Origin: a virus
Taxonomy: Duplodnaviria; Caudoviricetes
Strand: one strand, 5' to 3'
DNA: 64,000 bases
IMG/VR virus record: IMGVR_UViG_3300026522_000024
Span: 1 to 64,000 of that record
Under the pieces are notes generated by a model that saw only the letters and a program-made list of their open reading frames with translations, was not told the DNA's origin and ran no database searches. Position 1 is the first letter of the stretch, and the number at the start of each line of letters is the position of its first letter. A program made the position numbers and the translations under genes. This document shows, in pieces, positions 1 through 64,000 of the stretch.

Positions 1-464
1 GCGGTGGAGGGTGTTTTGGACAAGATAAAGATAACCCATTAAGTATACTGTTTGGTGGATTAAATAAGAACAACCAAGATTTTTCTAAAATCTTCAAGAT
101 AGGTCAAGGCGGTGGAGGGTGTTTTGGCACTGGAAGAATGGATTTACCACTACCTGAAATACCTAAGGCAGATGATACTGACCAGAGATTATCTAAGGTT
201 ATTGTTCCTCCAGATGTAGCATCCAAGAACGCAGAGCAAGGTAACAGCCCAGGAGGTGCTGGGACTCCAGCTACTTATAATAACATAGGTAGTAACATGG
301 GTTCTGGTGGCAATATGCAAATAACCATCAACGTAAATGGAAAAATAGAGGGAATGACACCAGATAACCAATCACAAATTGTAGCCGCTGTAATAGCACA
401 AGTAAATCAAACAAACTTTAGACAGCAAATAAGTAATGGATTCATTAGAACTCCTAACAGATAA
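1..464 (+). CDS. C-terminal end of probable tail tape measure protein (partial)
   Basis: Frame is open from position 3 to the stop at 464. It ends in a low-complexity 'ITINVNG...QIVAAV' tail typical of tape measure C-termini and lies just before the hub/lysin gene. Confidence 0.5.
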   Translation, partial: GGGCFGQDKDNPLSILFGGLNKNNQDFSKIFKIGQGGGGCFGTGRMDLPLPEIPKADDTDQRLSKVIVPPDVASKNAEQGNSPGGAGTPATYNNIGSNMGSGGNMQITINVNGKIEGMTPDNQSQIVAAVIAQVNQTNFRQQISNGFIRTPNR

Positions 465-479
465 TGGAGGTAAACCACT

Positions 480-3400
480 ATGAAAATAGTTGATATAGCA
501 CTTTCTCAAGAAGGTGTAGAAGAATCAGGGGTAAATGACGTATTATATAATACTTGGTATTATGGACATAAGGTGTCTGGTGGCTCTTACCCTTGGTGTG
601 CTGTTTTTATATCGTGGTGTGCAGAGCAGGCAGGACTGTCTACGGATGTCCTGCCTAAAACTGCTTCTGTGTCCACGTTAATGAAATTCTTTGAAAATAA
701 TGGTAGATACCATTCATATACTGAATACTTCCCTAAAGTGGGGGACATAATGATTCAGAAGTCTAATGGATACAGCCACGTAGGCATTGTAGTATCTATA
801 GACCAAGAAGGCTTTAATACCATAGAGGGTGACGTAAATAACAAGGTTAGTCAGTGTAGATATAGATATGAAACTACTGTAGTAACTGGATTTGGCTCAC
901 CTAATTATCCTGTAGAGATTAAACAAACTAAAAGATTCATGAAATCCGTTAGGCTAACTGCTTCTTCAGGTAATGAGGTTGTAATGTCTGACAATATGTC
1001 AACAGAGCAAATTTGGGATTGGTTTAGATACAAGGGTTACAGTCCTGAAGCTACTGCTGGTATCATGGGTAGAATGCAGCAAGAGCACAATTTTAGCCCT
1101 GATTATGCCCCTATTCACCAGATAGAGATAGGTGAAGTAGGTGGTATGGGTATGTTCCAGTGGACTTGGGATAGAGGGCATCTTGATGAACCATCTGTGT
1201 CAGACCTTACAGAAGGAAGGAGCATGTATCCAGATTCTAGGCTGGCTAAATACTTGGATTGGTGTGATGCTAATGGTAGAGGATATGAAAGTTGTGCTTC
1301 CCAGCTAGATTATTTGTGGGAACATGATTTAGATGACCAATCTTGGACTGGATGGACTTTCAAACCTGAAGAAATGAACGGATTGAGTATAGAAGAAGCA
1401 GCTCATATATGGACTACTAAATTTGAAAGAGGTCAAAGTGGCAGTGAAGTTGAGTATGCTTATGACTACTACAACCAGTTCAAAGACAGACCAGCACCTG
1501 ACGGCTCCAGAACAGTGCCTAGTACTGTAAGTAATAAAGTAACAACATCTGGTAAAGCAGTGAAAACTCCTAGTGATGTAGGTCGGTATACCTACATTGC
1601 TTATACAGTTAAAGAAGGGGATACATTAGAATCAATAGCTGAAGCCTACAATGTTGCTCCACAAATGATTGTATTTGCTAATGACCTTACAGAATGGAAA
1701 GTAACTCCAGGTCAAGTCATTTATATACCACAAGCAAAAGGTATAATGGCTAAAGGAGAACAAACATCTGGAGTAGATGCATTAAAGCAGAAAACACACA
1801 CTATGAGTGTTACTGTGTCCCACCCTACTGTAGAAATACATTTTTATGGTGAGTATGGTAAGCTGGCTGCTATATCTACTTTGTCTCCTAATAAGAATAC
1901 AGAAGTTGATAACGATATCATCAGTGTAAATACTGTTAGAAACCAAAGTCAGGACTGTCCTACGTTTACTATTAGCTTAGTATGGCGTAACAAATGGTAC
2001 GATAATTTGGCTAGCAATGATATGCTGGTGATTTACATGCAGAGACCTCCAGAAATGAAAGCAATTGTTATGTATGGTCTTATAGATGATATAAGAAAGA
2101 CAATGGACTTTTCTTCAGGTCAGCCACAGAGAGCAGTTCAGGTTACAGGCAGAGGGTTCAATAAATGTTTTGTACAATTTGATGTAGGACTACTTGAAAA
2201 TTATTCTAGTTTGAAAGATATGGGTGGTGGATGGTTTAGTGGATTAACTCAATTACATAGTTGTTCTAGCTATAATGCTATAAAGATAACAGTGGAATCC
2301 TTTGTTGGTAAAGCTATGAAGTACAATTTTGGTGATGGAAAATCCCTAAAAGACCATTTTGTATATAGCGGAAAAGAGAAACAACATGAGATTTTAATGG
2401 ATTTTACTCAGTTTACGTCATTTAATGGTAGTCTGTGGAATTTCATTAAGGAACTAGCCAATGCTCCTTTTAATGAGACTTATTGGGAAGTAATCAATGG
2501 TAAACCTACTATGGTTCACAGACCTACTCCCTTTAACAAGGAAGATTGGATAAAACTCAACAGAATAACAGTAAAAGATGATAATATTGTGTCAAATAGT
2601 ACTGGTAGAAGTGATTTGGAAACCTACACAGTATATCAGTGCCATATGACTCTTATGGGTAGTGATACAATAAACTTGTTACCACCTATGTGGTATCCTC
2701 CTTATTATCCTAAGTACGGATTAAGACAACTGAAAGTAGAAACCATCTATGAATACCAAAATAAAAAGTATGACACTAGAGAGTGGAGTAAAGAACTGTT
2801 CAATTTTAACATCAAAAACAATGTATTTGAGAACGGCACTATTGTAGTCAAGGGAAGCAATCAGTATAAGGTAGGAGAAAGAATAATTTTAGAGTCAGAA
2901 AACATGGAATTCTATGTAGAATCCGTCTCTCAGTCTTTCAATATGTACAACGCTTGGACCACTTCTTTAGGAGTAACCAGAGGAATACAACCAGAAAAGC
3001 GTTTTACACCTCCTTGGGGGGCATATGAAGAACTTACTCCAACAGTAATGATGGCTATAATACAGCTTACTGGCAACGGTAAAGTTTCATGGTATGATTT
3101 ACCTGAGAGGGAATTTGCTAGAAAGAACGTAAGTCAATATGGTGCTAATGGTAGGAGAATAGGAAGCATGTATGACTTTAGAGGAAAAACCTTTACCTGG
3201 CCAGTACCAGATTATGGTGAAGATTGTATCACCAGCCCATTTGGACCAAGAACTGCTCCTACAGCTGGTGCTTCTAGTTACCATAATGGTATAGACATAG
3301 GCGGTGATTATGGGGCAACCCTTGTTGCTGCTTGTGATGGTACAGTTATTAGTAGTGGTCCAGCATCTGGATATGGTCACTGGATTCGTATAGACCACGG

Positions 3401-4049
3401 TGACGGAATCGTTACTATATATGGTCATATGTATGCTGACGGACTTATTGCTCAGGAAGGCAGTACAGTTAAGGCTGGAGAGAAAATTGCTCTTATGGGT
3501 AGTGATGGTTATTCCACTGGACCACACTTACATTTCCAAGTAGAGATAGATGGAGAGCCAGTTGACCCAATGGAAGCCTTTGCTGTAAGGAAGTCTGGAG
3601 GATTCAATGATGTAGGTGTAAGTGCTTCTCAGGAGGAAGTAGCATTAGCAATATATCAGTATGCTACTGGCACCATTGGGTTTAATAAGGCTGCTGCTTG
3701 TGCTTTGTTAGGTAACATAGAACAGGAGTCGTCTTTCATTATTGATGATGAAAATTCACTTGGGGCTTTTGGTCTGTGTCAGTGGTTGAATTCCAGAAGA
3801 ACTGGATTAGAAAGATTCTGTAGAGAAAATGGACTTGATGTTCTCAGTGTAGCTGGACAAATGGGCTGGTTAGTATGGGAATTCAATAACACAGAAATTG
3901 CTGGATATAATGTATTAGCTAATGCTCCAGATAGTAGAGAAACAGTATATAGTACATCCGTATCATTTGGTGAAGCATTTGAGAGATATGGTGAAGGTGA
4001 AGAAGGTTCACGTGGTAATAATGCTGTAAAATGGTATGATTCTATATAA
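480..4049 (+). CDS. Baseplate hub / tail-associated lysin: CHAP + phage tail lysozyme + LysM + hub + M23 peptidase + second tail lysozyme
   Basis: YPWCAVF...SHVGIV...TIEG (CHAP); AGIMGRMQQE and ALLGNIEQES (tail lysozyme x2); YTVKEGDTLESIA (LysM); HNGID...YGH...STGPHLHF (M23); RBS ggaggt. Confidence 0.85.
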   Translation: MKIVDIALSQEGVEESGVNDVLYNTWYYGHKVSGGSYPWCAVFISWCAEQAGLSTDVLPKTASVSTLMKFFENNGRYHSYTEYFPKVGDIMIQKSNGYSHVGIVVSIDQEGFNTIEGDVNNKVSQCRYRYETTVVTGFGSPNYPVEIKQTKRFMKSVRLTASSGNEVVMSDNMSTEQIWDWFRYKGYSPEATAGIMGRMQQEHNFSPDYAPIHQIEIGEVGGMGMFQWTWDRGHLDEPSVSDLTEGRSMYPDSRLAKYLDWCDANGRGYESCASQLDYLWEHDLDDQSWTGWTFKPEEMNGLSIEEAAHIWTTKFERGQSGSEVEYAYDYYNQFKDRPAPDGSRTVPSTVSNKVTTSGKAVKTPSDVGRYTYIAYTVKEGDTLESIAEAYNVAPQMIVFANDLTEWKVTPGQVIYIPQAKGIMAKGEQTSGVDALKQKTHTMSVTVSHPTVEIHFYGEYGKLAAISTLSPNKNTEVDNDIISVNTVRNQSQDCPTFTISLVWRNKWYDNLASNDMLVIYMQRPPEMKAIVMYGLIDDIRKTMDFSSGQPQRAVQVTGRGFNKCFVQFDVGLLENYSSLKDMGGGWFSGLTQLHSCSSYNAIKITVESFVGKAMKYNFGDGKSLKDHFVYSGKEKQHEILMDFTQFTSFNGSLWNFIKELANAPFNETYWEVINGKPTMVHRPTPFNKEDWIKLNRITVKDDNIVSNSTGRSDLETYTVYQCHMTLMGSDTINLLPPMWYPPYYPKYGLRQLKVETIYEYQNKKYDTREWSKELFNFNIKNNVFENGTIVVKGSNQYKVGERIILESENMEFYVESVSQSFNMYNAWTTSLGVTRGIQPEKRFTPPWGAYEELTPTVMMAIIQLTGNGKVSWYDLPEREFARKNVSQYGANGRRIGSMYDFRGKTFTWPVPDYGEDCITSPFGPRTAPTAGASSYHNGIDIGGDYGATLVAACDGTVISSGPASGYGHWIRIDHGDGIVTIYGHMYADGLIAQEGSTVKAGEKIALMGSDGYSTGPHLHFQVEIDGEPVDPMEAFAVRKSGGFNDVGVSASQEEVALAIYQYATGTIGFNKAAACALLGNIEQESSFIIDDENSLGAFGLCQWLNSRRTGLERFCRENGLDVLSVAGQMGWLVWEFNNTEIAGYNVLANAPDSRETVYSTSVSFGEAFERYGEGEEGSRGNNAVKWYDSI

Positions 4050-4062
4050 AGGAGGAATAACA

Positions 4063-6645
4063 ATGGCTGAAAATCAACCTCAACTCCAGTCTTCACTAGG
4101 AGAAGTATCATCAACAAAAACTGAAAATGATAGAGTATGGGATATGGGTTATTTGGCAATCGGTCAGGTTACAAAAGTACACCCTAAAAGATATACAGCA
4201 GACGTAGAAATTTATCACACTAATGATAAAATAGCTTCCATGTCAGGTAATGAAGGCAGGCACTCATGCCGTATTGGTGTTGGAAGTGCTGGATTTAATG
4301 CCTTACACAATAGACCATTCGGAGAAATTAACCCAATACATGCTGGTGATATTGTGCTGGTAGGATTCTTGAAGAATTCTAAACAGCAACCAGTTATCAT
4401 AAAAACCTTTCACAGCACTACAGAAGAAGTTGGTGACCTCAATCTGAGAAACATACTTAATAACCAATTCTCTAATGATACCGAATCAGACGTTGAAAGC
4501 GCAGTAAAAATCTCACCTATACAGGATTTTTCCGTAATAGATAAATGGGGAAATTTTGAGTATGCTTCTCACACTAAATCATTCTTTGTAGCAAAAGAAT
4601 TTGGTATTGACGATGAAAAATTTGACTTTGAGGATTTGAGCATAAAAACCAATGTTAGCTCAGAAGTATTGTCTCAAACAAAGGATAGTTTGTCTGGTCT
4701 AAATGACCCAAATAATGCCTATAGCTTGGTGGATGATGCTATAAATAATTTGTTCAGTAGTTTATTTGGAGGCATCTTTAATCTGGACAAATCAGGCAGT
4801 CCTTCCCAGTCTAAAATGGATGATAAGTCTCAGCAAAAACTGATGAGAGGCAAGACTATTTCTGTAGAGGAAAAATTTTCTAAGCCTAAGAAATTTTTAG
4901 CTTGCTTCAGAGATAAATTTGAGGACTCAGCCACTAACTGGTTGAAGGTTATAGTAGACGCAGCTAAGACCTCTATGAGAATCATAAAATTTCAGCAGTC
5001 AGAAAATAAGAATACTCAGATTGAACTGGATGAGCATGGAACCATAAAAATCAGGAGACAACTGGATTCTAGGCATCTATTCGATAATTCAGTACCTCAG
5101 ACAGCAGACAACATAGAGCAGAATCCTTCTAAGATATACTCAGAAATGCAAATGGTAGCAGACGGAACAATAATGGTTCAGACTTTAGAAAAGTCCAACC
5201 CTCAACAGCTTTCTGAACAGGAACAGAAAGAGGGAGTACTCCCATACCCATTATCTACTATCATTATCAGCCCTAAAGGTGGAGACATAATTGTTAAGAC
5301 TAAGAGCAAAATTGCTGTATCTGCTGAGGATAGTATTAGTGTAATGAGCCGTAAGGGCATAGACATAAAATCACTAGAAGGCATAAGCATGACTAGTAAG
5401 GGCAAGATAAATATTGCTTCAGAAGCCAATATAGATATGGCTGCTCCAGACACTAATATAACATCTGCTGTAGACATTACTGGCTCTATGGATATGAAGG
5501 GTGAAACCAATGTTGTAGGTAATACAACTATTACTGGTAAAACCTTGGTTAACGCCAGAAAAGTTATTGTTCAAGGCGATCAGGATACAGATAGAGATAT
5601 AGATATGTCTAGGTATGGCAATGCTATCCAGTCTATCTGTGAATCTTTTATACGGAAAAAGCTCATGGCAAATATGTCTGTATCGTTAGCACCTACAGTA
5701 GCTATTTTGGGTATGGTAAACCAGACTTCAGGCAGCTTTGATGGTATGATTTGGTCTGGTACTTCTTCTACTATGGAGAGAGGTTGTTTTGGTCAGCTTA
5801 TAAAGTGGGATACCAAAGCACAAAACCTCCTTAATAACTTCTGTACGTCTTTCCAATTCCCAGTAGATAGTATTTCTGCTCAGTTAGATTTTGTTCAAAG
5901 TGATAAAGGATTAGGAATTGACATAGAAGGATTGATAGGTAACTTGGGTTCAGGTGCTACTGAATTGCAAAAGACAGTGGCTGCTGTAAATAGTTTGTAT
6001 GATAAACTTGAAAAAACCAATAATATTGAAGAACAATTACAACGTGTAATACAGGAATCTATACAGAAGCTGCCTAACGATATTTCTGGTACTGGCACTC
6101 ACATACCAGGACTACCATTACCTAGTACTGAAGATTTCAGTATCACTGAAGCTATAAGTAAAGCCTTCAAAGACTCATTCCTTACAGGAGTAATTAAGGC
6201 TACATCTGGAGCAATGAATACCAACTTTGTGGATTATGGCGATGGTACTACGCCTATGGTTGGTATCAGCAACATAATACATGAAGGAGATAAGTTAGGG
6301 AGCAGTTATGACACAGATGATTCAAGTATTGCCACTATAGAAGATGCTCTTATTGATATCAATAAATACATTGAAGGAAACATATTTGACCAAGTAGCAG
6401 TTATTGCTAGAAAGTTTGACTCAGAGACTGGTATGAACACTTCACAATGGACACGTACCAACAGAAAAATCACAGAACACCGAGTAAATGATGATAATAG
6501 TACCTACACTATTACTAAACCAGCACCACTCACTACTAAAGAACAATACTATGATAGAATCAACAAAAGATATGTGTATAACACAGCAGAAAATATTATT
6601 AAGAGAGTAAATTCCTCTTGGATGTATCATAATCTGTTTGAGTAA
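4063..6645 (+). CDS. Baseplate central spike-like protein
   Basis: N-terminal OB-like 'IGQVTKVHPKRYTADV...GDIVLVGF' followed by ~8-residue beta-helix repeats (SKIAVSAEDSISVMSRKGIDIKS...). Position after the hub gene. ATG 4063 follows ggagg. Confidence 0.6.
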   Translation: MAENQPQLQSSLGEVSSTKTENDRVWDMGYLAIGQVTKVHPKRYTADVEIYHTNDKIASMSGNEGRHSCRIGVGSAGFNALHNRPFGEINPIHAGDIVLVGFLKNSKQQPVIIKTFHSTTEEVGDLNLRNILNNQFSNDTESDVESAVKISPIQDFSVIDKWGNFEYASHTKSFFVAKEFGIDDEKFDFEDLSIKTNVSSEVLSQTKDSLSGLNDPNNAYSLVDDAINNLFSSLFGGIFNLDKSGSPSQSKMDDKSQQKLMRGKTISVEEKFSKPKKFLACFRDKFEDSATNWLKVIVDAAKTSMRIIKFQQSENKNTQIELDEHGTIKIRRQLDSRHLFDNSVPQTADNIEQNPSKIYSEMQMVADGTIMVQTLEKSNPQQLSEQEQKEGVLPYPLSTIIISPKGGDIIVKTKSKIAVSAEDSISVMSRKGIDIKSLEGISMTSKGKINIASEANIDMAAPDTNITSAVDITGSMDMKGETNVVGNTTITGKTLVNARKVIVQGDQDTDRDIDMSRYGNAIQSICESFIRKKLMANMSVSLAPTVAILGMVNQTSGSFDGMIWSGTSSTMERGCFGQLIKWDTKAQNLLNNFCTSFQFPVDSISAQLDFVQSDKGLGIDIEGLIGNLGSGATELQKTVAAVNSLYDKLEKTNNIEEQLQRVIQESIQKLPNDISGTGTHIPGLPLPSTEDFSITEAISKAFKDSFLTGVIKATSGAMNTNFVDYGDGTTPMVGISNIIHEGDKLGSSYDTDDSSIATIEDALIDINKYIEGNIFDQVAVIARKFDSETGMNTSQWTRTNRKITEHRVNDDNSTYTITKPAPLTTKEQYYDRINKRYVYNTAENIIKRVNSSWMYHNLFE

Positions 6646-6657
6646 GGGGGTAAGAAC

Positions 6658-8184
6658 ATGGCTGATGTTTCTTTATCCAATGTTGTATCAAATGCAGACA
6701 TGGAAGTGTCTCTCAGTAACCTTAGAAGTGGAAACGGCAGCAACCGCAGTAACATAAAGAGAATGGAAATTGCTTATGGCAGTACAAGTATAAAATTTGC
6801 CATTAACCCAGAGGATTATAACCAGAAAGAACCAAATAGAGCAACCTTAACACAAACTAAAGGTGGCGCTTGGATTGATGCTTGGGGTGCTGGTATCGTG
6901 GAATTCACGCTAAAGGGCATTACTGGTGTTTCAGGTAGAAAAATTTCAACCACAACGGAAACACTTACACAGTTAAATACTACAGCTGCTAATCTAAATG
7001 GAGATAGCGGTGTAGATACTGGTTATCAAAGATGGAAACAACTCAGAGATTTGTTTAGAAGTGTGTTTAATGCCATTAAAGACGGTGAAGAAGTCACTGA
7101 GCTTATAAGGTTCTATAATTACACAGATAACGAATACTGGTATTGTTATCCTACACAAAATGGTATTGAATTATATAGAAGTAAAGCCAGACCTCATGTA
7201 TATCAATATACCATTAGTTTATGGGGAATACGTAAGATAGGAGAACCAGAAACCTCTGTAGGAGTTATAGGTAATCCAGACAAGGAAGGTGCTACAACTG
7301 AAATAGATACCTCTACAGAAGAAAACAATGAAAATGCTGAGAATACTGAAAACGGTACTGATAATAACTCAACTACTACCAAAGAAACTAAGACTGAAGT
7401 GTCTGGAGGAAGTGTGTATAGAACTGCTTCAGCAGCCCTTAATACAGAAGCTGATGTAACTACACTTACTAATACAAGGACTAAGACTAATTATGTGTTA
7501 AGAAATCAGAGTCACTCTTTAGCGCAGCTCATAGCACCATTAATTGGAGGATACGAAGGCAAAATTGCTCCTGTTACTGGCTATTATACTGCTAAAGAAC
7601 TGAAAATAAATGACGCAGGAGTTGTATATAATGTACAAGGATTCAAAGGTAAAGACCTCCTAAAAGAAGGTGAAAAATCAAATTTTCTTATAGAAGAAAT
7701 CATATTTGGAAATGTAGTTTCAGTAGAAACCTATAACATGTGGAAAAGAATGCTTCAGTATGACCCTAACATACTGTCTCCAGAGTACACATATCCAGTA
7801 GGTGCTACTCCAAAGGAAAGAGTGATACAAGCAATAGCTAAAAATAGAACTTACGACAGTACTATTTATGACTATATTGTACAATACAAGCCAAAATATT
7901 ATCTAACTAAGACAGAGATAAACTTGCTTAAAACAATCCTGCTAGAAAGCATGATGGTATATATAAAGCTAGAAGAAATGTATAATTCTCAAGGAGCACC
8001 TGAAGCTACAATTACCTCTACAGGAATGAGAACTTTGATTAAAAACATACAAGCAGTAATAATGTATTTTGAGTATAATAGTACTGATGTAACCAAATTT
8101 TACACTCAGAATGTGTCTGCTGAGTTAAGGCAGCTAGAGTCACTTATGATGCAGGTTCATACTGACGTGATAATTTATTTGTAG
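6658..8184 (+). CDS. Virion/baseplate structural protein (tube-initiator-like)
   Basis: 'FAINPEDY...TQTKGGAWIDAWG.GI..FTLKG.TG' resembles Twort/SPO1-like baseplate proteins; synteny. Confidence 0.55.
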   Translation: MADVSLSNVVSNADMEVSLSNLRSGNGSNRSNIKRMEIAYGSTSIKFAINPEDYNQKEPNRATLTQTKGGAWIDAWGAGIVEFTLKGITGVSGRKISTTTETLTQLNTTAANLNGDSGVDTGYQRWKQLRDLFRSVFNAIKDGEEVTELIRFYNYTDNEYWYCYPTQNGIELYRSKARPHVYQYTISLWGIRKIGEPETSVGVIGNPDKEGATTEIDTSTEENNENAENTENGTDNNSTTTKETKTEVSGGSVYRTASAALNTEADVTTLTNTRTKTNYVLRNQSHSLAQLIAPLIGGYEGKIAPVTGYYTAKELKINDAGVVYNVQGFKGKDLLKEGEKSNFLIEEIIFGNVVSVETYNMWKRMLQYDPNILSPEYTYPVGATPKERVIQAIAKNRTYDSTIYDYIVQYKPKYYLTKTEINLLKTILLESMMVYIKLEEMYNSQGAPEATITSTGMRTLIKNIQAVIMYFEYNSTDVTKFYTQNVSAELRQLESLMMQVHTDVIIYL

Positions 8185-8195
8185 GAAGTGATACA

Positions 8196-8912
8196 ATGAA
8201 AGCAAGATACATGACTCATACTGTTAATCCTGGTGACACTATTCAGTCTATAGGAGCAACATATAATGTGGATTGGACGAAACTTGTAATTGTAAATGGG
8301 TTGATGTATCCATTTATTGATTCCGAGATAAATTCACATGAGTTTGATAACACTGATGAAGTGGCTAAAATAGGTAGTAGGTTGGTTATACCAACTACAG
8401 GGATACATATACCTAAGAAAACTAATAATCTTTCAGAAGAACTTGAAAAATACACATTTGGATGTGACTTAGATTTGTACTCTACTGAGACTTCCTATAA
8501 TGGGGTTACTAATCTGGAAACCTTGGGAACATTGAATGCTGGCAATGATGGGGACATACTTCTTAGTGAAGGAATCAACAATTTAAGACAGCAGCTTATT
8601 ACCAGATTGGGAACACCTAAAGGTACATTGATGATGCACCCAGAATGGGGTTGTAACCTTATAAACATGATAGGTGGTAAGGTTACTATGGAAAGGCTCA
8701 TAAAAATCAAGCTGGAAGTGCAAGAATGTGTCCTAGGGGATTTCAGGGTACTTGGAGTGAGTGACATTAGGGCTGTATTTAAGAATTCTGATGGAGCAGA
8801 CGGTAGTAATGGAATACTTAATAGCCACGGACGTGCTATATTTATTGACTTTATTGTTCACCCAGTAGAACCATATTCAGTATTCCGTGTAGGAAAGACA
8901 TTTTCAAGGTGA
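8196..8912 (+). CDS. LysM + gp25-like baseplate wedge protein
   Basis: HTVNPGDTIQSI (LysM); NLRQQLITRLGTPKGTLMMHPEWG (gp25/GPW-like). Confidence 0.75.
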   Translation: MKARYMTHTVNPGDTIQSIGATYNVDWTKLVIVNGLMYPFIDSEINSHEFDNTDEVAKIGSRLVIPTTGIHIPKKTNNLSEELEKYTFGCDLDLYSTETSYNGVTNLETLGTLNAGNDGDILLSEGINNLRQQLITRLGTPKGTLMMHPEWGCNLINMIGGKVTMERLIKIKLEVQECVLGDFRVLGVSDIRAVFKNSDGADGSNGILNSHGRAIFIDFIVHPVEPYSVFRVGKTFSR

Positions 8913-8923
8913 GGTGAGATATA

Positions 8924-9997
8924 ATGGGACTTGAAATAAAGAGTATGTACAAAGTATTAAAGGATATGATAGACTGGACTACTGCTAGGTCAGATAAACT
9001 TACGGACTTTAACATTGGTTCTGGTATCCGAACTTTGTATGAAGCAGTTTCTATACAGATTGAAGAAATATACTTCAGAATGAAACAATATGTGATTTAT
9101 GCTATAGAAACCTCAATTTATACCTCTTTCGGAATAGAGAGGAAGACATCTGAGTATGCCACTGGCACAGTAAACATAGTATTTCAGAGAGCACTCACAA
9201 ATTCATTGACTATACCTAAAGGAACAATTTTTTCTACATCTGATATGTATGGATACATATACTTTGAAACCATAGACGATAACTACTGTGAGCCAGGACT
9301 GGTTAGCACTACAGTAGAGGTCAAGTGCCAGAAAGAAGGAGCAATTGGTAATGTACCACAAGGTGCTATTTCTTTAATGATTCCTACTAATCAGAATGTA
9401 AAGAGTGTGTATAATACAGCTGACTTTACTAATGGCAGAGAGGCAGAGACAGCATTAGAGCACAAAAAGCGTTTTCAAAAGTACATTAACACCTTGGCTA
9501 GAGCCACTAGAAATGCTATAATGTGGGGGGCACTTCAAGTGGAAGGTATAACTGGTGCTTATGTAGACGATAACTACATTGGATACGTAAAACTGTACGT
9601 ACATGATTCCAATGGTGAACTTCCAGATACTTTAAGAGCAGAAGTAAATAAGGCTATGATTGACTTTAGGGCTGGTGGTATAGAAGTAGAGGTACTTCCA
9701 ATTGTTAAAGTAAACATCAATCCTTATATAAAGGTTATGCTCTATGATGATTATGATACCAATGTGTATGAACCTCAGATAAAGTCAATTGTGTTTAACT
9801 TCCTCAATGAGTACTCAGTAGGAGATAACTACTATTTGGCTGATGTTATCCATCACATAAAATCATGCTATGAAGATATTGTTATAAACGTACTCATAAA
9901 AGAGTCAGAAGATACAGTAGTCCAAGCTAATGAGCTCATTAGACCTGGTAATATTACAGTAGAATGCATAAATAAGAAGAACTGGAGGAATGAGTGA
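8924..9997 (+). CDS. Baseplate J-like protein
   Basis: TDFNIGSGIRTLYEAVS; IPKGT; C...GAIGN; FTNGREAET...RF. Confidence 0.85.
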   Translation: MGLEIKSMYKVLKDMIDWTTARSDKLTDFNIGSGIRTLYEAVSIQIEEIYFRMKQYVIYAIETSIYTSFGIERKTSEYATGTVNIVFQRALTNSLTIPKGTIFSTSDMYGYIYFETIDDNYCEPGLVSTTVEVKCQKEGAIGNVPQGAISLMIPTNQNVKSVYNTADFTNGREAETALEHKKRFQKYINTLARATRNAIMWGALQVEGITGAYVDDNYIGYVKLYVHDSNGELPDTLRAEVNKAMIDFRAGGIEVEVLPIVKVNINPYIKVMLYDDYDTNVYEPQIKSIVFNFLNEYSVGDNYYLADVIHHIKSCYEDIVINVLIKESEDTVVQANELIRPGNITVECINKKNWRNE

Positions 9998-12867
9998 TGA
10001 CTGTTCTAACCTTCCTCAAATGCTTACATGGAATATTTGACATAAACCTTAAATCAGGAACAGCTCACCATGCCATAATACAGTCTATATACGACAGCTT
10101 TCTTATGGTAGATGGTGATTTGGATTTAATGCGTCTGGAAATGTGTTTATCCACTGCCACTGGTAAGTGGCTGGACTATTGGGGGGACTTCTTCACTGTA
10201 TACCGTAAAAGTGGTGAGGAAGACAGAGACTATTCTAATAGAATCATTCAACATGTAATAAGACCCAAGACCACCATTCCAGCTATTAAGGACTATATTG
10301 TAGAATACCTTAATGAAGAATATCACAAAGAATATACCAGAAAAGATGTTAGCATTAGAGAGCCATGGATGGAATTAGGCAAGTACTCTCATAGAGGAAC
10401 ACTTAGTAATAACTCCAGAATGTTCTCTCAAGATTATTGGACACACGCAGTACTTGATATATCTATACCAGAAAAACTTACTCAAGATTTGATGGATATT
10501 GTATTGTCCGTAAAGGCTGCTGGTGTCAAGATAATTTGGAGTTTCCTGAATTCTTATGATATCATTAAGGGATATGAGGACTCTAATGAAAACTGGGCAG
10601 ACTATGCTAGACATATAGAAATGCAGACTAAGCGTGTAACCTATAGTGGATTGATGCTTAGTAACACAAGTTTTTCAAGAACTTTGTCTGGTAGAAGGGA
10701 AATATGGTTCGAGCGTACCACATCTTACTATTGGTATGCAAAAATGCTAGATAAAGACACAGATGAGTCCATTATTATAACTAAGTTTGACCTCATAGGA
10801 CTGCTAGACTTCTATGAAAAGATGGAAACCTTAGTAGAGACCAAAGACACAGGATTCAAGCCTTCACACAACCCAGATGGTGTATTTGGACCATATAAAT
10901 TCCTTAGTGGTGATTTAACTCAAGAAGAAATCAATACAAAACTCATAAATATAACTTCTGAACTCCTTCAGTCTATAAAGCTGATGGATGATTTTATTAC
11001 CCTTTCTCACCAGAAACAACTGTCCGATAATGGTGTAATGTTTGAGTTTACTGCTACTCATGAAGCATTCAATAGAATACTGGATTCCATAGTTAAGTTC
11101 AAGGAACTCAATCCAGACTACTACAATGCTTTACAACCACCTATTCTTAATGGTGAGCCAGCTATGTGGCTAGTCAAGAGAAATGAAAACTGGCTGTGGG
11201 ATACTCCTACTATGAGTTGGGAGGATTTGATGACTCTGTGGGAACCAGCAGAAGGTCAGTTAGACCATACCCTTCACTCTATAGAGGAATTTGAAAGTCA
11301 GTGGAAGAAAGGCTATATAACCTTTGGTGATGTATATCAACCCCCAATTGTAATAGCAGGGAGTCCTTGGTACTGGACACCAGAACTTGATATGCAGTGG
11401 TTGTGGGATTCAGCTACGCTCACAAATGAAGAACTTGAAGAAATATACAGAAGAAAATACTCTAAGTGGCCAGACCTGGTAGAACTTGAAAAGAAATACA
11501 TAAAAAATCCTGATACTGATTTAAGGTTATCTGATAATGGCACTATTTCAGCACAGAAAAAGATAGTAGTTACCCACTATGATAGTGATTCAGAAAACTC
11601 CTTCAGAGTATCTGATGACGGCGTGATGAGCCATAACAAGCTCATGAGCGGAGAAAAAGCAGTAATAACTACTGAAATTGTTGATAATCCAGACTTCAAA
11701 GGATACCATTATGCTAGTGGTAATAAATCACTCATAGAGATAATTCGTCATGTTAAAGAAAATACACCAACGCTTGGTGACCTCATAGACTTTGAAGAAA
11801 ATAAAGATGGTAATAAGTGGATGTATTCTACCAGAGACGAATGTCAAGCTGTTATCCAAATTGGTGAGCTAGCAATGTGGCTTATCAATATGAATTATAA
11901 GCAGCTATGGAATACTAAAGCTATTACCAATGAAGAAATAATGGACTTCTGGGAAGGCTCAGATAAGCCAGCACCAGCATACTATGAGGCTATACATCTA
12001 GCAGACCCAGTATTATATCAGCCACCAATTGTGAGAGCAGACCACCCATATTACTGGACTACTAGAAGTGATATACCGTGGCTGTGGAACTCTGCTACCC
12101 TTACAAATGAGGAACTGGACGAAATCTACAGAACTAAGTTTATTGAATACCCAGAGTTGTTCCCAGATATAGTACAAGTAACTCCTATATTTACTAAGCA
12201 TCCAGAGAAGGAATTCAGAATGTCTGATAACGGCATTCTCAGCAGCTTAGAGCGTGGGGAAGACATCGAAGAAATAAAAGACCTTGAAAAAGCATTCAGG
12301 TTGTCTGATGATGGTATCATTAGCAATCAAGGTAAAGAGTATAGAACCACAGTGGAATATATAGAGCACCCAGAGGTAGCATTAGATTTGTCTAAGGGGG
12401 GTAAGATAAGTGCTCATCAGAACGAATTACAAGTGACAATGATTAGTCATCCAGAAAACAGCTTTAGGCTGTCTGATGACGGCGTATTCGGACTGAAATC
12501 AGTCAGTGGTGAACTCCCAGAAAGACAAGAAAATATTGTTCCTAATGAAGAATTCAGTAGATACAGCTATATGAGTGGTCAGGAAACAGAAGTAAAACGC
12601 ACTGTAACAGAGATAACCCATGATATATTACCTCTTAGGTATCTAAGTGGTGCTGAAACTACAGTTATTATAACTCCAATTATAACATCCAAACTTGGTT
12701 GGAAGCACTACATGAGTGGTTCTAAGACCATAGAAACACAAAAAGTAGAAATACTGGAAAACACTCCTATGCTGGAAACCTTAATAAAACTTGAAGAAAG
12801 CAACAAAGACGTTCTTTACTCAACTAGAGAAGTGTTACAGTCACCAATTCAGATAATACCTCAGTAG
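9994..12867 (+). CDS. Baseplate wedge protein (gpI/gp7-like N-terminus) with repeated C-terminal motifs
   Basis: TATGKWLDYWGDFF.V.R..GE.D..Y..RI and VKAAGV motifs; follows baseplate J; internal FRLSDDG repeats. Confidence 0.65.
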   Translation: MMTVLTFLKCLHGIFDINLKSGTAHHAIIQSIYDSFLMVDGDLDLMRLEMCLSTATGKWLDYWGDFFTVYRKSGEEDRDYSNRIIQHVIRPKTTIPAIKDYIVEYLNEEYHKEYTRKDVSIREPWMELGKYSHRGTLSNNSRMFSQDYWTHAVLDISIPEKLTQDLMDIVLSVKAAGVKIIWSFLNSYDIIKGYEDSNENWADYARHIEMQTKRVTYSGLMLSNTSFSRTLSGRREIWFERTTSYYWYAKMLDKDTDESIIITKFDLIGLLDFYEKMETLVETKDTGFKPSHNPDGVFGPYKFLSGDLTQEEINTKLINITSELLQSIKLMDDFITLSHQKQLSDNGVMFEFTATHEAFNRILDSIVKFKELNPDYYNALQPPILNGEPAMWLVKRNENWLWDTPTMSWEDLMTLWEPAEGQLDHTLHSIEEFESQWKKGYITFGDVYQPPIVIAGSPWYWTPELDMQWLWDSATLTNEELEEIYRRKYSKWPDLVELEKKYIKNPDTDLRLSDNGTISAQKKIVVTHYDSDSENSFRVSDDGVMSHNKLMSGEKAVITTEIVDNPDFKGYHYASGNKSLIEIIRHVKENTPTLGDLIDFEENKDGNKWMYSTRDECQAVIQIGELAMWLINMNYKQLWNTKAITNEEIMDFWEGSDKPAPAYYEAIHLADPVLYQPPIVRADHPYYWTTRSDIPWLWNSATLTNEELDEIYRTKFIEYPELFPDIVQVTPIFTKHPEKEFRMSDNGILSSLERGEDIEEIKDLEKAFRLSDDGIISNQGKEYRTTVEYIEHPEVALDLSKGGKISAHQNELQVTMISHPENSFRLSDDGVFGLKSVSGELPERQENIVPNEEFSRYSYMSGQETEVKRTVTEITHDILPLRYLSGAETTVIITPIITSKLGWKHYMSGSKTIETQKVEILENTPMLETLIKLEESNKDVLYSTREVLQSPIQIIPQ

Positions 12868-12930
12868 TAACACCTTAGCATTATGCTATAGATACTATAT
12901 TAACAAGTAGCAACAAAAGGAGGAACTAAA

Positions 12931-13494
12931 ATGGCTATTAGATTACCAATAACTACTACCATGGGTCATGTTAGTAGGGCAATCTTATTTCAGCAGATGC
13001 CCTATATTTACTTTGGCTTAGGTAGAACTTCACCATGGGAAGGTGAAACCTATGCCGCTGAACATGGTGGTCTCAATGAAGATGGCTCTGAATTTTCAGC
13101 ACCTCTACCTTCTGTAGAAACTACTGAACTTGATGAACTCATAGGAATGAAGAGAGTAGATACCAAGGCTTTGGTAGTTCCAGATGATGAAGGAACAGTA
13201 GTGTACAGAGACCGTACATGGCGTAAAATTTCAGCAGAAGAGGCAATTCAATTGGCAGCTCACTGGGTTTATATTGAAGCCTCAGTATACTATGATGAAC
13301 TTCCAGCTAGAGCATATCGGCAGATTGGTGTTCATTCAATGGTAAAATTAGCAGATGGAGTACCTGAGAACAAAAGTGTGCTTCTTCCAGAAGACATTGT
13401 TCACCAGGGCATATTGGAAGTACTTGACCAGCGTAAAGTAGTAACTCGCAATGAAGACAGTAGAGACACGTTTTCGATGATAATTGAGTTTTAA
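12931..13494 (+). CDS. Baseplate/virion structural protein
   Basis: YFGLGRTSPW, WVYIE...YRQIG and terminal 'FSMIIEF' resemble Twort-like baseplate proteins; strong RBS. Confidence 0.65.
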   Translation: MAIRLPITTTMGHVSRAILFQQMPYIYFGLGRTSPWEGETYAAEHGGLNEDGSEFSAPLPSVETTELDELIGMKRVDTKALVVPDDEGTVVYRDRTWRKISAEEAIQLAAHWVYIEASVYYDELPARAYRQIGVHSMVKLADGVPENKSVLLPEDIVHQGILEVLDQRKVVTRNEDSRDTFSMIIEF

Positions 13495-13524
13495 TTACAA
13501 AAGAAATAAGGGAGGAAAATAGAA

Positions 13525-16500
13525 ATGGCTAAAAATGAAATTGTCAATCAGTACTATAATCTGTTTGACGAAACAAAGGGCTACACAGAAATTTTGTTTC
13601 GTGCTGGTAAGGTTCTCCAGTCCAAAGAACTTAATGAACTCCAGTCTATTCTTAAAACTCAAATAACTAATGTTGGTAACACGATTCTCACTAATGGGGA
13701 TGTAATCGAAGGATGTCAGCTTGTTATTTCAGATGACCGCAAGCAAGTAACTATGACACGAGGTCGTATTTATCTTGAGGGTAATGTAAGGGACATCCCT
13801 GATACAGTTATTAACATTACAGGAGAAGGTACAGAAGTTATTGGTGCCATACTGCGTAGTCAAGTAATTACCCCAGATGATGATTCTAGTCTTATTGATG
13901 TAGCTACTGGATATGACAACTACGCACAAGATGGTGCTTATCGCATGAAAGAATATGTGGAAATCACCATTAATGAGCCCAATGCTTCTATTATGTACAC
14001 TTTGATAGATGGTGAACAGATTTCTGTCAATAAAAATGAAGACCTAACTCAGCTTGAAAAAATTCAGAATACCCTTGCACGACGTACATTTGATGAAAGT
14101 GGTAATTATAAGGTAATTGGTCTTACTATTTCTGATAAAGTACAGAATAATGAGGACAAAATTTTTATCAATCTGTCTAGTGGCAAGGCTTACATCAAGG
14201 GATATGAAGTACAGAGAGATACTGATTATACTATTCTTCTGGATAGACCAACCACTCTGCGTATTGCAGAAAATGAGCCTAAGACATTCAGGGATGGTAC
14301 CACAAGGTATACTCTTAACAACAATTATATCAATTCAATTAAGAAGCTGATGAGTATCGTAGAAAAATCAGATAACATTACTCGTGGAAGCATAATTGGT
14401 GGTATTGATTATCTTCCATTGGCACCAGCAGTAGAGGTCATATCTGTTACACAAGGCTCTGAAGTTTTTGTTAATGGTACTGATTTCCAGCTTGCTAACG
14501 ATGGAATAGACTGGTCTATTGGCTCTCATGCTCCAGACCCAGGCAGCACATATCAGTGTACTTGGACTTATAACAAAACCATGATAAAAGATACTGATTA
14601 TAAGCTGACCTTGTCTGAAGATAAAACTCTTGGATATATTGATTTCCTTAATGGTGACAAACCCACTAATGGTTCCACATTCCTTGTTAACTATGATTAC
14701 ATGCTTGCACGTATCGATGTTATTTCTTTGGACATGTATGGAAATGTAGTAGTTACTAAGGGTCAGCCTGATATATTGAGAACTGTTAGCACTCCTAACG
14801 TAGATTCTAGTGAGGTATTGCCTATTGGTTCAGTAATGCTTATTCCAATGACTGACACTCCTACTATACTCAACAATAACACTAAGGCACTCACTATGCT
14901 GGATTTGTACAACATCTTAGAGCGTGTAAACGATATTGAGTATAATCAAGCTATTACTGACCTTGACCAAGAGGCAGCAGCAGGAGAAAATGCTACTGAG
15001 TTGATGGGAGTATTTACAGATGGGTTTATTGGTCTTACCAAGTCTGACCCATATCATACTGAGTGGTCTGCTACAATTGACCTCCAGAATGCTGAGTTAA
15101 CTGTACCATTTGTAGCAGAAGTATTTCCACTTGAACCAGACACCGAATCTGATTATTCTGCTAATACTTTTGACAGAATACTCACTAATGGGTGTACAGA
15201 AATCAAGTTGTTGTCTCAAACTTTGGCTACTAATGCATTTAGGGTTAACAGCTACAATGCATTTCCTAAGAGTCCTACGGTGGTTATTAGTCCTAGTGTT
15301 GATAACTGGATTGATGAGAGCACTATTACTGTTCATGGTGGAGTTACCACAAGAGTAGTAACATTCTTGACATGGAGTCAGTATTATGCTTCTAGCTGGT
15401 ATAAGAACCAATCCACTACACAGTCTGCTGTACAAAGTATTATCAATTCAGCTATCACATATATGAGACAGCGTAGCATATCCATTAAAATCTCTAACCT
15501 TGAACCAGAGGTAGATAATGTTGTTGTACTTTTCAATAAACAGCAAATTCAAGTATCACCTACTTCTAGTAGTTATCAGGGTACAAAATCTGGTACTCTA
15601 AAGGCTGATATTAATGGTAATACTGCTGGTAAGTTTGTAGTTCCTGCTAATACTCTGTGTGGTACTGTAGAGGTTAAAGCATACGCAGAAAATACTCCTT
15701 CTCTTAGTGGTACTGCTACTTATACTGCTAATGGTACTAAGAGAGTTATCACTAGGAAGGTTTGGACAGAAAAAGTAAGTCCACGTATTACAGACCCAAT
15801 TGCTCAATCTTTCCAATTTGACATGGACCAATATGTAACTGGTGTGGGTTTGTTCTTCCGTGATAAAAATTTGTCAGAACCTATTACTGTTCAAGTGCGT
15901 AACATGGTAAATGGGTATCCTGGTACCACAGTCTACGCAGAAAAAGTGGTACAACCATCTGCTGTAAAAACTAGCAACAATGGAACTAATGAAACCAAGG
16001 TAGTATTTGACAATCCAGTATACTGCAATGCTAATGAAGCATATTGCTTTACTATACTGAGTGATAGTGATATTGACTCCATATGGATTGCTGAGACTGC
16101 AAAAACTGATATTACTTCTAGGTCTATAGTAAGCAAGAATCCATTCCTCAATGGTACTATGTTCAGTTCCTCTAATGCTATTACTTGGACAGCACACCAG
16201 GCATCAGATGTTAAATTCAATTTATATGGATTGAAATTTAACTCTACTGGTAAGGTTAAATTTAAGGCTATCGAGGATACAAGCCTTGATAGAATTGAGC
16301 TCATGTCAGATGAGAGTATTCCTGCTGGGTGCTCCATACAGTGGCAGTATTCTGTTAACGGTGAAGATTTCCTTCCAATTGAAGCATACAATAGCCGTGA
16401 TTTGTCTGAGCTTGCTGAATCTATTCAGGTACAAGCTATACTTACTGGAACTACAACAACTTCGCCAGCAATTGCTCTGGACAGCCTTATTCTTGTAGGT

Positions 16501-16827
16501 TCTCATAACGAGCAAGAGGGTGTATATGTATCTAAGAATGTTCCTGTAGCTGCTGGATTTAACACTGTTAAAATCGTAGCAGACATCTATCTGCCTACTG
16601 GAACTAATGCTGTACTGTATTTTGCTACCGATATCAGTGGAACTAACTGGCAGACAGTAACTAATACTAATACTGTACAGAAATCGTCTAATTACAAGAC
16701 TTACACTTTTGAACAAACGCTTGGAGACATAGCCTATAATTATCGTGTAAAGGTTGTATTGTCTACAGTAGATAAGGTTAACCGTCCACGAGTACAAAAC
16801 CTCAGAAGCATCATGAAAACTGTATAA
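13525..16827 (+). CDS. Large baseplate/tail protein (DUF4815-like)
   Basis: LFRAGKVLQSKELNELQS; LARRTFDESGNY; GKAYIKGYE; DPIAQSF; SSNAITWTAHQ. Confidence 0.8.
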   Translation: MAKNEIVNQYYNLFDETKGYTEILFRAGKVLQSKELNELQSILKTQITNVGNTILTNGDVIEGCQLVISDDRKQVTMTRGRIYLEGNVRDIPDTVINITGEGTEVIGAILRSQVITPDDDSSLIDVATGYDNYAQDGAYRMKEYVEITINEPNASIMYTLIDGEQISVNKNEDLTQLEKIQNTLARRTFDESGNYKVIGLTISDKVQNNEDKIFINLSSGKAYIKGYEVQRDTDYTILLDRPTTLRIAENEPKTFRDGTTRYTLNNNYINSIKKLMSIVEKSDNITRGSIIGGIDYLPLAPAVEVISVTQGSEVFVNGTDFQLANDGIDWSIGSHAPDPGSTYQCTWTYNKTMIKDTDYKLTLSEDKTLGYIDFLNGDKPTNGSTFLVNYDYMLARIDVISLDMYGNVVVTKGQPDILRTVSTPNVDSSEVLPIGSVMLIPMTDTPTILNNNTKALTMLDLYNILERVNDIEYNQAITDLDQEAAAGENATELMGVFTDGFIGLTKSDPYHTEWSATIDLQNAELTVPFVAEVFPLEPDTESDYSANTFDRILTNGCTEIKLLSQTLATNAFRVNSYNAFPKSPTVVISPSVDNWIDESTITVHGGVTTRVVTFLTWSQYYASSWYKNQSTTQSAVQSIINSAITYMRQRSISIKISNLEPEVDNVVVLFNKQQIQVSPTSSSYQGTKSGTLKADINGNTAGKFVVPANTLCGTVEVKAYAENTPSLSGTATYTANGTKRVITRKVWTEKVSPRITDPIAQSFQFDMDQYVTGVGLFFRDKNLSEPITVQVRNMVNGYPGTTVYAEKVVQPSAVKTSNNGTNETKVVFDNPVYCNANEAYCFTILSDSDIDSIWIAETAKTDITSRSIVSKNPFLNGTMFSSSNAITWTAHQASDVKFNLYGLKFNSTGKVKFKAIEDTSLDRIELMSDESIPAGCSIQWQYSVNGEDFLPIEAYNSRDLSELAESIQVQAILTGTTTTSPAIALDSLILVGSHNEQEGVYVSKNVPVAAGFNTVKIVADIYLPTGTNAVLYFATDISGTNWQTVTNTNTVQKSSNYKTYTFEQTLGDIAYNYRVKVVLSTVDKVNRPRVQNLRSIMKTV

Positions 16828-16838
16828 GGAGAAAAGCC

Positions 16839-17036
16839 ATGTGCGGAATGTTAAATTCTAACAACTGCACTGTGGATAAGGAGTCAGGGGCAGTCATATT
16901 TCATGGCTCCCCTGAACTCAAAGCTATCAATGCTCTACAGAAGCAGATAAAAGATTTACGTGAAGAAAACAAAACCCTCAGTGAAAAGATAGATACTATC
17001 TTATTGCTACTCAAAGGAGGGGAACAAGATGGCTGA
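16839..17036 (+). CDS. Small hypothetical tail-module protein
   Basis: RBS aggag; 'DKESGAVIF' plus coiled coil, typical downstream of DUF4815-like genes. Confidence 0.6.
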   Translation: MCGMLNSNNCTVDKESGAVIFHGSPELKAINALQKQIKDLREENKTLSEKIDTILLLLKGGEQDG

Positions 17037-17256
17037 AAAATGGAAAACTTATGATTCAGCAAGAACCATGACAAATAAGTTCAATAAAGTAGTAGAGGAA
17101 CTTAATACTCATGATAGTAGCATAGAAGAAAACCAAAGGAAAACAGAACAGAGTCTAAACAATAAACTTACCTCAGAGAGAACAAATATTGTCATAGAGA
17201 GTCCTTCCACAGCTGACTTGAATAAGTTGTTAGGGATTGACAATTCTGGAAGGTGA
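17029..17256 (+). CDS. Hypothetical tail-module protein
   Basis: RBS ggagg; N-terminus (W..YD..RTMT.KFN..V.ELN) is paralogous to the next gene. Confidence 0.6.
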   Translation: MAEKWKTYDSARTMTNKFNKVVEELNTHDSSIEENQRKTEQSLNNKLTSERTNIVIESPSTADLNKLLGIDNSGR

Positions 17257-17265
17257 GGTGAGAAC

Positions 17266-18030
17266 ATGTCAGTAGAAAGATGGGACTTAAAAGATACATT
17301 GCGGGTTATGACAGAAAAATTTAACTTAGCAGTGGATGAACTTAATAAATTGGAAAAATCTTCATCAGAAGTTAATTCTGCAACTTCACAAAGATTAGAA
17401 GAACTACAAGAAACATTTAATCAAACAATAACTGAGATACAACAAGAACTTAATCAAAAAATTAGCTCAGTATCATCTGAAGATTTAGGGCTTGACAAAG
17501 TAGATAATACTAGTGACATGGATAAACCAGTATCTATTTTACAGCGTAGAGCCATTGATGAGGCTACAGCAGACTTTGCTAGTACTAGCGAAGTGGCAGA
17601 TGGTGAACTCAATACAGAAAACCTTTATGACCCACAAATATCATTACCAGTTAAGCAGTATATTGAACAAAGACTAACTGAATTGCTGGGAACTCCAGTG
17701 GATTACAGTATAGCTTCTGAGTCTCAATTGGGTGTAGTAAAATCTGGTGGTGACATACAAATAGACCAAAAGTCAGGTAAAATGTATTTATCTGTTTTAT
17801 CTAGTTTATCTCAAACTATAAATAACATACAGTCTAGTTTAACGAATGCTATTGAGTCTTTAGAGTCAAATAATTCTATTACTTCTGAATTAACAAAAAA
17901 TCAGGGTAATATTACAGAATTAGAGACCAATAACAAAGAAAACTTGGTATTAGCCATAAACAGCATGAATAGTGTTATAGATGAAATAGCTGAGAGAGTA
18001 AATGTTCTGGAACGCAAATTAGCAGACTAA
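17266..18030 (+). CDS. Tail fibre-related coiled-coil protein
   Basis: LGLDKVDNTSDMDKPVS and IASESQLGVVK fibre motifs; LETNNKENLVLAIN. Confidence 0.6.
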   Translation: MSVERWDLKDTLRVMTEKFNLAVDELNKLEKSSSEVNSATSQRLEELQETFNQTITEIQQELNQKISSVSSEDLGLDKVDNTSDMDKPVSILQRRAIDEATADFASTSEVADGELNTENLYDPQISLPVKQYIEQRLTELLGTPVDYSIASESQLGVVKSGGDIQIDQKSGKMYLSVLSSLSQTINNIQSSLTNAIESLESNNSITSELTKNQGNITELETNNKENLVLAINSMNSVIDEIAERVNVLERKLAD

Positions 18031-18054
18031 ATATTACAGAAAGGAGGGAGTCAG

Positions 18055-18690
18055 ATGAATATCTCAGCCGAATGGATTATCAATAAAGCTAAGCAACGCA
18101 TATATGCTATTACACACGCTAAAGTAGTAGTCAGAGGCAAAAGTACAGTAGACGCAGACCTGACTGCTATTGAAAATAGATTGACAACCATCGAAGAGAA
18201 TGGAGTGCCAGGAAGTGGAAGTGGTGTTGCTATTAACCTAGCCAGAGCACTGGCTATAGGAGAAGTAACTATACCAACTTATGGTTGGGAAACAGACGAA
18301 AATGGATGCCACTTAGATATTACTAACAGTAGCATAACATCTTCAGTGATTCCCGTGATGGTAATAAACCCTAACTCATATGATTCAGCAAGAAAATGTG
18401 GATTAAAAGGGTACTGCCAGTCTTTTGATGGTTATGTACGGATTCTATCGGATTCTGTACCTAAATCAGCTATCACAGCTAGCTTTGCTCTCATAGGTCA
18501 AAAGGATGAAACTGATGTAAGTGGATTGCCAATGGCTAGTGAGAATACAGCTGGTTTGGTAAAGATAGGAGAAGGCTTTGTCTCAGAAGATGGTGTAATA
18601 TCTGTCGATAAGGATGTTGTAATAACCAAAGACAACATTGCTGATGACGATGAAGCTACTCAAAAACTTATAAACATCCTTAATGGATAA
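18055..18690 (+). CDS. Tail fibre-related protein
   Basis: YAITHAKVV; MASENTAGLVKIG fibre repeat; shares a domain with 19564-20043. Confidence 0.55.
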   Translation: MNISAEWIINKAKQRIYAITHAKVVVRGKSTVDADLTAIENRLTTIEENGVPGSGSGVAINLARALAIGEVTIPTYGWETDENGCHLDITNSSITSSVIPVMVINPNSYDSARKCGLKGYCQSFDGYVRILSDSVPKSAITASFALIGQKDETDVSGLPMASENTAGLVKIGEGFVSEDGVISVDKDVVITKDNIADDDEATQKLINILNG

Positions 18691-18749
18691 ACTAATGAAA
18701 GTCCAGAACGGACAGTAGAAATTTCATTATTTTATAGGAGGTCATTAAA

Positions 18750-19541
18750 ATGGCACTGGAAAAGAAACTCAATACCCAGCTCACAATGGAGCGACTCACA
18801 GAACAACTGAAGCTGAACTTCGCTAAGAAGACAGACCTGCCCACTAAGGTAAGTGACCTTACCAATGATAGTGACTTCCAGACTGGTACACAAGTACAGA
18901 CTGCAATCAATGCTAAGATTGCTAGTGCTTACAAGCCAGCTGGCTCTAAGACTGCTGCTGAGCTCACTAATGCTCTGCTTGTTGCAGCCAATGAAGGCTT
19001 TGTGTACAACATGTCTGAAGGTTTCACAACAACAGCAGACTTCATTGAAGGTGCAGGCAAGACATTCCCTGCTGGTACAGATGTCGCAGTAGTAGTGGAT
19101 ACTCCTGCTGCTGATGAGACACCTGCTACTTACAAGTTCAATGTAATGGCTGGTTTCGTAGATACCTCTGGTCTTATGGACAAGGTATCTTCTGCTAACG
19201 CAGGCAACCTTGTTGGTATGGATGCCAATGGTAATGCTACCAATTCTGGTATCGCAGCTGATGACGTGGTTACTAAGGTTGCTGGTGGTACTACTGGTAA
19301 CATCACAACTCTTACTGCAAACGGCAAAATTCAGGATGGTGGCAAGGCTATTGGTGACCTGGCACTGCGGGATACTTCTGCTACAGCTGGTAACGTGGCT
19401 AAGTTTGATGCTAATGGTGACCCAGTTGATGCTGGTATCGCTGCTGCCAATGTGCTCACAACGGCAGACATCCAGGACTACACAGCTCAGGAATTGTCTG
19501 TGATGCTTGGTATTACTGAGGCAGAACCATCTGGTGAATAA
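18750..19541 (+). CDS. Virion fibre/decoration protein with three 'AGN...DANG...G' repeats
   Basis: PTKVSDLTND; triplicated GNL/GNI/GNV repeats; codon usage looks highly expressed. Confidence 0.55.
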   Translation: MALEKKLNTQLTMERLTEQLKLNFAKKTDLPTKVSDLTNDSDFQTGTQVQTAINAKIASAYKPAGSKTAAELTNALLVAANEGFVYNMSEGFTTTADFIEGAGKTFPAGTDVAVVVDTPAADETPATYKFNVMAGFVDTSGLMDKVSSANAGNLVGMDANGNATNSGIAADDVVTKVAGGTTGNITTLTANGKIQDGGKAIGDLALRDTSATAGNVAKFDANGDPVDAGIAAANVLTTADIQDYTAQELSVMLGITEAEPSGE

Positions 19542-19563
19542 TTGAATAAAGGGGGCAAGCCAC

Positions 19564-20043
19564 ATGGCTAATGATGGTAAGCAAATAAAGCTGCCACTTT
19601 ATTCCTATGGCTTCCCTGCCTTGTGTGCTTTCATTGCTGCTATTAAACAGACAGCAGATGCTGCTGGGAGTGGCGTATTGCAACTGTCACAGGGTATGCA
19701 AGAAAGTTTAGCAGAGATTGAGGCAGCACTGAATGATTTACCCAGTGCTGCCTCTATTACTATTAGCACATCAGGTTGGGTTGAGGATAATGAGGCAACA
19801 CATAGTTATAAATACTACTATGATATAACTTCTGAAGGAACAACAGCAGATGATGTACCAATATTAGGTATTTCTCCTTCATCTATGAGCATAGCTGCAA
19901 CTTGTGGTTTGTGTAGTACTTGTGAGTCTATGGCTGGTAAGGTTAGAATTTACGCAATATCAGTTCCATCTACAAGTATGGTTGCTACTTTAATGGTACT
20001 GCCTGGTAAATCATCTACGAATGATAATGTATCGGAGGGATAA
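19564..20043 (+). CDS. Tail fibre-associated protein
   Basis: ITISTSGW...DIT...CGL...C.S..G.VRI, paralogous to 18055-18690. Confidence 0.55.
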   Translation: MANDGKQIKLPLYSYGFPALCAFIAAIKQTADAAGSGVLQLSQGMQESLAEIEAALNDLPSAASITISTSGWVEDNEATHSYKYYYDITSEGTTADDVPILGISPSSMSIAATCGLCSTCESMAGKVRIYAISVPSTSMVATLMVLPGKSSTNDNVSEG

Positions 20044-20045
20044 TA

Positions 20046-22013
20046 ATGGCTTTTGGAATTGTTAGCATGGAAAGACCTTCTGGTGGCAGCAGCAATATAG
20101 AACTTGCTGATGTTACTAATACTTCCATAGTTTCAGGGAATAAATCTGCACAAATAACTTGGTCAGACCCAGACGATGTTTCTCTTAATGGTGCTAGTTT
20201 AGCACGCTGGGCTGGAACACTACTTGTTAGAAAGGCTGGTTCAGAGCCATCTAATCATAATGATGGAACTGTAGTAGTGAATAACACTACAAGAAATGCC
20301 TATTCTTCTAATGCTCTTAATGAGACTGGTTTGGCTAATGGAACAACATATTACTATAAGTTTTTCCCATATTCAGTAGATGGAGTATACACATCTGGTT
20401 CTGTTCTTGTAGCTAGACCATCTGGAGAACCAGTAGCTATTCCTTATACAAATAGTGAACTTACCTATAATGGTAGTGTACAATCGCCTAATTGGGTAAA
20501 TGAAGATACTAGCAAGATGAATATTTCTGGAACTTCTAGTCAGACTAATGCTGGTACTTACACAAAGACATTTACACTCAAGAGTGATGATTACATTTGG
20601 GAAGATGGTACATTTGAACCCAAAAACATATCTTGGTCTATCAGTAAGGCTACAAGTTCTGTTACTCTTAGTAAGAGCACAATATCACTTGATTCTAATA
20701 CATCATCTTCTAATGCTACAATAACATCAGTGGGCGATGGAACTTTATCAGTAGAAGTTGGTGATGATAGCATTATATCTGCTTCAATTTCTGGTTCTAC
20801 TCTTACTGTTTCACGTAAGGGAACTGCTTCTGGAACAACTACAGTCACAGTTAGACTTAGTGAATCAAATAACTATACAGCATCCTCATCTACATTACAA
20901 GTTACAGCTAGTAACTATAGGGTAATGACTGTAAAACTTGACCTCAGTAATAGCAATCCAGACACTTGTTGTACTTATCATGATGACGCTGTAAATATGA
21001 CACCAGGTTCTGATGCTTGGGATACATTCTTTGGGCATTATCCTGTAATGTTCAAAAATGGTGTAGAAGGTAAAAAGTTACAGAGTACTGACTTCACTAA
21101 GCACGAAGATGGCACAAGTGCTGACATCACAAGTGGTAGCGAAGGTGACGTGATGATTGCTTTCCCACGCCGTGGTTTGAAGATGAGTAAGTCTGGTAGC
21201 ATTATCACGATAAGCATGACTGATAATCCTGATGACGCTAATTTTGAGTATATGGCACACAAACGTGGTAGTACACTCAAAGACAAGTTTTATTTGGGTG
21301 CTTACAAAGGTTCAGAGGTTTCAAGCAAGTTGCGTTCTCTGTCTGGTAAAACCTGTGCTAATAACAAAACTATAGGTTCTTTCCGTACTTTGGCACAAGC
21401 AAATGGTGCTCCTAATGGTTCTGGTGGCTCTGGATATGACCAGTCTGGTTGGTATCAGCTTGTATATCGTCAGTGTATGTATGTGCTCAAATATAAGAGC
21501 CTTAATAGTCAATCCAAGGTTGGACGTGGATTTGTTGACGGAAACTCCGCACAGAAAGCTACTGGTGGTACTGAGACTAAAGGTATGGACTGGGGTGAAA
21601 CTACAGGCAAAGACCACATGAAGCTGTTTGGGCTTGAAGATTTCTGGGGCAATGTCTGGGAATGGATTGATGGCTATTTCTCTGATGGCAGCCGAAACAT
21701 CAAAACCGCTACAGAAAACTTCAATAATACAGGTTCAAACTATACTGCTCGTGGTGTAGCTGCATCTGCTAATGTATCTTGGAACTACATGAACAACTGT
21801 GTAGGAGATACTCATAGTGGATTCACGCCCACCAGCACGTCAGGTAGTGAAACCACATATTTCTGTGACAGCGCTACGCTGTATGCCTCTTTCTTGCCGC
21901 TATTTGGCGGTCGTTGGAGTCTTGCTTCTCATGCGGGTGCTTTCATTCTGACTGTTAATTACTCTGCGACTGATACTCATGCGTATATCGGTGCTCGCTT
22001 GATGTACGTATAA
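20046..22013 (+). CDS. DGR target: receptor-binding tail fibre (FN3/Ig-like domains + C-terminal CLec-fold variable domain)
   Basis: FN3-like 'WSDP...LANGTTYYYKFFPY'; GLEDFWGNVWEWIDG...GG.W...AGAF...IGARL C-terminus; last ~46 codons are the VR. Confidence 0.9.
   Translation: MAFGIVSMERPSGGSSNIELADVTNTSIVSGNKSAQITWSDPDDVSLNGASLARWAGTLLVRKAGSEPSNHNDGTVVVNNTTRNAYSSNALNETGLANGTTYYYKFFPYSVDGVYTSGSVLVARPSGEPVAIPYTNSELTYNGSVQSPNWVNEDTSKMNISGTSSQTNAGTYTKTFTLKSDDYIWEDGTFEPKNISWSISKATSSVTLSKSTISLDSNTSSSNATITSVGDGTLSVEVGDDSIISASISGSTLTVSRKGTASGTTTVTVRLSESNNYTASSSTLQVTASNYRVMTVKLDLSNSNPDTCCTYHDDAVNMTPGSDAWDTFFGHYPVMFKNGVEGKKLQSTDFTKHEDGTSADITSGSEGDVMIAFPRRGLKMSKSGSIITISMTDNPDDANFEYMAHKRGSTLKDKFYLGAYKGSEVSSKLRSLSGKTCANNKTIGSFRTLAQANGAPNGSGGSGYDQSGWYQLVYRQCMYVLKYKSLNSQSKVGRGFVDGNSAQKATGGTETKGMDWGETTGKDHMKLFGLEDFWGNVWEWIDGYFSDGSRNIKTATENFNNTGSNYTARGVAASANVSWNYMNNCVGDTHSGFTPTSTSGSETTYFCDSATLYASFLPLFGGRWSLASHAGAFILTVNYSATDTHAYIGARLMYV
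21866..22004 (+). repeat. DGR variable repeat (VR)
   Basis: Aligns ungapped to 22184-22322 with 24 mismatches by hand count, all opposite A in TR. Confidence 0.95.
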
Positions 22014-22183
22014 GCATATAATGGTTTGTATCTAAGAACTCTATTTGTATACCATCTTATGTATATGACATATGGGTGAGGGTTTAGGTGTTCGCACAAG
22101 GTTTACAACTATTAGATTGTCGCTCTTTGTAGGAAGCAGGTTTTGTCTAGCACGTTACGGCGTTGCCCTTTATGGGCACAGCC

Positions 22184-22322
22184 TGACAACGCTAAACTGA
22201 ATGCCTCTTACTTACCGAAATTTGGCGGTAATTGGAATAATGCTTCTAATGCAGGTGCTTTCATTCTGAATGTTAATAACTCTACGACTAATACTAATGC
22301 GAATATCGGTGCTCACTTAATA
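22184..22322 (+). repeat. DGR template repeat (TR)
   Basis: AAY-rich copy of VR (12 AAY codons in the target frame), lying between target and RT. Confidence 0.95.
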
Positions 22323-22505
22323 CCCCATGATTGTATTGACTTATTATATAAGTCCTGATATCCTAGCCAACTTGGCTTTGATATAATTGCTGTGACACTC
22401 TCACCCTGCCTCTTGGCAAAACATAAAAATATTCCACGCTATGTTGGTAAGGCACCAGCCTGAAGGCTTAGATTTTGGGGACACATCAATGTGGAAGGGA
22501 AATCA

Positions 22506-23657
22506 ATGAAAAGAGTAGGTAATGTCTGGTGTAAAATCTGTGATATAGAAAACATCAGATTAGCACATAAAAAGGCTAAAGAAGACAAACTTTATTATCA
22601 AGAAGTAAAAATGGTGGACTCTAATGAGGATGAATTTCTTAAAGAAATACAAAATATGCTTATAAATAATACATATAAAATAACTGCTAGTGATTATTCA
22701 GTGTCTACTATTCATGATAAAGATAAGGATAGAGAACTATGGAAACTATCATATTACCCTCACCGAATAATACAATGGGCAGTAATGATTCAAATTGAAC
22801 CTGTGTTTATGAAAACATTTTGTTATCATACTTGTGCCTCTATCAAAGATAGGGGAGGAAAGAGAATACACAATATGGTAGTAAAATGGCTTAGAAATCA
22901 TGAAAAAGCAGAATACTGTTGTAAAATAGACATAAAGAAATTTTATCCTCATGTTAACCATGAAATTCTAAAAAGAATGCTTAGAAAACTGTTCAAAGAT
23001 AAACACCTATTAAAACTACTGGACATGGTCATAGATTCATTTCCAGGAGAAATAGGACTACCTATTGGTTCATATCTTTCTCAGTTTTTAGCGAATTTTT
23101 ATCTTAGCTATTTTGACCACTGGTTAAAAGAAGTGAAAAGAGTCAAAATGGTGTGTAGATACATGGATGATATAGTGATTTTTCATCATTCCAAAAGATA
23201 TTTACATCGTCTTTTAGTAGAAATGGCTATATATCTACAAAAAGAACTTGACTTAGAAATAAAGTCTAATTATCAGGTGTTTCCTACCAATATTAGAGGG
23301 GTTGATTTTGTAGGATACAGATATTTCTATGATTTCATTCTTCTTAGGAAATCCACTTGTCAAAAATTCAAAAAATCCTATGAGCTAGTGTTTGCTAAAC
23401 AGCAACAAGGACTGCTAGTAAATCGTTCTCAATGGTGTTCCATTAACTCTTATATGGGATGGTTATCTTGGTGTGACTCTTGGAGGTTATGGGAAAAATA
23501 CATCCAGCCTATTATACCAGCTTTATTGGTATATTACAGATTAGTTATACTACGAGATAAACCACTCAAAGAGAGAAATAAAAAATACAATCTATATAGG
23601 AAAAAACTATATTCCAAAAAAGGAAGAAGAAATGAAAATAGGAGGTTAACAGCATGA
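22506..23657 (+). CDS. DGR reverse transcriptase
   Basis: KIDIKKFYP; GLPIGSYLSQFLAN (DGR-type SQ); RYMDD; GVDFVGY. ATG 22506 follows ggaagggaa. Confidence 0.95.
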   Translation: MKRVGNVWCKICDIENIRLAHKKAKEDKLYYQEVKMVDSNEDEFLKEIQNMLINNTYKITASDYSVSTIHDKDKDRELWKLSYYPHRIIQWAVMIQIEPVFMKTFCYHTCASIKDRGGKRIHNMVVKWLRNHEKAEYCCKIDIKKFYPHVNHEILKRMLRKLFKDKHLLKLLDMVIDSFPGEIGLPIGSYLSQFLANFYLSYFDHWLKEVKRVKMVCRYMDDIVIFHHSKRYLHRLLVEMAIYLQKELDLEIKSNYQVFPTNIRGVDFVGYRYFYDFILLRKSTCQKFKKSYELVFAKQQQGLLVNRSQWCSINSYMGWLSWCDSWRLWEKYIQPIIPALLVYYRLVILRDKPLKERNKKYNLYRKKLYSKKGRRNENRRLTA

Positions 23658-23944
23658 AAGACATGGGAATTGTTCAAGGCAGTGGTGCTCAGGCTATCCC
23701 TCTTATTGTTGATGTAGATACTGTATATGTCCATACAGACATCAACAAAATAGAAGGAACAGATATGGATGGCAATCCTATTGAAAATTCTTATACCTAC
23801 CATGAAAAGCAATATTCTCACAGAGAATATATTGAGCTTCTTGGTAATGAAAATTCAGGATTGAAAGAGCAGAGCCTAAACACTCAAATGGCACTGGTAG
23901 ACATGTACGAAATGATGATTGGTTACAATGGAGGTGAATCCTAA
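23654..23944 (+). CDS. Tail fibre assembly-like small protein
   Basis: Acidic; 'TVYVH...YTY.E.QY...EYI...QMALVDMYE' type commonly found after Firmicute phage fibres. Confidence 0.55.
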   Translation: MKDMGIVQGSGAQAIPLIVDVDTVYVHTDINKIEGTDMDGNPIENSYTYHEKQYSHREYIELLGNENSGLKEQSLNTQMALVDMYEMMIGYNGGES

Positions 23945-24069
23945 TGGGTATGAACATCGTTGAAATCTATGCCAACCTCATCAGGGAAGGCAAGAAAACC
24001 ATTGAGCAAGTTCCTCCGAAAATTCGTGCTGAAGTAGAGAAGGCATTGAACAATGGAACTGATGATTAG
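23944..24069 (+). CDS. CD1375/XkdX-like small protein (41 aa, not in the ORF track)
   Basis: MGMNIVEIYANLIREGKKTIEQVPPKIRAEVEKAL; RBS ggaggtg. Confidence 0.75.
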   Translation: MGMNIVEIYANLIREGKKTIEQVPPKIRAEVEKALNNGTDD

Positions 24070-24247
24070 AATTCTGAGCAAAATCGCACCCAGAAAGGTG
24101 GTGATTATAGTGGATACTATTGTAGTTGTATATGTAACTCTTATCATTAACAACCGCAAGCAGTTTAAGGATGTACCTCCTGTTGTTAAGGAAAAAGTAC
24201 GAAACATGCTCATTGACATGGGTCTTGAGGAACTTACTGCTGAGTAA
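24053..24247 (+). CDS. Second CD1375-like small protein
   Basis: VYVTLII...KQFKDVPPVVKEKVRNML.DMG; the start may be a downstream GTG. Confidence 0.7.
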   Translation: MELMIRILSKIAPRKVVIIVDTIVVVYVTLIINNRKQFKDVPPVVKEKVRNMLIDMGLEELTAE

Positions 24248-24265
24248 ACACACAGAACCAAGACA

Positions 24266-24304
24266 GGGCACCAGAGGCATATTCGCTTATGGTGCCCATT
24301 ATTG
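24266..24304 (+). terminator. Probable terminator hairpin
   Basis: gggcacca...tggtgccc stem followed by an AT-rich tail. Confidence 0.5.
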
Positions 24305-24337
24305 TTATTATACATCAGTAGTAAGGGGTGAGTACTA

Positions 24338-24802
24338 ATGGATTTCAGTTGGGAGCAAATATGGGGTGGTCTTGTTACTACTGGATTAGTAGGTCTTTCC
24401 AAAGTAGTTTTTTCATTTTTACATGAACAAAAAATCAAATACGAAGAAGAACAGGAAAAGAAAGACCAAATAATTTCTATGCTTATTGAAAACAATAAAG
24501 AACTCATGACTTGGAGAAAAGACATCGAAAAAGAAAATGTTTTATTGCGTGATGAATTGCGCAATATTAACTACAAAATGGAACGAATAACTGATAGTGA
24601 TTTGATACTATTAAAAGACAGAATACTTCAATACTGTAGGTATTTCATTAATAAGGGAGAAATATCATTAGGTGCTAGAGAAAACATAACAGAAATGTAC
24701 CACTGTTATGAAAAAATGGGTGGTAACGGCACGGGAAAGCTCATTTACGAACAAACGATGAAACTGAAAATCAATGATTTAAACGTAGAAAACCTTTCAT
24801 AA
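24338..24802 (+). CDS. Membrane protein of the lysis cassette (holin-like)
   Basis: N-terminal TM helix, coiled coil, 'Y..Y..MGGNG' motif; upstream of the endolysin. Confidence 0.55.
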   Translation: MDFSWEQIWGGLVTTGLVGLSKVVFSFLHEQKIKYEEEQEKKDQIISMLIENNKELMTWRKDIEKENVLLRDELRNINYKMERITDSDLILLKDRILQYCRYFINKGEISLGARENITEMYHCYEKMGGNGTGKLIYEQTMKLKINDLNVENLS

Positions 24803-24807
24803 AGGAG

Positions 24808-25131
24808 GTGTATACTGTGTGTGCTCCAGAAAATCCTACTACCATAGAACAAGAAGAAATAAAACCAATTGTTAACCAACAAGCCACGGAGGAATCTTCC
24901 ATGAAACACTGGGATATGGACATAATTATATCCTGGGGGTTAGTAGTTATGGGTATTATATCAATCCTTGGATGGATTATATACTTCATAGATACTGGTA
25001 ATTCTAATGGAACAGAGATTCCTATGGCTATAGTTAGTGGTCTTACTGGTGCTTTAGCTGGTAGACACATGCCAAGAAAAGAGCAGTATCCTGATAACAA
25101 TAACTGTAATTATCCAACAAGGAGGGAATAA
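24808..25131 (+). CDS. Putative holin (2 TM segments)
   Basis: Two hydrophobic helices; directly before the endolysin. Confidence 0.5.
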   Translation: MYTVCAPENPTTIEQEEIKPIVNQQATEESSMKHWDMDIIISWGLVVMGIISILGWIIYFIDTGNSNGTEIPMAIVSGLTGALAGRHMPRKEQYPDNNNCNYPTRRE

Positions 25132-25133
25132 AA

Positions 25134-25520
25134 ATGCCTACTTCTGAACACTTTAGTGCTGAAGAACTTAGGTGCCACGGTAAAGGTTGTTGTGATGGTG
25201 GAGTAGATAAAATCTCACCAAGACTCCTGGAATTGCTAGAGCAACTGAGAAGTGATACTGGTGGATTACCACTAGAAATAAGCTGTGCTTATCGGTGTCC
25301 TACCCATAACGCAGAGGTAGGTGGAGCACAATATAGTCAGCATCAATACGGCACAGCAGCAGATGTCATTTGTCCAGACCACCTAGAGTTTGGAGAATTC
25401 TTATGGTATGTGGACCAATTGCCATTTGACGGTGTTGGAATCTATGAAGACCAAGAGTTTATTCATGTGGACGTGCGTAATGGGGGTGTAGGCGGACCAG
25501 GTGACCACATTTATTTCTAA
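25134..25520 (+). CDS. Endolysin, peptidase M15A family (catalytic domain only)
   Basis: HFSAEELRC; S.YRCP.HNAEVGGA..SQH..G.AAD; FIHVD. Confidence 0.85.
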   Translation: MPTSEHFSAEELRCHGKGCCDGGVDKISPRLLELLEQLRSDTGGLPLEISCAYRCPTHNAEVGGAQYSQHQYGTAADVICPDHLEFGEFLWYVDQLPFDGVGIYEDQEFIHVDVRNGGVGGPGDHIYF

Positions 25521-25532
25521 TAAAATACATAG

Positions 25533-25574
25533 TTAAGGCAGCTGAAACGGAATCAGCTGCCTTAATTTGTTTTA
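25533..25574 (+). terminator. Rho-independent terminator ending the late module
   Basis: ttaaggcagctga / tcagctgccttaa stem plus T-rich tail. Confidence 0.8.
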
Positions 25575-25734
25575 TTTATATGTTATAGCACTCAGATGAC
25601 TCTAATTATGCTGACCTATAATCAAATCATTATACTGGTCAAATTATACACCTCAGAATCAATTTATATAAATTAGTTGAGGTTGTTTTCTTTTTCTTTA
25701 GTTTATAAAGACAGACTATAAAGGAGGAGTACCA

Positions 25735-27267
25735 ATGGGTAATACCGTTGTCATTCATGTAGGCAATGTAAAGAGTAAAGTACAAAACCTACCTATGAAT
25801 TTAGCCAATAAAATAGCAAAAGAACTGTCTGTAAAAGTACCAAATTACTGGTTTTCTACAGCATTCAAAATGGGCAGATGGGATGGAACACAAAAATTCT
25901 TTATAAGACCAGCCAACACATTTCCTACTGGATTACTAAAAACTGTAGTAAATATGATTTCAGAGCAATTTGAGTTACCTTTAGAAATACAAGATGAACG
26001 TAAAGGAATCAATGATTTAGCGGTAACTCCAGTAGAAAAACAATATACCATAGGAAAGGACAAGAATTTTAGAGAATACCAAGTAGAAGCCTTAAATGCT
26101 GTTATTACCAATAAGGTAGAAAATGCCCCATTTGTACGTGGAGTAATAAATTTGGCTACAAATGCAGGAAAAACCACAGTAGCTGAAGGGCTAATCAATG
26201 AACTTTATCCTAAACTGAAAAAGAGTAACCAATTTTTGTTGTTTGTGACTCATTCTAAGGAGATAGCATATCAGGCTCAAAAGTCCATTGAGACTGACTT
26301 AGGAATAAAGGTAGGTATCATTGGTGACGGAAAATGGGAATTGAAAACAGTTACAGTAGCTATTGTGTCTACTCTGTATAAGCGTATGAAAGATAAAAAG
26401 CCAGAGTTCAAATTTCTAATAGAAAATGTGGCTGCTTTCATAGCTGATGAAGTCCATCATTCTTCCTCCCAGAGTTGGTATGATGTATTGTGCTCCTTTA
26501 CAAATGCTTCTATCAGAGTAGGGTTGACTGGTACAGTAGATAAGTCTAATCCTGTTAATGAAATGAGGCTGTATTCCTGTACTGGTCCAGTGGTAACTAA
26601 GGTGTCTAATGACTTCCTCATTCAGAAGGGATACTCAGCTAAACCAATATGTATCATGTTCCTGGTGGGAGAATCCGAACTAGATGATATACCATATTCA
26701 GATGCATATAACTTGGGTATAGTTGAGAATGAGGAACGTATTCAGGTTATACATGATATTTGTTGTAAAGAAACAAAAGATAACAATAAAGTCTTGGTGT
26801 TAGTGGAATACCTTGAACACGGAAATATTATAAATGAGAAACTAAAAAATCTCAAGAAGCAAGTGTATTTTACAAACGGACAATTGTCATCTGAGGAAAG
26901 ACAAAAACTCCTAGATGACTTAAAAATGGGAAAACTTGATGTCCTTATTAGTACTAGCATACTCGATGAGGGTGTAGATGTCTCTGGGATAAATGCTATA
27001 ATTTACGCAAGGGGAATGAAGAGTACCAGAAAGCTACTTCAGGGAATAGGTAGAGGATTGCGTAAGAAAAAAGATGGAAGTCCATTGAGGTTTTATGACT
27101 TTATAGACAACACTAACCTCAAATTGCTACAGCACTCTCAGAACAGGTATGAAGTATTGAAAAAAGAAAAGTTCACTGTAAAATTGATGAATCTTGAGGA
27201 TTATAACAAGATGAGCTGGAAAGACATCAATAAGGAGGATAAACCTAATGAAAACCATGAAAAATAA
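25735..27267 (+). CDS. SF2 DEAD/H-box DNA helicase
   Basis: ATNAGKT; DEVH; LTGT; LDEGVD; QGIGRGLR. Confidence 0.92.
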   Translation: MGNTVVIHVGNVKSKVQNLPMNLANKIAKELSVKVPNYWFSTAFKMGRWDGTQKFFIRPANTFPTGLLKTVVNMISEQFELPLEIQDERKGINDLAVTPVEKQYTIGKDKNFREYQVEALNAVITNKVENAPFVRGVINLATNAGKTTVAEGLINELYPKLKKSNQFLLFVTHSKEIAYQAQKSIETDLGIKVGIIGDGKWELKTVTVAIVSTLYKRMKDKKPEFKFLIENVAAFIADEVHHSSSQSWYDVLCSFTNASIRVGLTGTVDKSNPVNEMRLYSCTGPVVTKVSNDFLIQKGYSAKPICIMFLVGESELDDIPYSDAYNLGIVENEERIQVIHDICCKETKDNNKVLVLVEYLEHGNIINEKLKNLKKQVYFTNGQLSSEERQKLLDDLKMGKLDVLISTSILDEGVDVSGINAIIYARGMKSTRKLLQGIGRGLRKKKDGSPLRFYDFIDNTNLKLLQHSQNRYEVLKKEKFTVKLMNLEDYNKMSWKDINKEDKPNENHEK

Positions 27268-27835
27268 CAACAGTTTTTTATTTGACCCTAAAAGCAGGTA
27301 TAACAATATAGATAACACAGAGATTGTATTCCTCACTCCCAAGCAAATCAAAAAGCTAGACATTGGAGTAGACACCAGCATCTTTAGAGAAGATGAGGAA
27401 GATGATTTGTTTCCATTTTTGCTAGATAGCTTGAAAGAAATGGTAAAGGAATCAACTATGGGTGAGGATAATGGTTCTACCATAGCAATCAAAGTAGAAG
27501 GCTCTGATTGTAGAGCATATATAGTTTTGGATATAAACGGAAAAATGTGTAAACTACAAACTGAAGAGTGGGATATACTCAATAACCTCAAAGGATTGCC
27601 TATTCATAAGCAGACTAAGGTATTCCAAAGGCTCATTTCTCAGGGAGAAATTACATTAAACGACTTGGCAGCAGTAGACATTGATACTGGAGTGTACAAA
27701 AAGCTAGTGGTAAATGATATGTGTGGATTCCATGTGTGCCAGGAAAAGATTGCTGAGTTAGACAGGATTTCAGACGAACAAAAGAACAACAAGAAATTTG
27801 AAAAGATGAGAAAATTTGTGATGAAACAACTGTGA
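27248..27835 (+). CDS. Hypothetical protein
   Basis: RBS aggagg; overlaps the helicase stop. Confidence 0.6.
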   Translation: MKTMKNNNSFLFDPKSRYNNIDNTEIVFLTPKQIKKLDIGVDTSIFREDEEDDLFPFLLDSLKEMVKESTMGEDNGSTIAIKVEGSDCRAYIVLDINGKMCKLQTEEWDILNNLKGLPIHKQTKVFQRLISQGEITLNDLAAVDIDTGVYKKLVVNDMCGFHVCQEKIAELDRISDEQKNNKKFEKMRKFVMKQL

Positions 27836-27845
27836 GGTATGTATT

Positions 27846-29255
27846 ATGGTAACTGTTAATGATATACTAGATGCTGGCTTATTAGCCAATGGAAAGTTAC
27901 CAGATATATACTGGGAGTTGAATTTATCTGGCACTGAATTAAAAGTGCTTAGATATGTGTACAGTAATTGCCTTAGATTATACCGTACACTTCCTATTTT
28001 TCCAAAGGGAAAAGATGGTTCTCCTAGATTCTGGAGAGGCAAAGAAAAGATGGCGGATGACTGTGGCATGTCATACCCTACTTTTCGTAAAAGCGTAAGG
28101 AATCTGTATAATCTGGGTATACTTACTTCTATGGATGGAATAGAAGATGAGGATGAGATTTATTGTATAGGTTTGAAGCCTGACTTCCTTAACTCTGGAC
28201 TTTTACAGACCGAAAAAAATTTTCGGTCGCATTCTAAAAAGGAATTACTGTTATTACTTTATAATAAAGATACTGTAGAACTAATAGAAATAAGTTTAAG
28301 AGTAGAAATAGAAAATAATCCTTCTGTTACTAACGTAACAGAACTGGTGGAGCACCAGGATAAACCTAAGAAGTCTCATGTAAAAGTCAAGAGCAAAAAA
28401 CGTACTACAGCTTCAAAGCTAAAAACTAAAATTGTCAGAGTACCAATAATTATGCGTACTCCAGTTACAGGATTCAGAAAGCACGTCTCTGTAATACCTA
28501 AAACATTTAACCTTCAGTTTTATCAAGAAAAAAGAAGGCAGCTACAGCATATACGTACTGCTTCAGATAACAAAATCCTAGAGATAGCCAGTTACTATGA
28601 ATATAAAGCAAGAAATGCCATAGGTGCTTCAGGTTTTAGAGTTTTAGGCAAGAATTACAAGGAACACAAGAATTGGAAATTCCTTGAAAAATTATATAAA
28701 ATGTGTGAAGATAACCATTGGGATTATAAGGTATACATTGATGCTCAGTTTGATAGGGTAAGATTCTACCAGAGAAAGCAGGATTATCCGTACCTCAATC
28801 AATTCTTTTCAGAAGGAGCAATCAATGCTTATCACAGATACGTAAAAGACTACAAGGAAAAATACTCTACTACTGGCAATGCCAAAGTTAAGACTGAAAA
28901 GGTACAGTCTTTTGCAGAGCAAGTAGCAGATAAAATCGTAAATGACTGCGAAAGAATGTCTACATATATGAAGTCAGCTTCTAAGCGTAGAAGTACAAGC
29001 GAATTAACAGCAGAGCAAGTCAAAATAGTGTATATATCAGAACACTGGATGGGGTTATCTTATTTCTATCTTTCCAGTATTCCTTGGTTTATGACCTATT
29101 TAGACCAGCTTCCAAAGGAGCAATACATTGAAGAACTGTCAGAGCACATACGAACTATACAGAAGTCAAAAAGTCTATCAGATAAAGTTACCAATATCGT
29201 AAGAGTAGTTGAGTCTCAGATGGATATACCGCCAACAATGCTTCTTGAGCAGTAA
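27846..29255 (+). CDS. Replication initiator-like HTH protein
   Basis: N-terminal wHTH (LSGTELKV...MADDCGMSYPTFRKSVRNL..LG); lies between the two helicases. Confidence 0.6.
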   Translation: MVTVNDILDAGLLANGKLPDIYWELNLSGTELKVLRYVYSNCLRLYRTLPIFPKGKDGSPRFWRGKEKMADDCGMSYPTFRKSVRNLYNLGILTSMDGIEDEDEIYCIGLKPDFLNSGLLQTEKNFRSHSKKELLLLLYNKDTVELIEISLRVEIENNPSVTNVTELVEHQDKPKKSHVKVKSKKRTTASKLKTKIVRVPIIMRTPVTGFRKHVSVIPKTFNLQFYQEKRRQLQHIRTASDNKILEIASYYEYKARNAIGASGFRVLGKNYKEHKNWKFLEKLYKMCEDNHWDYKVYIDAQFDRVRFYQRKQDYPYLNQFFSEGAINAYHRYVKDYKEKYSTTGNAKVKTEKVQSFAEQVADKIVNDCERMSTYMKSASKRRSTSELTAEQVKIVYISEHWMGLSYFYLSSIPWFMTYLDQLPKEQYIEELSEHIRTIQKSKSLSDKVTNIVRVVESQMDIPPTMLLEQ

Positions 29256-29305
29256 TTGGAGGTAGGCTTTGTTTACTTTAGTTGTTGTAAATAGGGGGTG
29301 ATGTA

Positions 29306-30700
29306 ATGTCTGACGTAGGTGTATACAAATTTACAGCTAGAATTCAGATAAAAATACTGGCGGTCTTGTGGCGTGACCAGTTTTCGTTTAATCTATACAG
29401 GGATGTAGTCAAACCAAAGTATTTTTCTAACGCAATTCATGTAGACATGTGTAGAATAATCTTTGACTACTATAATCAGTACAACCTTCCTCCTACTGCT
29501 GATGTTCTTACTGAAGAAGTAAGCACAATGTGTGGTAAATACAAGAAGAAGGAAAAGCTGCTGGATGACTACTTGAATTGTATAGAGACAATGTCCAGTG
29601 TTAGTTTGGACGATATTGAGTATATCAGGGATAAAGTAATAGCATTCGGAAAGCGTCAGTCACTGGTAGACGCAGTGTTGGAGAGTGCTAATATACTGGA
29701 GAAAGAACCAGATACAGAGTATCCTAAGATTGAAGGGTTAGTCAAGGATGCCCTTATGACTGGTGAAAATCTAGCAGATTTAGGCACAGACATATATGAA
29801 GACGTAGAAGAGAGATTCTTGTCTTATACTAATGATGATGACGTAATTGAAAGAATACCTACAGGTATAGAAAAATTGGATTCCTGCCTTGGAGGTGGAC
29901 TAGGTAGAACAGAAATGGGAGTAATAGTAGCACCTCCAGGACGTGGAAAAACCACCTCACTCATATCTATAGGTGGCGCTGCTGTAGAAGCAGGATACAA
30001 TGTACTTCATATTTCTCTGGAGAACAATGAGAAACAGGTTACTAGAAACTATGATTTAAGACTGCTGAAGAAGAACATGGAATATGTTAAGGACAATGTA
30101 AACAAGTCTATAACTGCTATGTTCAATATCCAGAGGTATAGAAAAGGTCAACTCAGAATAAAGAAGTATCCAACCAAGTCAGTAACTACACAGACCATAC
30201 GTATGTTTTTGGATAAACTGAAGATGGTAAAGGGATTCGTACCAGACATACTTATTGTAGACTATGGTGCTATTTTGAAGCCTATATCAAATTACAGTGA
30301 TAAACGCATGGGAATTGAGTCTGTGTATGAAGAACTTAGAGCAATTGCTGATGACTATAATTTGGCACTTTGGACAGCTGCCCAAGGTAATCGTGGAGCA
30401 CTATCCAAGAAAATAGTGTCAATGGTGGACTTGGCTGAGTGCTTTGCTATTGCTAATATAGCTGATGTTATGGCTTGCTTATGTCAGACTGCTAAGGAGA
30501 AAGTCAAGGGAGATTTAAGGCTGTTCCTGCCTAAGATTCGTGATAACCCAGATAACATTATCCTCAAAGGCAAGATTCTGTACGAAATCAAGAAGATAGA
30601 AATGTATGATGTAGTAGAGAATACAGATGACGATGATGAGGAAGAAGAATCAGATGACTGGGAAAGTGATAAGAAACCTAATAAGAACAAGAAAGGGTGA
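29306..30700 (+). CDS. DnaB-like replicative helicase
   Basis: IPTG...LD..LGGG; APPGRGKT; ISLEN; IVDY; WTAAQ. Confidence 0.9.
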   Translation: MSDVGVYKFTARIQIKILAVLWRDQFSFNLYRDVVKPKYFSNAIHVDMCRIIFDYYNQYNLPPTADVLTEEVSTMCGKYKKKEKLLDDYLNCIETMSSVSLDDIEYIRDKVIAFGKRQSLVDAVLESANILEKEPDTEYPKIEGLVKDALMTGENLADLGTDIYEDVEERFLSYTNDDDVIERIPTGIEKLDSCLGGGLGRTEMGVIVAPPGRGKTTSLISIGGAAVEAGYNVLHISLENNEKQVTRNYDLRLLKKNMEYVKDNVNKSITAMFNIQRYRKGQLRIKKYPTKSVTTQTIRMFLDKLKMVKGFVPDILIVDYGAILKPISNYSDKRMGIESVYEELRAIADDYNLALWTAAQGNRGALSKKIVSMVDLAECFAIANIADVMACLCQTAKEKVKGDLRLFLPKIRDNPDNIILKGKILYEIKKIEMYDVVENTDDDDEEEESDDWESDKKPNKNKKG

Positions 30701-30705
30701 CTCCG

Positions 30706-31821
30706 ATGAAAATAGCTTGTACTGCTGATTGGCACATCCATGCTTTTAGTGACTTTTCTAGGCAGGTTCAAGTAATTTGGGATGAAGATGCTGGTAGATT
30801 TGTAGAAAGTGACAGTGAATCTGCTAAGGAGTTGAATTCCAGATTGCTCAATATCCTGGATGGAATCTGTGATTTAAGGGATTATTGTATTGAGAATGAT
30901 ATTTCTGTTGTATTGAATGCTGGGGATGTTTTTCACAAAAGGGGCAGCATTAACGTGGATACGTTTAATGCTGCTCATAAAGTCATTAAGAGTTTTGCTG
31001 ATAGGAATATTGAGCTGATAATTTTGTCTGGAAACCACGACCAGACAGATGCTTCTGATTTACCTACTTCATCTATTCACACTTTGTATAACGTAGCTAC
31101 CATTATAGAAAAACCCTGTAAAATTGACTTGAAGGATACATCAGTAATAGCCATTCCTTATTCTAGGAATAAAAAATTTGTGCTGAAGTCCATAAATAAA
31201 TACTTTGATTCCAATAGTAAAAACAATATACTTATGGCTCATCTGGGTGTGACTGGTGGAGCAGTAGGCAGCGGAATGTATCTCATGAATGATGAGTATT
31301 CAATGAAAGACTTGAAATGGGACAAATGGAAGTATGTAGTACTAGGTCACTACCACAGACCTCAGTTATTGTCTCATAATTCATTTTACTGTGGAACTCC
31401 AGTACAGAACACATTTAATGACGAGATTAAATCCGATGAAGATGGTGGGTTTAATGGATTTTTTGTGGTAGATACAAGTAAGAGGTATGATGTACAGTTT
31501 GTACCTATAAAAAGACCAAGGTTTATCACCATAAATTCTCCAGAAGATGTACCAGATAACATGAGTACTGATTTTTATAGGATAAAAACACCAGCTGAGG
31601 CAGTGGAAGCAATAAAGTCAGTAATTGATGAAGAAAATGTGAATGTCAGGTTAGACATAGAACGTAATTATGCTGAATTAGATAGGAGTGATATAGGCAT
31701 TTCAGATTCATTTGAGGAAGCAGTAAAAAAGTATGCTAAAGAAAACTATGAAGGTAAATTGAATGACGTGGTGGATGTAGGGTTAGAAATACTTGCGGAA
31801 GCAATATCAGGAGGTAAATGA
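30706..31821 (+). CDS. SbcD/Mre11-like nuclease
   Basis: ADWH; GDVFH; GNHD; LGHYH metallophosphoesterase motifs. Confidence 0.9.
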   Translation: MKIACTADWHIHAFSDFSRQVQVIWDEDAGRFVESDSESAKELNSRLLNILDGICDLRDYCIENDISVVLNAGDVFHKRGSINVDTFNAAHKVIKSFADRNIELIILSGNHDQTDASDLPTSSIHTLYNVATIIEKPCKIDLKDTSVIAIPYSRNKKFVLKSINKYFDSNSKNNILMAHLGVTGGAVGSGMYLMNDEYSMKDLKWDKWKYVVLGHYHRPQLLSHNSFYCGTPVQNTFNDEIKSDEDGGFNGFFVVDTSKRYDVQFVPIKRPRFITINSPEDVPDNMSTDFYRIKTPAEAVEAIKSVIDEENVNVRLDIERNYAELDRSDIGISDSFEEAVKKYAKENYEGKLNDVVDVGLEILAEAISGGK

Positions 31822-31822
31822 C

Positions 31823-33904
31823 ATGATATTTAGCACTTTAACAATACAGAACTTTATGTCTATACGTAGTGCTTCTATTGATTTGAGCAATAGAGGGCTA
31901 GTGCTCATAAATGGTGTAAATCATGATAATGAAGCGCTGAATAACAATGGTGCTGGAAAATCTTCAATCCTGGAAGCACTTGTATATGTTTTGTATGGCA
32001 GAACTATAAGAGGGCTGAAGGGCGATGAAGTAGTCCATAAAATACCTAAAAAGAATACTAAGGTGTCCTTAGAGGTAATAGACGATGACGGCGTGAAGTA
32101 TCTCATCACTAGGTATCGTAAGCACTCTACCAACAAAAATAAGTCAACTTTATTCAGGAATAAAATAGACATTACTCCTAAGTCTGAAGCTGACTTTAAT
32201 GAATATGTTGTTCAGTTACTACAGGCTGATTATACTACATTTACTTCCAGCCTTTTGTATTCTGCTGAATCATTTAGGTTTACTATGGCTACTGATGCTG
32301 AGATAAAGAAAACCTTTGATAATATGCTCAGTTTGGATACACTGACTAAGTGCTTAGAAATCACTAAGGAACGTATTAAGACAACTAATTGGAGTATACA
32401 AAAGGTCAACGAATCCATTGGTTCATATAACAGCCAAATTACCAATATTGATTCTAGGATAGAAGAAGCAAAAGAATTGAGAATACAGTATGAGACTAAA
32501 AGAAAAGAGAAAGAGAACACATATAAATCACAGATAAGTGAGTTAGAGTCAGAAATAACAGAGTTGAATGAAGAATCCAAGGAATTGTCTGTACTAGAGC
32601 AGAGTTTACAGAAAAAATTGGATAAACACGAAAAGTCATTGGCTAGCCACAAGAAAAAATCAAAACAGCTTGTAGAATTAAAGCAGGAACTGTCTCTCAT
32701 TTTACAGGATAAAAGAACAGTAGAAACACAGATTAAGTCAAGTGAGACCACTATAAAGGATAATATGAAACGTAAAGAACGTCTGGAGGAATCTGTAAAG
32801 AAACAAGAGAGCAAGAAGTCAGTATTGCTAAACAAAATGGCAGAGTTAGACAACCAGATTGGTCAGCCTTGTCCTACTTGTGGTCAACCTCTTACTAAGG
32901 AGAGTTTAGAGCCAGCCAAGGAAGAATATAAGGAACGTATCAAGGAACACGACGATAATATTGCTGAATTCGTAGCTTCTATACAGTCACTGTCTGATTC
33001 TACAGATAATCTTAATAAGTCTATTGAGTCTCACAAAAAGCAGCTGTCTGAATTGGAAGAATCTGAATCAGAGTTTTTGTCTTTATTAGACAAATTCAAG
33101 GGTATAGAATCAAAGTTGGAAGAATCCGAAAAGTTGGTTAAATCCGTACAATCAAAGCTGAATAAGTGTCAGTCAGACATAAAACTGGTAAATAACGATA
33201 TCAGTAACAAGAAAGATATGATTGTTAAGATACAACAGGATATAAAGGCTAATACTAAGGACAAAAATCCATATGATGCCACTATTAAGTCATTAGAGGA
33301 TGATAAGATAGAAGTGAAGCAACACATTGAAGAATGTAATAAGGAATTGATAAAGCACAATGAATCTATAGAGAAGTTGATGTTTTGGCAGCAGGCATAT
33401 TCCAATCAAGGTATTAAGTCTTTCATCTTAGATGATATTACCCCATTCCTGAATAGACGTGTAAATAAATACTTGTCTAAGCTATCTTCTGGAAGAATTG
33501 AAGTGGTATTTTCTACCAGAACAAAACTGAAGTCAGGAGAGGAAAGGGAAAAATTCTCCATAGATGTGTATAACTCTGATGGTGGAGAGCAATATATTGC
33601 TAATTCTGGTGGGGAGAAGAAACGTATTGATTTGGCTATAAACATGGCTTTACAAGACTTAGTAGCTTCCAGGAGTTCAAAGAAAATCAATATAGCAGTG
33701 TTTGATGAAGCATTTGACGCATTGGATGAATCTGGTGTAGAAGGAGTCATTGAGTTATTACAGGAGTTATCTAAAGATAAATCTACTATAATGGTGGTAT
33801 CACACAATGAACACCTGAAAAGCTATTTTACTAACACTATTACTGTAGTAAAACAAGATGGATATAGTAGCATATTAAATAATGACGAACAACTATCTAT
33901 GTAA
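31823..33904 (+). CDS. SbcC/Rad50-like ATPase
   Basis: NGAGKSS; coiled coil with CPTCG zinc hook; SGGEKKR; FDE; VSH. Confidence 0.92.
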   Translation: MIFSTLTIQNFMSIRSASIDLSNRGLVLINGVNHDNEALNNNGAGKSSILEALVYVLYGRTIRGLKGDEVVHKIPKKNTKVSLEVIDDDGVKYLITRYRKHSTNKNKSTLFRNKIDITPKSEADFNEYVVQLLQADYTTFTSSLLYSAESFRFTMATDAEIKKTFDNMLSLDTLTKCLEITKERIKTTNWSIQKVNESIGSYNSQITNIDSRIEEAKELRIQYETKRKEKENTYKSQISELESEITELNEESKELSVLEQSLQKKLDKHEKSLASHKKKSKQLVELKQELSLILQDKRTVETQIKSSETTIKDNMKRKERLEESVKKQESKKSVLLNKMAELDNQIGQPCPTCGQPLTKESLEPAKEEYKERIKEHDDNIAEFVASIQSLSDSTDNLNKSIESHKKQLSELEESESEFLSLLDKFKGIESKLEESEKLVKSVQSKLNKCQSDIKLVNNDISNKKDMIVKIQQDIKANTKDKNPYDATIKSLEDDKIEVKQHIEECNKELIKHNESIEKLMFWQQAYSNQGIKSFILDDITPFLNRRVNKYLSKLSSGRIEVVFSTRTKLKSGEEREKFSIDVYNSDGGEQYIANSGGEKKRIDLAINMALQDLVASRSSKKINIAVFDEAFDALDESGVEGVIELLQELSKDKSTIMVVSHNEHLKSYFTNTITVVKQDGYSSILNNDEQLSM

Positions 33905-33958
33905 GATTTTTCTTCATCCTTACTTTATTATGTAAGGAGTATTCCGATATTCCTTTTT

Positions 33959-34110
33959 GTAGGGCATAGGCAGTGGAATCTTAGCTGTTAGCCGTTGTTG
34001 CCGTTTCCTAGATTCTTTGACGTTCCTAAAAATATTTTTGGAGCACACTATAAGAAACTTGGTTGGCGTTGTTGGGCGTATAAAGCATGATATGGCTGCT
34101 TATGTCTTAC
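33959..34110 (+). ncRNA. Unannotated ~150-nt rod-like RNA (candidate)
   Basis: 16-bp closing helix gtagggcataggcagt / gctgcttatgtcttac with continued imperfect pairing to an apical hairpin. Confidence 0.5.
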
Positions 34111-34114
34111 TTAT

Positions 34115-34190
34115 GCACTCATAGTTCAATTGGTAGAACAACTGACTTGTAATCAGTAGGTTAGGGGTTCAAGTCCCTTTGGGTGCTCCA
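34115..34190 (+). tRNA. tRNA-Thr (UGU)
   Basis: Cloverleaf; anticodon loop ct-TGT-aa; ggttcaa T-loop; encoded CCA. Confidence 0.95.
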
Positions 34191-34338
34191 ATAGTGTATC
34201 ACACCCTGGCAGACAAAACACCAAAGGATAAGGAATCTGCTGTTATCGACCACAGCCTTGGAGATTATTCCTGAAGGACACAGTAAATGCCATCATTGGG
34301 GTGCCATGAGTCATAAAGCTGGGAAAGACTCATATTCA

Positions 34339-34415
34339 GCTCCTCTAGCTCAGTTGGTTAGAGCCCCCGCCTCATAAGCGGTAAGTCCTCAGTTCAAGTC
34401 TGAGGGGGAGCACCA
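34339..34415 (+). tRNA. tRNA with CAU anticodon (elongator Met or lysidine-modified Ile2)
   Basis: Cloverleaf; ct-CAT-aa; paired 1-72, so not an initiator; CCA. Confidence 0.9.
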
Positions 34416-34416
34416 C

Positions 34417-34493
34417 AGGGGTATAGCCAAGTTGGTTAAGGCATGGGACTTTGACTCCCAGATTCGATGGTTCGAGCCCATCTACCTCTGCCA
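34417..34493 (+). tRNA. tRNA-Gln (UUG)
   Basis: aggggta/tacctct acceptor; ct-TTG-ac; G73 plus CCA. Confidence 0.93.
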
Positions 34494-34526
34494 ATAGAGT
34501 TCAAATTGTTGAAATAAGTGCCGTGT

Positions 34527-34710
34527 ATACTGACTGTAATCAGGAGCTACAGAAATGAGGCTTGGCAGACCTTAGTGCTGGTGGAAATAAGACGCATATA
34601 TAACTTGGGAAACCCAGGCTACACTTAGAAATGAGTAAAAGCTAGATGCGCAGGAAGGTTCACTATAATAGACCACCAAACCTGACTACTGTTACAGCGG
34701 TAGTCAGTAT
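34527..34710 (+). ncRNA. Unannotated structured RNA between tRNA-Gln and tRNA-Pro (candidate)
   Basis: Terminal pairing atactgactg/tagtcagtat; several GAAA-capped hairpins; non-coding. Confidence 0.4.
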
Positions 34711-34713
34711 TAT

Positions 34714-34790
34714 CCAGATGTAGCTCAGTTTGGTAGAGCGCCTGCTTTGGGAGCAGGATGTCGCATGTTCAAATCGTGTCATCTGGACCA
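34714..34790 (+). tRNA. tRNA-Pro (UGG)
   Basis: Cloverleaf; tt-TGG-ga; CCA. Confidence 0.95.
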
Positions 34791-34799
34791 TATTTATGT

Positions 34800-35194
34800 G
34801 GGGACGTAATGGTATCGACAGAGTATTGAAGTCATGAAATTCGCAGGTCATGAGTACAGACCTTAATTGGCTCAATAAATTGAACTGACGAATATGATGT
34901 TCGCATCGCTGCTTAATCTGTTTTTATAACAGGTTATTTAGCCCTTACTGTATCACTAGCTGTGAGCAGGGCAGTAAGTTTCAAATAAACACAGCAAACA
35001 TCAGGGTTGCCCATTCCGATGTAAACAAAATGGGGTTGTTTCCTGCTTTATCTTAAAAGCAGGTGGTGGAGGTGTGGACCATTGCACTTGTTCGCTGGTT
35101 GCACCCTAGAGTTGCCCTCTATAAAGGCTATTGCGATAATGTTTCATGAGTGAATGTATTTTGGACAGGGGTTCGATTCCCCTCGTCTCCACCA
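34800..35194 (+). ncRNA. ssrA: tmRNA, probable tag (A)DEYDVRIAA
   Basis: ggggacg/cgtctcc acceptor with G3.U alanine identity pair; 5' ...tcgac; 3' ggac.ggggttcgattcccc..acca; tag ORF 34887-34916 ends AA-stop. Confidence 0.93.
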
Positions 35195-35241
35195 AAGCCA
35201 TCAATCCCAATGGGATAAAATAATATATAGGAGGAATTAAC

Positions 35242-35820
35242 ATGAGTAAACTTGGTGGTTGGATTATTGAACCTTCTTCAACGAAGATGCCTCAAAAAGT
35301 AGCTAGTTCCTTTGACAAGGTGGAAAAGGTTTTTGGCTGTACTTACAAGGCTATTTCTTATGTTGGTAAGCAAGAAGTAAATGGAATCAATTATGCCGTT
35401 TTGGCTGAGCAGACCGTCATCACTGGTGAAGACACGAAGAATGCTGTTATCATGATTTTCAATGAGAAGCCAGAGAGCAGTGATTTGGCTTGGGTCGGAA
35501 CCATTCCTGTTGTGGAAGGTGGCGGAAAGTTTGGTGGCACAGACGTTGAGATGATGAGTGCTGATTGTGTTGGCAATCCTGAGAAGGATGTGTTCAATAA
35601 AGCCATCGAAGGGTTTGTTGGTTCCAACATTGAGCTTGTAGCTACAGTTGGTACTAAGGTGACCAAAGGCATTGAGCACAAGTTCATTGTTACTATTGCT
35701 CCAGTGGTACCAGGGGCAGAGAAAAAGCTGGCTGTTATGTCTTACAATGACATGACTAAAGAAATGAATTTTGAGCCACTTTTGGCAGCTGCTAAGCTGG
35801 GATATTCTTTCACTTGGTAA
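35242..35820 (+). CDS. Hypothetical protein with two cystatin-like repeats
   Basis: LGGW...QEVNGINY and FGG...KVTKGIEH; strong RBS. Confidence 0.5.
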   Translation: MSKLGGWIIEPSSTKMPQKVASSFDKVEKVFGCTYKAISYVGKQEVNGINYAVLAEQTVITGEDTKNAVIMIFNEKPESSDLAWVGTIPVVEGGGKFGGTDVEMMSADCVGNPEKDVFNKAIEGFVGSNIELVATVGTKVTKGIEHKFIVTIAPVVPGAEKKLAVMSYNDMTKEMNFEPLLAAAKLGYSFTW

Positions 35821-35832
35821 GGGGTGAGAAAT

Positions 35833-36033
35833 ATGTCTTCAATTCCACAGTATAACATCATTGACCCTAGTAAAGATGACTTGGGCGTGATTAAGGCAAA
35901 GATTGAGGCTATCTCAAAGCAAGTTGACGCAGGGGAAGTCAGCAAAGAGGATTTTGATAAGGAATTAGAAAAGCTGAGTAACAGTCAGAAAGACTCACTG
36001 GAACATGCCTTTGGTAAACCTATGGGAGAGTGA
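35833..36033 (+). CDS. Hypothetical protein
   Basis: RBS ggggtg; short acidic helical ORF. Confidence 0.5.
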   Translation: MSSIPQYNIIDPSKDDLGVIKAKIEAISKQVDAGEVSKEDFDKELEKLSNSQKDSLEHAFGKPMGE

Positions 36034-36047
36034 CCATAATCAAATAG

Positions 36048-36135
36048 GGAGCAGTGTCCGAGTGGTTTAAGGTGGCAGTCTTGAAAACTGTTGTGCTTTA
36101 CAGCACCGTGGGTTCAAATCCTACCTGCTCCGCCA
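36048..36135 (+). tRNA. tRNA-Ser (UGA)
   Basis: Long variable arm; ct-TGA-aa; G73 plus CCA. Confidence 0.95.
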
Positions 36136-36146
36136 TAGGACAATAC

Positions 36147-36176
36147 AAGGCTGGGATGTGTTCCCAGCCTTTTTTA
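36147..36176 (+). terminator. Rho-independent terminator of the RNA island
   Basis: aaggctggga/tcccagcctt plus T-run. Confidence 0.85.
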
Positions 36177-36177
36177 T

Positions 36178-36726
36178 TTGATTGAGGTGAAAGAAGTGTA
36201 TAAATCAATGATGGCTGGATTCCTTATTGCCTTAGGAGGTTATGTTAACCTGAAAGTTGGTGGAGTATTAGGTGCTTTTTTATTTTCTCTTGGTCTTTTA
36301 TCAGTTATAGCCTTCAAAACTCCATTGTATACAGGTATAGTATCAAACCTTGAAAGCTATAATTATCCACGTAATATGTGTAAAGTATTAGTATACAACT
36401 GTATAGGTGCTGCTATGTTAGGTCTACTGTTTTATGGTGGTAGCAGCGATTCAGCTATCAATGTTTTGGCTAAATTGGACAAAAATTTGTTTTCTATTAT
36501 GCTAGATTCATTTATTTGTGGGTCATGTGTATCTATAGCAGTTAAATCTCAGAGTAAACTTATGACTATAATGGCTGTAGCTGTGTTTATCCTAGCTGGA
36601 GGTGAACACTGTGTGGCTGATGTGTTTTATTTTATGTCTGTAGGCACGTTACCAATCACATTTATCCTAACAGTTGTAGTAGGAAATACTCTTGGTGGTA
36701 TTGTATTCAGTAACATAACCAAGTAG
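36178..36726 (+). CDS. Formate/nitrite transporter (FNT) family channel
   Basis: AG..IALG; FSLGL; LYTG; N..GA; GGEHCVAD; VVGNTLGG; ~6 TM helices. Confidence 0.8.
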   Translation: MIEVKEVYKSMMAGFLIALGGYVNLKVGGVLGAFLFSLGLLSVIAFKTPLYTGIVSNLESYNYPRNMCKVLVYNCIGAAMLGLLFYGGSSDSAINVLAKLDKNLFSIMLDSFICGSCVSIAVKSQSKLMTIMAVAVFILAGGEHCVADVFYFMSVGTLPITFILTVVVGNTLGGIVFSNITK

Positions 36727-36773
36727 AGAGTGACTTGGTTAGTTCTTATTTCATTAAGGAAGGAGGGATTAGT

Positions 36774-37028
36774 ATGAAATCAATACCAGTTTATATGGTA
36801 ACTATGGGTAATACAGATGGCTCTATAACTGCTGGAGACCACATTTTTTATGGTGAAGATGGAAGTCTAAATTTGGTAGAATCCAAAAGCTGGTTTGAGC
36901 AAGATGAGTTTACCAAGGAAATAACAGACTTCTCTTGTATACCAGTGGATGACATAACAGTTTTGAAACATCTGGGTAGGTATCTCATACTGTCCTATTC
37001 TGTAAGGAGTGAAGTAAGAGTTGGTTGA
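36774..37028 (+). CDS. Hypothetical protein
   Basis: RBS ggaggg before ATG 36774. Confidence 0.5.
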   Translation: MKSIPVYMVTMGNTDGSITAGDHIFYGEDGSLNLVESKSWFEQDEFTKEITDFSCIPVDDITVLKHLGRYLILSYSVRSEVRVG

Positions 37029-38016
37029 AGACTGGGTTGCCGAGAATATTGATTCAGAGATAAAACATACTGGTAGTGGTAAGGAGATTCATGTTAATTG
37101 CCCAGTGTGTGGTGATTCTAGGTATAGACTATACATTAACTTAGATAAAGGCTTGGTTCACTGCCATAATTGCAAATTTAGTGGAAGTATAGTACACTTA
37201 ATACAATGGGTAGAGGGCACAAGTTATACTAAGGCAATGATGAAGTTTTCTACTATAAAGGGAAACTTGTCTATGCCTGATAAGATTGATGAGTCCATAG
37301 AGCATCAGCTATTTTTGTCTGGAGATTTACGTAAGGGATTGACTAAAAGAGCAATTCCACTTCCAGATGAATACAGAAAGATTAGTGGCTCAAATAATCT
37401 TGTAGCAATAAGAGCCAGGAAGTACCTAAAAAAACGTATGATAACCAGTAGTATGATAAAACAACATGACATAGGGTTTTGTGCTTCTGGGGAGTACGCT
37501 AACAGGATAATTCTACCCATTAAGGAAGAAGGAGAACTCAGATTTTGGGTAGCTAGAGCCATTGGTAACAATGCTAGGCTAAAGGAAAAGTCACCATCCA
37601 ATGAGGAATACCAGATAAGTAAATCAGAGGTAATTTTCAACATTGATAGAGCAGCCAGCCAGTATCATGCTGCTGTTATATCCGAAGGTATTTTTGATGC
37701 TTTGGCTTGGGGTGGAATAGGGGTATCCTTATTAGGTAAGGAACTATATGATGAACAGATGAACATATTATTGGACTACAGGGAATTACTTAGTGATGGA
37801 CTATACATAGCGATTGATTGGGATGCACGTCAGCAAGCTACAGAAATGGCTGAGAGGTTGTCTAGTTATTTTGACGTAAAAATAGTCAATATCCCAAAGA
37901 AATATGATGACCCAAATAAGTTTAGACAGACCCACAAGTACAAGGATATGCTTAAACTGTTAGAAGAAGCAGAGCCATATGGGGAATTTTCTTCAGTAAG
38001 AAGGAGATTTACATAG
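37021..38016 (+). CDS. DNA primase
   Basis: CPVC...CHNC zinc finger; EGIFDA and D.D TOPRIM motifs. Confidence 0.9.
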   Translation: MVEDWVAENIDSEIKHTGSGKEIHVNCPVCGDSRYRLYINLDKGLVHCHNCKFSGSIVHLIQWVEGTSYTKAMMKFSTIKGNLSMPDKIDESIEHQLFLSGDLRKGLTKRAIPLPDEYRKISGSNNLVAIRARKYLKKRMITSSMIKQHDIGFCASGEYANRIILPIKEEGELRFWVARAIGNNARLKEKSPSNEEYQISKSEVIFNIDRAASQYHAAVISEGIFDALAWGGIGVSLLGKELYDEQMNILLDYRELLSDGLYIAIDWDARQQATEMAERLSSYFDVKIVNIPKKYDDPNKFRQTHKYKDMLKLLEEAEPYGEFSSVRRRFT

Positions 38017-38079
38017 AAGTAGGACTAATTTATGTTTGTCCTTTATTTATCTCATAGTGTTTAGATTGGAGGAAGGTAC

Positions 38080-38541
38080 ATGTTAAAAATCAGGATTAAG
38101 TATTTACATGATGACTTGGACAGAATTCAGAAGATTTCTGTTGGTGACTGGATTGACCTTAGATGTGCTGAAGAAGTAACTTTGTCTAAGGGAGAACACG
38201 CTTATATTCCTTTGGGAGTATGTATGGAGATACCAGAGGGATATGAGGCTTGGCTTACAAGCCGTTCAAGCACGGCGAAAAAATTTGGTATTTTCCATGT
38301 AGATGATTTGGGAATAATAGATAATTCATATTGTGGTGACAATGATGAATGGAAACTTCCAGTGGTTGCGTTGAGAGATACTGTTCTTCACAAGAATGAC
38401 CGCATTTGCCAGTTTAGGCTGCATAAGGTTATGCCAGAAGTACAAATTGAAGAAGTAGAGGTGCTTGGTAATCCAGACAGAGGTGGGTTAGGTAGCACAG
38501 GTACTAATGATACTGTCAGGAGGGAAAATTTCCATGGGTAA
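38080..38541 (+). CDS. dut: Trimeric dUTPase
   Basis: DWIDL; RSS; GIIDNSYCG; DRICQ; RGGLGSTG. Confidence 0.92.
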
Positions 38542-38917
38542 ACAAACAAAGAAGATTGAGGAACATATACAACAAGGTAATGATGCTTTGGATGCATCAA
38601 TTAAGGCTGCTCACCTTAGCAAAAAGGATGAAGCCTATTTGCGTGGTACACCAAGCCGTGCTGAGGTTGCTAACTATGTTACCTCCATTATAGAGCAACA
38701 TTATGCTCCTACTCTTCAGGCAGGTTTTCAGTTGGGTATAATGGTGATGCAGGCTATTCTTATTAAGAAGGGCATTTGCACTGGCGAAGAAATACAGGAG
38801 TTTACTAAGAGTTTTGTGGAAGAGCAAAAAGCTAGAGCCAAGGAGGCACAACAAGGTCAGACCGAACAGACCAATGACAAGCCACAAGAACCAGTAGACG
38901 AATCTAAAGTTGAATAA
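38534..38917 (+). CDS. Hypothetical protein
   Basis: ORF translationally coupled to dut. Confidence 0.55.
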
Positions 38918-38943
38918 CACGTAAGCCCCATCCATTTAAGTGG

Positions 38944-39513
38944 TTGGGGCATTTGCTGTGGATAGGAGGGATTATCTTGGGTGTGAAAAATGTGAAAGAA
39001 AAAGGAAACAATTTTGAGCGTAAAGTTGCTAAGCTGTTATCTGAGTGGTCAGGCGTAAAATTTATGCGTACTCCTTCCTCTGGAGCCATACATAATTTTA
39101 AGGATAAAAGAGTTGTGTCAGATATTGTACCTCCACTGTCTCTTGGAGAGTTTCCATTCTCTATTGAATGTAAGTGTGTAGAGTGCTCATGGGAGTTTTC
39201 TGCTATAATTGAGAACACTTCACAGAATTTGAGAGACCATTGGAGTCAGGCAGTAGATGATGCTAGCAGAGAAAATCTGAGACCTATGCTCATTTTTTCT
39301 AAAAACTTTAGAGACATTTTTATAGCCATTAGAAAATGGGACTACGACATAATGCCCTTGAATATTATCAATTGTATCTTTTCTTATTCTGAAGACAGAG
39401 ATACCTTGGTGATTTTTAAGATGAAGGATTTATTTGATGGAATCAGTTGTGAAAATCTTATGGGTTCATTCTCTGTAAAAAATACAGACAAGGGTATAGT
39501 GGAAAAAAATTAA
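38944..39513 (+). CDS. Holliday junction resolvase (PD-(D/E)XK)
   Basis: KGNNFERKVA; RTPSSGA; SD; IECK; W.QA. True start is probably a few codons downstream. Confidence 0.8.
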   Translation: MGHLLWIGGIILGVKNVKEKGNNFERKVAKLLSEWSGVKFMRTPSSGAIHNFKDKRVVSDIVPPLSLGEFPFSIECKCVECSWEFSAIIENTSQNLRDHWSQAVDDASRENLRPMLIFSKNFRDIFIAIRKWDYDIMPLNIINCIFSYSEDRDTLVIFKMKDLFDGISCENLMGSFSVKNTDKGIVEKN

Positions 39514-39532
39514 AAATTTTTATAAAAACCGC

Positions 39533-39561
39533 TTTACTTTTAGAATGAGATAAGTTATAAT
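39533..39561 (+). promoter_or_regulatory. Host sigmaA-type early promoter
   Basis: TTTACT-17 bp-TATAAT with an AT-rich UP element upstream. Confidence 0.75.
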
Positions 39562-39567
39562 TAGCGT

Positions 39568-39775
39568 AGGCCGAAAGATTCTACAAGAATCTTGAGATAA
39601 AGTACAAATAGTAGGTTCGAGACCTATCAGTAGCTCCATTGTAAATAATAAGGTTAGTACGTTCGTGAGAGCGTTACGTGCCATGATGAATCCGTAGCTG
39701 AGTACAGAGTTGTAGTGCGGATAGGTAAAAGCCTTCTGGCTCTGAGAAGCAATCATGACCTTATTATCTTATCTA
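39568..39775 (+). ncRNA. Multi-branched structured RNA / 5' leader (candidate)
   Basis: Nested helices including 11-bp ataataaggtt/gaccttattat, catgat/atcatg, atccgta/tgcggat and a GUGA tetraloop hairpin. Confidence 0.5.
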
Positions 39776-39833
39776 AAATATAGTGTGTGCTAAGCTATCG
39801 TAAATCTGTCTGAGTGAAAAGGAGAGGACAAAA

Positions 39834-40601
39834 ATGAAAAAGACCTATGAAATGAACGGAAAGACTTATGCAACCCTGAGTGCTATTGCGAAGGAACTGG
39901 GAATTGCCCGCATTCGTTCCAATCAGCTGGACAAGTATGGCATCAAGAAAGTTACCTCTGATGACGTGAAGAAGGCTGACGACACTGTAGTTACCAATGA
40001 AGTTCCTGCTACTGTTGACGTTGCTGCAGACAAGGCAGACGACAAGGCAGACGACAAGGCAGACGACAAGGCAGACGACAAGGCAGACAAGAAGGTTGAT
40101 GCTCCTGCTACTACTGTTGACACCGCTACGGACAAGGCAGACGAAGCAGACAAGAAGGTTGATGCTCCTGCTAAGAAGGCTAAGACCACCAAGAAGGTTG
40201 TTAAGACTGGGACTGCTGAGGACATTGCTGAAGTCGAGAAAAACGTAGTTGACATGAACGCACGTGAGCTGGGCAAGGCAGTTACTAACTTTACGGTGGA
40301 TGCATTGGTAACCATGGTGAAGAATGTTGATGGCAACACCTGGGATTCCATCAAGAATGCTCCTATTCGTAAGATGCGTCTCATCATGGAACTCAAGAAG
40401 CAGTATTTCCCTGATGAAGTACGTCAGGCTGCTCCTGCTAAGGTGTCTCCTTGGAAGGCAATTACTACTGAGGTTTTGAAGAAGGCAGCTAAGAAGCAGA
40501 AGATTAGCTGGGCTGAGTGCGACAATGATAGCATTAACCGCATGCGTATTATCATGGCTCTGAAGAAGAAGGGAGTGCAGGCAGAGGATTTGAATAAGTA
40601 A
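39834..40601 (+). CDS. Putative early DNA-binding protein (N-terminal HTH, DKAD linker, two small helical repeats)
   Basis: NGKTYATLSAIAKELGI; IRKMRLIMELKK and INRMRIIMALKK repeats. Confidence 0.6.
   Translation: MKKTYEMNGKTYATLSAIAKELGIARIRSNQLDKYGIKKVTSDDVKKADDTVVTNEVPATVDVAADKADDKADDKADDKADDKADKKVDAPATTVDTATDKADEADKKVDAPAKKAKTTKKVVKTGTAEDIAEVEKNVVDMNARELGKAVTNFTVDALVTMVKNVDGNTWDSIKNAPIRKMRLIMELKKQYFPDEVRQAAPAKVSPWKAITTEVLKKAAKKQKISWAECDNDSINRMRIIMALKKKGVQAEDLNK
40029..40088 (+). repeat. Coding tandem repeat (GACAAGGCAGAC)x5
   Basis: Five exact 12-bp units encoding DKAD. Confidence 0.95.
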
Positions 40602-40658
40602 ACAAAACATGGAAAGTAGTGGGGCAGCTATAGTTGCTGCCCCTGTGAGGTGATAAAT

Positions 40659-40961
40659 ATGAGCACTAAATACTTGATTCACGCTTTTAGCAGTACTCAG
40701 AGATTGGTAGCTACTAAGAAAAAGCCTGGTGATTGGCTTCTCACTAAAGAGTGGCGTTCAAATGCTAAAGAGGAATGGAGGGTTGGTAAAGGCATTTCCC
40801 TTCCAAGGGTAGCAGGCAAGAGTGTAGCTAATGACCTTGGATACCTTCTGGTGAATGATGGTTTAGTACAAGGTTTTGAGATTATTGACGAGAGAACAGG
40901 AGAGTCAAAACATGAAGAGAGTACCCATAGTAGGCATAAGAAGTCCAATTCAAGGAATTGA
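40659..40961 (+). CDS. Hypothetical protein
   Basis: RBS gaggtg; follows a GC hairpin at 40621-40643. Confidence 0.55.
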   Translation: MSTKYLIHAFSSTQRLVATKKKPGDWLLTKEWRSNAKEEWRVGKGISLPRVAGKSVANDLGYLLVNDGLVQGFEIIDERTGESKHEESTHSRHKKSNSRN

Positions 40962-41589
40962 GCGAACTCCAATACATATTGAGCGTATTCCTTGGGATGA
41001 TGTTTATAAGAAATACGTCAATTACATCAAATTCGCAGCAAAGTCTACTGCTCAGGATAATGAGGGCAATTCTGCTGAGGACTTGTTTCAGGAAGGTCAG
41101 TTGATTATGTATAACTGCTACCTTTTGTACGGAGATAAGCCTATTGAGGAATTTGGGGCTATCCTCAAAGCGTCAGTCTGGCGTAAGATGCGTGAAATCT
41201 GTAACAGGAAGCAGTTTATACAGGTTAACATTGAAGATGCTTATGACATCGGATATGATGAAGACACTGTAGAAAACATATATCAAGAGCAGAAACTTGC
41301 TCACCTGGCTAGTATGTTAGAGGATAACCCTATTGCTTTGACTATTCTCAAGGAGTTTGTTTCTCCATCTGCTAGAACCATATGGGAAGCAAAGATGGAT
41401 GTAGCCCGCAAAGAAATGTTGCGTTCTCAGGATTATAAGGTGAGCGTGCCCAAACAGGTTCAGCCTACTAAGGCATCTATCCAGAGAGCAATGGAGATAC
41501 CTAAGTCCAAATTTGAACAGCATTTCAAGGAACTGAAGGAAGCAATGCTAGTGGTATATCCAGAGCATCAGTTACAAATGTGCGTGTAA
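40912..41589 (+). CDS. Phage RNA polymerase sigma factor-like protein
   Basis: Region 2-like 'SAEDLFQEGQLIMYNC...F...LKASVWRKMREI'; C-terminal HTH-like segment; RBS aggag. Confidence 0.65.
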   Translation: MKRVPIVGIRSPIQGIERTPIHIERIPWDDVYKKYVNYIKFAAKSTAQDNEGNSAEDLFQEGQLIMYNCYLLYGDKPIEEFGAILKASVWRKMREICNRKQFIQVNIEDAYDIGYDEDTVENIYQEQKLAHLASMLEDNPIALTILKEFVSPSARTIWEAKMDVARKEMLRSQDYKVSVPKQVQPTKASIQRAMEIPKSKFEQHFKELKEAMLVVYPEHQLQMCV

Positions 41590-41641
41590 GTTTATTTGAG
41601 TTATCTTATTTTATGTTAGTTACAATAAGGAGGAATATGTT

Positions 41642-42049
41642 ATGGCAACTATTGAAGAAATGATTAAGAATTCCAGCTGCTTTGGTGTAGCTTTTGATGG
41701 TTCTGTACGTGAGTGCAAAATTTGCGAGGTTAAACTGAAGTGTGAGAGCAAGTGCCGTTTGGGTGGGGATTCTAAGCCTGCATCAGTTAATGTGGCTACT
41801 GCAGATGAAGTTACTCACAGCAACAACAAGAAGGCAACCAATAAGAAGTCTGTTCCTGTTAAGAAAGCAGCAAAGCCTAAAGCTGAATATGCTGATGATA
41901 TGCCTGACTTCAAGTCTATGTCTGCTGATGAGATTGAGCAACTGGCAGAGGAACGTGGCATTGACATGTCTCAGTTTGAGAAGTATAAGGCAGCAAACAT
42001 CAGACGCATGCGTGTCACAATGGCTCTGAAAAAGACTTACGAAAAGTAA
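41642..42049 (+). CDS. Cys-rich protein with C-terminal helical repeat
   Basis: CFG...ECKIC....C; C-terminal IRRMRVTMALKK shared with 39834. Confidence 0.6.
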   Translation: MATIEEMIKNSSCFGVAFDGSVRECKICEVKLKCESKCRLGGDSKPASVNVATADEVTHSNNKKATNKKSVPVKKAAKPKAEYADDMPDFKSMSADEIEQLAEERGIDMSQFEKYKAANIRRMRVTMALKKTYEK

Positions 42050-42063
42050 CAATTTGAAGGCGG

Positions 42064-42095
42064 TGGCGGTGGGATAACTCTCACCGCCATTTTGT
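42064..42095 (+). terminator. Rho-independent terminator
   Basis: tggcggtggga/tctcaccgcca plus tttt. Confidence 0.75.
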
Positions 42096-42115
42096 TGTAT
42101 AGGAGGTAATAATCA

Positions 42116-42766
42116 ATGGCTACTATGGAAGAAAAAATCAGGAAAGCTATGGCTGAATTAGGACTTGACCCAGATGGTGGGGATGATAATGATAAGTCTA
42201 CAAAGGTTACAGTAAAGACAAAGCAATTAGAATCCACTAAAAAAGAGTCAGTTTCCAAACCAACACAAGCGGTTGTACCTAATAAGAAGGCTGATGTTTC
42301 GGAAAAATCAAAAAGGGCTGCAGTAGTGACAGAGAAGAAAGTAGAAACACAAACTGATGTGCAAGTGCCTCAGTCTATTTTCATGAAAATCAGTGGCAAT
42401 CACATGGTTCTCCTTATTCCAGAAGGGTTGGAATTGGATAAGCAGGTTATTGGAGGTAATACATATAACACTGTAGCTGTACAAGTGCCAGATTTTGGTG
42501 GTAAACTGTATGAAATGCCATTGATAAATACTGCTCACACTGTTTCTAAGTCCAATACTGTAGTTAGAGTGCCTATTATTATGCCTAAGACTGAGCCCAG
42601 TCAATTTTCTAACGATGAGTATCTGGAAAACTTATTGAAGGAGAAAAGTAGACTAGATGCTGAAATTAAGGCTGCTAGAGCAAGTCATGATGATAACCTT
42701 GTCAATGATTTAAGAAAGCAACGTAGAAGCATTAGAGCACGTATAAACCATATTGTGGAGGGTTGA
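42116..42766 (+). CDS. Hypothetical protein
   Basis: RBS aggaggt; C-terminal coiled coil; contains RVPII. Confidence 0.65.
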   Translation: MATMEEKIRKAMAELGLDPDGGDDNDKSTKVTVKTKQLESTKKESVSKPTQAVVPNKKADVSEKSKRAAVVTEKKVETQTDVQVPQSIFMKISGNHMVLLIPEGLELDKQVIGGNTYNTVAVQVPDFGGKLYEMPLINTAHTVSKSNTVVRVPIIMPKTEPSQFSNDEYLENLLKEKSRLDAEIKAARASHDDNLVNDLRKQRRSIRARINHIVEG

Positions 42767-42767
42767 C

Positions 42768-43493
42768 ATGAACAGAGTGCCTATAATACATAGGGTGTCT
42801 ATTTATCGTAGGCACTCTATTTATCGTAGAACATCAGTATACCGCAGAAAGCCATTATACCCAGAGTTGTCTAAGTTTAGGACTTGTGAGTTATTGTATA
42901 ATAACAGTAATTGGTGTAAAAATAATGGCAAATACATCATTAGATGTATGGAAGCAGGTTTTGATTTCAATAAGGTAGCTAATGCTATTTCTTACGGAAG
43001 AGAACACAATAAAACTGCTAGACTTATAGTGGATTTTGAGGTAGATGAAAGAATACTGTGGGCTGCTTCTTATGCTGACCATAATATATTACAGATAAAT
43101 GTATTTTTGTGTAAAAAAGACCTGTCATGGGTAGGAAGATTATCCCATATTGCTAATAAGTGTGGAATGATTGTAGTATTATTCTTGTTTCCGATTGTAC
43201 CTAACAGGATAATGCCACATCACGTGCTTAGAGTCATTGATATGGTAAAGAATCTGCCCTCTCAGTATATAATGCTTAGGTTTGCTGAGTCTAAATCAAG
43301 ATTACTAGAACACGGTAATTGGATGAATATCAATGGAAAAGCTGTAGATAAGAGATTTATACAAGTAAATAATGAAAACTGGGGTTGTTCTCCTTTATTT
43401 AAGGAGAGATTTATGAAACTAATCATGGAGTATACAGAACCAAGGGGAATTAAAATTGGAGTTTGCGGAGATAGCGAAAACTGCATCATGTAA
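42768..43493 (+). CDS. Hypothetical protein, possibly a degenerate radical-SAM/SplB-like barrel
   Basis: 'VVLFLFPIVP...VLRVID...IMLRF' and C-terminal 'GI.IGVC' resemble SplB-like folds, but there is no CxxxCxxC. Confidence 0.35.
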   Translation: MNRVPIIHRVSIYRRHSIYRRTSVYRRKPLYPELSKFRTCELLYNNSNWCKNNGKYIIRCMEAGFDFNKVANAISYGREHNKTARLIVDFEVDERILWAASYADHNILQINVFLCKKDLSWVGRLSHIANKCGMIVVLFLFPIVPNRIMPHHVLRVIDMVKNLPSQYIMLRFAESKSRLLEHGNWMNINGKAVDKRFIQVNNENWGCSPLFKERFMKLIMEYTEPRGIKIGVCGDSENCIM

Positions 43494-43515
43494 TAGGATT
43501 GTGAGGTGAGTACAT

Positions 43516-45327
43516 TTGGCTTTGAGACAAGTAGAACTAGATAAATTTTTATCAGTATCATTTCCTTGTAGATTAAATAAGCCTTTGTTGGTAAACATCA
43601 GAGGTTGTAATGGTTCTGGAAAATCCACAATACCTATTATGATGATGAATACTGACCCTTATGCCTTTGAGGTAGTTTGGTATAGAAATAACAAAAAACG
43701 TGTAATCTGTACAGTATTCCCATCATATGAATTCTTGGCTGTAGGTCATTATCACTCTAAGTGTGGAGGAATGGATTCAATAAAGGACACTCAGGAGGTC
43801 AAAGACTCAGTACAAGCATTGTGGAACTGTAAAATGAACATACTTATGGAAGGAATCATGGCGTCTACAGTATATAAGACTTACGCTGACTTGTTTTCTG
43901 AATTAAATAGTGATAACTCCAGAAAAGTATTGGTGTTTAATTTAGTACCTCCACTAAGCACATGCTTAGATAGGATACAGTCTAGGAATGGTGGTAAACC
44001 TATTAAGAGTGAATTGGTAGAGGGAAAATGGAAAACTGTATGTAGAAACCATGAAAAGTTTTCTGACGCAGGTTTTACTAGCATAAAGGCTGATAACTCT
44101 GAGATTTCTATAGGTGACACATTAAGTTGGTTCTTTGAAAAAATCAATTTTCGTACAGATACCTTTACAGATAAAATGATAAGTGCTTCTACTGCGGTAG
44201 AGTCAATTGAATATACAGATAAAAATGGAAAAATGAAAAGAATCAGGTCACTGCCAAAGTTTACTGGTACTCCAGAGCCAATTTATATACCTACTAAAGA
44301 GGATACAGAAGGGTATGAGTGGTCTAAATATTACAAAAAGCCCAATAAAAATATGGTTATAAATTGGGATAACATGAGGCTATATTGGTACTGGATAACT
44401 GAGAGAATGAGGATTTGGCACAGGAGAACAATTCTTAGAGAGCCATTCCCTTGGACTGAAGACAAGATTCTACAGGATAACAAATTCACTAATTGCTTCA
44501 GGGATTTGGATAGAGGTACACTTGTATACATCAGGGAGATTCTAAGGAAATTAGATGAACCTTGTGAAGATTTAACAAAGCGTATTAAGGAAGTCATACT
44601 AAACACACAAGTATATAGAATGTTTCTAAAGTATTCTACTTGGAAAAAGATAGGATTCTTGTATCTGGATACCTATGAGGAACAATGGGAGCAAGCCAAG
44701 GAAAAACTAAGAACTGCTAAGGCTAATGGTGAGGTTATATGGCACGCAGCTTATTTTGTTACAGACTTAAAAGCTGCCAATCCTAACCCTAAGACCAATC
44801 ATGACAAGCTGGAAAATGCTTTATGCTTATGTGAAATGTTTTATGAGTACTTAGACGACACCTATGAATATGTCATAAGTCATGATATGAAGGATTGTTT
44901 AGAGCATCTTGGACATTTTCCAGAGATAAAAGGATTCTCAGTATATGAATGGCTGTGTGATTGGGGGATGGCTTATAGATACGTGAAGAACTATTTTGTA
45001 AACTGGACAGACGACAGTTATGTAAATGTTGGTCCAGGCAATAGAATGGGGATGGATTTAATCTTTGAGGACAAAGGAGGTTTGGACTACCCAGAGTTGA
45101 ATTTCTATCTCAGAGCCTCATGGAAACACTACATGAAAAGGTATGGGTACTATGATGAGTTCATTTCTTTAATTCCGAAATGGATGAATGGTAGTGTAAC
45201 TGTTAGAACCATAGAGCATGATATATGTGAGACCCAGAAATACCTGAATATATACTATGGTATAGGCAGGACTAAAAGCAAGTTCAAGAATGAATCCAGA
45301 AATAACCTAGATTCACTAGTACTGTAG
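43516..45327 (+). CDS. P-loop kinase fused to 5-hmdU DNA kinase helical domain (aGPT-Pplase1 family)
   Basis: IRGCNGSGKST N-domain; ER..IW.RR....PWTEDKILQ..KFTN.FR.LDRGT; GPG...G; IEH..CE..KY. Confidence 0.8.
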   Translation: MALRQVELDKFLSVSFPCRLNKPLLVNIRGCNGSGKSTIPIMMMNTDPYAFEVVWYRNNKKRVICTVFPSYEFLAVGHYHSKCGGMDSIKDTQEVKDSVQALWNCKMNILMEGIMASTVYKTYADLFSELNSDNSRKVLVFNLVPPLSTCLDRIQSRNGGKPIKSELVEGKWKTVCRNHEKFSDAGFTSIKADNSEISIGDTLSWFFEKINFRTDTFTDKMISASTAVESIEYTDKNGKMKRIRSLPKFTGTPEPIYIPTKEDTEGYEWSKYYKKPNKNMVINWDNMRLYWYWITERMRIWHRRTILREPFPWTEDKILQDNKFTNCFRDLDRGTLVYIREILRKLDEPCEDLTKRIKEVILNTQVYRMFLKYSTWKKIGFLYLDTYEEQWEQAKEKLRTAKANGEVIWHAAYFVTDLKAANPNPKTNHDKLENALCLCEMFYEYLDDTYEYVISHDMKDCLEHLGHFPEIKGFSVYEWLCDWGMAYRYVKNYFVNWTDDSYVNVGPGNRMGMDLIFEDKGGLDYPELNFYLRASWKHYMKRYGYYDEFISLIPKWMNGSVTVRTIEHDICETQKYLNIYYGIGRTKSKFKNESRNNLDSLVL

Positions 45328-45339
45328 GAGGTATCAATC

Positions 45340-45600
45340 ATGGCATACAAGAAGTCAGAAGAATTTTCCTATGAAATCACTAAGCATTTGTGTGACTTGT
45401 CCGAGAAGAACAAGGGATGGGTGAAGCAGCTGAATACCGTAAAATGGAATAACTCTAAGGAAGAAGTGTACGACATACGCAGCTGGCATTATCCTGATGG
45501 TTCTGATACTCCTGATAGGATGTCTAAAGGAATTTCACTTTCTTATGAAGAATTTGCGATTTTGTGTCAATCTGCTTATGATGAAGGCATTGTCAGCTAA
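45340..45600 (+). CDS. PC4/YdbC-family ssDNA-binding protein
   Basis: GWVKQLN.V.WN...YDIRSW...RMSKGISL..EE. Confidence 0.85.
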   Translation: MAYKKSEEFSYEITKHLCDLSEKNKGWVKQLNTVKWNNSKEEVYDIRSWHYPDGSDTPDRMSKGISLSYEEFAILCQSAYDEGIVS

Positions 45601-45636
45601 ACAGATATTATTACTCATGTGAAGGGAGTGATAAAC

Positions 45637-46239
45637 ATGGTTGATAAGGACTTTTATGACTTGGTAAATAATGGAGTCAAGAGGTCAAGTGACAACTGGG
45701 GTACTGGAGTAATTCTTCAGCACCCTGTTACCAATAAAATCCTTCTAGCCAGAAGAACAGATGGAGATAAGCAGTATGCCTCACCTGGTGGTAAAGTAGA
45801 GTACCAGGAGAGTCCAAAAGAAGGAATACTGAGGGAGTGCAGAGAGGAAAGTAACGTAACCATAAAGGATATGTGTTGTTATGATTTCCGTACTCACTCT
45901 AGCCCTAATGGTAAGAATTGGGTTGACTTCCTGTTTTACTCTAATAACTTTGATGACTCTGACATACGGAATCAGCCATCAGAAATGGAAGAATTTTCTT
46001 GGTTCACAGTAGAGGATGCCTTGAATTTGGACTTGTTCCCACCAACCAAGGCAGCATTAAAGAGAGCAGTAGAGTTGGGACTCACAGCAGGTAGTTGTGA
46101 TGAACAGAATTACATTCCATTTGTAGACTGCCCATCTACTCCTTCTGCTGTACAGGATAGCTGCTGCTGTGCTTATTCTTTTGTAGAACCAGAGAAGATT
46201 TTTGATAAGGGTGATGCTCCTTATTTACCTTGGGACTAA
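45637..46239 (+). CDS. Nudix hydrolase
   Basis: PGGKVEYQESPKEGILRECREESN Nudix box. Confidence 0.88.
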   Translation: MVDKDFYDLVNNGVKRSSDNWGTGVILQHPVTNKILLARRTDGDKQYASPGGKVEYQESPKEGILRECREESNVTIKDMCCYDFRTHSSPNGKNWVDFLFYSNNFDDSDIRNQPSEMEEFSWFTVEDALNLDLFPPTKAALKRAVELGLTAGSCDEQNYIPFVDCPSTPSAVQDSCCCAYSFVEPEKIFDKGDAPYLPWD

Positions 46240-46329
46240 GCACACCAAATAATCTATGATTGATTGTAGATACCTCTTTATTTAGTTAGGTGTAGTTTTA
46301 TAGCATCTACTAAATAAGGAGGTATTTTT

Positions 46330-47616
46330 ATGTATTGTTTACAAGGAGAAAATCCTACTAAGATGTATTTACAGTCTATTAAGGACTTGATGGCTAATGG
46401 TGATGAAGTATCCCCCAGAGGTAAGTTGGTAAAGGAACTGCGTCCAGCTTGTATTGAGTTTCTTAATCCTTATAGCAGGGTAACATTCTTGGGGGGCAGA
46501 CGAATCAATCCATTCTTTCAGGTAGCAGAAAGCCTTTGGATTCTTAGTGGTAAGGCTGACGTGGAGTGGCTGACTAAGTTTAATGCCAATATGTCCATGT
46601 TCTCTGATGATGGAAAGTGGTTTAATGCTCCTTATGGAGAGCGAATCAGAACTTGGAACAAGAATGCTCTTCACAATGTAGTTATCAATCCTATTGACCA
46701 GTTGGCTGATGCATATAGAAAGCTGGTAAACGATAAGGATACACGTCAAGCAGTTATTGTGATTAGCAATCCTATGTTCGATAACTCTAAATATACGATT
46801 GATGAAAAAGGCAAGGATATTGCGTGTAATCTTGTGATTACTTTTAAGATTCGTCATGATGCTCTCAATATGACTGTATTTAATCGTAGTAACGATACTC
46901 ACTGGGGTGTATTTGGTGCTAATCTTTGTCAGTTTTCTACTATACAGGAAACACTGTTGAACTGGCTGCGTAAGTCTGGCAATCCAGAATTGTCTAGCCT
47001 GAAGATGGGTACTTATAACCAGATTACGGATTCACTTCATATTTACATGGATTCTTATGGCTCTAAGTGTACTGATGACGTAATGGATTACTATAAGGAA
47101 AATCCAGAGGAAGAACTGGAAGTTGATTTCCTTCTTGATTCTGATAAGGGTAATTTTGAGCCTAGAATGAGGTTGTCTGCTGAAGAGTTTGATGCCTTTA
47201 TCTCAGTATTCTGGAGCGTTATCAATCCTTATCTTATGGACGATGAAACACTGGTAGACGATGAGCGTTGTGAAGAAGTATTCGGAAAAGTAGGCTTAGT
47301 AGATGGCATGTACCGCAGAGGTGTAATAGATGACTACTGGCTTATGGTAATTCAGGCAATGCTGTCTTATAGGCTGGTTAAGATGGGCATGCTGTCTAAG
47401 GCACTCAACTACATGAGTGTAATGGCAGATTGCCAGTGGAAAGTTTCTATGATGTTTTTCCTCAAGACCTTTATTTATAAGCAAGAAGGTGATATGAAGG
47501 AAGAATGCTATAACAAATTTAATGAAATTGTGAACAACATGAAACTTAGCTACTCCAACGCATTTGGAGAAGATAGCAAGGAAGTAAAAATGTTAATGAA
47601 GTACTTGGCACTATAA
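46330..47616 (+). CDS. Thymidylate synthase-family dUMP hydroxymethylase
   Basis: DTRQAV; KDIACN; RSND..WG..AN (Asn implies dUMP specificity); SLHIY; next to the hmdU kinase. Confidence 0.8.
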   Translation: MYCLQGENPTKMYLQSIKDLMANGDEVSPRGKLVKELRPACIEFLNPYSRVTFLGGRRINPFFQVAESLWILSGKADVEWLTKFNANMSMFSDDGKWFNAPYGERIRTWNKNALHNVVINPIDQLADAYRKLVNDKDTRQAVIVISNPMFDNSKYTIDEKGKDIACNLVITFKIRHDALNMTVFNRSNDTHWGVFGANLCQFSTIQETLLNWLRKSGNPELSSLKMGTYNQITDSLHIYMDSYGSKCTDDVMDYYKENPEEELEVDFLLDSDKGNFEPRMRLSAEEFDAFISVFWSVINPYLMDDETLVDDERCEEVFGKVGLVDGMYRRGVIDDYWLMVIQAMLSYRLVKMGMLSKALNYMSVMADCQWKVSMMFFLKTFIYKQEGDMKEECYNKFNEIVNNMKLSYSNAFGEDSKEVKMLMKYLAL

Positions 47617-47628
47617 GGAGGACTTTAG

Positions 47629-48330
47629 ATGAATAATGATGTAACTCAGGTGATTTCTGATACCACCAATAAGAATGACCTTTTGATGATGCTAAATTAT
47701 CGGAGGTTGAAGAACATTAGACGTTGCAATAACCTGCCTACTATCAACACAGTAGACGTAGCTCAACATAGCTTTTATACTGCTCTTTTGGCAGTTACGT
47801 TGGCTTCAGACTATAATGTGTGGGCTACCAAGAACAATCTTCAGTATCACCCTTTGGACTTTGATAATCATGTACCTACCATTGATGGCGATAAGGCTAT
47901 GAAGAAGGCATTGTTCCATGATTTAGAAGAGTCATTTACTTCTGATATTCCTTGGAACGTAAAGCACCATGATGAGAAAGCACATGAGGCAATTACTGAA
48001 TGTATTCATTCTAAGCTGAACAAAGTGTATGATGGATGTAGTCCTGTTATTATGGAGCACAAGCACTTCATTGAGACCTGTAAGGACAAAACTATTGAAG
48101 GACAGCTGGTAGATTTAGTAGATTCTCTGGAGTGTGCTTGGTACTGCTATCAAGAAGTGAGCATGGGTAATAAATACCTTGGGAATATGTTAAATAAGTG
48201 CGTAAAGCTCATTGAGGCTATGCCTTTGTACGAAAAGTTGTATAAGGCAAGCCCCATATTCAAGAGCATGATAAAGCTGTTCGATAATTTGGCTAAGTCC
48301 AACTGTGATAAGACTATGAATATTGATTAG
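47629..48330 (+). CDS. HD-domain 5'-deoxynucleotidase (YfbR-like)
   Basis: VAQHSF; ALFHDLEE..TSDIP; VD.LE. Confidence 0.8.
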   Translation: MNNDVTQVISDTTNKNDLLMMLNYRRLKNIRRCNNLPTINTVDVAQHSFYTALLAVTLASDYNVWATKNNLQYHPLDFDNHVPTIDGDKAMKKALFHDLEESFTSDIPWNVKHHDEKAHEAITECIHSKLNKVYDGCSPVIMEHKHFIETCKDKTIEGQLVDLVDSLECAWYCYQEVSMGNKYLGNMLNKCVKLIEAMPLYEKLYKASPIFKSMIKLFDNLAKSNCDKTMNID

Positions 48331-48340
48331 GAGGAAAATT

Positions 48341-48751
48341 ATGAGTAATCAGCAGGAACTGAAGGAAGAACTCTTGCGTAAGTTTAAGGAGTATCTTGAT
48401 AGTCAGGAGGAATTGAGTCCAGACAACATTAATATGATGAAGTTTCTTCCGTACCTTTTGAAGCTACAGAATCAGAAGTCACTCATATATGGACGTAGCT
48501 ACTGTAGACATGGCGATTTGTCCATCTTCTTGAATACAGAGAGAAAGTGGGATAGAATTTCCAACATAATGGACAACGCTATGAAGTCAGGGATGAATAC
48601 ACTTTATAGTGATAAATCAGCCACTCCTACAGAGACTTTTGTGGATACAGTAGTAGACCTAGCCAGCTATGGGATGCTGTGGGCAGCGTACATTATGGAA
48701 ACTCATCCAGAGGACTTCCAAAGATTTATTGAGAATAATGAGATAGAGTAA
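48341..48751 (+). CDS. Nucleotide-modification-associated all-alpha protein (DUF1599/Nmad1-like)
   Basis: K...YG.SY...RKWDRI...ET..DT..DLA.Y. Confidence 0.65.
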   Translation: MSNQQELKEELLRKFKEYLDSQEELSPDNINMMKFLPYLLKLQNQKSLIYGRSYCRHGDLSIFLNTERKWDRISNIMDNAMKSGMNTLYSDKSATPTETFVDTVVDLASYGMLWAAYIMETHPEDFQRFIENNEIE

Positions 48752-48867
48752 CAGGAAAATTTTACAGCAATTCTAAATTGACGTGTAAAATTAAGGTACA
48801 TCCGTTATATTTATGATAGAACCCATTTGAGGGAGAAATAAAAACATACAAGAAGGAGAGATTAACC

Positions 48868-49296
48868 ATGGCAGACAAGAAAAAAGACGCAAAGGCAACC
48901 AACAAGAAGGCAGCAACTGCTGTTAAGAAGGATGCTAAGGCAAAAGTTGAGGTAGGTACTGTAGCTAACACTGGTGACATTGTGAAGGGTATTGCTGATT
49001 TGAGCAAGGACACTGACCGCAAGATTTCACAGGCTGATGCAGCTCATGTGATTCGTCTGATGGCTCAGGCAGTTGGCAATGAGATTGCTAAGGGCAAGCG
49101 TGTACAGCTCACTGGATTTGTTACATTCTATCCGTCTTACCGTGGTCCACGTAAGGGCAATAACGTACTGACTGGGGAGTCCATGGACATTCCTGCTGGA
49201 GTTGCTCTGATGGCTAAGGCTGCTGGTCCATTGAAGGACATCACCCATAACATGGATGAGAAGATGGTCAATGCCATTAAGGCTATCAACGAATAA
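48868..49296 (+). CDS. HU/IHF-like DNA-binding protein
   Basis: G.RVQLTGF.TF...R..RKG.N..TGE...IPA. Confidence 0.88.
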   Translation: MADKKKDAKATNKKAATAVKKDAKAKVEVGTVANTGDIVKGIADLSKDTDRKISQADAAHVIRLMAQAVGNEIAKGKRVQLTGFVTFYPSYRGPRKGNNVLTGESMDIPAGVALMAKAAGPLKDITHNMDEKMVNAIKAINE

Positions 49297-49325
49297 TTAC
49301 GACATCAATTCCATAAAGAAATAGC

Positions 49326-49362
49326 AAAGCCGTGTTGTGTAAGAGCAACACGGCTTTTCTGT
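49326..49362 (+). terminator. Rho-independent terminator
   Basis: aaagccgtgttg/caacacggcttt plus T-run. Confidence 0.8.
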
Positions 49363-49433
49363 TCACTAACTAATGTAATACCATGGTATATCCCTTTATT
49401 TAGGGTAGACTTATTAAGAAGGGAGTTGAGTAT

Positions 49434-51170
49434 GTGAACTGCGATAAATGCGAACTCTGTAAGGGAGTTTCTAACCCACTAATAATGGGAGAGGGCAGTG
49501 GAAAATCCAGGGTTATGTTTATACAGGACTGTCCAGGAGAATTAGACGATAAGCACGGACAACCATTTTATGGTAAGTCATGTAATGCCGTGAGAACTGC
49601 GATGGAAAATCGTGGGATAAGCGATGTCTATTTCACCTCCTTGGTAAAATGTTTAGCACCTAACGAAGAACCAAAACCTGCTCATATAGAGCAGTGCTTA
49701 GAGTACCTAGAATCAGAGATAGAGGTGGTTGACCCAGACATTATAATTCCTACTGGGAATAAATCACTGAAATACTGTATAGGTAGGGTTGGAATAACCA
49801 AGGTAAGAGGCAATGCTCAGGAAGTAGAAATTTGTGGTAGAACTAGAATTGTACTGCCTACAATGCATCCACGTTCAGTACTGAAAAAGCCAGCCTATAA
49901 AGAGTATATCCTAAAAGACATGGATACTCTAAAGGATTTGTACGACAATGGAATGACAGAGGTTTCAGGGGTAGACTACAAGTATTTGGAAACTGTTGAG
50001 GATTGCGTAAAAGAAATAGTACGTATGAAGAATGAGGCTAAAATACTTAGCTTTGACTTGGAGACAACAGGAAAGTCTGCTTATATGGATTACTCTAAGA
50101 TTGTTTGTATAAGTCTTACGGATAAGACTCATTATGGAGTAGTAATACCTCTGTATAAACATGATTCCCCAATGAGCACTCAGGAAACTGGATTCATAGT
50201 AAAGCTGTTGAGGTGGTTACTGGAAGATGAATCCATACCTAAAGTAGCACATAACGGTAAATTCGATATTGAGTGGCTAAGAGATTGGTTAGGAATTGAT
50301 GTAAAGAACTTCTCATTTGACACCCTGTTGGGTCACTACTTAGCTGTATCAGAAGAGCAAGGTACTCAAGGATTGAAGAGTCAGGCTTGGGAGTTTACTG
50401 ATATGGGTGGGTATGACAATGAATTGGATGAGTACAGGGGTAAGCTATCTGATGGAGAAGGAGTAAATTCCAGATACAACTATGATAGAATACCTTGGGA
50501 TATATTGAAGACATACGCTGCTGCTGATGTAGACTGCTGCTTGAGATTGTATGAAATATATAAGCCTATGATTGAAGAGAATGACAAGTGGAGTATTGTT
50601 ATGAATGATATAATGATGCCAGTAAGTTATGCTCTGAGAGATATAGAGTCCAATGGAATGAAGATGGATGTTGATATTTCCAAAAAGTATAAGAACAGCT
50701 ATGCTGAGGAAATAACCAGAATAACAGATAGGCTAGAAAGCTATCCAGAGGTATTGGACATTGAACGTGAAAAGCGTCAGCTGTTTCAGGAGAGAGAACT
50801 GATAAAGTCAATACCTAAGAAGGACAGAACAGATGAAGAGCAAAAGAAATTCACGGAGTACAAAAAGTATGAGAATTTCAAGTTTAACTGGAATAGTGTT
50901 AATCAGCTGCGTGAATTGCTGTATGATAAGCTAGGGCTGGTGACGTCAGTACTCACAAATAAAGGTGAATTAAGTACCAGTGAGGAAGCAATGAATGAGA
51001 TAAGAGAGCAGCATGAGATACCAGACCTGCTCTTAGAACTCAGGAAAATTAGCACTCTGAATAATATGTTCATACAAAAGCTGCCTGAAATGGTGGATTC
51101 TCAAGGGATAATACATCCTAGTTTTAATTTGTCTGGAACGGTTACAGGACGTTTGAGTAGCGAGAACCCT
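49434..51170 (+). CDS. DNA polymerase family A, exon 1 (family-4 UDG-like domain + 3'-5' exonuclease + start of pol domain)
   Basis: C..C.LC...GEG...VKC...HP (UDG); FDLETTG, HNGKFD, YAAAD (exo); ends TVTGRLSSENP. Confidence 0.92.
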
Positions 51171-52120
51171 AGAATTGCGTGATGTTGGGGTTGTAAAATA
51201 GGGTGAACCCAAGTACTGGGGTGTGCACTACACGTTTAGTAACTACAGGAAATGGTAGCTAAGTAGTGTGCTAACAGGGAACTCTGAAATGAAAATCCTG
51301 TGCCAAGCTAGTGAAAGCCATAAAAGTAGCTAGAAGGTCAAACGACTAACAGGTGAGCAGGCAAGCAATACTCCTGACACGAGTGCCCTATAAGGTTGAG
51401 TATATATAGGTAGATGCTGGAATATAATTTTGGTAACTGTTGGATATTACCCTTTGAGGTGATATTTATGAGATACACAAGACTAGAGTTTATTCCAGGT
51501 TATGAAGGTTTGTATTCTATAACAGATACAGGAGAGGTATATAGCTGGAAATCTAATAGGTTTATTAAACACTACGTAAGACCTACTAGGGAAAACCATG
51601 ATAAGAAACATAATTATAGGTGGATAAAACTAAGTGGAACTTCTTATCCAGTTCATAGGTTAGTGGCTATGACTTATATACCTAATCCTGAAAACAAGCC
51701 TGAAGTGAATCACAAAAATTTTATAAGAGACGATAACAGGGTAGAAAATCTGGAATGGGTCACCAAAAAAGAGAATGAAGAACATAAAAGAATGAACAAT
51801 CCAGAGTTTTATGCTAAGCAATTAAGAGAAGCACAAAAGGTAGCTTGGAAAGTGTGTAGCAAAAAAGTTACTATAATAGAAAAGGATGGGACTACACATA
51901 ACTTTGAGATGCAAAAACAAGCTGTAGCTTGGCTAGGAATAACACTTAGAGTATTTGAGGCTTGGCTTAGCAATCCTGTTAGAATACCAAAAGGGTATAA
52001 AATTATCAAGGAAAATCATACTTATAAAAACCCGTACTCAACTGAATGATATAGTCTGACCTTACAAGAATAGAAATTGTAAGAATTTTAGGATAAAGAG
52101 CCTAAAAGATAACATAAGTG
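51171..52120 (+). mobile_element. Group I self-splicing intron in the DNA polymerase gene
   Basis: 5' exon ends in U and pairs with IGS (aaccct/ggggtt); intron ends in G; P7 gacta/tagtc (R gtcaaacgacta, S gatatagtct); P8 gttgagta/tactcaac flanks the ORF; splicing restores SSENP-NAQQFPR. Confidence 0.92.
51468..52049 (+). CDS. Intron-encoded NUMOD4-HNH homing endonuclease (I-HmuI-like)
   Basis: [15 protein letters not shown]; [22 protein letters not shown]...NLEW.T..EN. Confidence 0.9.
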
Positions 52121-53182
52121 AACGCACAACAATTCCCAAGAAAATCAGAGAATCCGTTATCTTTTCAATACCACAATGAACCTAAAGCACTATTTGGTTC
52201 TAGGTTTGGGAGTAATGGGTGTGTAATGAATGCTGACTATTCTGCTCTGGAAATGAGAATTGCTTGTATTATAAGTGGTGATGAAGCACTTACTAAAGCG
52301 TTGTTATCTGGTAAAGACCTTCATAAATCAACTGCTTCATTAGTATGGGGAGTACCAGTTGATGAAGTACCCAAGGATATGAGAACACGTGCAAAGTCTG
52401 TGAATTTTGGCATCATCTATGGAAAATCTGGCGTAACATTCGCTAAAGACCTTTATTATGACCCTTCAGGTGAAAATCCTAAGAAAACTGATGATTGGGA
52501 TAAAGCCAAGGAGGAAGGACTAAAGCTGGTAAATGACTACCTGAATACCTTTAGTGGACTGAAGCGTTGGTTGGAAAGAACCAAAAAATTTGCTTATAAG
52601 TATGGGTACGTTGAGACTATGTTTGGTAGACGCAGAAGGCTTCCAGATTTACATTCTAAAGTGCCTACACTGAAGAGCAATGCTGAGAGACAAGCAATCA
52701 ATGCTCCTATACAGGGTACAGGTTCAGATTTGACAATGCTTTCTATAATCAATATCAATCGTTGGCTAAAGGAAAACAACAAAAAGTCAATGATTATAGC
52801 TACAGTACACGATAGTATTGTATTTGATGTGTATATACCAGAACTTCCTGAGCTGTCTAAGAAGGTTAAGGAAATAATGGAGAGCGTTCATGAGCCTTAT
52901 ATTGATACTGTCGTACCCATTATTTCAGATTTAGAGTTGGGAGTTAACTATGGAGCCACTTTTGAAGTTACTTTGGATGAGTGTATGAATATACATAATT
53001 CTCAAGAGTTTAAGGAGTGGAACCATGAAAAGTGCTTATCTAAATACAGGAAGGAAATCAAGGAATTACATGGAAAGGGATGGGAATACAAAGAAGTGAT
53101 TGATTTCCTGTCTAAGCACAACAGACCCATCAAGGAATTGTTTAATGATATTGTGGAGGAATACTCTCAAGAATCAAGTTAG
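52121..53182 (+). CDS. DNA polymerase family A, exon 2
   Basis: ADYSALEMRI (motif A); R..AKSVNFGIIYG (B); TVHDS (C). Confidence 0.93.
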   Translation, partial: NAQQFPRKSENPLSFQYHNEPKALFGSRFGSNGCVMNADYSALEMRIACIISGDEALTKALLSGKDLHKSTASLVWGVPVDEVPKDMRTRAKSVNFGIIYGKSGVTFAKDLYYDPSGENPKKTDDWDKAKEEGLKLVNDYLNTFSGLKRWLERTKKFAYKYGYVETMFGRRRRLPDLHSKVPTLKSNAERQAINAPIQGTGSDLTMLSIININRWLKENNKKSMIIATVHDSIVFDVYIPELPELSKKVKEIMESVHEPYIDTVVPIISDLELGVNYGATFEVTLDECMNIHNSQEFKEWNHEKCLSKYRKEIKELHGKGWEYKEVIDFLSKHNRPIKELFNDIVEEYSQESS

Positions 53183-53192
53183 GAGGAATTGG

Positions 53193-53336
53193 ATGCATGA
53201 AAAGTATAAGATGTACAACCATACCACTGGTGCTGTTATTTATACAACAGAGCAGTTCATACAGCAGTGGGTAAATTTGGGATTTGAGGTTATACCTAAT
53301 AACCTAGTGATTTTTCCTATTAGGAAGATAGCATAA
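53193..53336 (+). CDS. Small hypothetical protein (47 aa)
   Basis: RBS aggagg; fills the gap between pol and the next gene. Confidence 0.55.
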   Translation: MHEKYKMYNHTTGAVIYTTEQFIQQWVNLGFEVIPNNLVIFPIRKIA

Positions 53337-53348
53337 GGAGGAACAAGT

Positions 53349-53936
53349 ATGAAAACTACAGATAAGTTAACTATGGATGAACGATTCTCAGTGCTTAACA
53401 TTGAAGTCAAGACTCAATCTTCTACTCATCAGGTAAATTTGGGGGATGACCTATTGATTGAGCCAGAGCATCTAAATGATGCTTTTATTGAGCAGCCAGC
53501 TAAATTTGCATACTGGGCAACGGTAGCACTTCAGGCTAAGTCTTTGGTAGATAAGAAAAAGCTGGAAGTAGACAAACAGGAGGACTACCTGAAGAAAAAC
53601 CTTATTGGTGAATTAGACAGAGAAGTCAGGAAGGAAATGGAACTCAATGGTGAGAAAATCACTGAAGCTAAAGTTACCAATGGTATATATACTCATGAAA
53701 GGTATCAAGAGGAACAGGCTAAATACTACCAATTAAAGGAAGAACTACTGGAACTCCAAAATAAATTTGCTGTTCTGGATATGGCTAAAGAGTCTATGAA
53801 TCAGCGTAAAGATATGTTGATATCACTGGGTGCTCAGCTTAGAATGGAAGGAAACAACGCAGACCTTACAATTAAGGCAGAGGCAGCAAAGAAGGTGATT
53901 GGTGCTAACAAGAGAACAGCAATTAAAAGCAAGTAA
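53349..53936 (+). CDS. UvsY-like recombination mediator
   Basis: QPAKFAYW; KITEAKV; QRKDMLI.LG; coiled coil; next to SSB and RecA. Confidence 0.55.
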   Translation: MKTTDKLTMDERFSVLNIEVKTQSSTHQVNLGDDLLIEPEHLNDAFIEQPAKFAYWATVALQAKSLVDKKKLEVDKQEDYLKKNLIGELDREVRKEMELNGEKITEAKVTNGIYTHERYQEEQAKYYQLKEELLELQNKFAVLDMAKESMNQRKDMLISLGAQLRMEGNNADLTIKAEAAKKVIGANKRTAIKSK

Positions 53937-54009
53937 TCATGAGATTTCTAGGGTAAACCTTTATTCATTGTAGGTTGTTTATTTTTGATAAAAATAGGAG
54001 GAACACAAT

Positions 54010-54948
54010 ATGGGAAAACTTAACATGAAAGCTATGAATGCAGCTCAGGCTAGAGAGGCAGAACGTGGTAGAGGTAATGCGCAATATGATAAGCTGGTTC
54101 AAGGTAAGAATGTACGCAGACTGCTGTGGCCAAAGGGTGATAAGGAGTCATTCTACAGTGAGGGGTATGTACATTTTGGCTTAGGTGAAGATGGTAAGAC
54201 AATGGTCACCTGCCCTAAGACATTTGATAGCCATAATCGTTGCCCTGTGTGCGAATATGTAGAGCAGCTTCAGAAGTCTAAGGACAAAGATGACAAGAAG
54301 ATGGCTAACGACATCAAGGCAAGACGTAGAATTTATGTTAATGTGATTAACAGAGATTCTGATGATGAGGAAGATACACCTAAAGTGCTTCCTATTGGTG
54401 TTACAATCCTGAAAGGGCTGTTGGACATCATTTGTGACCCAGACTATGGTGACATCACTGATTACAACGAAGGCAGAGACATTACTATCAAGCGTACAGG
54501 TCAAGGACTCAAGACTGAGTACTCTGTAATTGCTAAGCCTAATGCTAGTGTTGCTTCTGAGTCAATGTCTGAGGAAGAACTGGAAGAAAAGATGCCTGAT
54601 TTGGATTCTATGTTCCATGAAAAGACCTATGAGGAACTTGAAGACATTCTTAATGGCGGTGATGGTTCTACTGAAGAGGATGACGATGAGGAAGAATCCG
54701 ATGAGGATGAAGAACTGGAATATGATGACATGGAACTGTCTGAGTTGAAGGCACTCTGTAAAGAACGTGGTATTTCACTGCCTGCTAAGGTGTCTAAAAT
54801 CAAGCTCATTACTCTTCTCACGAAGTATGATGAAGAAGCTGAAAGTGAGGCTGAATCTGAAGAGGATGACGATGAGGAAGAATCCGATGATGCCGATGAA
54901 GTAAAGGATGCCATTGCTAAGGCTATTGCTAAAAGACGTAAGAAGTAA
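54010..54948 (+). CDS. gp32-like single-stranded DNA-binding protein
   Basis: G.N.RRLL; HF...CP...CPVCE; DITD...GRDI.I.R.G.G..T.Y; acidic tail with a SAP-like motif. Confidence 0.8.
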   Translation: MGKLNMKAMNAAQAREAERGRGNAQYDKLVQGKNVRRLLWPKGDKESFYSEGYVHFGLGEDGKTMVTCPKTFDSHNRCPVCEYVEQLQKSKDKDDKKMANDIKARRRIYVNVINRDSDDEEDTPKVLPIGVTILKGLLDIICDPDYGDITDYNEGRDITIKRTGQGLKTEYSVIAKPNASVASESMSEEELEEKMPDLDSMFHEKTYEELEDILNGGDGSTEEDDDEEESDEDEELEYDDMELSELKALCKERGISLPAKVSKIKLITLLTKYDEEAESEAESEEDDDEEESDDADEVKDAIAKAIAKRRKK

Positions 54949-54974
54949 GCCTAGTATAGATTACACATAAATTA

Positions 54975-55004
54975 TAGGGTGAGGTGTATTCCTCACCCTA
55001 ATTT
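54975..55004 (+). terminator. Hairpin / probable terminator
   Basis: tagggtgagg/cctcacccta perfect stem. Confidence 0.6.
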
Positions 55005-55022
55005 GTAGGAGGGATAGCAAAT

Positions 55023-56120
55023 ATGGCTAAAAATGTGAAGCGTAAGCCAGTAATAACTCCAGAGGAAACAGATGAAGATGTGCAGTTTCTTCAGGAATTA
55101 GCTGATAAAGTCAATAAAACCTTAGAGCGTGATACCATTATGGTAGGTGACAACGTAGGTGACTCTAATGTACCATATTGGATATTGACTGGTATTCCAG
55201 CATTGGATTTTGCTATTGGTGGCAAGTGTCATCCAGGCATTCCAGGTGCTAGAATTACAGAGATATTTGGTCCAGAGGCAGTTGGTAAATCTACGCTCAC
55301 ACTGTGGATAATGAAGCAAGCTATAGAGCAGCAGAAGGCTATTGCTTATCATCAGGACGCAGAGAGGGTGCTTACTCCAGAAATCATTAAGGGTACTGGT
55401 ATTAACATGAATAGAGTTATGCGTGACCAACCAGATACCTTAGAGGAAGCATTTGACGCACAGGAAGCAATGCTAGAGGAATTGCAAGGCAGAAAGAGTG
55501 CTGTAGTAACCATACTGGATTCAATTGCTGCTTGCTCTACAATGGCTGAGATTGAAGGGGACATGGGAGACCAACAGGTTGGTAGCCATGCTAGGGTAAT
55601 GAGTAAGGGGTTGCGTAAGATTAAGTCAGCAATTCTTGAGTCTTATGTCCTTTCACTTTGGGTTAACCAGACTAGAGAGAAGATTGGTGGAACTTCTTGG
55701 GGAGATAATACTACTACATTTGGTGGTAAGGCAATGTCCTTCTATGCTTCTGTACGTATAAAGCTGTCTAAGATTAAGACGCTGAAAAAGAACAAGGACA
55801 GTGATGCCTATGGTTGTACTATTGAGGCTACTGTTGTAAAAGATAAGGTAGCACCACCACTGCGTAAGGCTCACTATGATATTCTCTTTATTCAAGATAA
55901 AGATGGAAGCTATCCAAAGTTGGATATTGAGGGTGCTTTGCTTGATTGGTGTAGAGATAATGATTTAATTGGTGGTAATAAGTCATCTGGTAGATACGAA
56001 CTCAATGGCAAGAATTTGTATAGAGACCAAGCCAGGCGGATGCTTATGGATGACCCAGAATTGTTTAGAGAAATTTGGGACTTGGCGTATTCATTGGCTA
56101 CTCCATTGGAATCTGAATAA
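55023..56120 (+). CDS. recA: RecA-like recombinase
   Basis: TG...LD.AIGG; GPEAVGKST; DAE; DSIAA; NQ.REKIG; GGKA..FYASVR. Confidence 0.92.
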   Translation: MAKNVKRKPVITPEETDEDVQFLQELADKVNKTLERDTIMVGDNVGDSNVPYWILTGIPALDFAIGGKCHPGIPGARITEIFGPEAVGKSTLTLWIMKQAIEQQKAIAYHQDAERVLTPEIIKGTGINMNRVMRDQPDTLEEAFDAQEAMLEELQGRKSAVVTILDSIAACSTMAEIEGDMGDQQVGSHARVMSKGLRKIKSAILESYVLSLWVNQTREKIGGTSWGDNTTTFGGKAMSFYASVRIKLSKIKTLKKNKDSDAYGCTIEATVVKDKVAPPLRKAHYDILFIQDKDGSYPKLDIEGALLDWCRDNDLIGGNKSSGRYELNGKNLYRDQARRMLMDDPELFREIWDLAYSLATPLESE

Positions 56121-56138
56121 TACAGATAAGCAATAAAC

Positions 56139-56172
56139 TAGAGCAGCCTATACCACATGGGCTGCTCTATTG
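56139..56172 (+). terminator. Hairpin / probable terminator
   Basis: tagagcagccta/tgggctgctcta. Confidence 0.6.
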
Positions 56173-56200
56173 ATAATAGTACTATTTATAGGAGGATAAC

Positions 56201-57160
56201 ATGAGAGGGCTACACTTAATTTTTGATGGTAATAATACCAGTTATAGAGCCAATGCCGTTACTGAATTGTACACTAAGCAGGGTGAACGTACTTCAGCTA
56301 TCATAGGCACTTTGAATATAACTCATGCAACAATGGAAAACCTCACTAAAGAACTCAAGATGCCTATTAAGGAAGTCATTTATGCTTGGGATATGGGGCA
56401 TTCTCCACGTAGAACTTCTGTATTTCCAGAGTATAAAGGAAACAGGAAAAAGACCTTCACTCCAGAGGACTCAGAATGGATGGAGGAATTTATACATCAG
56501 GCTAATGTATTACATGAAAACCTTCCTATGCTGGGAATTAAATCCTATCGAAAAAAGGGCTGGGAGGGTGACGATATAGTGCTAGGCATAGTGGAAGAAA
56601 TTGACCGAAAATCCCCAGAAGACATCTCAGTGATTATTTCTACTGATGAGGACTTTCACCAGCTTATTTCGCCATCTACGCACGTTTATTCACCAATTAA
56701 GAAAATACTGTTTACTTTAGACAATTATAAGGAACTTACTGGCATAGACCATGAGAACTTTTTGACGTATAAAATACTTAAAGGTGACTCCTCTGATGGT
56801 ATTCCAGGTATCCCAGGCATTGGAGAAAAGACAGCTAAAACACTTGTTAACACATATGGTTCTCTTGATACCTTGCTAGAAGCAGGAGAAGAACTGAGAA
56901 AATCCAAAAGAACAGCAAAGATTTTTACACACGAAGGGCTGTCTATTTTGGATAGAAACAATAAGCTGATAAACCTAAGAGATTATGTTGATTTGTCAGA
57001 GATACAAGATGATATATCAGAACTCTTGGAAGATGAGCCTGTGGTTGATGAAAAAGCCACTAAAGCCTTTCTCATGAGATACCAGCTTACATCTATTTTG
57101 GTGAAATTCAAAAGTTGGATAGAAGTTTTCTCTGAGGCTGTTGATAATTTTTACGAATAG
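56201..57160 (+). CDS. 5'-3' exonuclease (PolI N-terminal/FEN family)
   Basis: FDGNN; YKGNR; EGDD; STDED; GDSSDGIPG..GIGEKTA. Confidence 0.92.
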   Translation: MRGLHLIFDGNNTSYRANAVTELYTKQGERTSAIIGTLNITHATMENLTKELKMPIKEVIYAWDMGHSPRRTSVFPEYKGNRKKTFTPEDSEWMEEFIHQANVLHENLPMLGIKSYRKKGWEGDDIVLGIVEEIDRKSPEDISVIISTDEDFHQLISPSTHVYSPIKKILFTLDNYKELTGIDHENFLTYKILKGDSSDGIPGIPGIGEKTAKTLVNTYGSLDTLLEAGEELRKSKRTAKIFTHEGLSILDRNNKLINLRDYVDLSEIQDDISELLEDEPVVDEKATKAFLMRYQLTSILVKFKSWIEVFSEAVDNFYE

Positions 57161-57188
57161 AATATTATGTAAATACAGGAGATTATTC

Positions 57189-57662
57189 ATGGAAAACATA
57201 GACAAATGGCTAAATAAATTAGCCAACAATAAAGTGAGGGCAGATAACTCAGTAGATAAAGACGGTGTAATCATGGTTTGTAATTTTAGGGAAGTACCAG
57301 ATACTAACACCATGATTTTTATGATAACTATGGTGAAAAATCATACAAAAACAAATACTGCTTTACCTCCACAGTTGTTCAGGAATATGATGAACATAGT
57401 GGATAATTCCATAGGCTCAGAGGCATATAACTGCCCTGAAAGTATCAAGGAATCTGGACACTTTGAATCTTGTAACACAATACCTAAAGCTAATGACTGG
57501 CAGAAAAAGCTGAACTGCCATAGATTCTTTTTTATACCATACTTACATGTACTGTATATGGAAAATGCTTTATTTAGTGAAAACCACAAAAAACTCTTAA
57601 AAAGCTATGGGATTTCTGGTATACAGATAAAATCCTCATATAGCTTTTGTATTTCTTTGTAG
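57189..57662 (+). CDS. Hypothetical protein
   Basis: RBS aggag before ATG 57189. Confidence 0.5.
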   Translation: MENIDKWLNKLANNKVRADNSVDKDGVIMVCNFREVPDTNTMIFMITMVKNHTKTNTALPPQLFRNMMNIVDNSIGSEAYNCPESIKESGHFESCNTIPKANDWQKKLNCHRFFFIPYLHVLYMENALFSENHKKLLKSYGISGIQIKSSYSFCISL

Positions 57663-57690
57663 GCTTTTGTTTAGTTATGAGGTGATTCAG

Positions 57691-59016
57691 ATGATAGTAG
57701 TAAAACGTGATGGAAACAAGGCAGAGTTTAATGGACAGAAGATTGTGGACGCAATTTCTAAGGCAGGATTTGTAGATGATGCAGTCAAGCGTCAAATTGC
57801 TGAAGAGATAGCAATGGAAGCAAGTGAATTCGGAGATAGCATTACTGTAGAGCAGATTCAGGATTCAGTAGAGAGGAAATTGATGGCTTCCAACTATAAG
57901 AGTGTAGCAAGAGAGTATATTCGCTACAGATATAAGAGAGAAATCATCAGGAAGAATAACCAGCTTCAGCGTAATATACTGGAGATTGTTTCCGCTAAGA
58001 ATGAGTACGTAAATGGTGAGAACTCTAACAAGAACCCACAGATACTTTCTACTCAGCGTGATTACATGGCTGGTGAAGTATCTAAGGATTTGACTATGAA
58101 GATGCTTCTTCCTGACGATATAGTAGAAGCACACAAGAAGGGCATTATTCATTTTCATGATTCAGATTACTTTGCTCAAACCATGCACAACTGCTGCTTG
58201 GTTAATCTGGAGGATATGCTTCAGAATGGTACGGTTATCAGCAAGACACTCATTGAGAAGCCACACTCATTCGCTACAGCCTGTAACGTAGCAACCCAGA
58301 TTATGGCTCAGGTAGCATCTAACCAGTATGGTGGTCAGAGTGTTACTTTGTCTCATTTAGCACCATTCGTAGACGTATCTAGGCAGAAGATTCGTGCTGA
58401 GGTCAAGGCAGAGTATGAGAGAATGGTTGCTGATGGTGATATTCCTGCTATGCCCAGTGAGGAAAGCATATTCAAGATTGCTGAAGGCAGACTGAAGACT
58501 GAGGTTAAGAGAGGTGTTCAGACCATACAGTATCAGGTTAATACTCTTATGACCACTAATGGGCAAACTCCATTTGTTACGGTATTCATGTATATCAATG
58601 AAGTGCCTGATGGAACTATTCGTGATGACTTGGCAATGATTATCGAGGAAGTATTGAAACAGCGTTATCAAGGCACTAAGAACGAAAAAGGTGTGTGGGT
58701 AACACCTGCCTTCCCTAAGCTGGTATATGTTACTACAGAAAACAACATCAAGGAAGGCACTAAATATTGGTATCTGACTGAGTTGGCTGCTAAGTGTACT
58801 GCTAGAAGGCTTGTACCTGACTATGTTTCTGAAAAGATGCTTATAAGATACAAGTATCCAGATGAAAATTTACAAACTATTAAATACCGTAGAGACCATT
58901 GGGGTGATGAGTATATGTATGGTAAAAACCCATTTAAGGAGTTGACTGACGATGAGTGTGAAATCCTTGAAAAGTATGCCAAAGAGTTACGTAAAGAACA
59001 GAATTTTATGGTATAG
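57691..59016 (+). CDS. nrdD: Anaerobic ribonucleotide reductase NrdD, N-terminal half
   Basis: ATP cone (VVKRDG); HFHD.DY; HNCCL; QYGGQS; NGQTPF; FPKL; PDY.SEK, then a divergent tail and stop. Confidence 0.9.
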   Translation: MIVVKRDGNKAEFNGQKIVDAISKAGFVDDAVKRQIAEEIAMEASEFGDSITVEQIQDSVERKLMASNYKSVAREYIRYRYKREIIRKNNQLQRNILEIVSAKNEYVNGENSNKNPQILSTQRDYMAGEVSKDLTMKMLLPDDIVEAHKKGIIHFHDSDYFAQTMHNCCLVNLEDMLQNGTVISKTLIEKPHSFATACNVATQIMAQVASNQYGGQSVTLSHLAPFVDVSRQKIRAEVKAEYERMVADGDIPAMPSEESIFKIAEGRLKTEVKRGVQTIQYQVNTLMTTNGQTPFVTVFMYINEVPDGTIRDDLAMIIEEVLKQRYQGTKNEKGVWVTPAFPKLVYVTTENNIKEGTKYWYLTELAAKCTARRLVPDYVSEKMLIRYKYPDENLQTIKYRRDHWGDEYMYGKNPFKELTDDECEILEKYAKELRKEQNFMV

Positions 59017-59173
59017 TCCGAGGTATCTGGAATTTTGTTTTTTAATAATGGCTCTGGTAATGGTACTCACCAAAAATAGCTTTTTACTGACACTTACTCT
59101 TTTAGTAGATACTGAATTTTGGTTTGACAATAAATGCATTAAAGATGTGTATAAGGTAACAAAAATAAGCTAA
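58952..59173 (+). CDS. Small putative membrane protein overlapping the nrdD N-half end
   Basis: aaggag RBS ~10 nt upstream; hydrophobic segment. Confidence 0.35.
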   Translation: MSVKSLKSMPKSYVKNRILWYSPRYLEFCFLIMALVMVLTKNSFLLTLTLLVDTEFWFDNKCIKDVYKVTKIS

Positions 59174-59194
59174 TTGCAGACAGGAGGTCTAAAG

Positions 59195-59956
59195 ATGAAC
59201 AAGAAAATTATCAATAAACGTCATAGTTTGTGGTATAATAAGCGCCGTCCCTATAACCTTTTTGTTGACCTCTCAAATTACATTAAAGTTGCCCTTCGTT
59301 CTTACATCTTATGGATTGAAAAATATATTAAGGAAGATGAGTTACAAGAAGTATTGAAGAACTTTAATAAAGCTATGGGAAGTCAAGATAAAAATAAACA
59401 AGACTTGCTTGATGTTCTAAAAAAGATATACTTTTCTTTTGAAGAAGCATCTCTTAATTTTCCTAATTCCCCTTGGTACATTTGGTGGAAGAACGAGAAT
59501 TATAATGATTGCTTAATTCCATATAATGCAAAAGAAGCCGAAAAGAACTATAGGTATGATATTAATAGTGGGATTAGACTATATGCTAATCTTATAGAAT
59601 TTATTTCTAGTACATGGGTGAGCTATAGTTATGTTATAACTGATAAAGCACGTATTTGTCAACTAGAAAGAATTGACAAAAATCTAAATAGAGTATATGC
59701 TTTTGATGATGACCAAGTATGGTATATTTATGAAGGTCTCATTGCTTTTAAGAACGCAAAAAGATATAGCGTTCCTTGCGATACGTCAGAAGATGGTTGG
59801 GAGAAACATCTTGATGATATGATTTTCACATTTCACGAGATTACTCATTGCCATGAATTTTCTGATAAATATGATGCTAAAGAGTACGAAAAGAAATACA
59901 ATCGTGGAAAAGAGCTTTTTGGAAAGTGTTTTCTTGATTTGTGGGATTGTAAATAA
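59195..59956 (+). CDS. Hypothetical protein inserted within nrdD
   Basis: RBS aggaggt; 'W...LDDMIF.F...G.ELF......LWD' helical phage domain, apparently duplicated; no nuclease motif seen. Confidence 0.7.
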   Translation: MNKKIINKRHSLWYNKRRPYNLFVDLSNYIKVALRSYILWIEKYIKEDELQEVLKNFNKAMGSQDKNKQDLLDVLKKIYFSFEEASLNFPNSPWYIWWKNENYNDCLIPYNAKEAEKNYRYDINSGIRLYANLIEFISSTWVSYSYVITDKARICQLERIDKNLNRVYAFDDDQVWYIYEGLIAFKNAKRYSVPCDTSEDGWEKHLDDMIFTFHEITHCHEFSDKYDAKEYEKKYNRGKELFGKCFLDLWDCK

Positions 59957-59969
59957 TGAGGTGATTATC

Positions 59970-61073
59970 TTGAATACTTTGAAAAATGCTGCTCAAGAAA
60001 TAATGGAAAAACATGGAATATCAGAGAATCAAATTTGTCCCAAGGCTTATCCTCCTATGGGCTGTAGAAGTTTTTTGACTCCTGACTATGTACACTATAA
60101 GACATATGGAAGAATGAATCAGGGTGTTGTAACAATCAACCTTCCTGATGTAGCACTCACAGCAGTCCGTGAGGCTAAGTCTAAGAATACTGATGTATAT
60201 GATGAATTCTGGAGCATCTTTGAAGAAAGATTGGAATTGTGTCACAGAGGACTTCAGCAGCGTCATCAACGTCTTAAAGGTACTATTTCCGATGTGAGCC
60301 CAATTCACTGGCAATATGGTGCTTTGGCTAGATTGAAAAAGGGCGAAAAGATTGATAAGCTGCTGTATGGTGGGTATTCAACTATTTCTCTGGGATATGC
60401 TGGTCTTTATGAGTGCGTAAAAGCTATCACTGGTAAATCTCATACGGATGATTCAGCTAAACCATTTGCTATGGCTATTATGCGTAAGTTAAATGATAAG
60501 TGTGCTGAATGGAGAAAGGCTGAGAATATAGCATACAGTCTGTATGGTACTCCTATTGAGAGCACTACAGGGAAGTTTGCTAGGTGTTTACAGAAGAGGT
60601 TTGGTATCATTAAGGACATCACAGACCACGATTACATCACCAATAGCTACCATGTAAATGTTAGAGAAGAAATTGACCCATTTAAGAAGCTCAATTTTGA
60701 GGCTGAATTCCAGCAGCTCAGTCCAGGCGGTGCTATTAGCTACATTGAGACTGGTCACCTTGAAGATAACATTCCAGCAGTATTGGAAGTTATAAAGTAC
60801 ATGTATGACCACATTTTGTATGCTGAGTTGAATACTAAATCTGACTACTGCCATGAGTGTGGATATACTGGGGATATTGCTATTTATACTGATGAACATG
60901 GTAAGTTAGGTTGGAAGTGCCCCCAGTGTGGAAATACCAATCAGAACAAGATGAATGTAGCAAGACGTACATGCGGTTATATAGGAGCAAATTTCTGGTC
61001 TCAAGGAAGAACTGCAGAAATCAAGGATAGATTCGTTCACTTAGGAGGAAATGGCATAACAACTAAGGAGTGA
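59970..61073 (+). CDS. nrdD: Anaerobic ribonucleotide reductase NrdD, C-terminal half
   Basis: TTG start with gaggtg RBS; MGCRSFL; GR.NQGVVTINL; YGTP.ES; TNSYH; zinc finger; RRTCGY glycyl radical site. Confidence 0.9.
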   Translation: MNTLKNAAQEIMEKHGISENQICPKAYPPMGCRSFLTPDYVHYKTYGRMNQGVVTINLPDVALTAVREAKSKNTDVYDEFWSIFEERLELCHRGLQQRHQRLKGTISDVSPIHWQYGALARLKKGEKIDKLLYGGYSTISLGYAGLYECVKAITGKSHTDDSAKPFAMAIMRKLNDKCAEWRKAENIAYSLYGTPIESTTGKFARCLQKRFGIIKDITDHDYITNSYHVNVREEIDPFKKLNFEAEFQQLSPGGAISYIETGHLEDNIPAVLEVIKYMYDHILYAELNTKSDYCHECGYTGDIAIYTDEHGKLGWKCPQCGNTNQNKMNVARRTCGYIGANFWSQGRTAEIKDRFVHLGGNGITTKE

Positions 61074-61570
61074 AACTTATGAATATACATGGAATAACTC
61101 AGTTTGACACAGCTAATGGGTTAGGAATTGGTACAGTACTTTGGGTAAGCGGTTGCGAGCACCATTGTTTGAATTGTCATAATCCTCAGACTTGGGATAG
61201 AAAATCTGGTAGGTACTTTGACCATACTGGTAAGGATTTGGATTTTCTGTTGAAAACTTTAGAGCCAGACTATATATCTCGACTGACCATATCTGGTGGT
61301 GACCCACTTCACCCATTCAACAGGTGGACAGTAGGATTTATACTGAATGCTGTAAAGCAGGTTCATCCAGAAGTAAAGACTTGGTTGTATACTGGATATG
61401 AGTGGGAGCAAGCCAAGGACATCATAAAGCCTTTTGCGTATGCTTTGGATTATCTGGTAGATGGGAGATTCATTGAATCCTTGAAAGATTTGAACCTTCC
61501 ATATAGAGGAAGCAGTAACCAACATATAATAGATGTGAAAACTGGAAATATTGTTGATTTTTCCAAGTAA
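61070..61570 (+). CDS. nrdG: Anaerobic RNR activase
   Basis: NG.G...LWVSGC.H.C..C.NPQTW; SGGDP; VDGRF; RGSSNQ. Confidence 0.93.
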   Translation: MKLMNIHGITQFDTANGLGIGTVLWVSGCEHHCLNCHNPQTWDRKSGRYFDHTGKDLDFLLKTLEPDYISRLTISGGDPLHPFNRWTVGFILNAVKQVHPEVKTWLYTGYEWEQAKDIIKPFAYALDYLVDGRFIESLKDLNLPYRGSSNQHIIDVKTGNIVDFSK

Positions 61571-61572
61571 GA

Positions 61573-61610
61573 GAAAAGCACTATCCTATAAAATGGGTAG
61601 TGCTTTTCAT
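61573..61610 (+). terminator. Terminator hairpin
   Basis: gaaaagcactatc / ggtagtgcttttc. Confidence 0.7.
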
Positions 61611-61675
61611 ATTTAGCTGAGATTTACTATGTGGTTTCTTTACTTATATAAATGTGTTTTATAGGGGGTATCACA

Positions 61676-63034
61676 ATGGTAGATGAAATTAAGGCAGCAT
61701 TTAATGCATTGGATTCAATCGAGGAAGTATCTTCATTGAATTCAAAGCAGGAAATTTTACAGGAAAATGCAGATAATAAGGTGCTAAAGAACCTACTGTA
61801 TTTAGCATACAATCCTTATCTTCAGTTTTATATCAAGAAAATCCCTGTTTCTATTGACTCTTGCACTAATAATGAAGTGCTTCCTGTAAGATACCAAGAA
61901 TTTTTGGATATGCTAGTAGACTTTAGCAAGCGTAGAGTAACTGGTAATGAAGCTATCAATGAATTGTCTGTATTCCTGTCTGGATGTAATCCTGAAGAAT
62001 ACAAGTGGTATACCAGAGTTATCGGTAAGGACTTGTGTATAGGTTTGGCTGATAAGGGTATCAATAAGGCATTCAAAGGACTCATTCCTACGTATGAAGT
62101 ACTATTAGCTGACAAGATAGCACCTGAAGACCTGGGACTTAATACACCTAAAGCATTGAAGCAGCTGCCAGACAATATAGTCACTCAGTACAAAATAGAT
62201 GGATATAGACTTAACATACACCACTTGGAGTCTGGTGAGGTTATTATCCGTACTAGGAATGGTAAGTATGTTAAGGGGTACAAAGACCTTGAAAAATCTG
62301 CTACTAAGCTACCTAGAGGATTTGTGTATGATGGAGAAATAGTAGCACCTGAGTTGTTTGATTGGATTCAGAGTAATGTGAAGTCTCACTCTAATGAGGT
62401 TATAGCCAATAGAGATTTGTTCTCTGAGGTAATGAGTCATGCCTTCTCTAAGGAGGACAACAAGAAGGGAATTTTCAATGTCTTTGATATGATTCCTATT
62501 GACGAGTGGGTTGTTAGGAAGTCTACCCAGACCTATGAAGAAAGACTGAATAACCTCAATAAAATGGTAAAGCCATTAGAACTGAAAGACATAATGGTAG
62601 TGCCTACTTCCAGAGTGTATCATAAGTCTAATCCAGATGACCTGAAGGAAATAGTAGAACAATTCCATCAGTTTGTAAACATTGGCTGGGAAGGACTTAT
62701 GGTAAAAGATGCTGACTCCTACTATGAGTGGAAGCGTAGCAAAAGCCTGTTAAAGATGAAACTCATGGACACTATAGATTTAGTAGTTACTGATGTCTAT
62801 GAGGGTACGGGAAAGTATGAAGGAATGATGGGTGGTGTATACTGCGATTATAAAGGCTATCAGCTGGGTGTTGGCAGTGGTTGGAATGACTCAGACAGAA
62901 AGACTTACTGGGACAATAAGAATAACATTGTAGGTAAGACTATAGAGGTAGCATACCAGGCTGAGACTAAGAATAAAAATGGTGGCTTATCACTGAGTTT
63001 TCCAGTATTTAAGTCTATCCGTATAGACAAATGA
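61676..63034 (+). CDS. ATP-dependent DNA ligase
   Basis: KIDGYR; DGE; EGLMVK; KRS..LLK.K; L.FPVF...R.DK. Confidence 0.93.
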   Translation: MVDEIKAAFNALDSIEEVSSLNSKQEILQENADNKVLKNLLYLAYNPYLQFYIKKIPVSIDSCTNNEVLPVRYQEFLDMLVDFSKRRVTGNEAINELSVFLSGCNPEEYKWYTRVIGKDLCIGLADKGINKAFKGLIPTYEVLLADKIAPEDLGLNTPKALKQLPDNIVTQYKIDGYRLNIHHLESGEVIIRTRNGKYVKGYKDLEKSATKLPRGFVYDGEIVAPELFDWIQSNVKSHSNEVIANRDLFSEVMSHAFSKEDNKKGIFNVFDMIPIDEWVVRKSTQTYEERLNNLNKMVKPLELKDIMVVPTSRVYHKSNPDDLKEIVEQFHQFVNIGWEGLMVKDADSYYEWKRSKSLLKMKLMDTIDLVVTDVYEGTGKYEGMMGGVYCDYKGYQLGVGSGWNDSDRKTYWDNKNNIVGKTIEVAYQAETKNKNGGLSLSFPVFKSIRIDK

Positions 63035-63047
63035 TGAGGATAGAACA

Positions 63048-63341
63048 ATGGAAAATGTAGTGAAAAAACGCAAGAGAAGTGTAAAACTAACTAAGGAAAA
63101 ATCTTTAGAGTTACAGAACAACATAAAAAGTCAAATAACTGAACACATGGGAAAATACGCTATTCTCTTAGAAAAGACTAGCAGAAATGTATTTTCCCAT
63201 TTCGTACTGATAACACACAGTGGAGGTAAGGAAGCATTTTATGACGAGAATGGCAATTTTAGATGCTATCTTACCAGACCTATTGACCCTATTAGAATAA
63301 TGACAGGTGAACAGTCTATTGTTTACCTAGACCAGATATAA
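63048..63341 (+). CDS. Hypothetical protein
   Basis: RBS gagga. Confidence 0.55.
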   Translation: MENVVKKRKRSVKLTKEKSLELQNNIKSQITEHMGKYAILLEKTSRNVFSHFVLITHSGGKEAFYDENGNFRCYLTRPIDPIRIMTGEQSIVYLDQI

Positions 63342-63354
63342 AGGGGTGAATCCT

Positions 63355-64000
63355 TTGAGAAAATCCATAACTAAGATTAAGAGACACCCTATAACCACCA
63401 AAGTCATCCGAAAACCCATACTAGCATTCAATAGACGCAATGCTGAGATGAATCCTAAATTTCTTGATAAGGAAGTACTGTTAGAGAGATTTTCCCCATT
63501 AATACAATCTATGTACAGATACTTCTGTTCCTATGATGGAATGTTTAATCAGCAAATGGATTCTCAGGACTTGTATAGTCAGATTCAGTCAGAATTCATA
63601 GAACTTACACATAAGTATGACCCACGTAGGGGTGTAGATTTTACAGGGTATATCAAGTTTCACCTAAGACAAAGAGTATACCACTGGGTGATGAAAACCC
63701 AAAAAGTACAAAATACTGAACAAGTGCTTGTTCAATACGATAGTGATGATACTATGGATATGGATGACCTAGTATCATATGAGGACAAGAAAGATACCTA
63801 TACGGAACACGAATTAGTTAGGGCTGAAGGAATAGCCAGTATACCATGGGATAAAATCCAGGATAAAGAACACATAGAACTCATAAATGAAATTCTTATA
63901 AAACGTCATTCTATAGAGGATATAGCAAAGAGCAGGAAAACATCTGTAAGGGCAGTTACTACTCAGTTTGAGGAATTATGTCAGTTGATATATAACATAC
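63355..64000 (+). CDS. Second phage sigma factor (partial, runs off the window; not in the ORF track)
   Basis: Translated by hand: LLERFSPLI...QDL....EFIEL..KYDPRRGVDFTGYIKFHLR (sigma region 2); C-terminal SIEDIAK...SV.AV (region 4 HTH). Confidence 0.8.
   Translation, partial: MRKSITKIKRHPITTKVIRKPILAFNRRNAEMNPKFLDKEVLLERFSPLIQSMYRYFCSYDGMFNQQMDSQDLYSQIQSEFIELTHKYDPRRGVDFTGYIKFHLRQRVYHWVMKTQKVQNTEQVLVQYDSDDTMDMDDLVSYEDKKDTYTEHELVRAEGIASIPWDKIQDKEHIELINEILIKRHSIEDIAKSRKTSVRAVTTQFEELCQLIYNI

Follow-up and report, generated by a model that had tools for sequence, protein, structure and literature searches.

R-x-P-I, a recurrent peptide in the tails and linkers of unrelated proteins of an SPO1-like phage and a possible docking tag

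Carriers of the R-x-P-I peptide

The phage considered here has a complete 116-kb genome of the SPO1-like type (Herelleviridae), in which thymidine is hypermodified, and the window that we analysed is a stretch of 64,000 nucleotides making up only part of it. About 15 unrelated proteins of this genome carry a short peptide, R-x-P-I, lodged in N-terminal tails, in C-terminal tails or in interdomain linkers, with one to five copies per tail spaced by 6-8 residues. Six carriers quoted in an earlier note on this DNA (two sigma factors, ORF 42768, a Rep-like protein, ORF 42116 and RecA) are all present; nine more have now joined them, eight of which are located past the end of the window.

Two of the carriers belong to the transcription machinery. 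The first is a middle sigma factor similar to SPO1 gp28 (40912..41589, + strand), with 31-34% identity to gp28-family sigmas in tblastn and homology beginning at residue ~25. Its ATG, preceded at 9 nt by an AGGAG Shine-Dalgarno site, opens an N-terminal tail (residues 1-27) displaying RVPI (40918), RSPI (40939), RTPI (40963) and RIPW (40984). The tandem reading proposed earlier stands for the first three, while the fourth, RIPW, overlaps W28, the first conserved residue of the fold, and may be no true copy. In the AF2 model residues 1-27 form a coil, with a pLDDT of 65-71, a moderate and not a very low value, and the fold begins at residue 28. Some 75 of 85 homologues of this sigma factor have the tag, in one to five tandem copies. 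The second is a late sigma factor similar to gp34 (63355..64000, + strand, the gene ending at genome position 64026), identified by a Pfam Sigma70_r2 match and 31% identity to SPO1 gp34. Its N-terminus displays RKSI (63358), RHPI (63382) and RKPI (63409), and about 40 of 44 homologues begin with M-x(2-10)-RKPI, after which NRRNA is conserved.

Another array belongs to ORF 42768 (42768..43493, + strand), a Cys-rich protein to which no function is assigned, in the position of SPO1 gp27.1 and with neither a Pfam nor a PHROG match. A GGAGG Shine-Dalgarno site stands 6 nt before its ATG, and five tandem copies with a 6-residue spacing follow (RVPI, RVSI, RHSI, RTSV and RKPL, 42774-42857). Orthologues retain the array: RVPI RVSI RHSI RVSI RKPI in L077, RTPV RKAI RTAI in L078. 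Internal copies are found in two further proteins. In ORF 42116 (42116..42766, + strand), also without assigned function, RVPII at 42566 lies ~65 residues from the C-terminus, and its position is unchanged in orthologues although the flanks have diverged (KRVPIISEP in L077, KRQPIIVEK in L078). The Rep-like protein (27846..29255, + strand; matches to phrog_14232 and phrog_1098) fuses an N-terminal domain to a domain of the gp20.1 family, its residues 185-467 being homologous to SPO1 gp20.1, and its linker holds RVPII (28437) and RTPV (28455). The tag directly precedes the conserved domain on its N-terminal side in the present phage as in SPO1 (RKSI), EalM-132 (RKPI) and G001 (RISI); it was lost in SP-10.

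RecA (55023..56120, + strand; Pfam RecA, E 2e-57, the match starting at residue 24) begins with an ATG preceded by an AGGAGG Shine-Dalgarno site, and its N-terminal extension contains RKPV (55041); the SP-10 orthologue is without the motif. A baseplate wedge protein (BW3TFN, 12931..13494, + strand; Pfam PF25691) has an RLPI insertion near its N-terminus (12940), while SPO1-type orthologues begin MAITT..GHVSRAL without it; the nearest cluster representatives (P0250, P0252, P0256, P0387) show RLPI, RLPV or RQPI. The remaining carriers comprise the large terminase TerL, a GIY-YIG endonuclease, a glutamine amidotransferase (GATase) of thymidine modification and several unknowns. The enzyme pair has one tag, which ends GATase in our phage (C-terminal) but in a relative is N-terminal on AADT, the neighbouring protein. 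The clients first supposed, proteins of transcription, replication and recombination, include the sigmas, the Rep-like protein and RecA, but the list is wider than that: it also takes in packaging (the terminase), DNA modification (one enzyme), a homing endonuclease and the baseplate.

A short linear motif selected at the peptide level

Written out, the tag is [IV]-x-R-x-[P>S>A]-I-[IVT]-[GTS], or in short form ...I-x-R-x-P-I-[IVT]-[TG].... A profile of 291 instances has an invariant arginine at position 0, proline at +2 and isoleucine at +3 (>90%). Three positions are semi-conserved, -2 being hydrophobic, +4 beta-branched and +5 small; -1 is often acidic, with Glu or Gln common beside the arginine, and +1 is T, V, I or Q. 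Enrichment over shuffled sequences, which the earlier note proposed to check, is borne out in the 116-kb genome: R.P[IV] occurs 21 times against 6.5±2.5 in shuffles, none of 2000 shuffles reaching 21, and 17 of the occurrences are found within 40 residues of a protein terminus, where 2.1 are expected. RVPII occurs five times (0.02 expected), and 13 proteins have a terminal copy (2.2 expected, with a shuffle maximum of 9). Furthermore, in an unbiased screen of 15,864 four-residue patterns, where R.PI was not chosen beforehand, it ranks first in terminal over-representation, with 11 proteins against 0.73 (p 3e-10). Lysine is no substitute for arginine, since K.P[IV] is not enriched (8 against 12.3 expected).

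What is selected is the peptide: the copies use four Arg codons and four Pro codons between them, and the DNA upstream of tagged genes is unrelated, having only a Shine-Dalgarno site in common. Good sites of this kind stand 6-10 nt upstream of the tagged starts and are missing ahead of later ones, which supports translation of the N-terminal tails; homologues keep these tails too, and they belong to the true N-termini. The copies were said to lie outside the folded domains of non-homologous proteins, and so they do, in the coil of the middle-sigma tail and, for TerL, RecA, the baseplate protein and the late sigma, in extensions missing from cultured orthologues.

Several hundred homologues from uncultivated relatives, mostly 45-86% identical, keep the tag, and 64 of 120 terminase homologues have it. 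The tag is conserved while its flanks diverged and its copy number varied in the families of the two sigmas, TerL, the baseplate wedge, ORF 42116 and ORF 42768, and at the C-terminus of ORF 71850, as it is in the gp20.1, gp21.4 and gp27.1 families of SPO1 and EalM-132. SPO1 has three carriers, gp20.1, gp21.4 and gp27.1, and the same three families are tagged in EalM-132; in both phages the peptide is very basic, as in RKPIKIPRKSIKLP. Conservation among orthologues, which the earlier note asked for, holds for four families in the uncultivated clade and three in SPO1 and EalM-132, but not for TerL, sigma and RecA of cultured relatives, which lack the tag; it is gained and lost freely among proteins. 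With a core of 3-10 residues and few fixed positions (R, P, I), a disordered setting outside folds (the sigma coil, the extensions, a linker), independent gain in ~15 non-homologous carriers and conservation among orthologues, R-x-P-I is a genuine short linear motif in the ELM sense. Like the earlier note, which knew of no description in phages, we found none of the motif in the literature.

What the tag may dock to

We lean towards R-x-P-I being a docking or address tag, and infer a single common reader for it. The extended peptide would present its invariant arginine, its proline and its beta-branched hydrophobic residues to this reader, with avidity set by copy number, and docking would be independent of position, either terminus or a linker serving equally. 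One place might in this way gather the sigmas, the terminase, RecA, the Rep-like protein, DNA-modifying enzymes, the homing endonuclease and some assembly proteins. A condensate, one of the hubs first imagined, now has a published candidate scaffold in SPO1 Gp27. This protein forms condensates in which the transcription machinery is concentrated and which bind DNA and RNA polymerase, and it is required for both replication and late transcription; Gp25.1 forms small condensates (PMC13401047). Both have homologues here, and their genes flank that of the tagged middle sigma. The gp27 homologue (41642..42049, + strand; 33% identity, E 9e-23, over almost the full length) shows the Cys-rich N-terminal domain, the Lys-rich disordered region and the C-terminal two-helix module of the family. 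The gp25.1-like protein (39834..40601, + strand; E 2e-9 in blastp to SPO1 gp25.1) combines a disordered region of DKAD repeats, with a tandem repeat at 40029-40095, and two helical modules like the gp27 C-terminus. In SPO1 itself the carrier gene gp27.1 is directly downstream of gene 27.

That a viral transcription-replication condensate built by gp27 and gp25.1 on phage DNA is the reader is our preferred guess, a tentative one reached by inference only. It is similarly doubtful, though worth stating, that the tag is a client signal tuned by valency, sorting proteins into a membraneless gp27/gp25.1 factory on the hydroxymethyl-uracil-derived DNA. Against a gp27 reader, the sigma factors of SPO1 itself are untagged and are nevertheless acted on by the Gp27 condensate, so Gp27 needs no tag for them; SP-10 and G001 have gp27 homologues and few or no tags; one would not readily expect a transcription condensate to have a baseplate protein among its clients; and the study of Gp27 reports no client motif (PMC13401047). 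An HU/TF1-like DNA-binding protein with a Lys/Ala-rich N-terminal tail (48868..49296, + strand; PF00216, 52.7 bits) is an alternative candidate hub on phage DNA.

Other explanations fare less well. A host proteostasis site, either a segment of the DnaK (Hsp70) type or a terminal degron of the ClpX/ClpC type, is unlikely. The tag, with its basic residue ahead of hydrophobic, beta-branched ones, does resemble the model DnaK ligand NRLLLTG and N-terminal classes of ClpX signals, and tags at the extreme N- or C-terminus of carriers with diverse functions, a structural protein included, would suit such a site; yet conserved copies exist in internal linkers, acidic residues are frequent at -1, multicopy arrays are left unexplained and there is no clear reason why the terminase and both sigmas should bear degrons clade-wide.

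Less likely again, and argued by analogy, the tag might dock clients on a hub that tracks along DNA, for example the beta sliding clamp of the host, in a Gram-positive counterpart of T4. There, the terminal tails of gp55 (the late sigma), gp33 and gp43 (the polymerase) attach to the gp45 clamp, and this machinery is also coupled to the terminase. The presence of a late sigma, a terminase, RecA and replication-module proteins among the carriers, with tags at either terminus as in clamp-binding tails, would fit, and so would the tie between late transcription and replication through SPO1 gene 27 (PMC13401047). However, the peptide is unlike the Q-L-x-L-[FL] consensus: having R at 0, P at +2 and neither Gln nor an aromatic residue, it matches neither the Q-L-[SD]-L-F form nor the Q-x-x-[LI]-x-P of MutL. 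The expected pattern of clients is absent as well, for the PolA-type polymerase, the helicases and the primase of the 116-kb genome have no tag and the phage genome has no DnaN-like gene. Arrays of three to five copies at 6-8 residues are unusual for clamp ligands, and the baseplate protein is tagged.

An auxiliary nucleic-acid-binding arm, of the AT-hook or SPKK kind, raising affinity for hydroxymethyl-uracil-derived DNA, is improbable. Such an arm would account for tandem arrays, for Arg and Pro being invariant with no Lys in their place, for the basic versions of SPO1 and EalM-132 and for most carriers acting on DNA. But the tags of our clade are nearly neutral (net +2.3 over 26 aa in sigma, +0.7 over 18 aa in TerL), with Glu or Gln beside the arginine, the other conserved residues are hydrophobic, and neither the amidotransferase nor the baseplate wedge binds DNA. 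An AT-hook proper, R-G-R-P within basic flanks, was rejected: +1 is not glycine, and flanks are hydrophobic or acidic.

Still more improbable is a substrate site for a modifying enzyme, with ADP-ribosylation or phosphorylation of the arginine, or phosphorylation of serine in the R-x-S-[IV] variants. The arginine is invariant, serine may replace proline to give sites of the R-R-x-S-[IV] type, and, as judged from Pfam matches of relatives, a zeta-like kinase and a large protein of PARP-like type are encoded in the genome. These two, however, bear a different N-terminal leader, which, if it serves capsid loading, would direct them to host targets, no modifying enzyme co-occurs with the tag at the loci examined, and proline, the commonest residue at +2, is not phosphorylatable. 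Finally, although many copies directly follow a start codon and the RVPII codons at 42774 read CCTATAAT with TTGACA 13 bp upstream, the idea of a functionless peptide (an accident of composition, wrongly called starts, or a DNA signal such as a promoter or RBS cassette that happens to be translated) is effectively refuted by the shuffles, the differing codons and unrelated upstream DNA, the C-terminal and linker copies and the conservation in several hundred homologues.

Replication and transcription are organised by shared docking peptides in cells and in T4, and we know of none described for SPO1-like phages of Gram-positive bacteria. R-x-P-I, an easily spotted peptide which in a large uncultivated clade labels the two phage sigmas, the terminase, RecA and further proteins, bears on how these phages unite transcription, replication, DNA modification and packaging. 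Should it be a client signal for a condensate, it would be the first 'address code' of a phage condensate and would explain why SPO1 gene 27 is required in both replication and late transcription. If its reader is found, the tag would offer a way to predict which unassigned phage proteins share a site of action, and a portable handle for sending proteins to it. SPO1 is genetically tractable and has three carriers of its own, which makes the question directly testable.

Comparison with known systems

AT-hooks share with R-x-P-I an invariant Arg and Pro, tandem copies and a location in tails of diverse proteins acting on DNA, but R-x-P-I has no G-R-P core, and its flanks are hydrophobic where those of AT-hooks are basic. 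The capsid-targeting sequence of T4 and the cargo-loading peptides of encapsulins are likewise short terminal addresses shared by unrelated proteins. These, however, use one fixed terminus, N-terminal only for the T4 leader, which the prohead protease removes, and mark cargo of the shell or virion interior, whereas R-x-P-I is N-terminal, C-terminal or internal, and marks the terminase, sigmas and RecA. Since these are not expected cargo, and capsid loading in this genome appears to fall to a separate N-terminal leader, the capsid-loading hub among the earlier proposals is unlikely.

Sliding-clamp tails (QL[SD]LF; those of T4 gp43, gp33 and gp55 on gp45) come closer, as short terminal peptides of unrelated DNA-transaction proteins, a late sigma included, which let one hub read many proteins; R-x-P-I differs in sequence, in arrays of up to five copies, in having a baseplate carrier and in belonging to a phage that is clamp-less and whose polymerase is untagged. 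Scaffold-client pairs of condensates (poly-SIM/poly-SUMO, PRM/SH3) differ in that the binding of R-x-P-I is putative, and its SPO1 model offers neither a client motif nor tagged sigmas (PMC13401047). They resemble it in placing multivalent short motifs in disordered tails, where copy number could set partitioning, and here the scaffold has been demonstrated within the phage family and has homologues encoded on either side of a tagged sigma factor.

The tag and its carriers

The virus record is complete (116,104 bp, with direct terminal repeats), the window being its first 64 kb, and the phage is SPO1-like (Herelleviridae, Spounavirinae). Middle sigma factors of the gp28 family share 31-34% identity with its ORF at 40912, and its large terminase (TerL) is at most about 50% identical to those of cultured phages. 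As the genome codes for a 5-hmdU DNA kinase, an amino-acid:DNA transferase and a glutamine amidotransferase, the phage probably carries a hypermodified thymidine of the SP-10 kind. The full hypermodification set (window 43516-45327 and 46330-47616; genome 79593-81229) comprises this kinase, a dUMP hydroxymethylase homologous to thymidylate synthase, the transferase and a stand-alone amidotransferase; next to these genes, relatives have a DHH/DHHA1 phosphoesterase. A Pfam search of the genome identified an HU/TF1-like protein, and found no DnaN-like clamp and no SSB. The DNA polymerase is, in two relatives (contigs L077 and L078), one UDG-exonuclease-PolA fusion of about 930 aa. Here the corresponding region (49434-53182) is broken into two ORFs, one of 582 and one of 354 aa, separated by a 211-aa ORF (51414-52049) homologous to an SPO1 ORF at 104330; the arrangement resembles the insertion of an intron or a homing endonuclease (cf. 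SPO1 gene 31).

The earlier note had quoted copies of a short motif, R-x-P-I and its variants, in the tails of unrelated proteins; all were found where it had placed them, and its claim of a shared motif holds against shuffled sequences. ORFs were called across the whole genome with a simple caller (148 ORFs, 36,530 residues), whose one spurious minus-strand pick, over the gp25.1-like gene, leaves the counts unaffected. R.P[IV] occurs 21 times against 6.5±2.5 expected from within-protein shuffles of the whole genome, a count that none of 2000 shuffles matched, and 17 copies are found no more than 40 residues from a terminus, where 2.1 would be expected. For R.P[IV][IV] the figures are 10 against 0.9 and for RVPII 5 against 0.02, and 13 proteins have a terminal copy (2.2 expected, largest shuffle value 9). 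K.P[IV] is not enriched (8 seen, 12.3 expected), so that the arginine of the motif is specific. As a guard against post-hoc choice of the motif, the full set of 15,864 patterns of four residues, either exact or containing one wildcard, was scored over the terminal 30 residues: the top place goes to R.PI (11 proteins against 0.73 expected, p 3e-10) and the second to RVPI.

A profile built from 291 instances gives the anatomy of the tag. Taking the arginine as position 0, position -2 is I or V (in about 70% of sigma copies and about 60% of those in TerL), -1 is variable and frequently E or Q, +1 is T, V, I or Q, +2 is P, for which some arrays have S or A, +3 is I in more than 90%, +4 is V, T or I, and +5 is G, T or S. 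Copies are spaced by 6-8 residues, and the tagged segments have just a small positive net charge, +2.3 for the 26 aa in sigma and +0.7 for the 18 aa in TerL.

Nine carriers come in addition to those already noted, one of them doubtful. TerL (81242) has the N-terminal sequence MSIERVPIIT, a GIY-YIG/NUMOD3 endonuclease (105649) starts MKRTPIF, ORF 66314 starts MDRHPIIT, and ORF 67101, homologous to the leftmost SPO1 gene, starts MAEIERTPI; within the window, a baseplate wedge protein (12931) starts MAIRLPITTT. The tag is C-terminal in ORF 77238 (…RVPIITH), in the glutamine amidotransferase at 79593 (…RTPILI) and in ORF 71850, which ends with two copies, …RHPVVTRKPIVTKS. The doubtful copy is RRPV at residue 40 of ORF 93649, inside an N-terminal leader of another kind.

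Translated tails, at the peptide level

That the tails belong to the true N-termini, as the earlier note presumed, is borne out by good Shine-Dalgarno sites (AGGAG, GGAGG, AGGAGG, GAGGTG) 6-10 nt 5' of the start codons of the tagged forms, sites that are missing at in-frame starts further on; the tails are translated. In the AF2 model of the middle sigma factor sigma-28 (40912; 55 homologues used, mean pLDDT 88), residues 1-27 have no secondary structure (pLDDT 65-71) and helix 1 begins at W28. The tags of TerL, RecA (55023-56120), the gp34-like late sigma factor (63355) and the baseplate protein are in an extension absent from the orthologues of SPO1, SP-10, EalM-132 and the contig G001, and that of the Rep-like protein (27846-29255) stands between its N-terminal domain and a gp20.1-like domain. 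Sequence searches of the PDB, with the sigma tail and ORF 42768 as queries, gave no useful match.

Codon usage is that of a peptide. Across copies, arginine is encoded by AGA (11), CGT (6), CGA (2) and AGG (2), proline by four codons and isoleucine by both ATA and ATT, in proportions roughly typical of the genome, and synonymous differences separate IVRVPIIM (28431) from VVRVPIIM (42560). The DNA 5' of tagged starts has only the Shine-Dalgarno site in common, and Tandem Repeats Finder detected no tandem DNA repeat at the tails. A translated promoter or iteron had been suspected from CCTATAAT inside the RVPII codons at 42774, with TTGACA upstream; it was rejected in view of the 13-bp spacer, the lack of repeats at the tails, the codon differences and upstream DNA sharing nothing but the Shine-Dalgarno site. 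The TTGACA and TATAAT hexamers do overlap the start of ORF 42768 (window 42764-42788), and it is the Pro-Ile-Ile codons of RVPII that spell TATAAT; with so short a spacer, this is probably a coincidence.

Conservation, old and expanded

Conservation across the uncultivated clade is the strongest result of the analysis. There, many orthologues of the middle sigma, TerL, the late sigma and the baseplate wedge keep the tag, contrary to the lack of conservation that the earlier note named as refuting its claim. About 75 of 85 metagenomic homologues of the middle sigma (44-98% identity) have one to five tandem copies of a unit [IV]-x-R-x-P-I-[VT]-G-[IV], N-terminal to a conserved W-D-D-V-Y, with the x positions free to vary. 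Among TerL homologues (53-99%), 64 of 120 open with one to three copies immediately behind the Met, and an acidic DDLLxxDS segment comes next. This segment (DDLLxxDSxxS…L..L..E), conserved in most tagged homologues (representatives P0112-P0196) and absent from untagged TerLs, may be a second module of the tagged extension. Late sigma homologues begin M-x(2-10)-RKPI in about 40 of 44 cases and have RKAI in three of the 44; the wedge has RLPI, RLPV or RQPI in the nearest cluster representatives, and a MAITT start in the SPO1-like majority.

Scans of IMG/VR returned near-identical relatives and G001 only. In relatives' contigs, orthologues of ORF 42116 keep an internal tag at a constant distance from the C-terminus between diverged flanks, those of ORF 42768 retain an array at the N-terminus in which +2 is P, S or A, and that of ORF 71850 keeps its C-terminal RKPIVARKSVK; these contigs also have new carriers. 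The site itself differs in one case: the C-terminus of the amidotransferase here (genome 79593-81229), the N-terminus of the adjacent DNA transferase in a relative (L074, 4549-6212). The tag appears to move between the two partners of the thymidine-modification pair, which suggests that one tag serves the whole pair.

Further away, conservation is partial. No proteome-wide enrichment was found in SPO1, SP-10, EalM-132 or G001, an IMG/VR contig with 54% TerL identity, and their TerL, sigma and RecA orthologues have no tag; for these reasons the expansion is clade-specific. Three SPO1 proteins of the replication and middle-gene region with no assigned function, gp20.1, gp21.4 and gp27.1, do carry N-terminal copies (examples are MSIERKPIKFRNPI and FIRKPIKIPRKSI), and their EalM-132 orthologues (24-44% identity) are likewise tagged. 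The gp20.1 domain is contained in the Rep-like protein of the present phage, and in an alignment the motif lies just N-terminal of it here, in SPO1, in EalM-132 and, as RISI, in G001, being lost only in SP-10. It follows that the tag is old in the subfamily and much expanded in this phage's clade.

What may read the tag

The features of the tag fit a docking or address peptide, a short linear motif that one partner shared by all carriers would bind as an extended chain, its valency tuning avidity; the existence of a single reader is inferred. A search by phyletic profiling for such a reader encoded by the phage (genes in SPO1 and EalM-132, absent from SP-10 and G001) gave no convincing candidate. 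Among specific readings we put first, with low confidence, a client signal for a viral factory built by gp27 and gp25.1. A 2026 paper describes condensates formed by SPO1 Gp27 and, more weakly, by Gp25.1, which contact DNA by way of a Lys-rich disordered region, engage RNA polymerase with a C-terminal two-helix domain, and stimulate middle and late transcription; it lists Gp27 as required for replication and late gene expression, and describes no client motif (PMC13401047). Here, genes for a gp25.1-like protein (39834-40601), sigma-28 (40912-41589) and a gp27-like protein (41642-42049) stand in a row, and in SPO1 the tagged gp27.1 lies directly downstream of gene 27. However, tags are few in SP-10 and G001, both of which have gp27, and the sigma factors of SPO1 itself carry none.

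These same proteins show other features. Several of the phage's proteins reuse a small helical module with the ending …[IN]x(R/W)MRxxMA(L/I)KK. It makes up the C-terminal domain of the gp27 homologue, is present in two copies in the gp25.1-like protein, and stands at the end of several large proteins, including SNF2-like and HATPase-like ones in relatives (genome 85568-86524, 90105-92036 and 93649-97248; L074 10037-12412, 14527-16392 and 16734-18320). Since the corresponding domain of SPO1 Gp27 binds RNA polymerase beta (PMC13401047), RNA polymerase may be the destination of all of them. SPO1 Gp25.1 forms small condensates (PMC13401047); in its counterpart here, the gp25.1-like protein, the disordered region contains a DKAD repeat encoded by a perfect 12-bp tandem repeat in five copies (GACAAGGCAGAC, window 40029-40095). 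The 295-aa minus-strand ORF overlapping this gene (39795-40682), with low-complexity LVVCLVVC repeats that are the reverse complement of the DKAD repeat, is almost certainly not a gene.

Other readings fare less well. A chaperone or protease signal would fit terminal location and diverse clients, but neither internal copies nor arrays. Docking on a clamp-like hub, as in T4, meets a mismatched consensus, a polymerase that lacks the tag, and arrays that are unusual among clamp ligands. An AT-hook-like DNA arm is at odds with the near-neutral charge, the hydrophobic core and carriers that are not DNA proteins. As to an enzyme substrate site, none of the loci examined has an enzyme that co-occurs with the tag. 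The shuffles, the codon variation and the conservation exclude chance or a DNA signal.

We found no description in the literature of the motif or of SPO1 gp20.1, gp21.4 and gp27.1, nor any of the tag in work on clamp-linked late transcription in Herelleviridae. A docking or address peptide shared by many proteins is known in kind; what is new is the motif, the set of its clients, and its unusual position-independence and valency.
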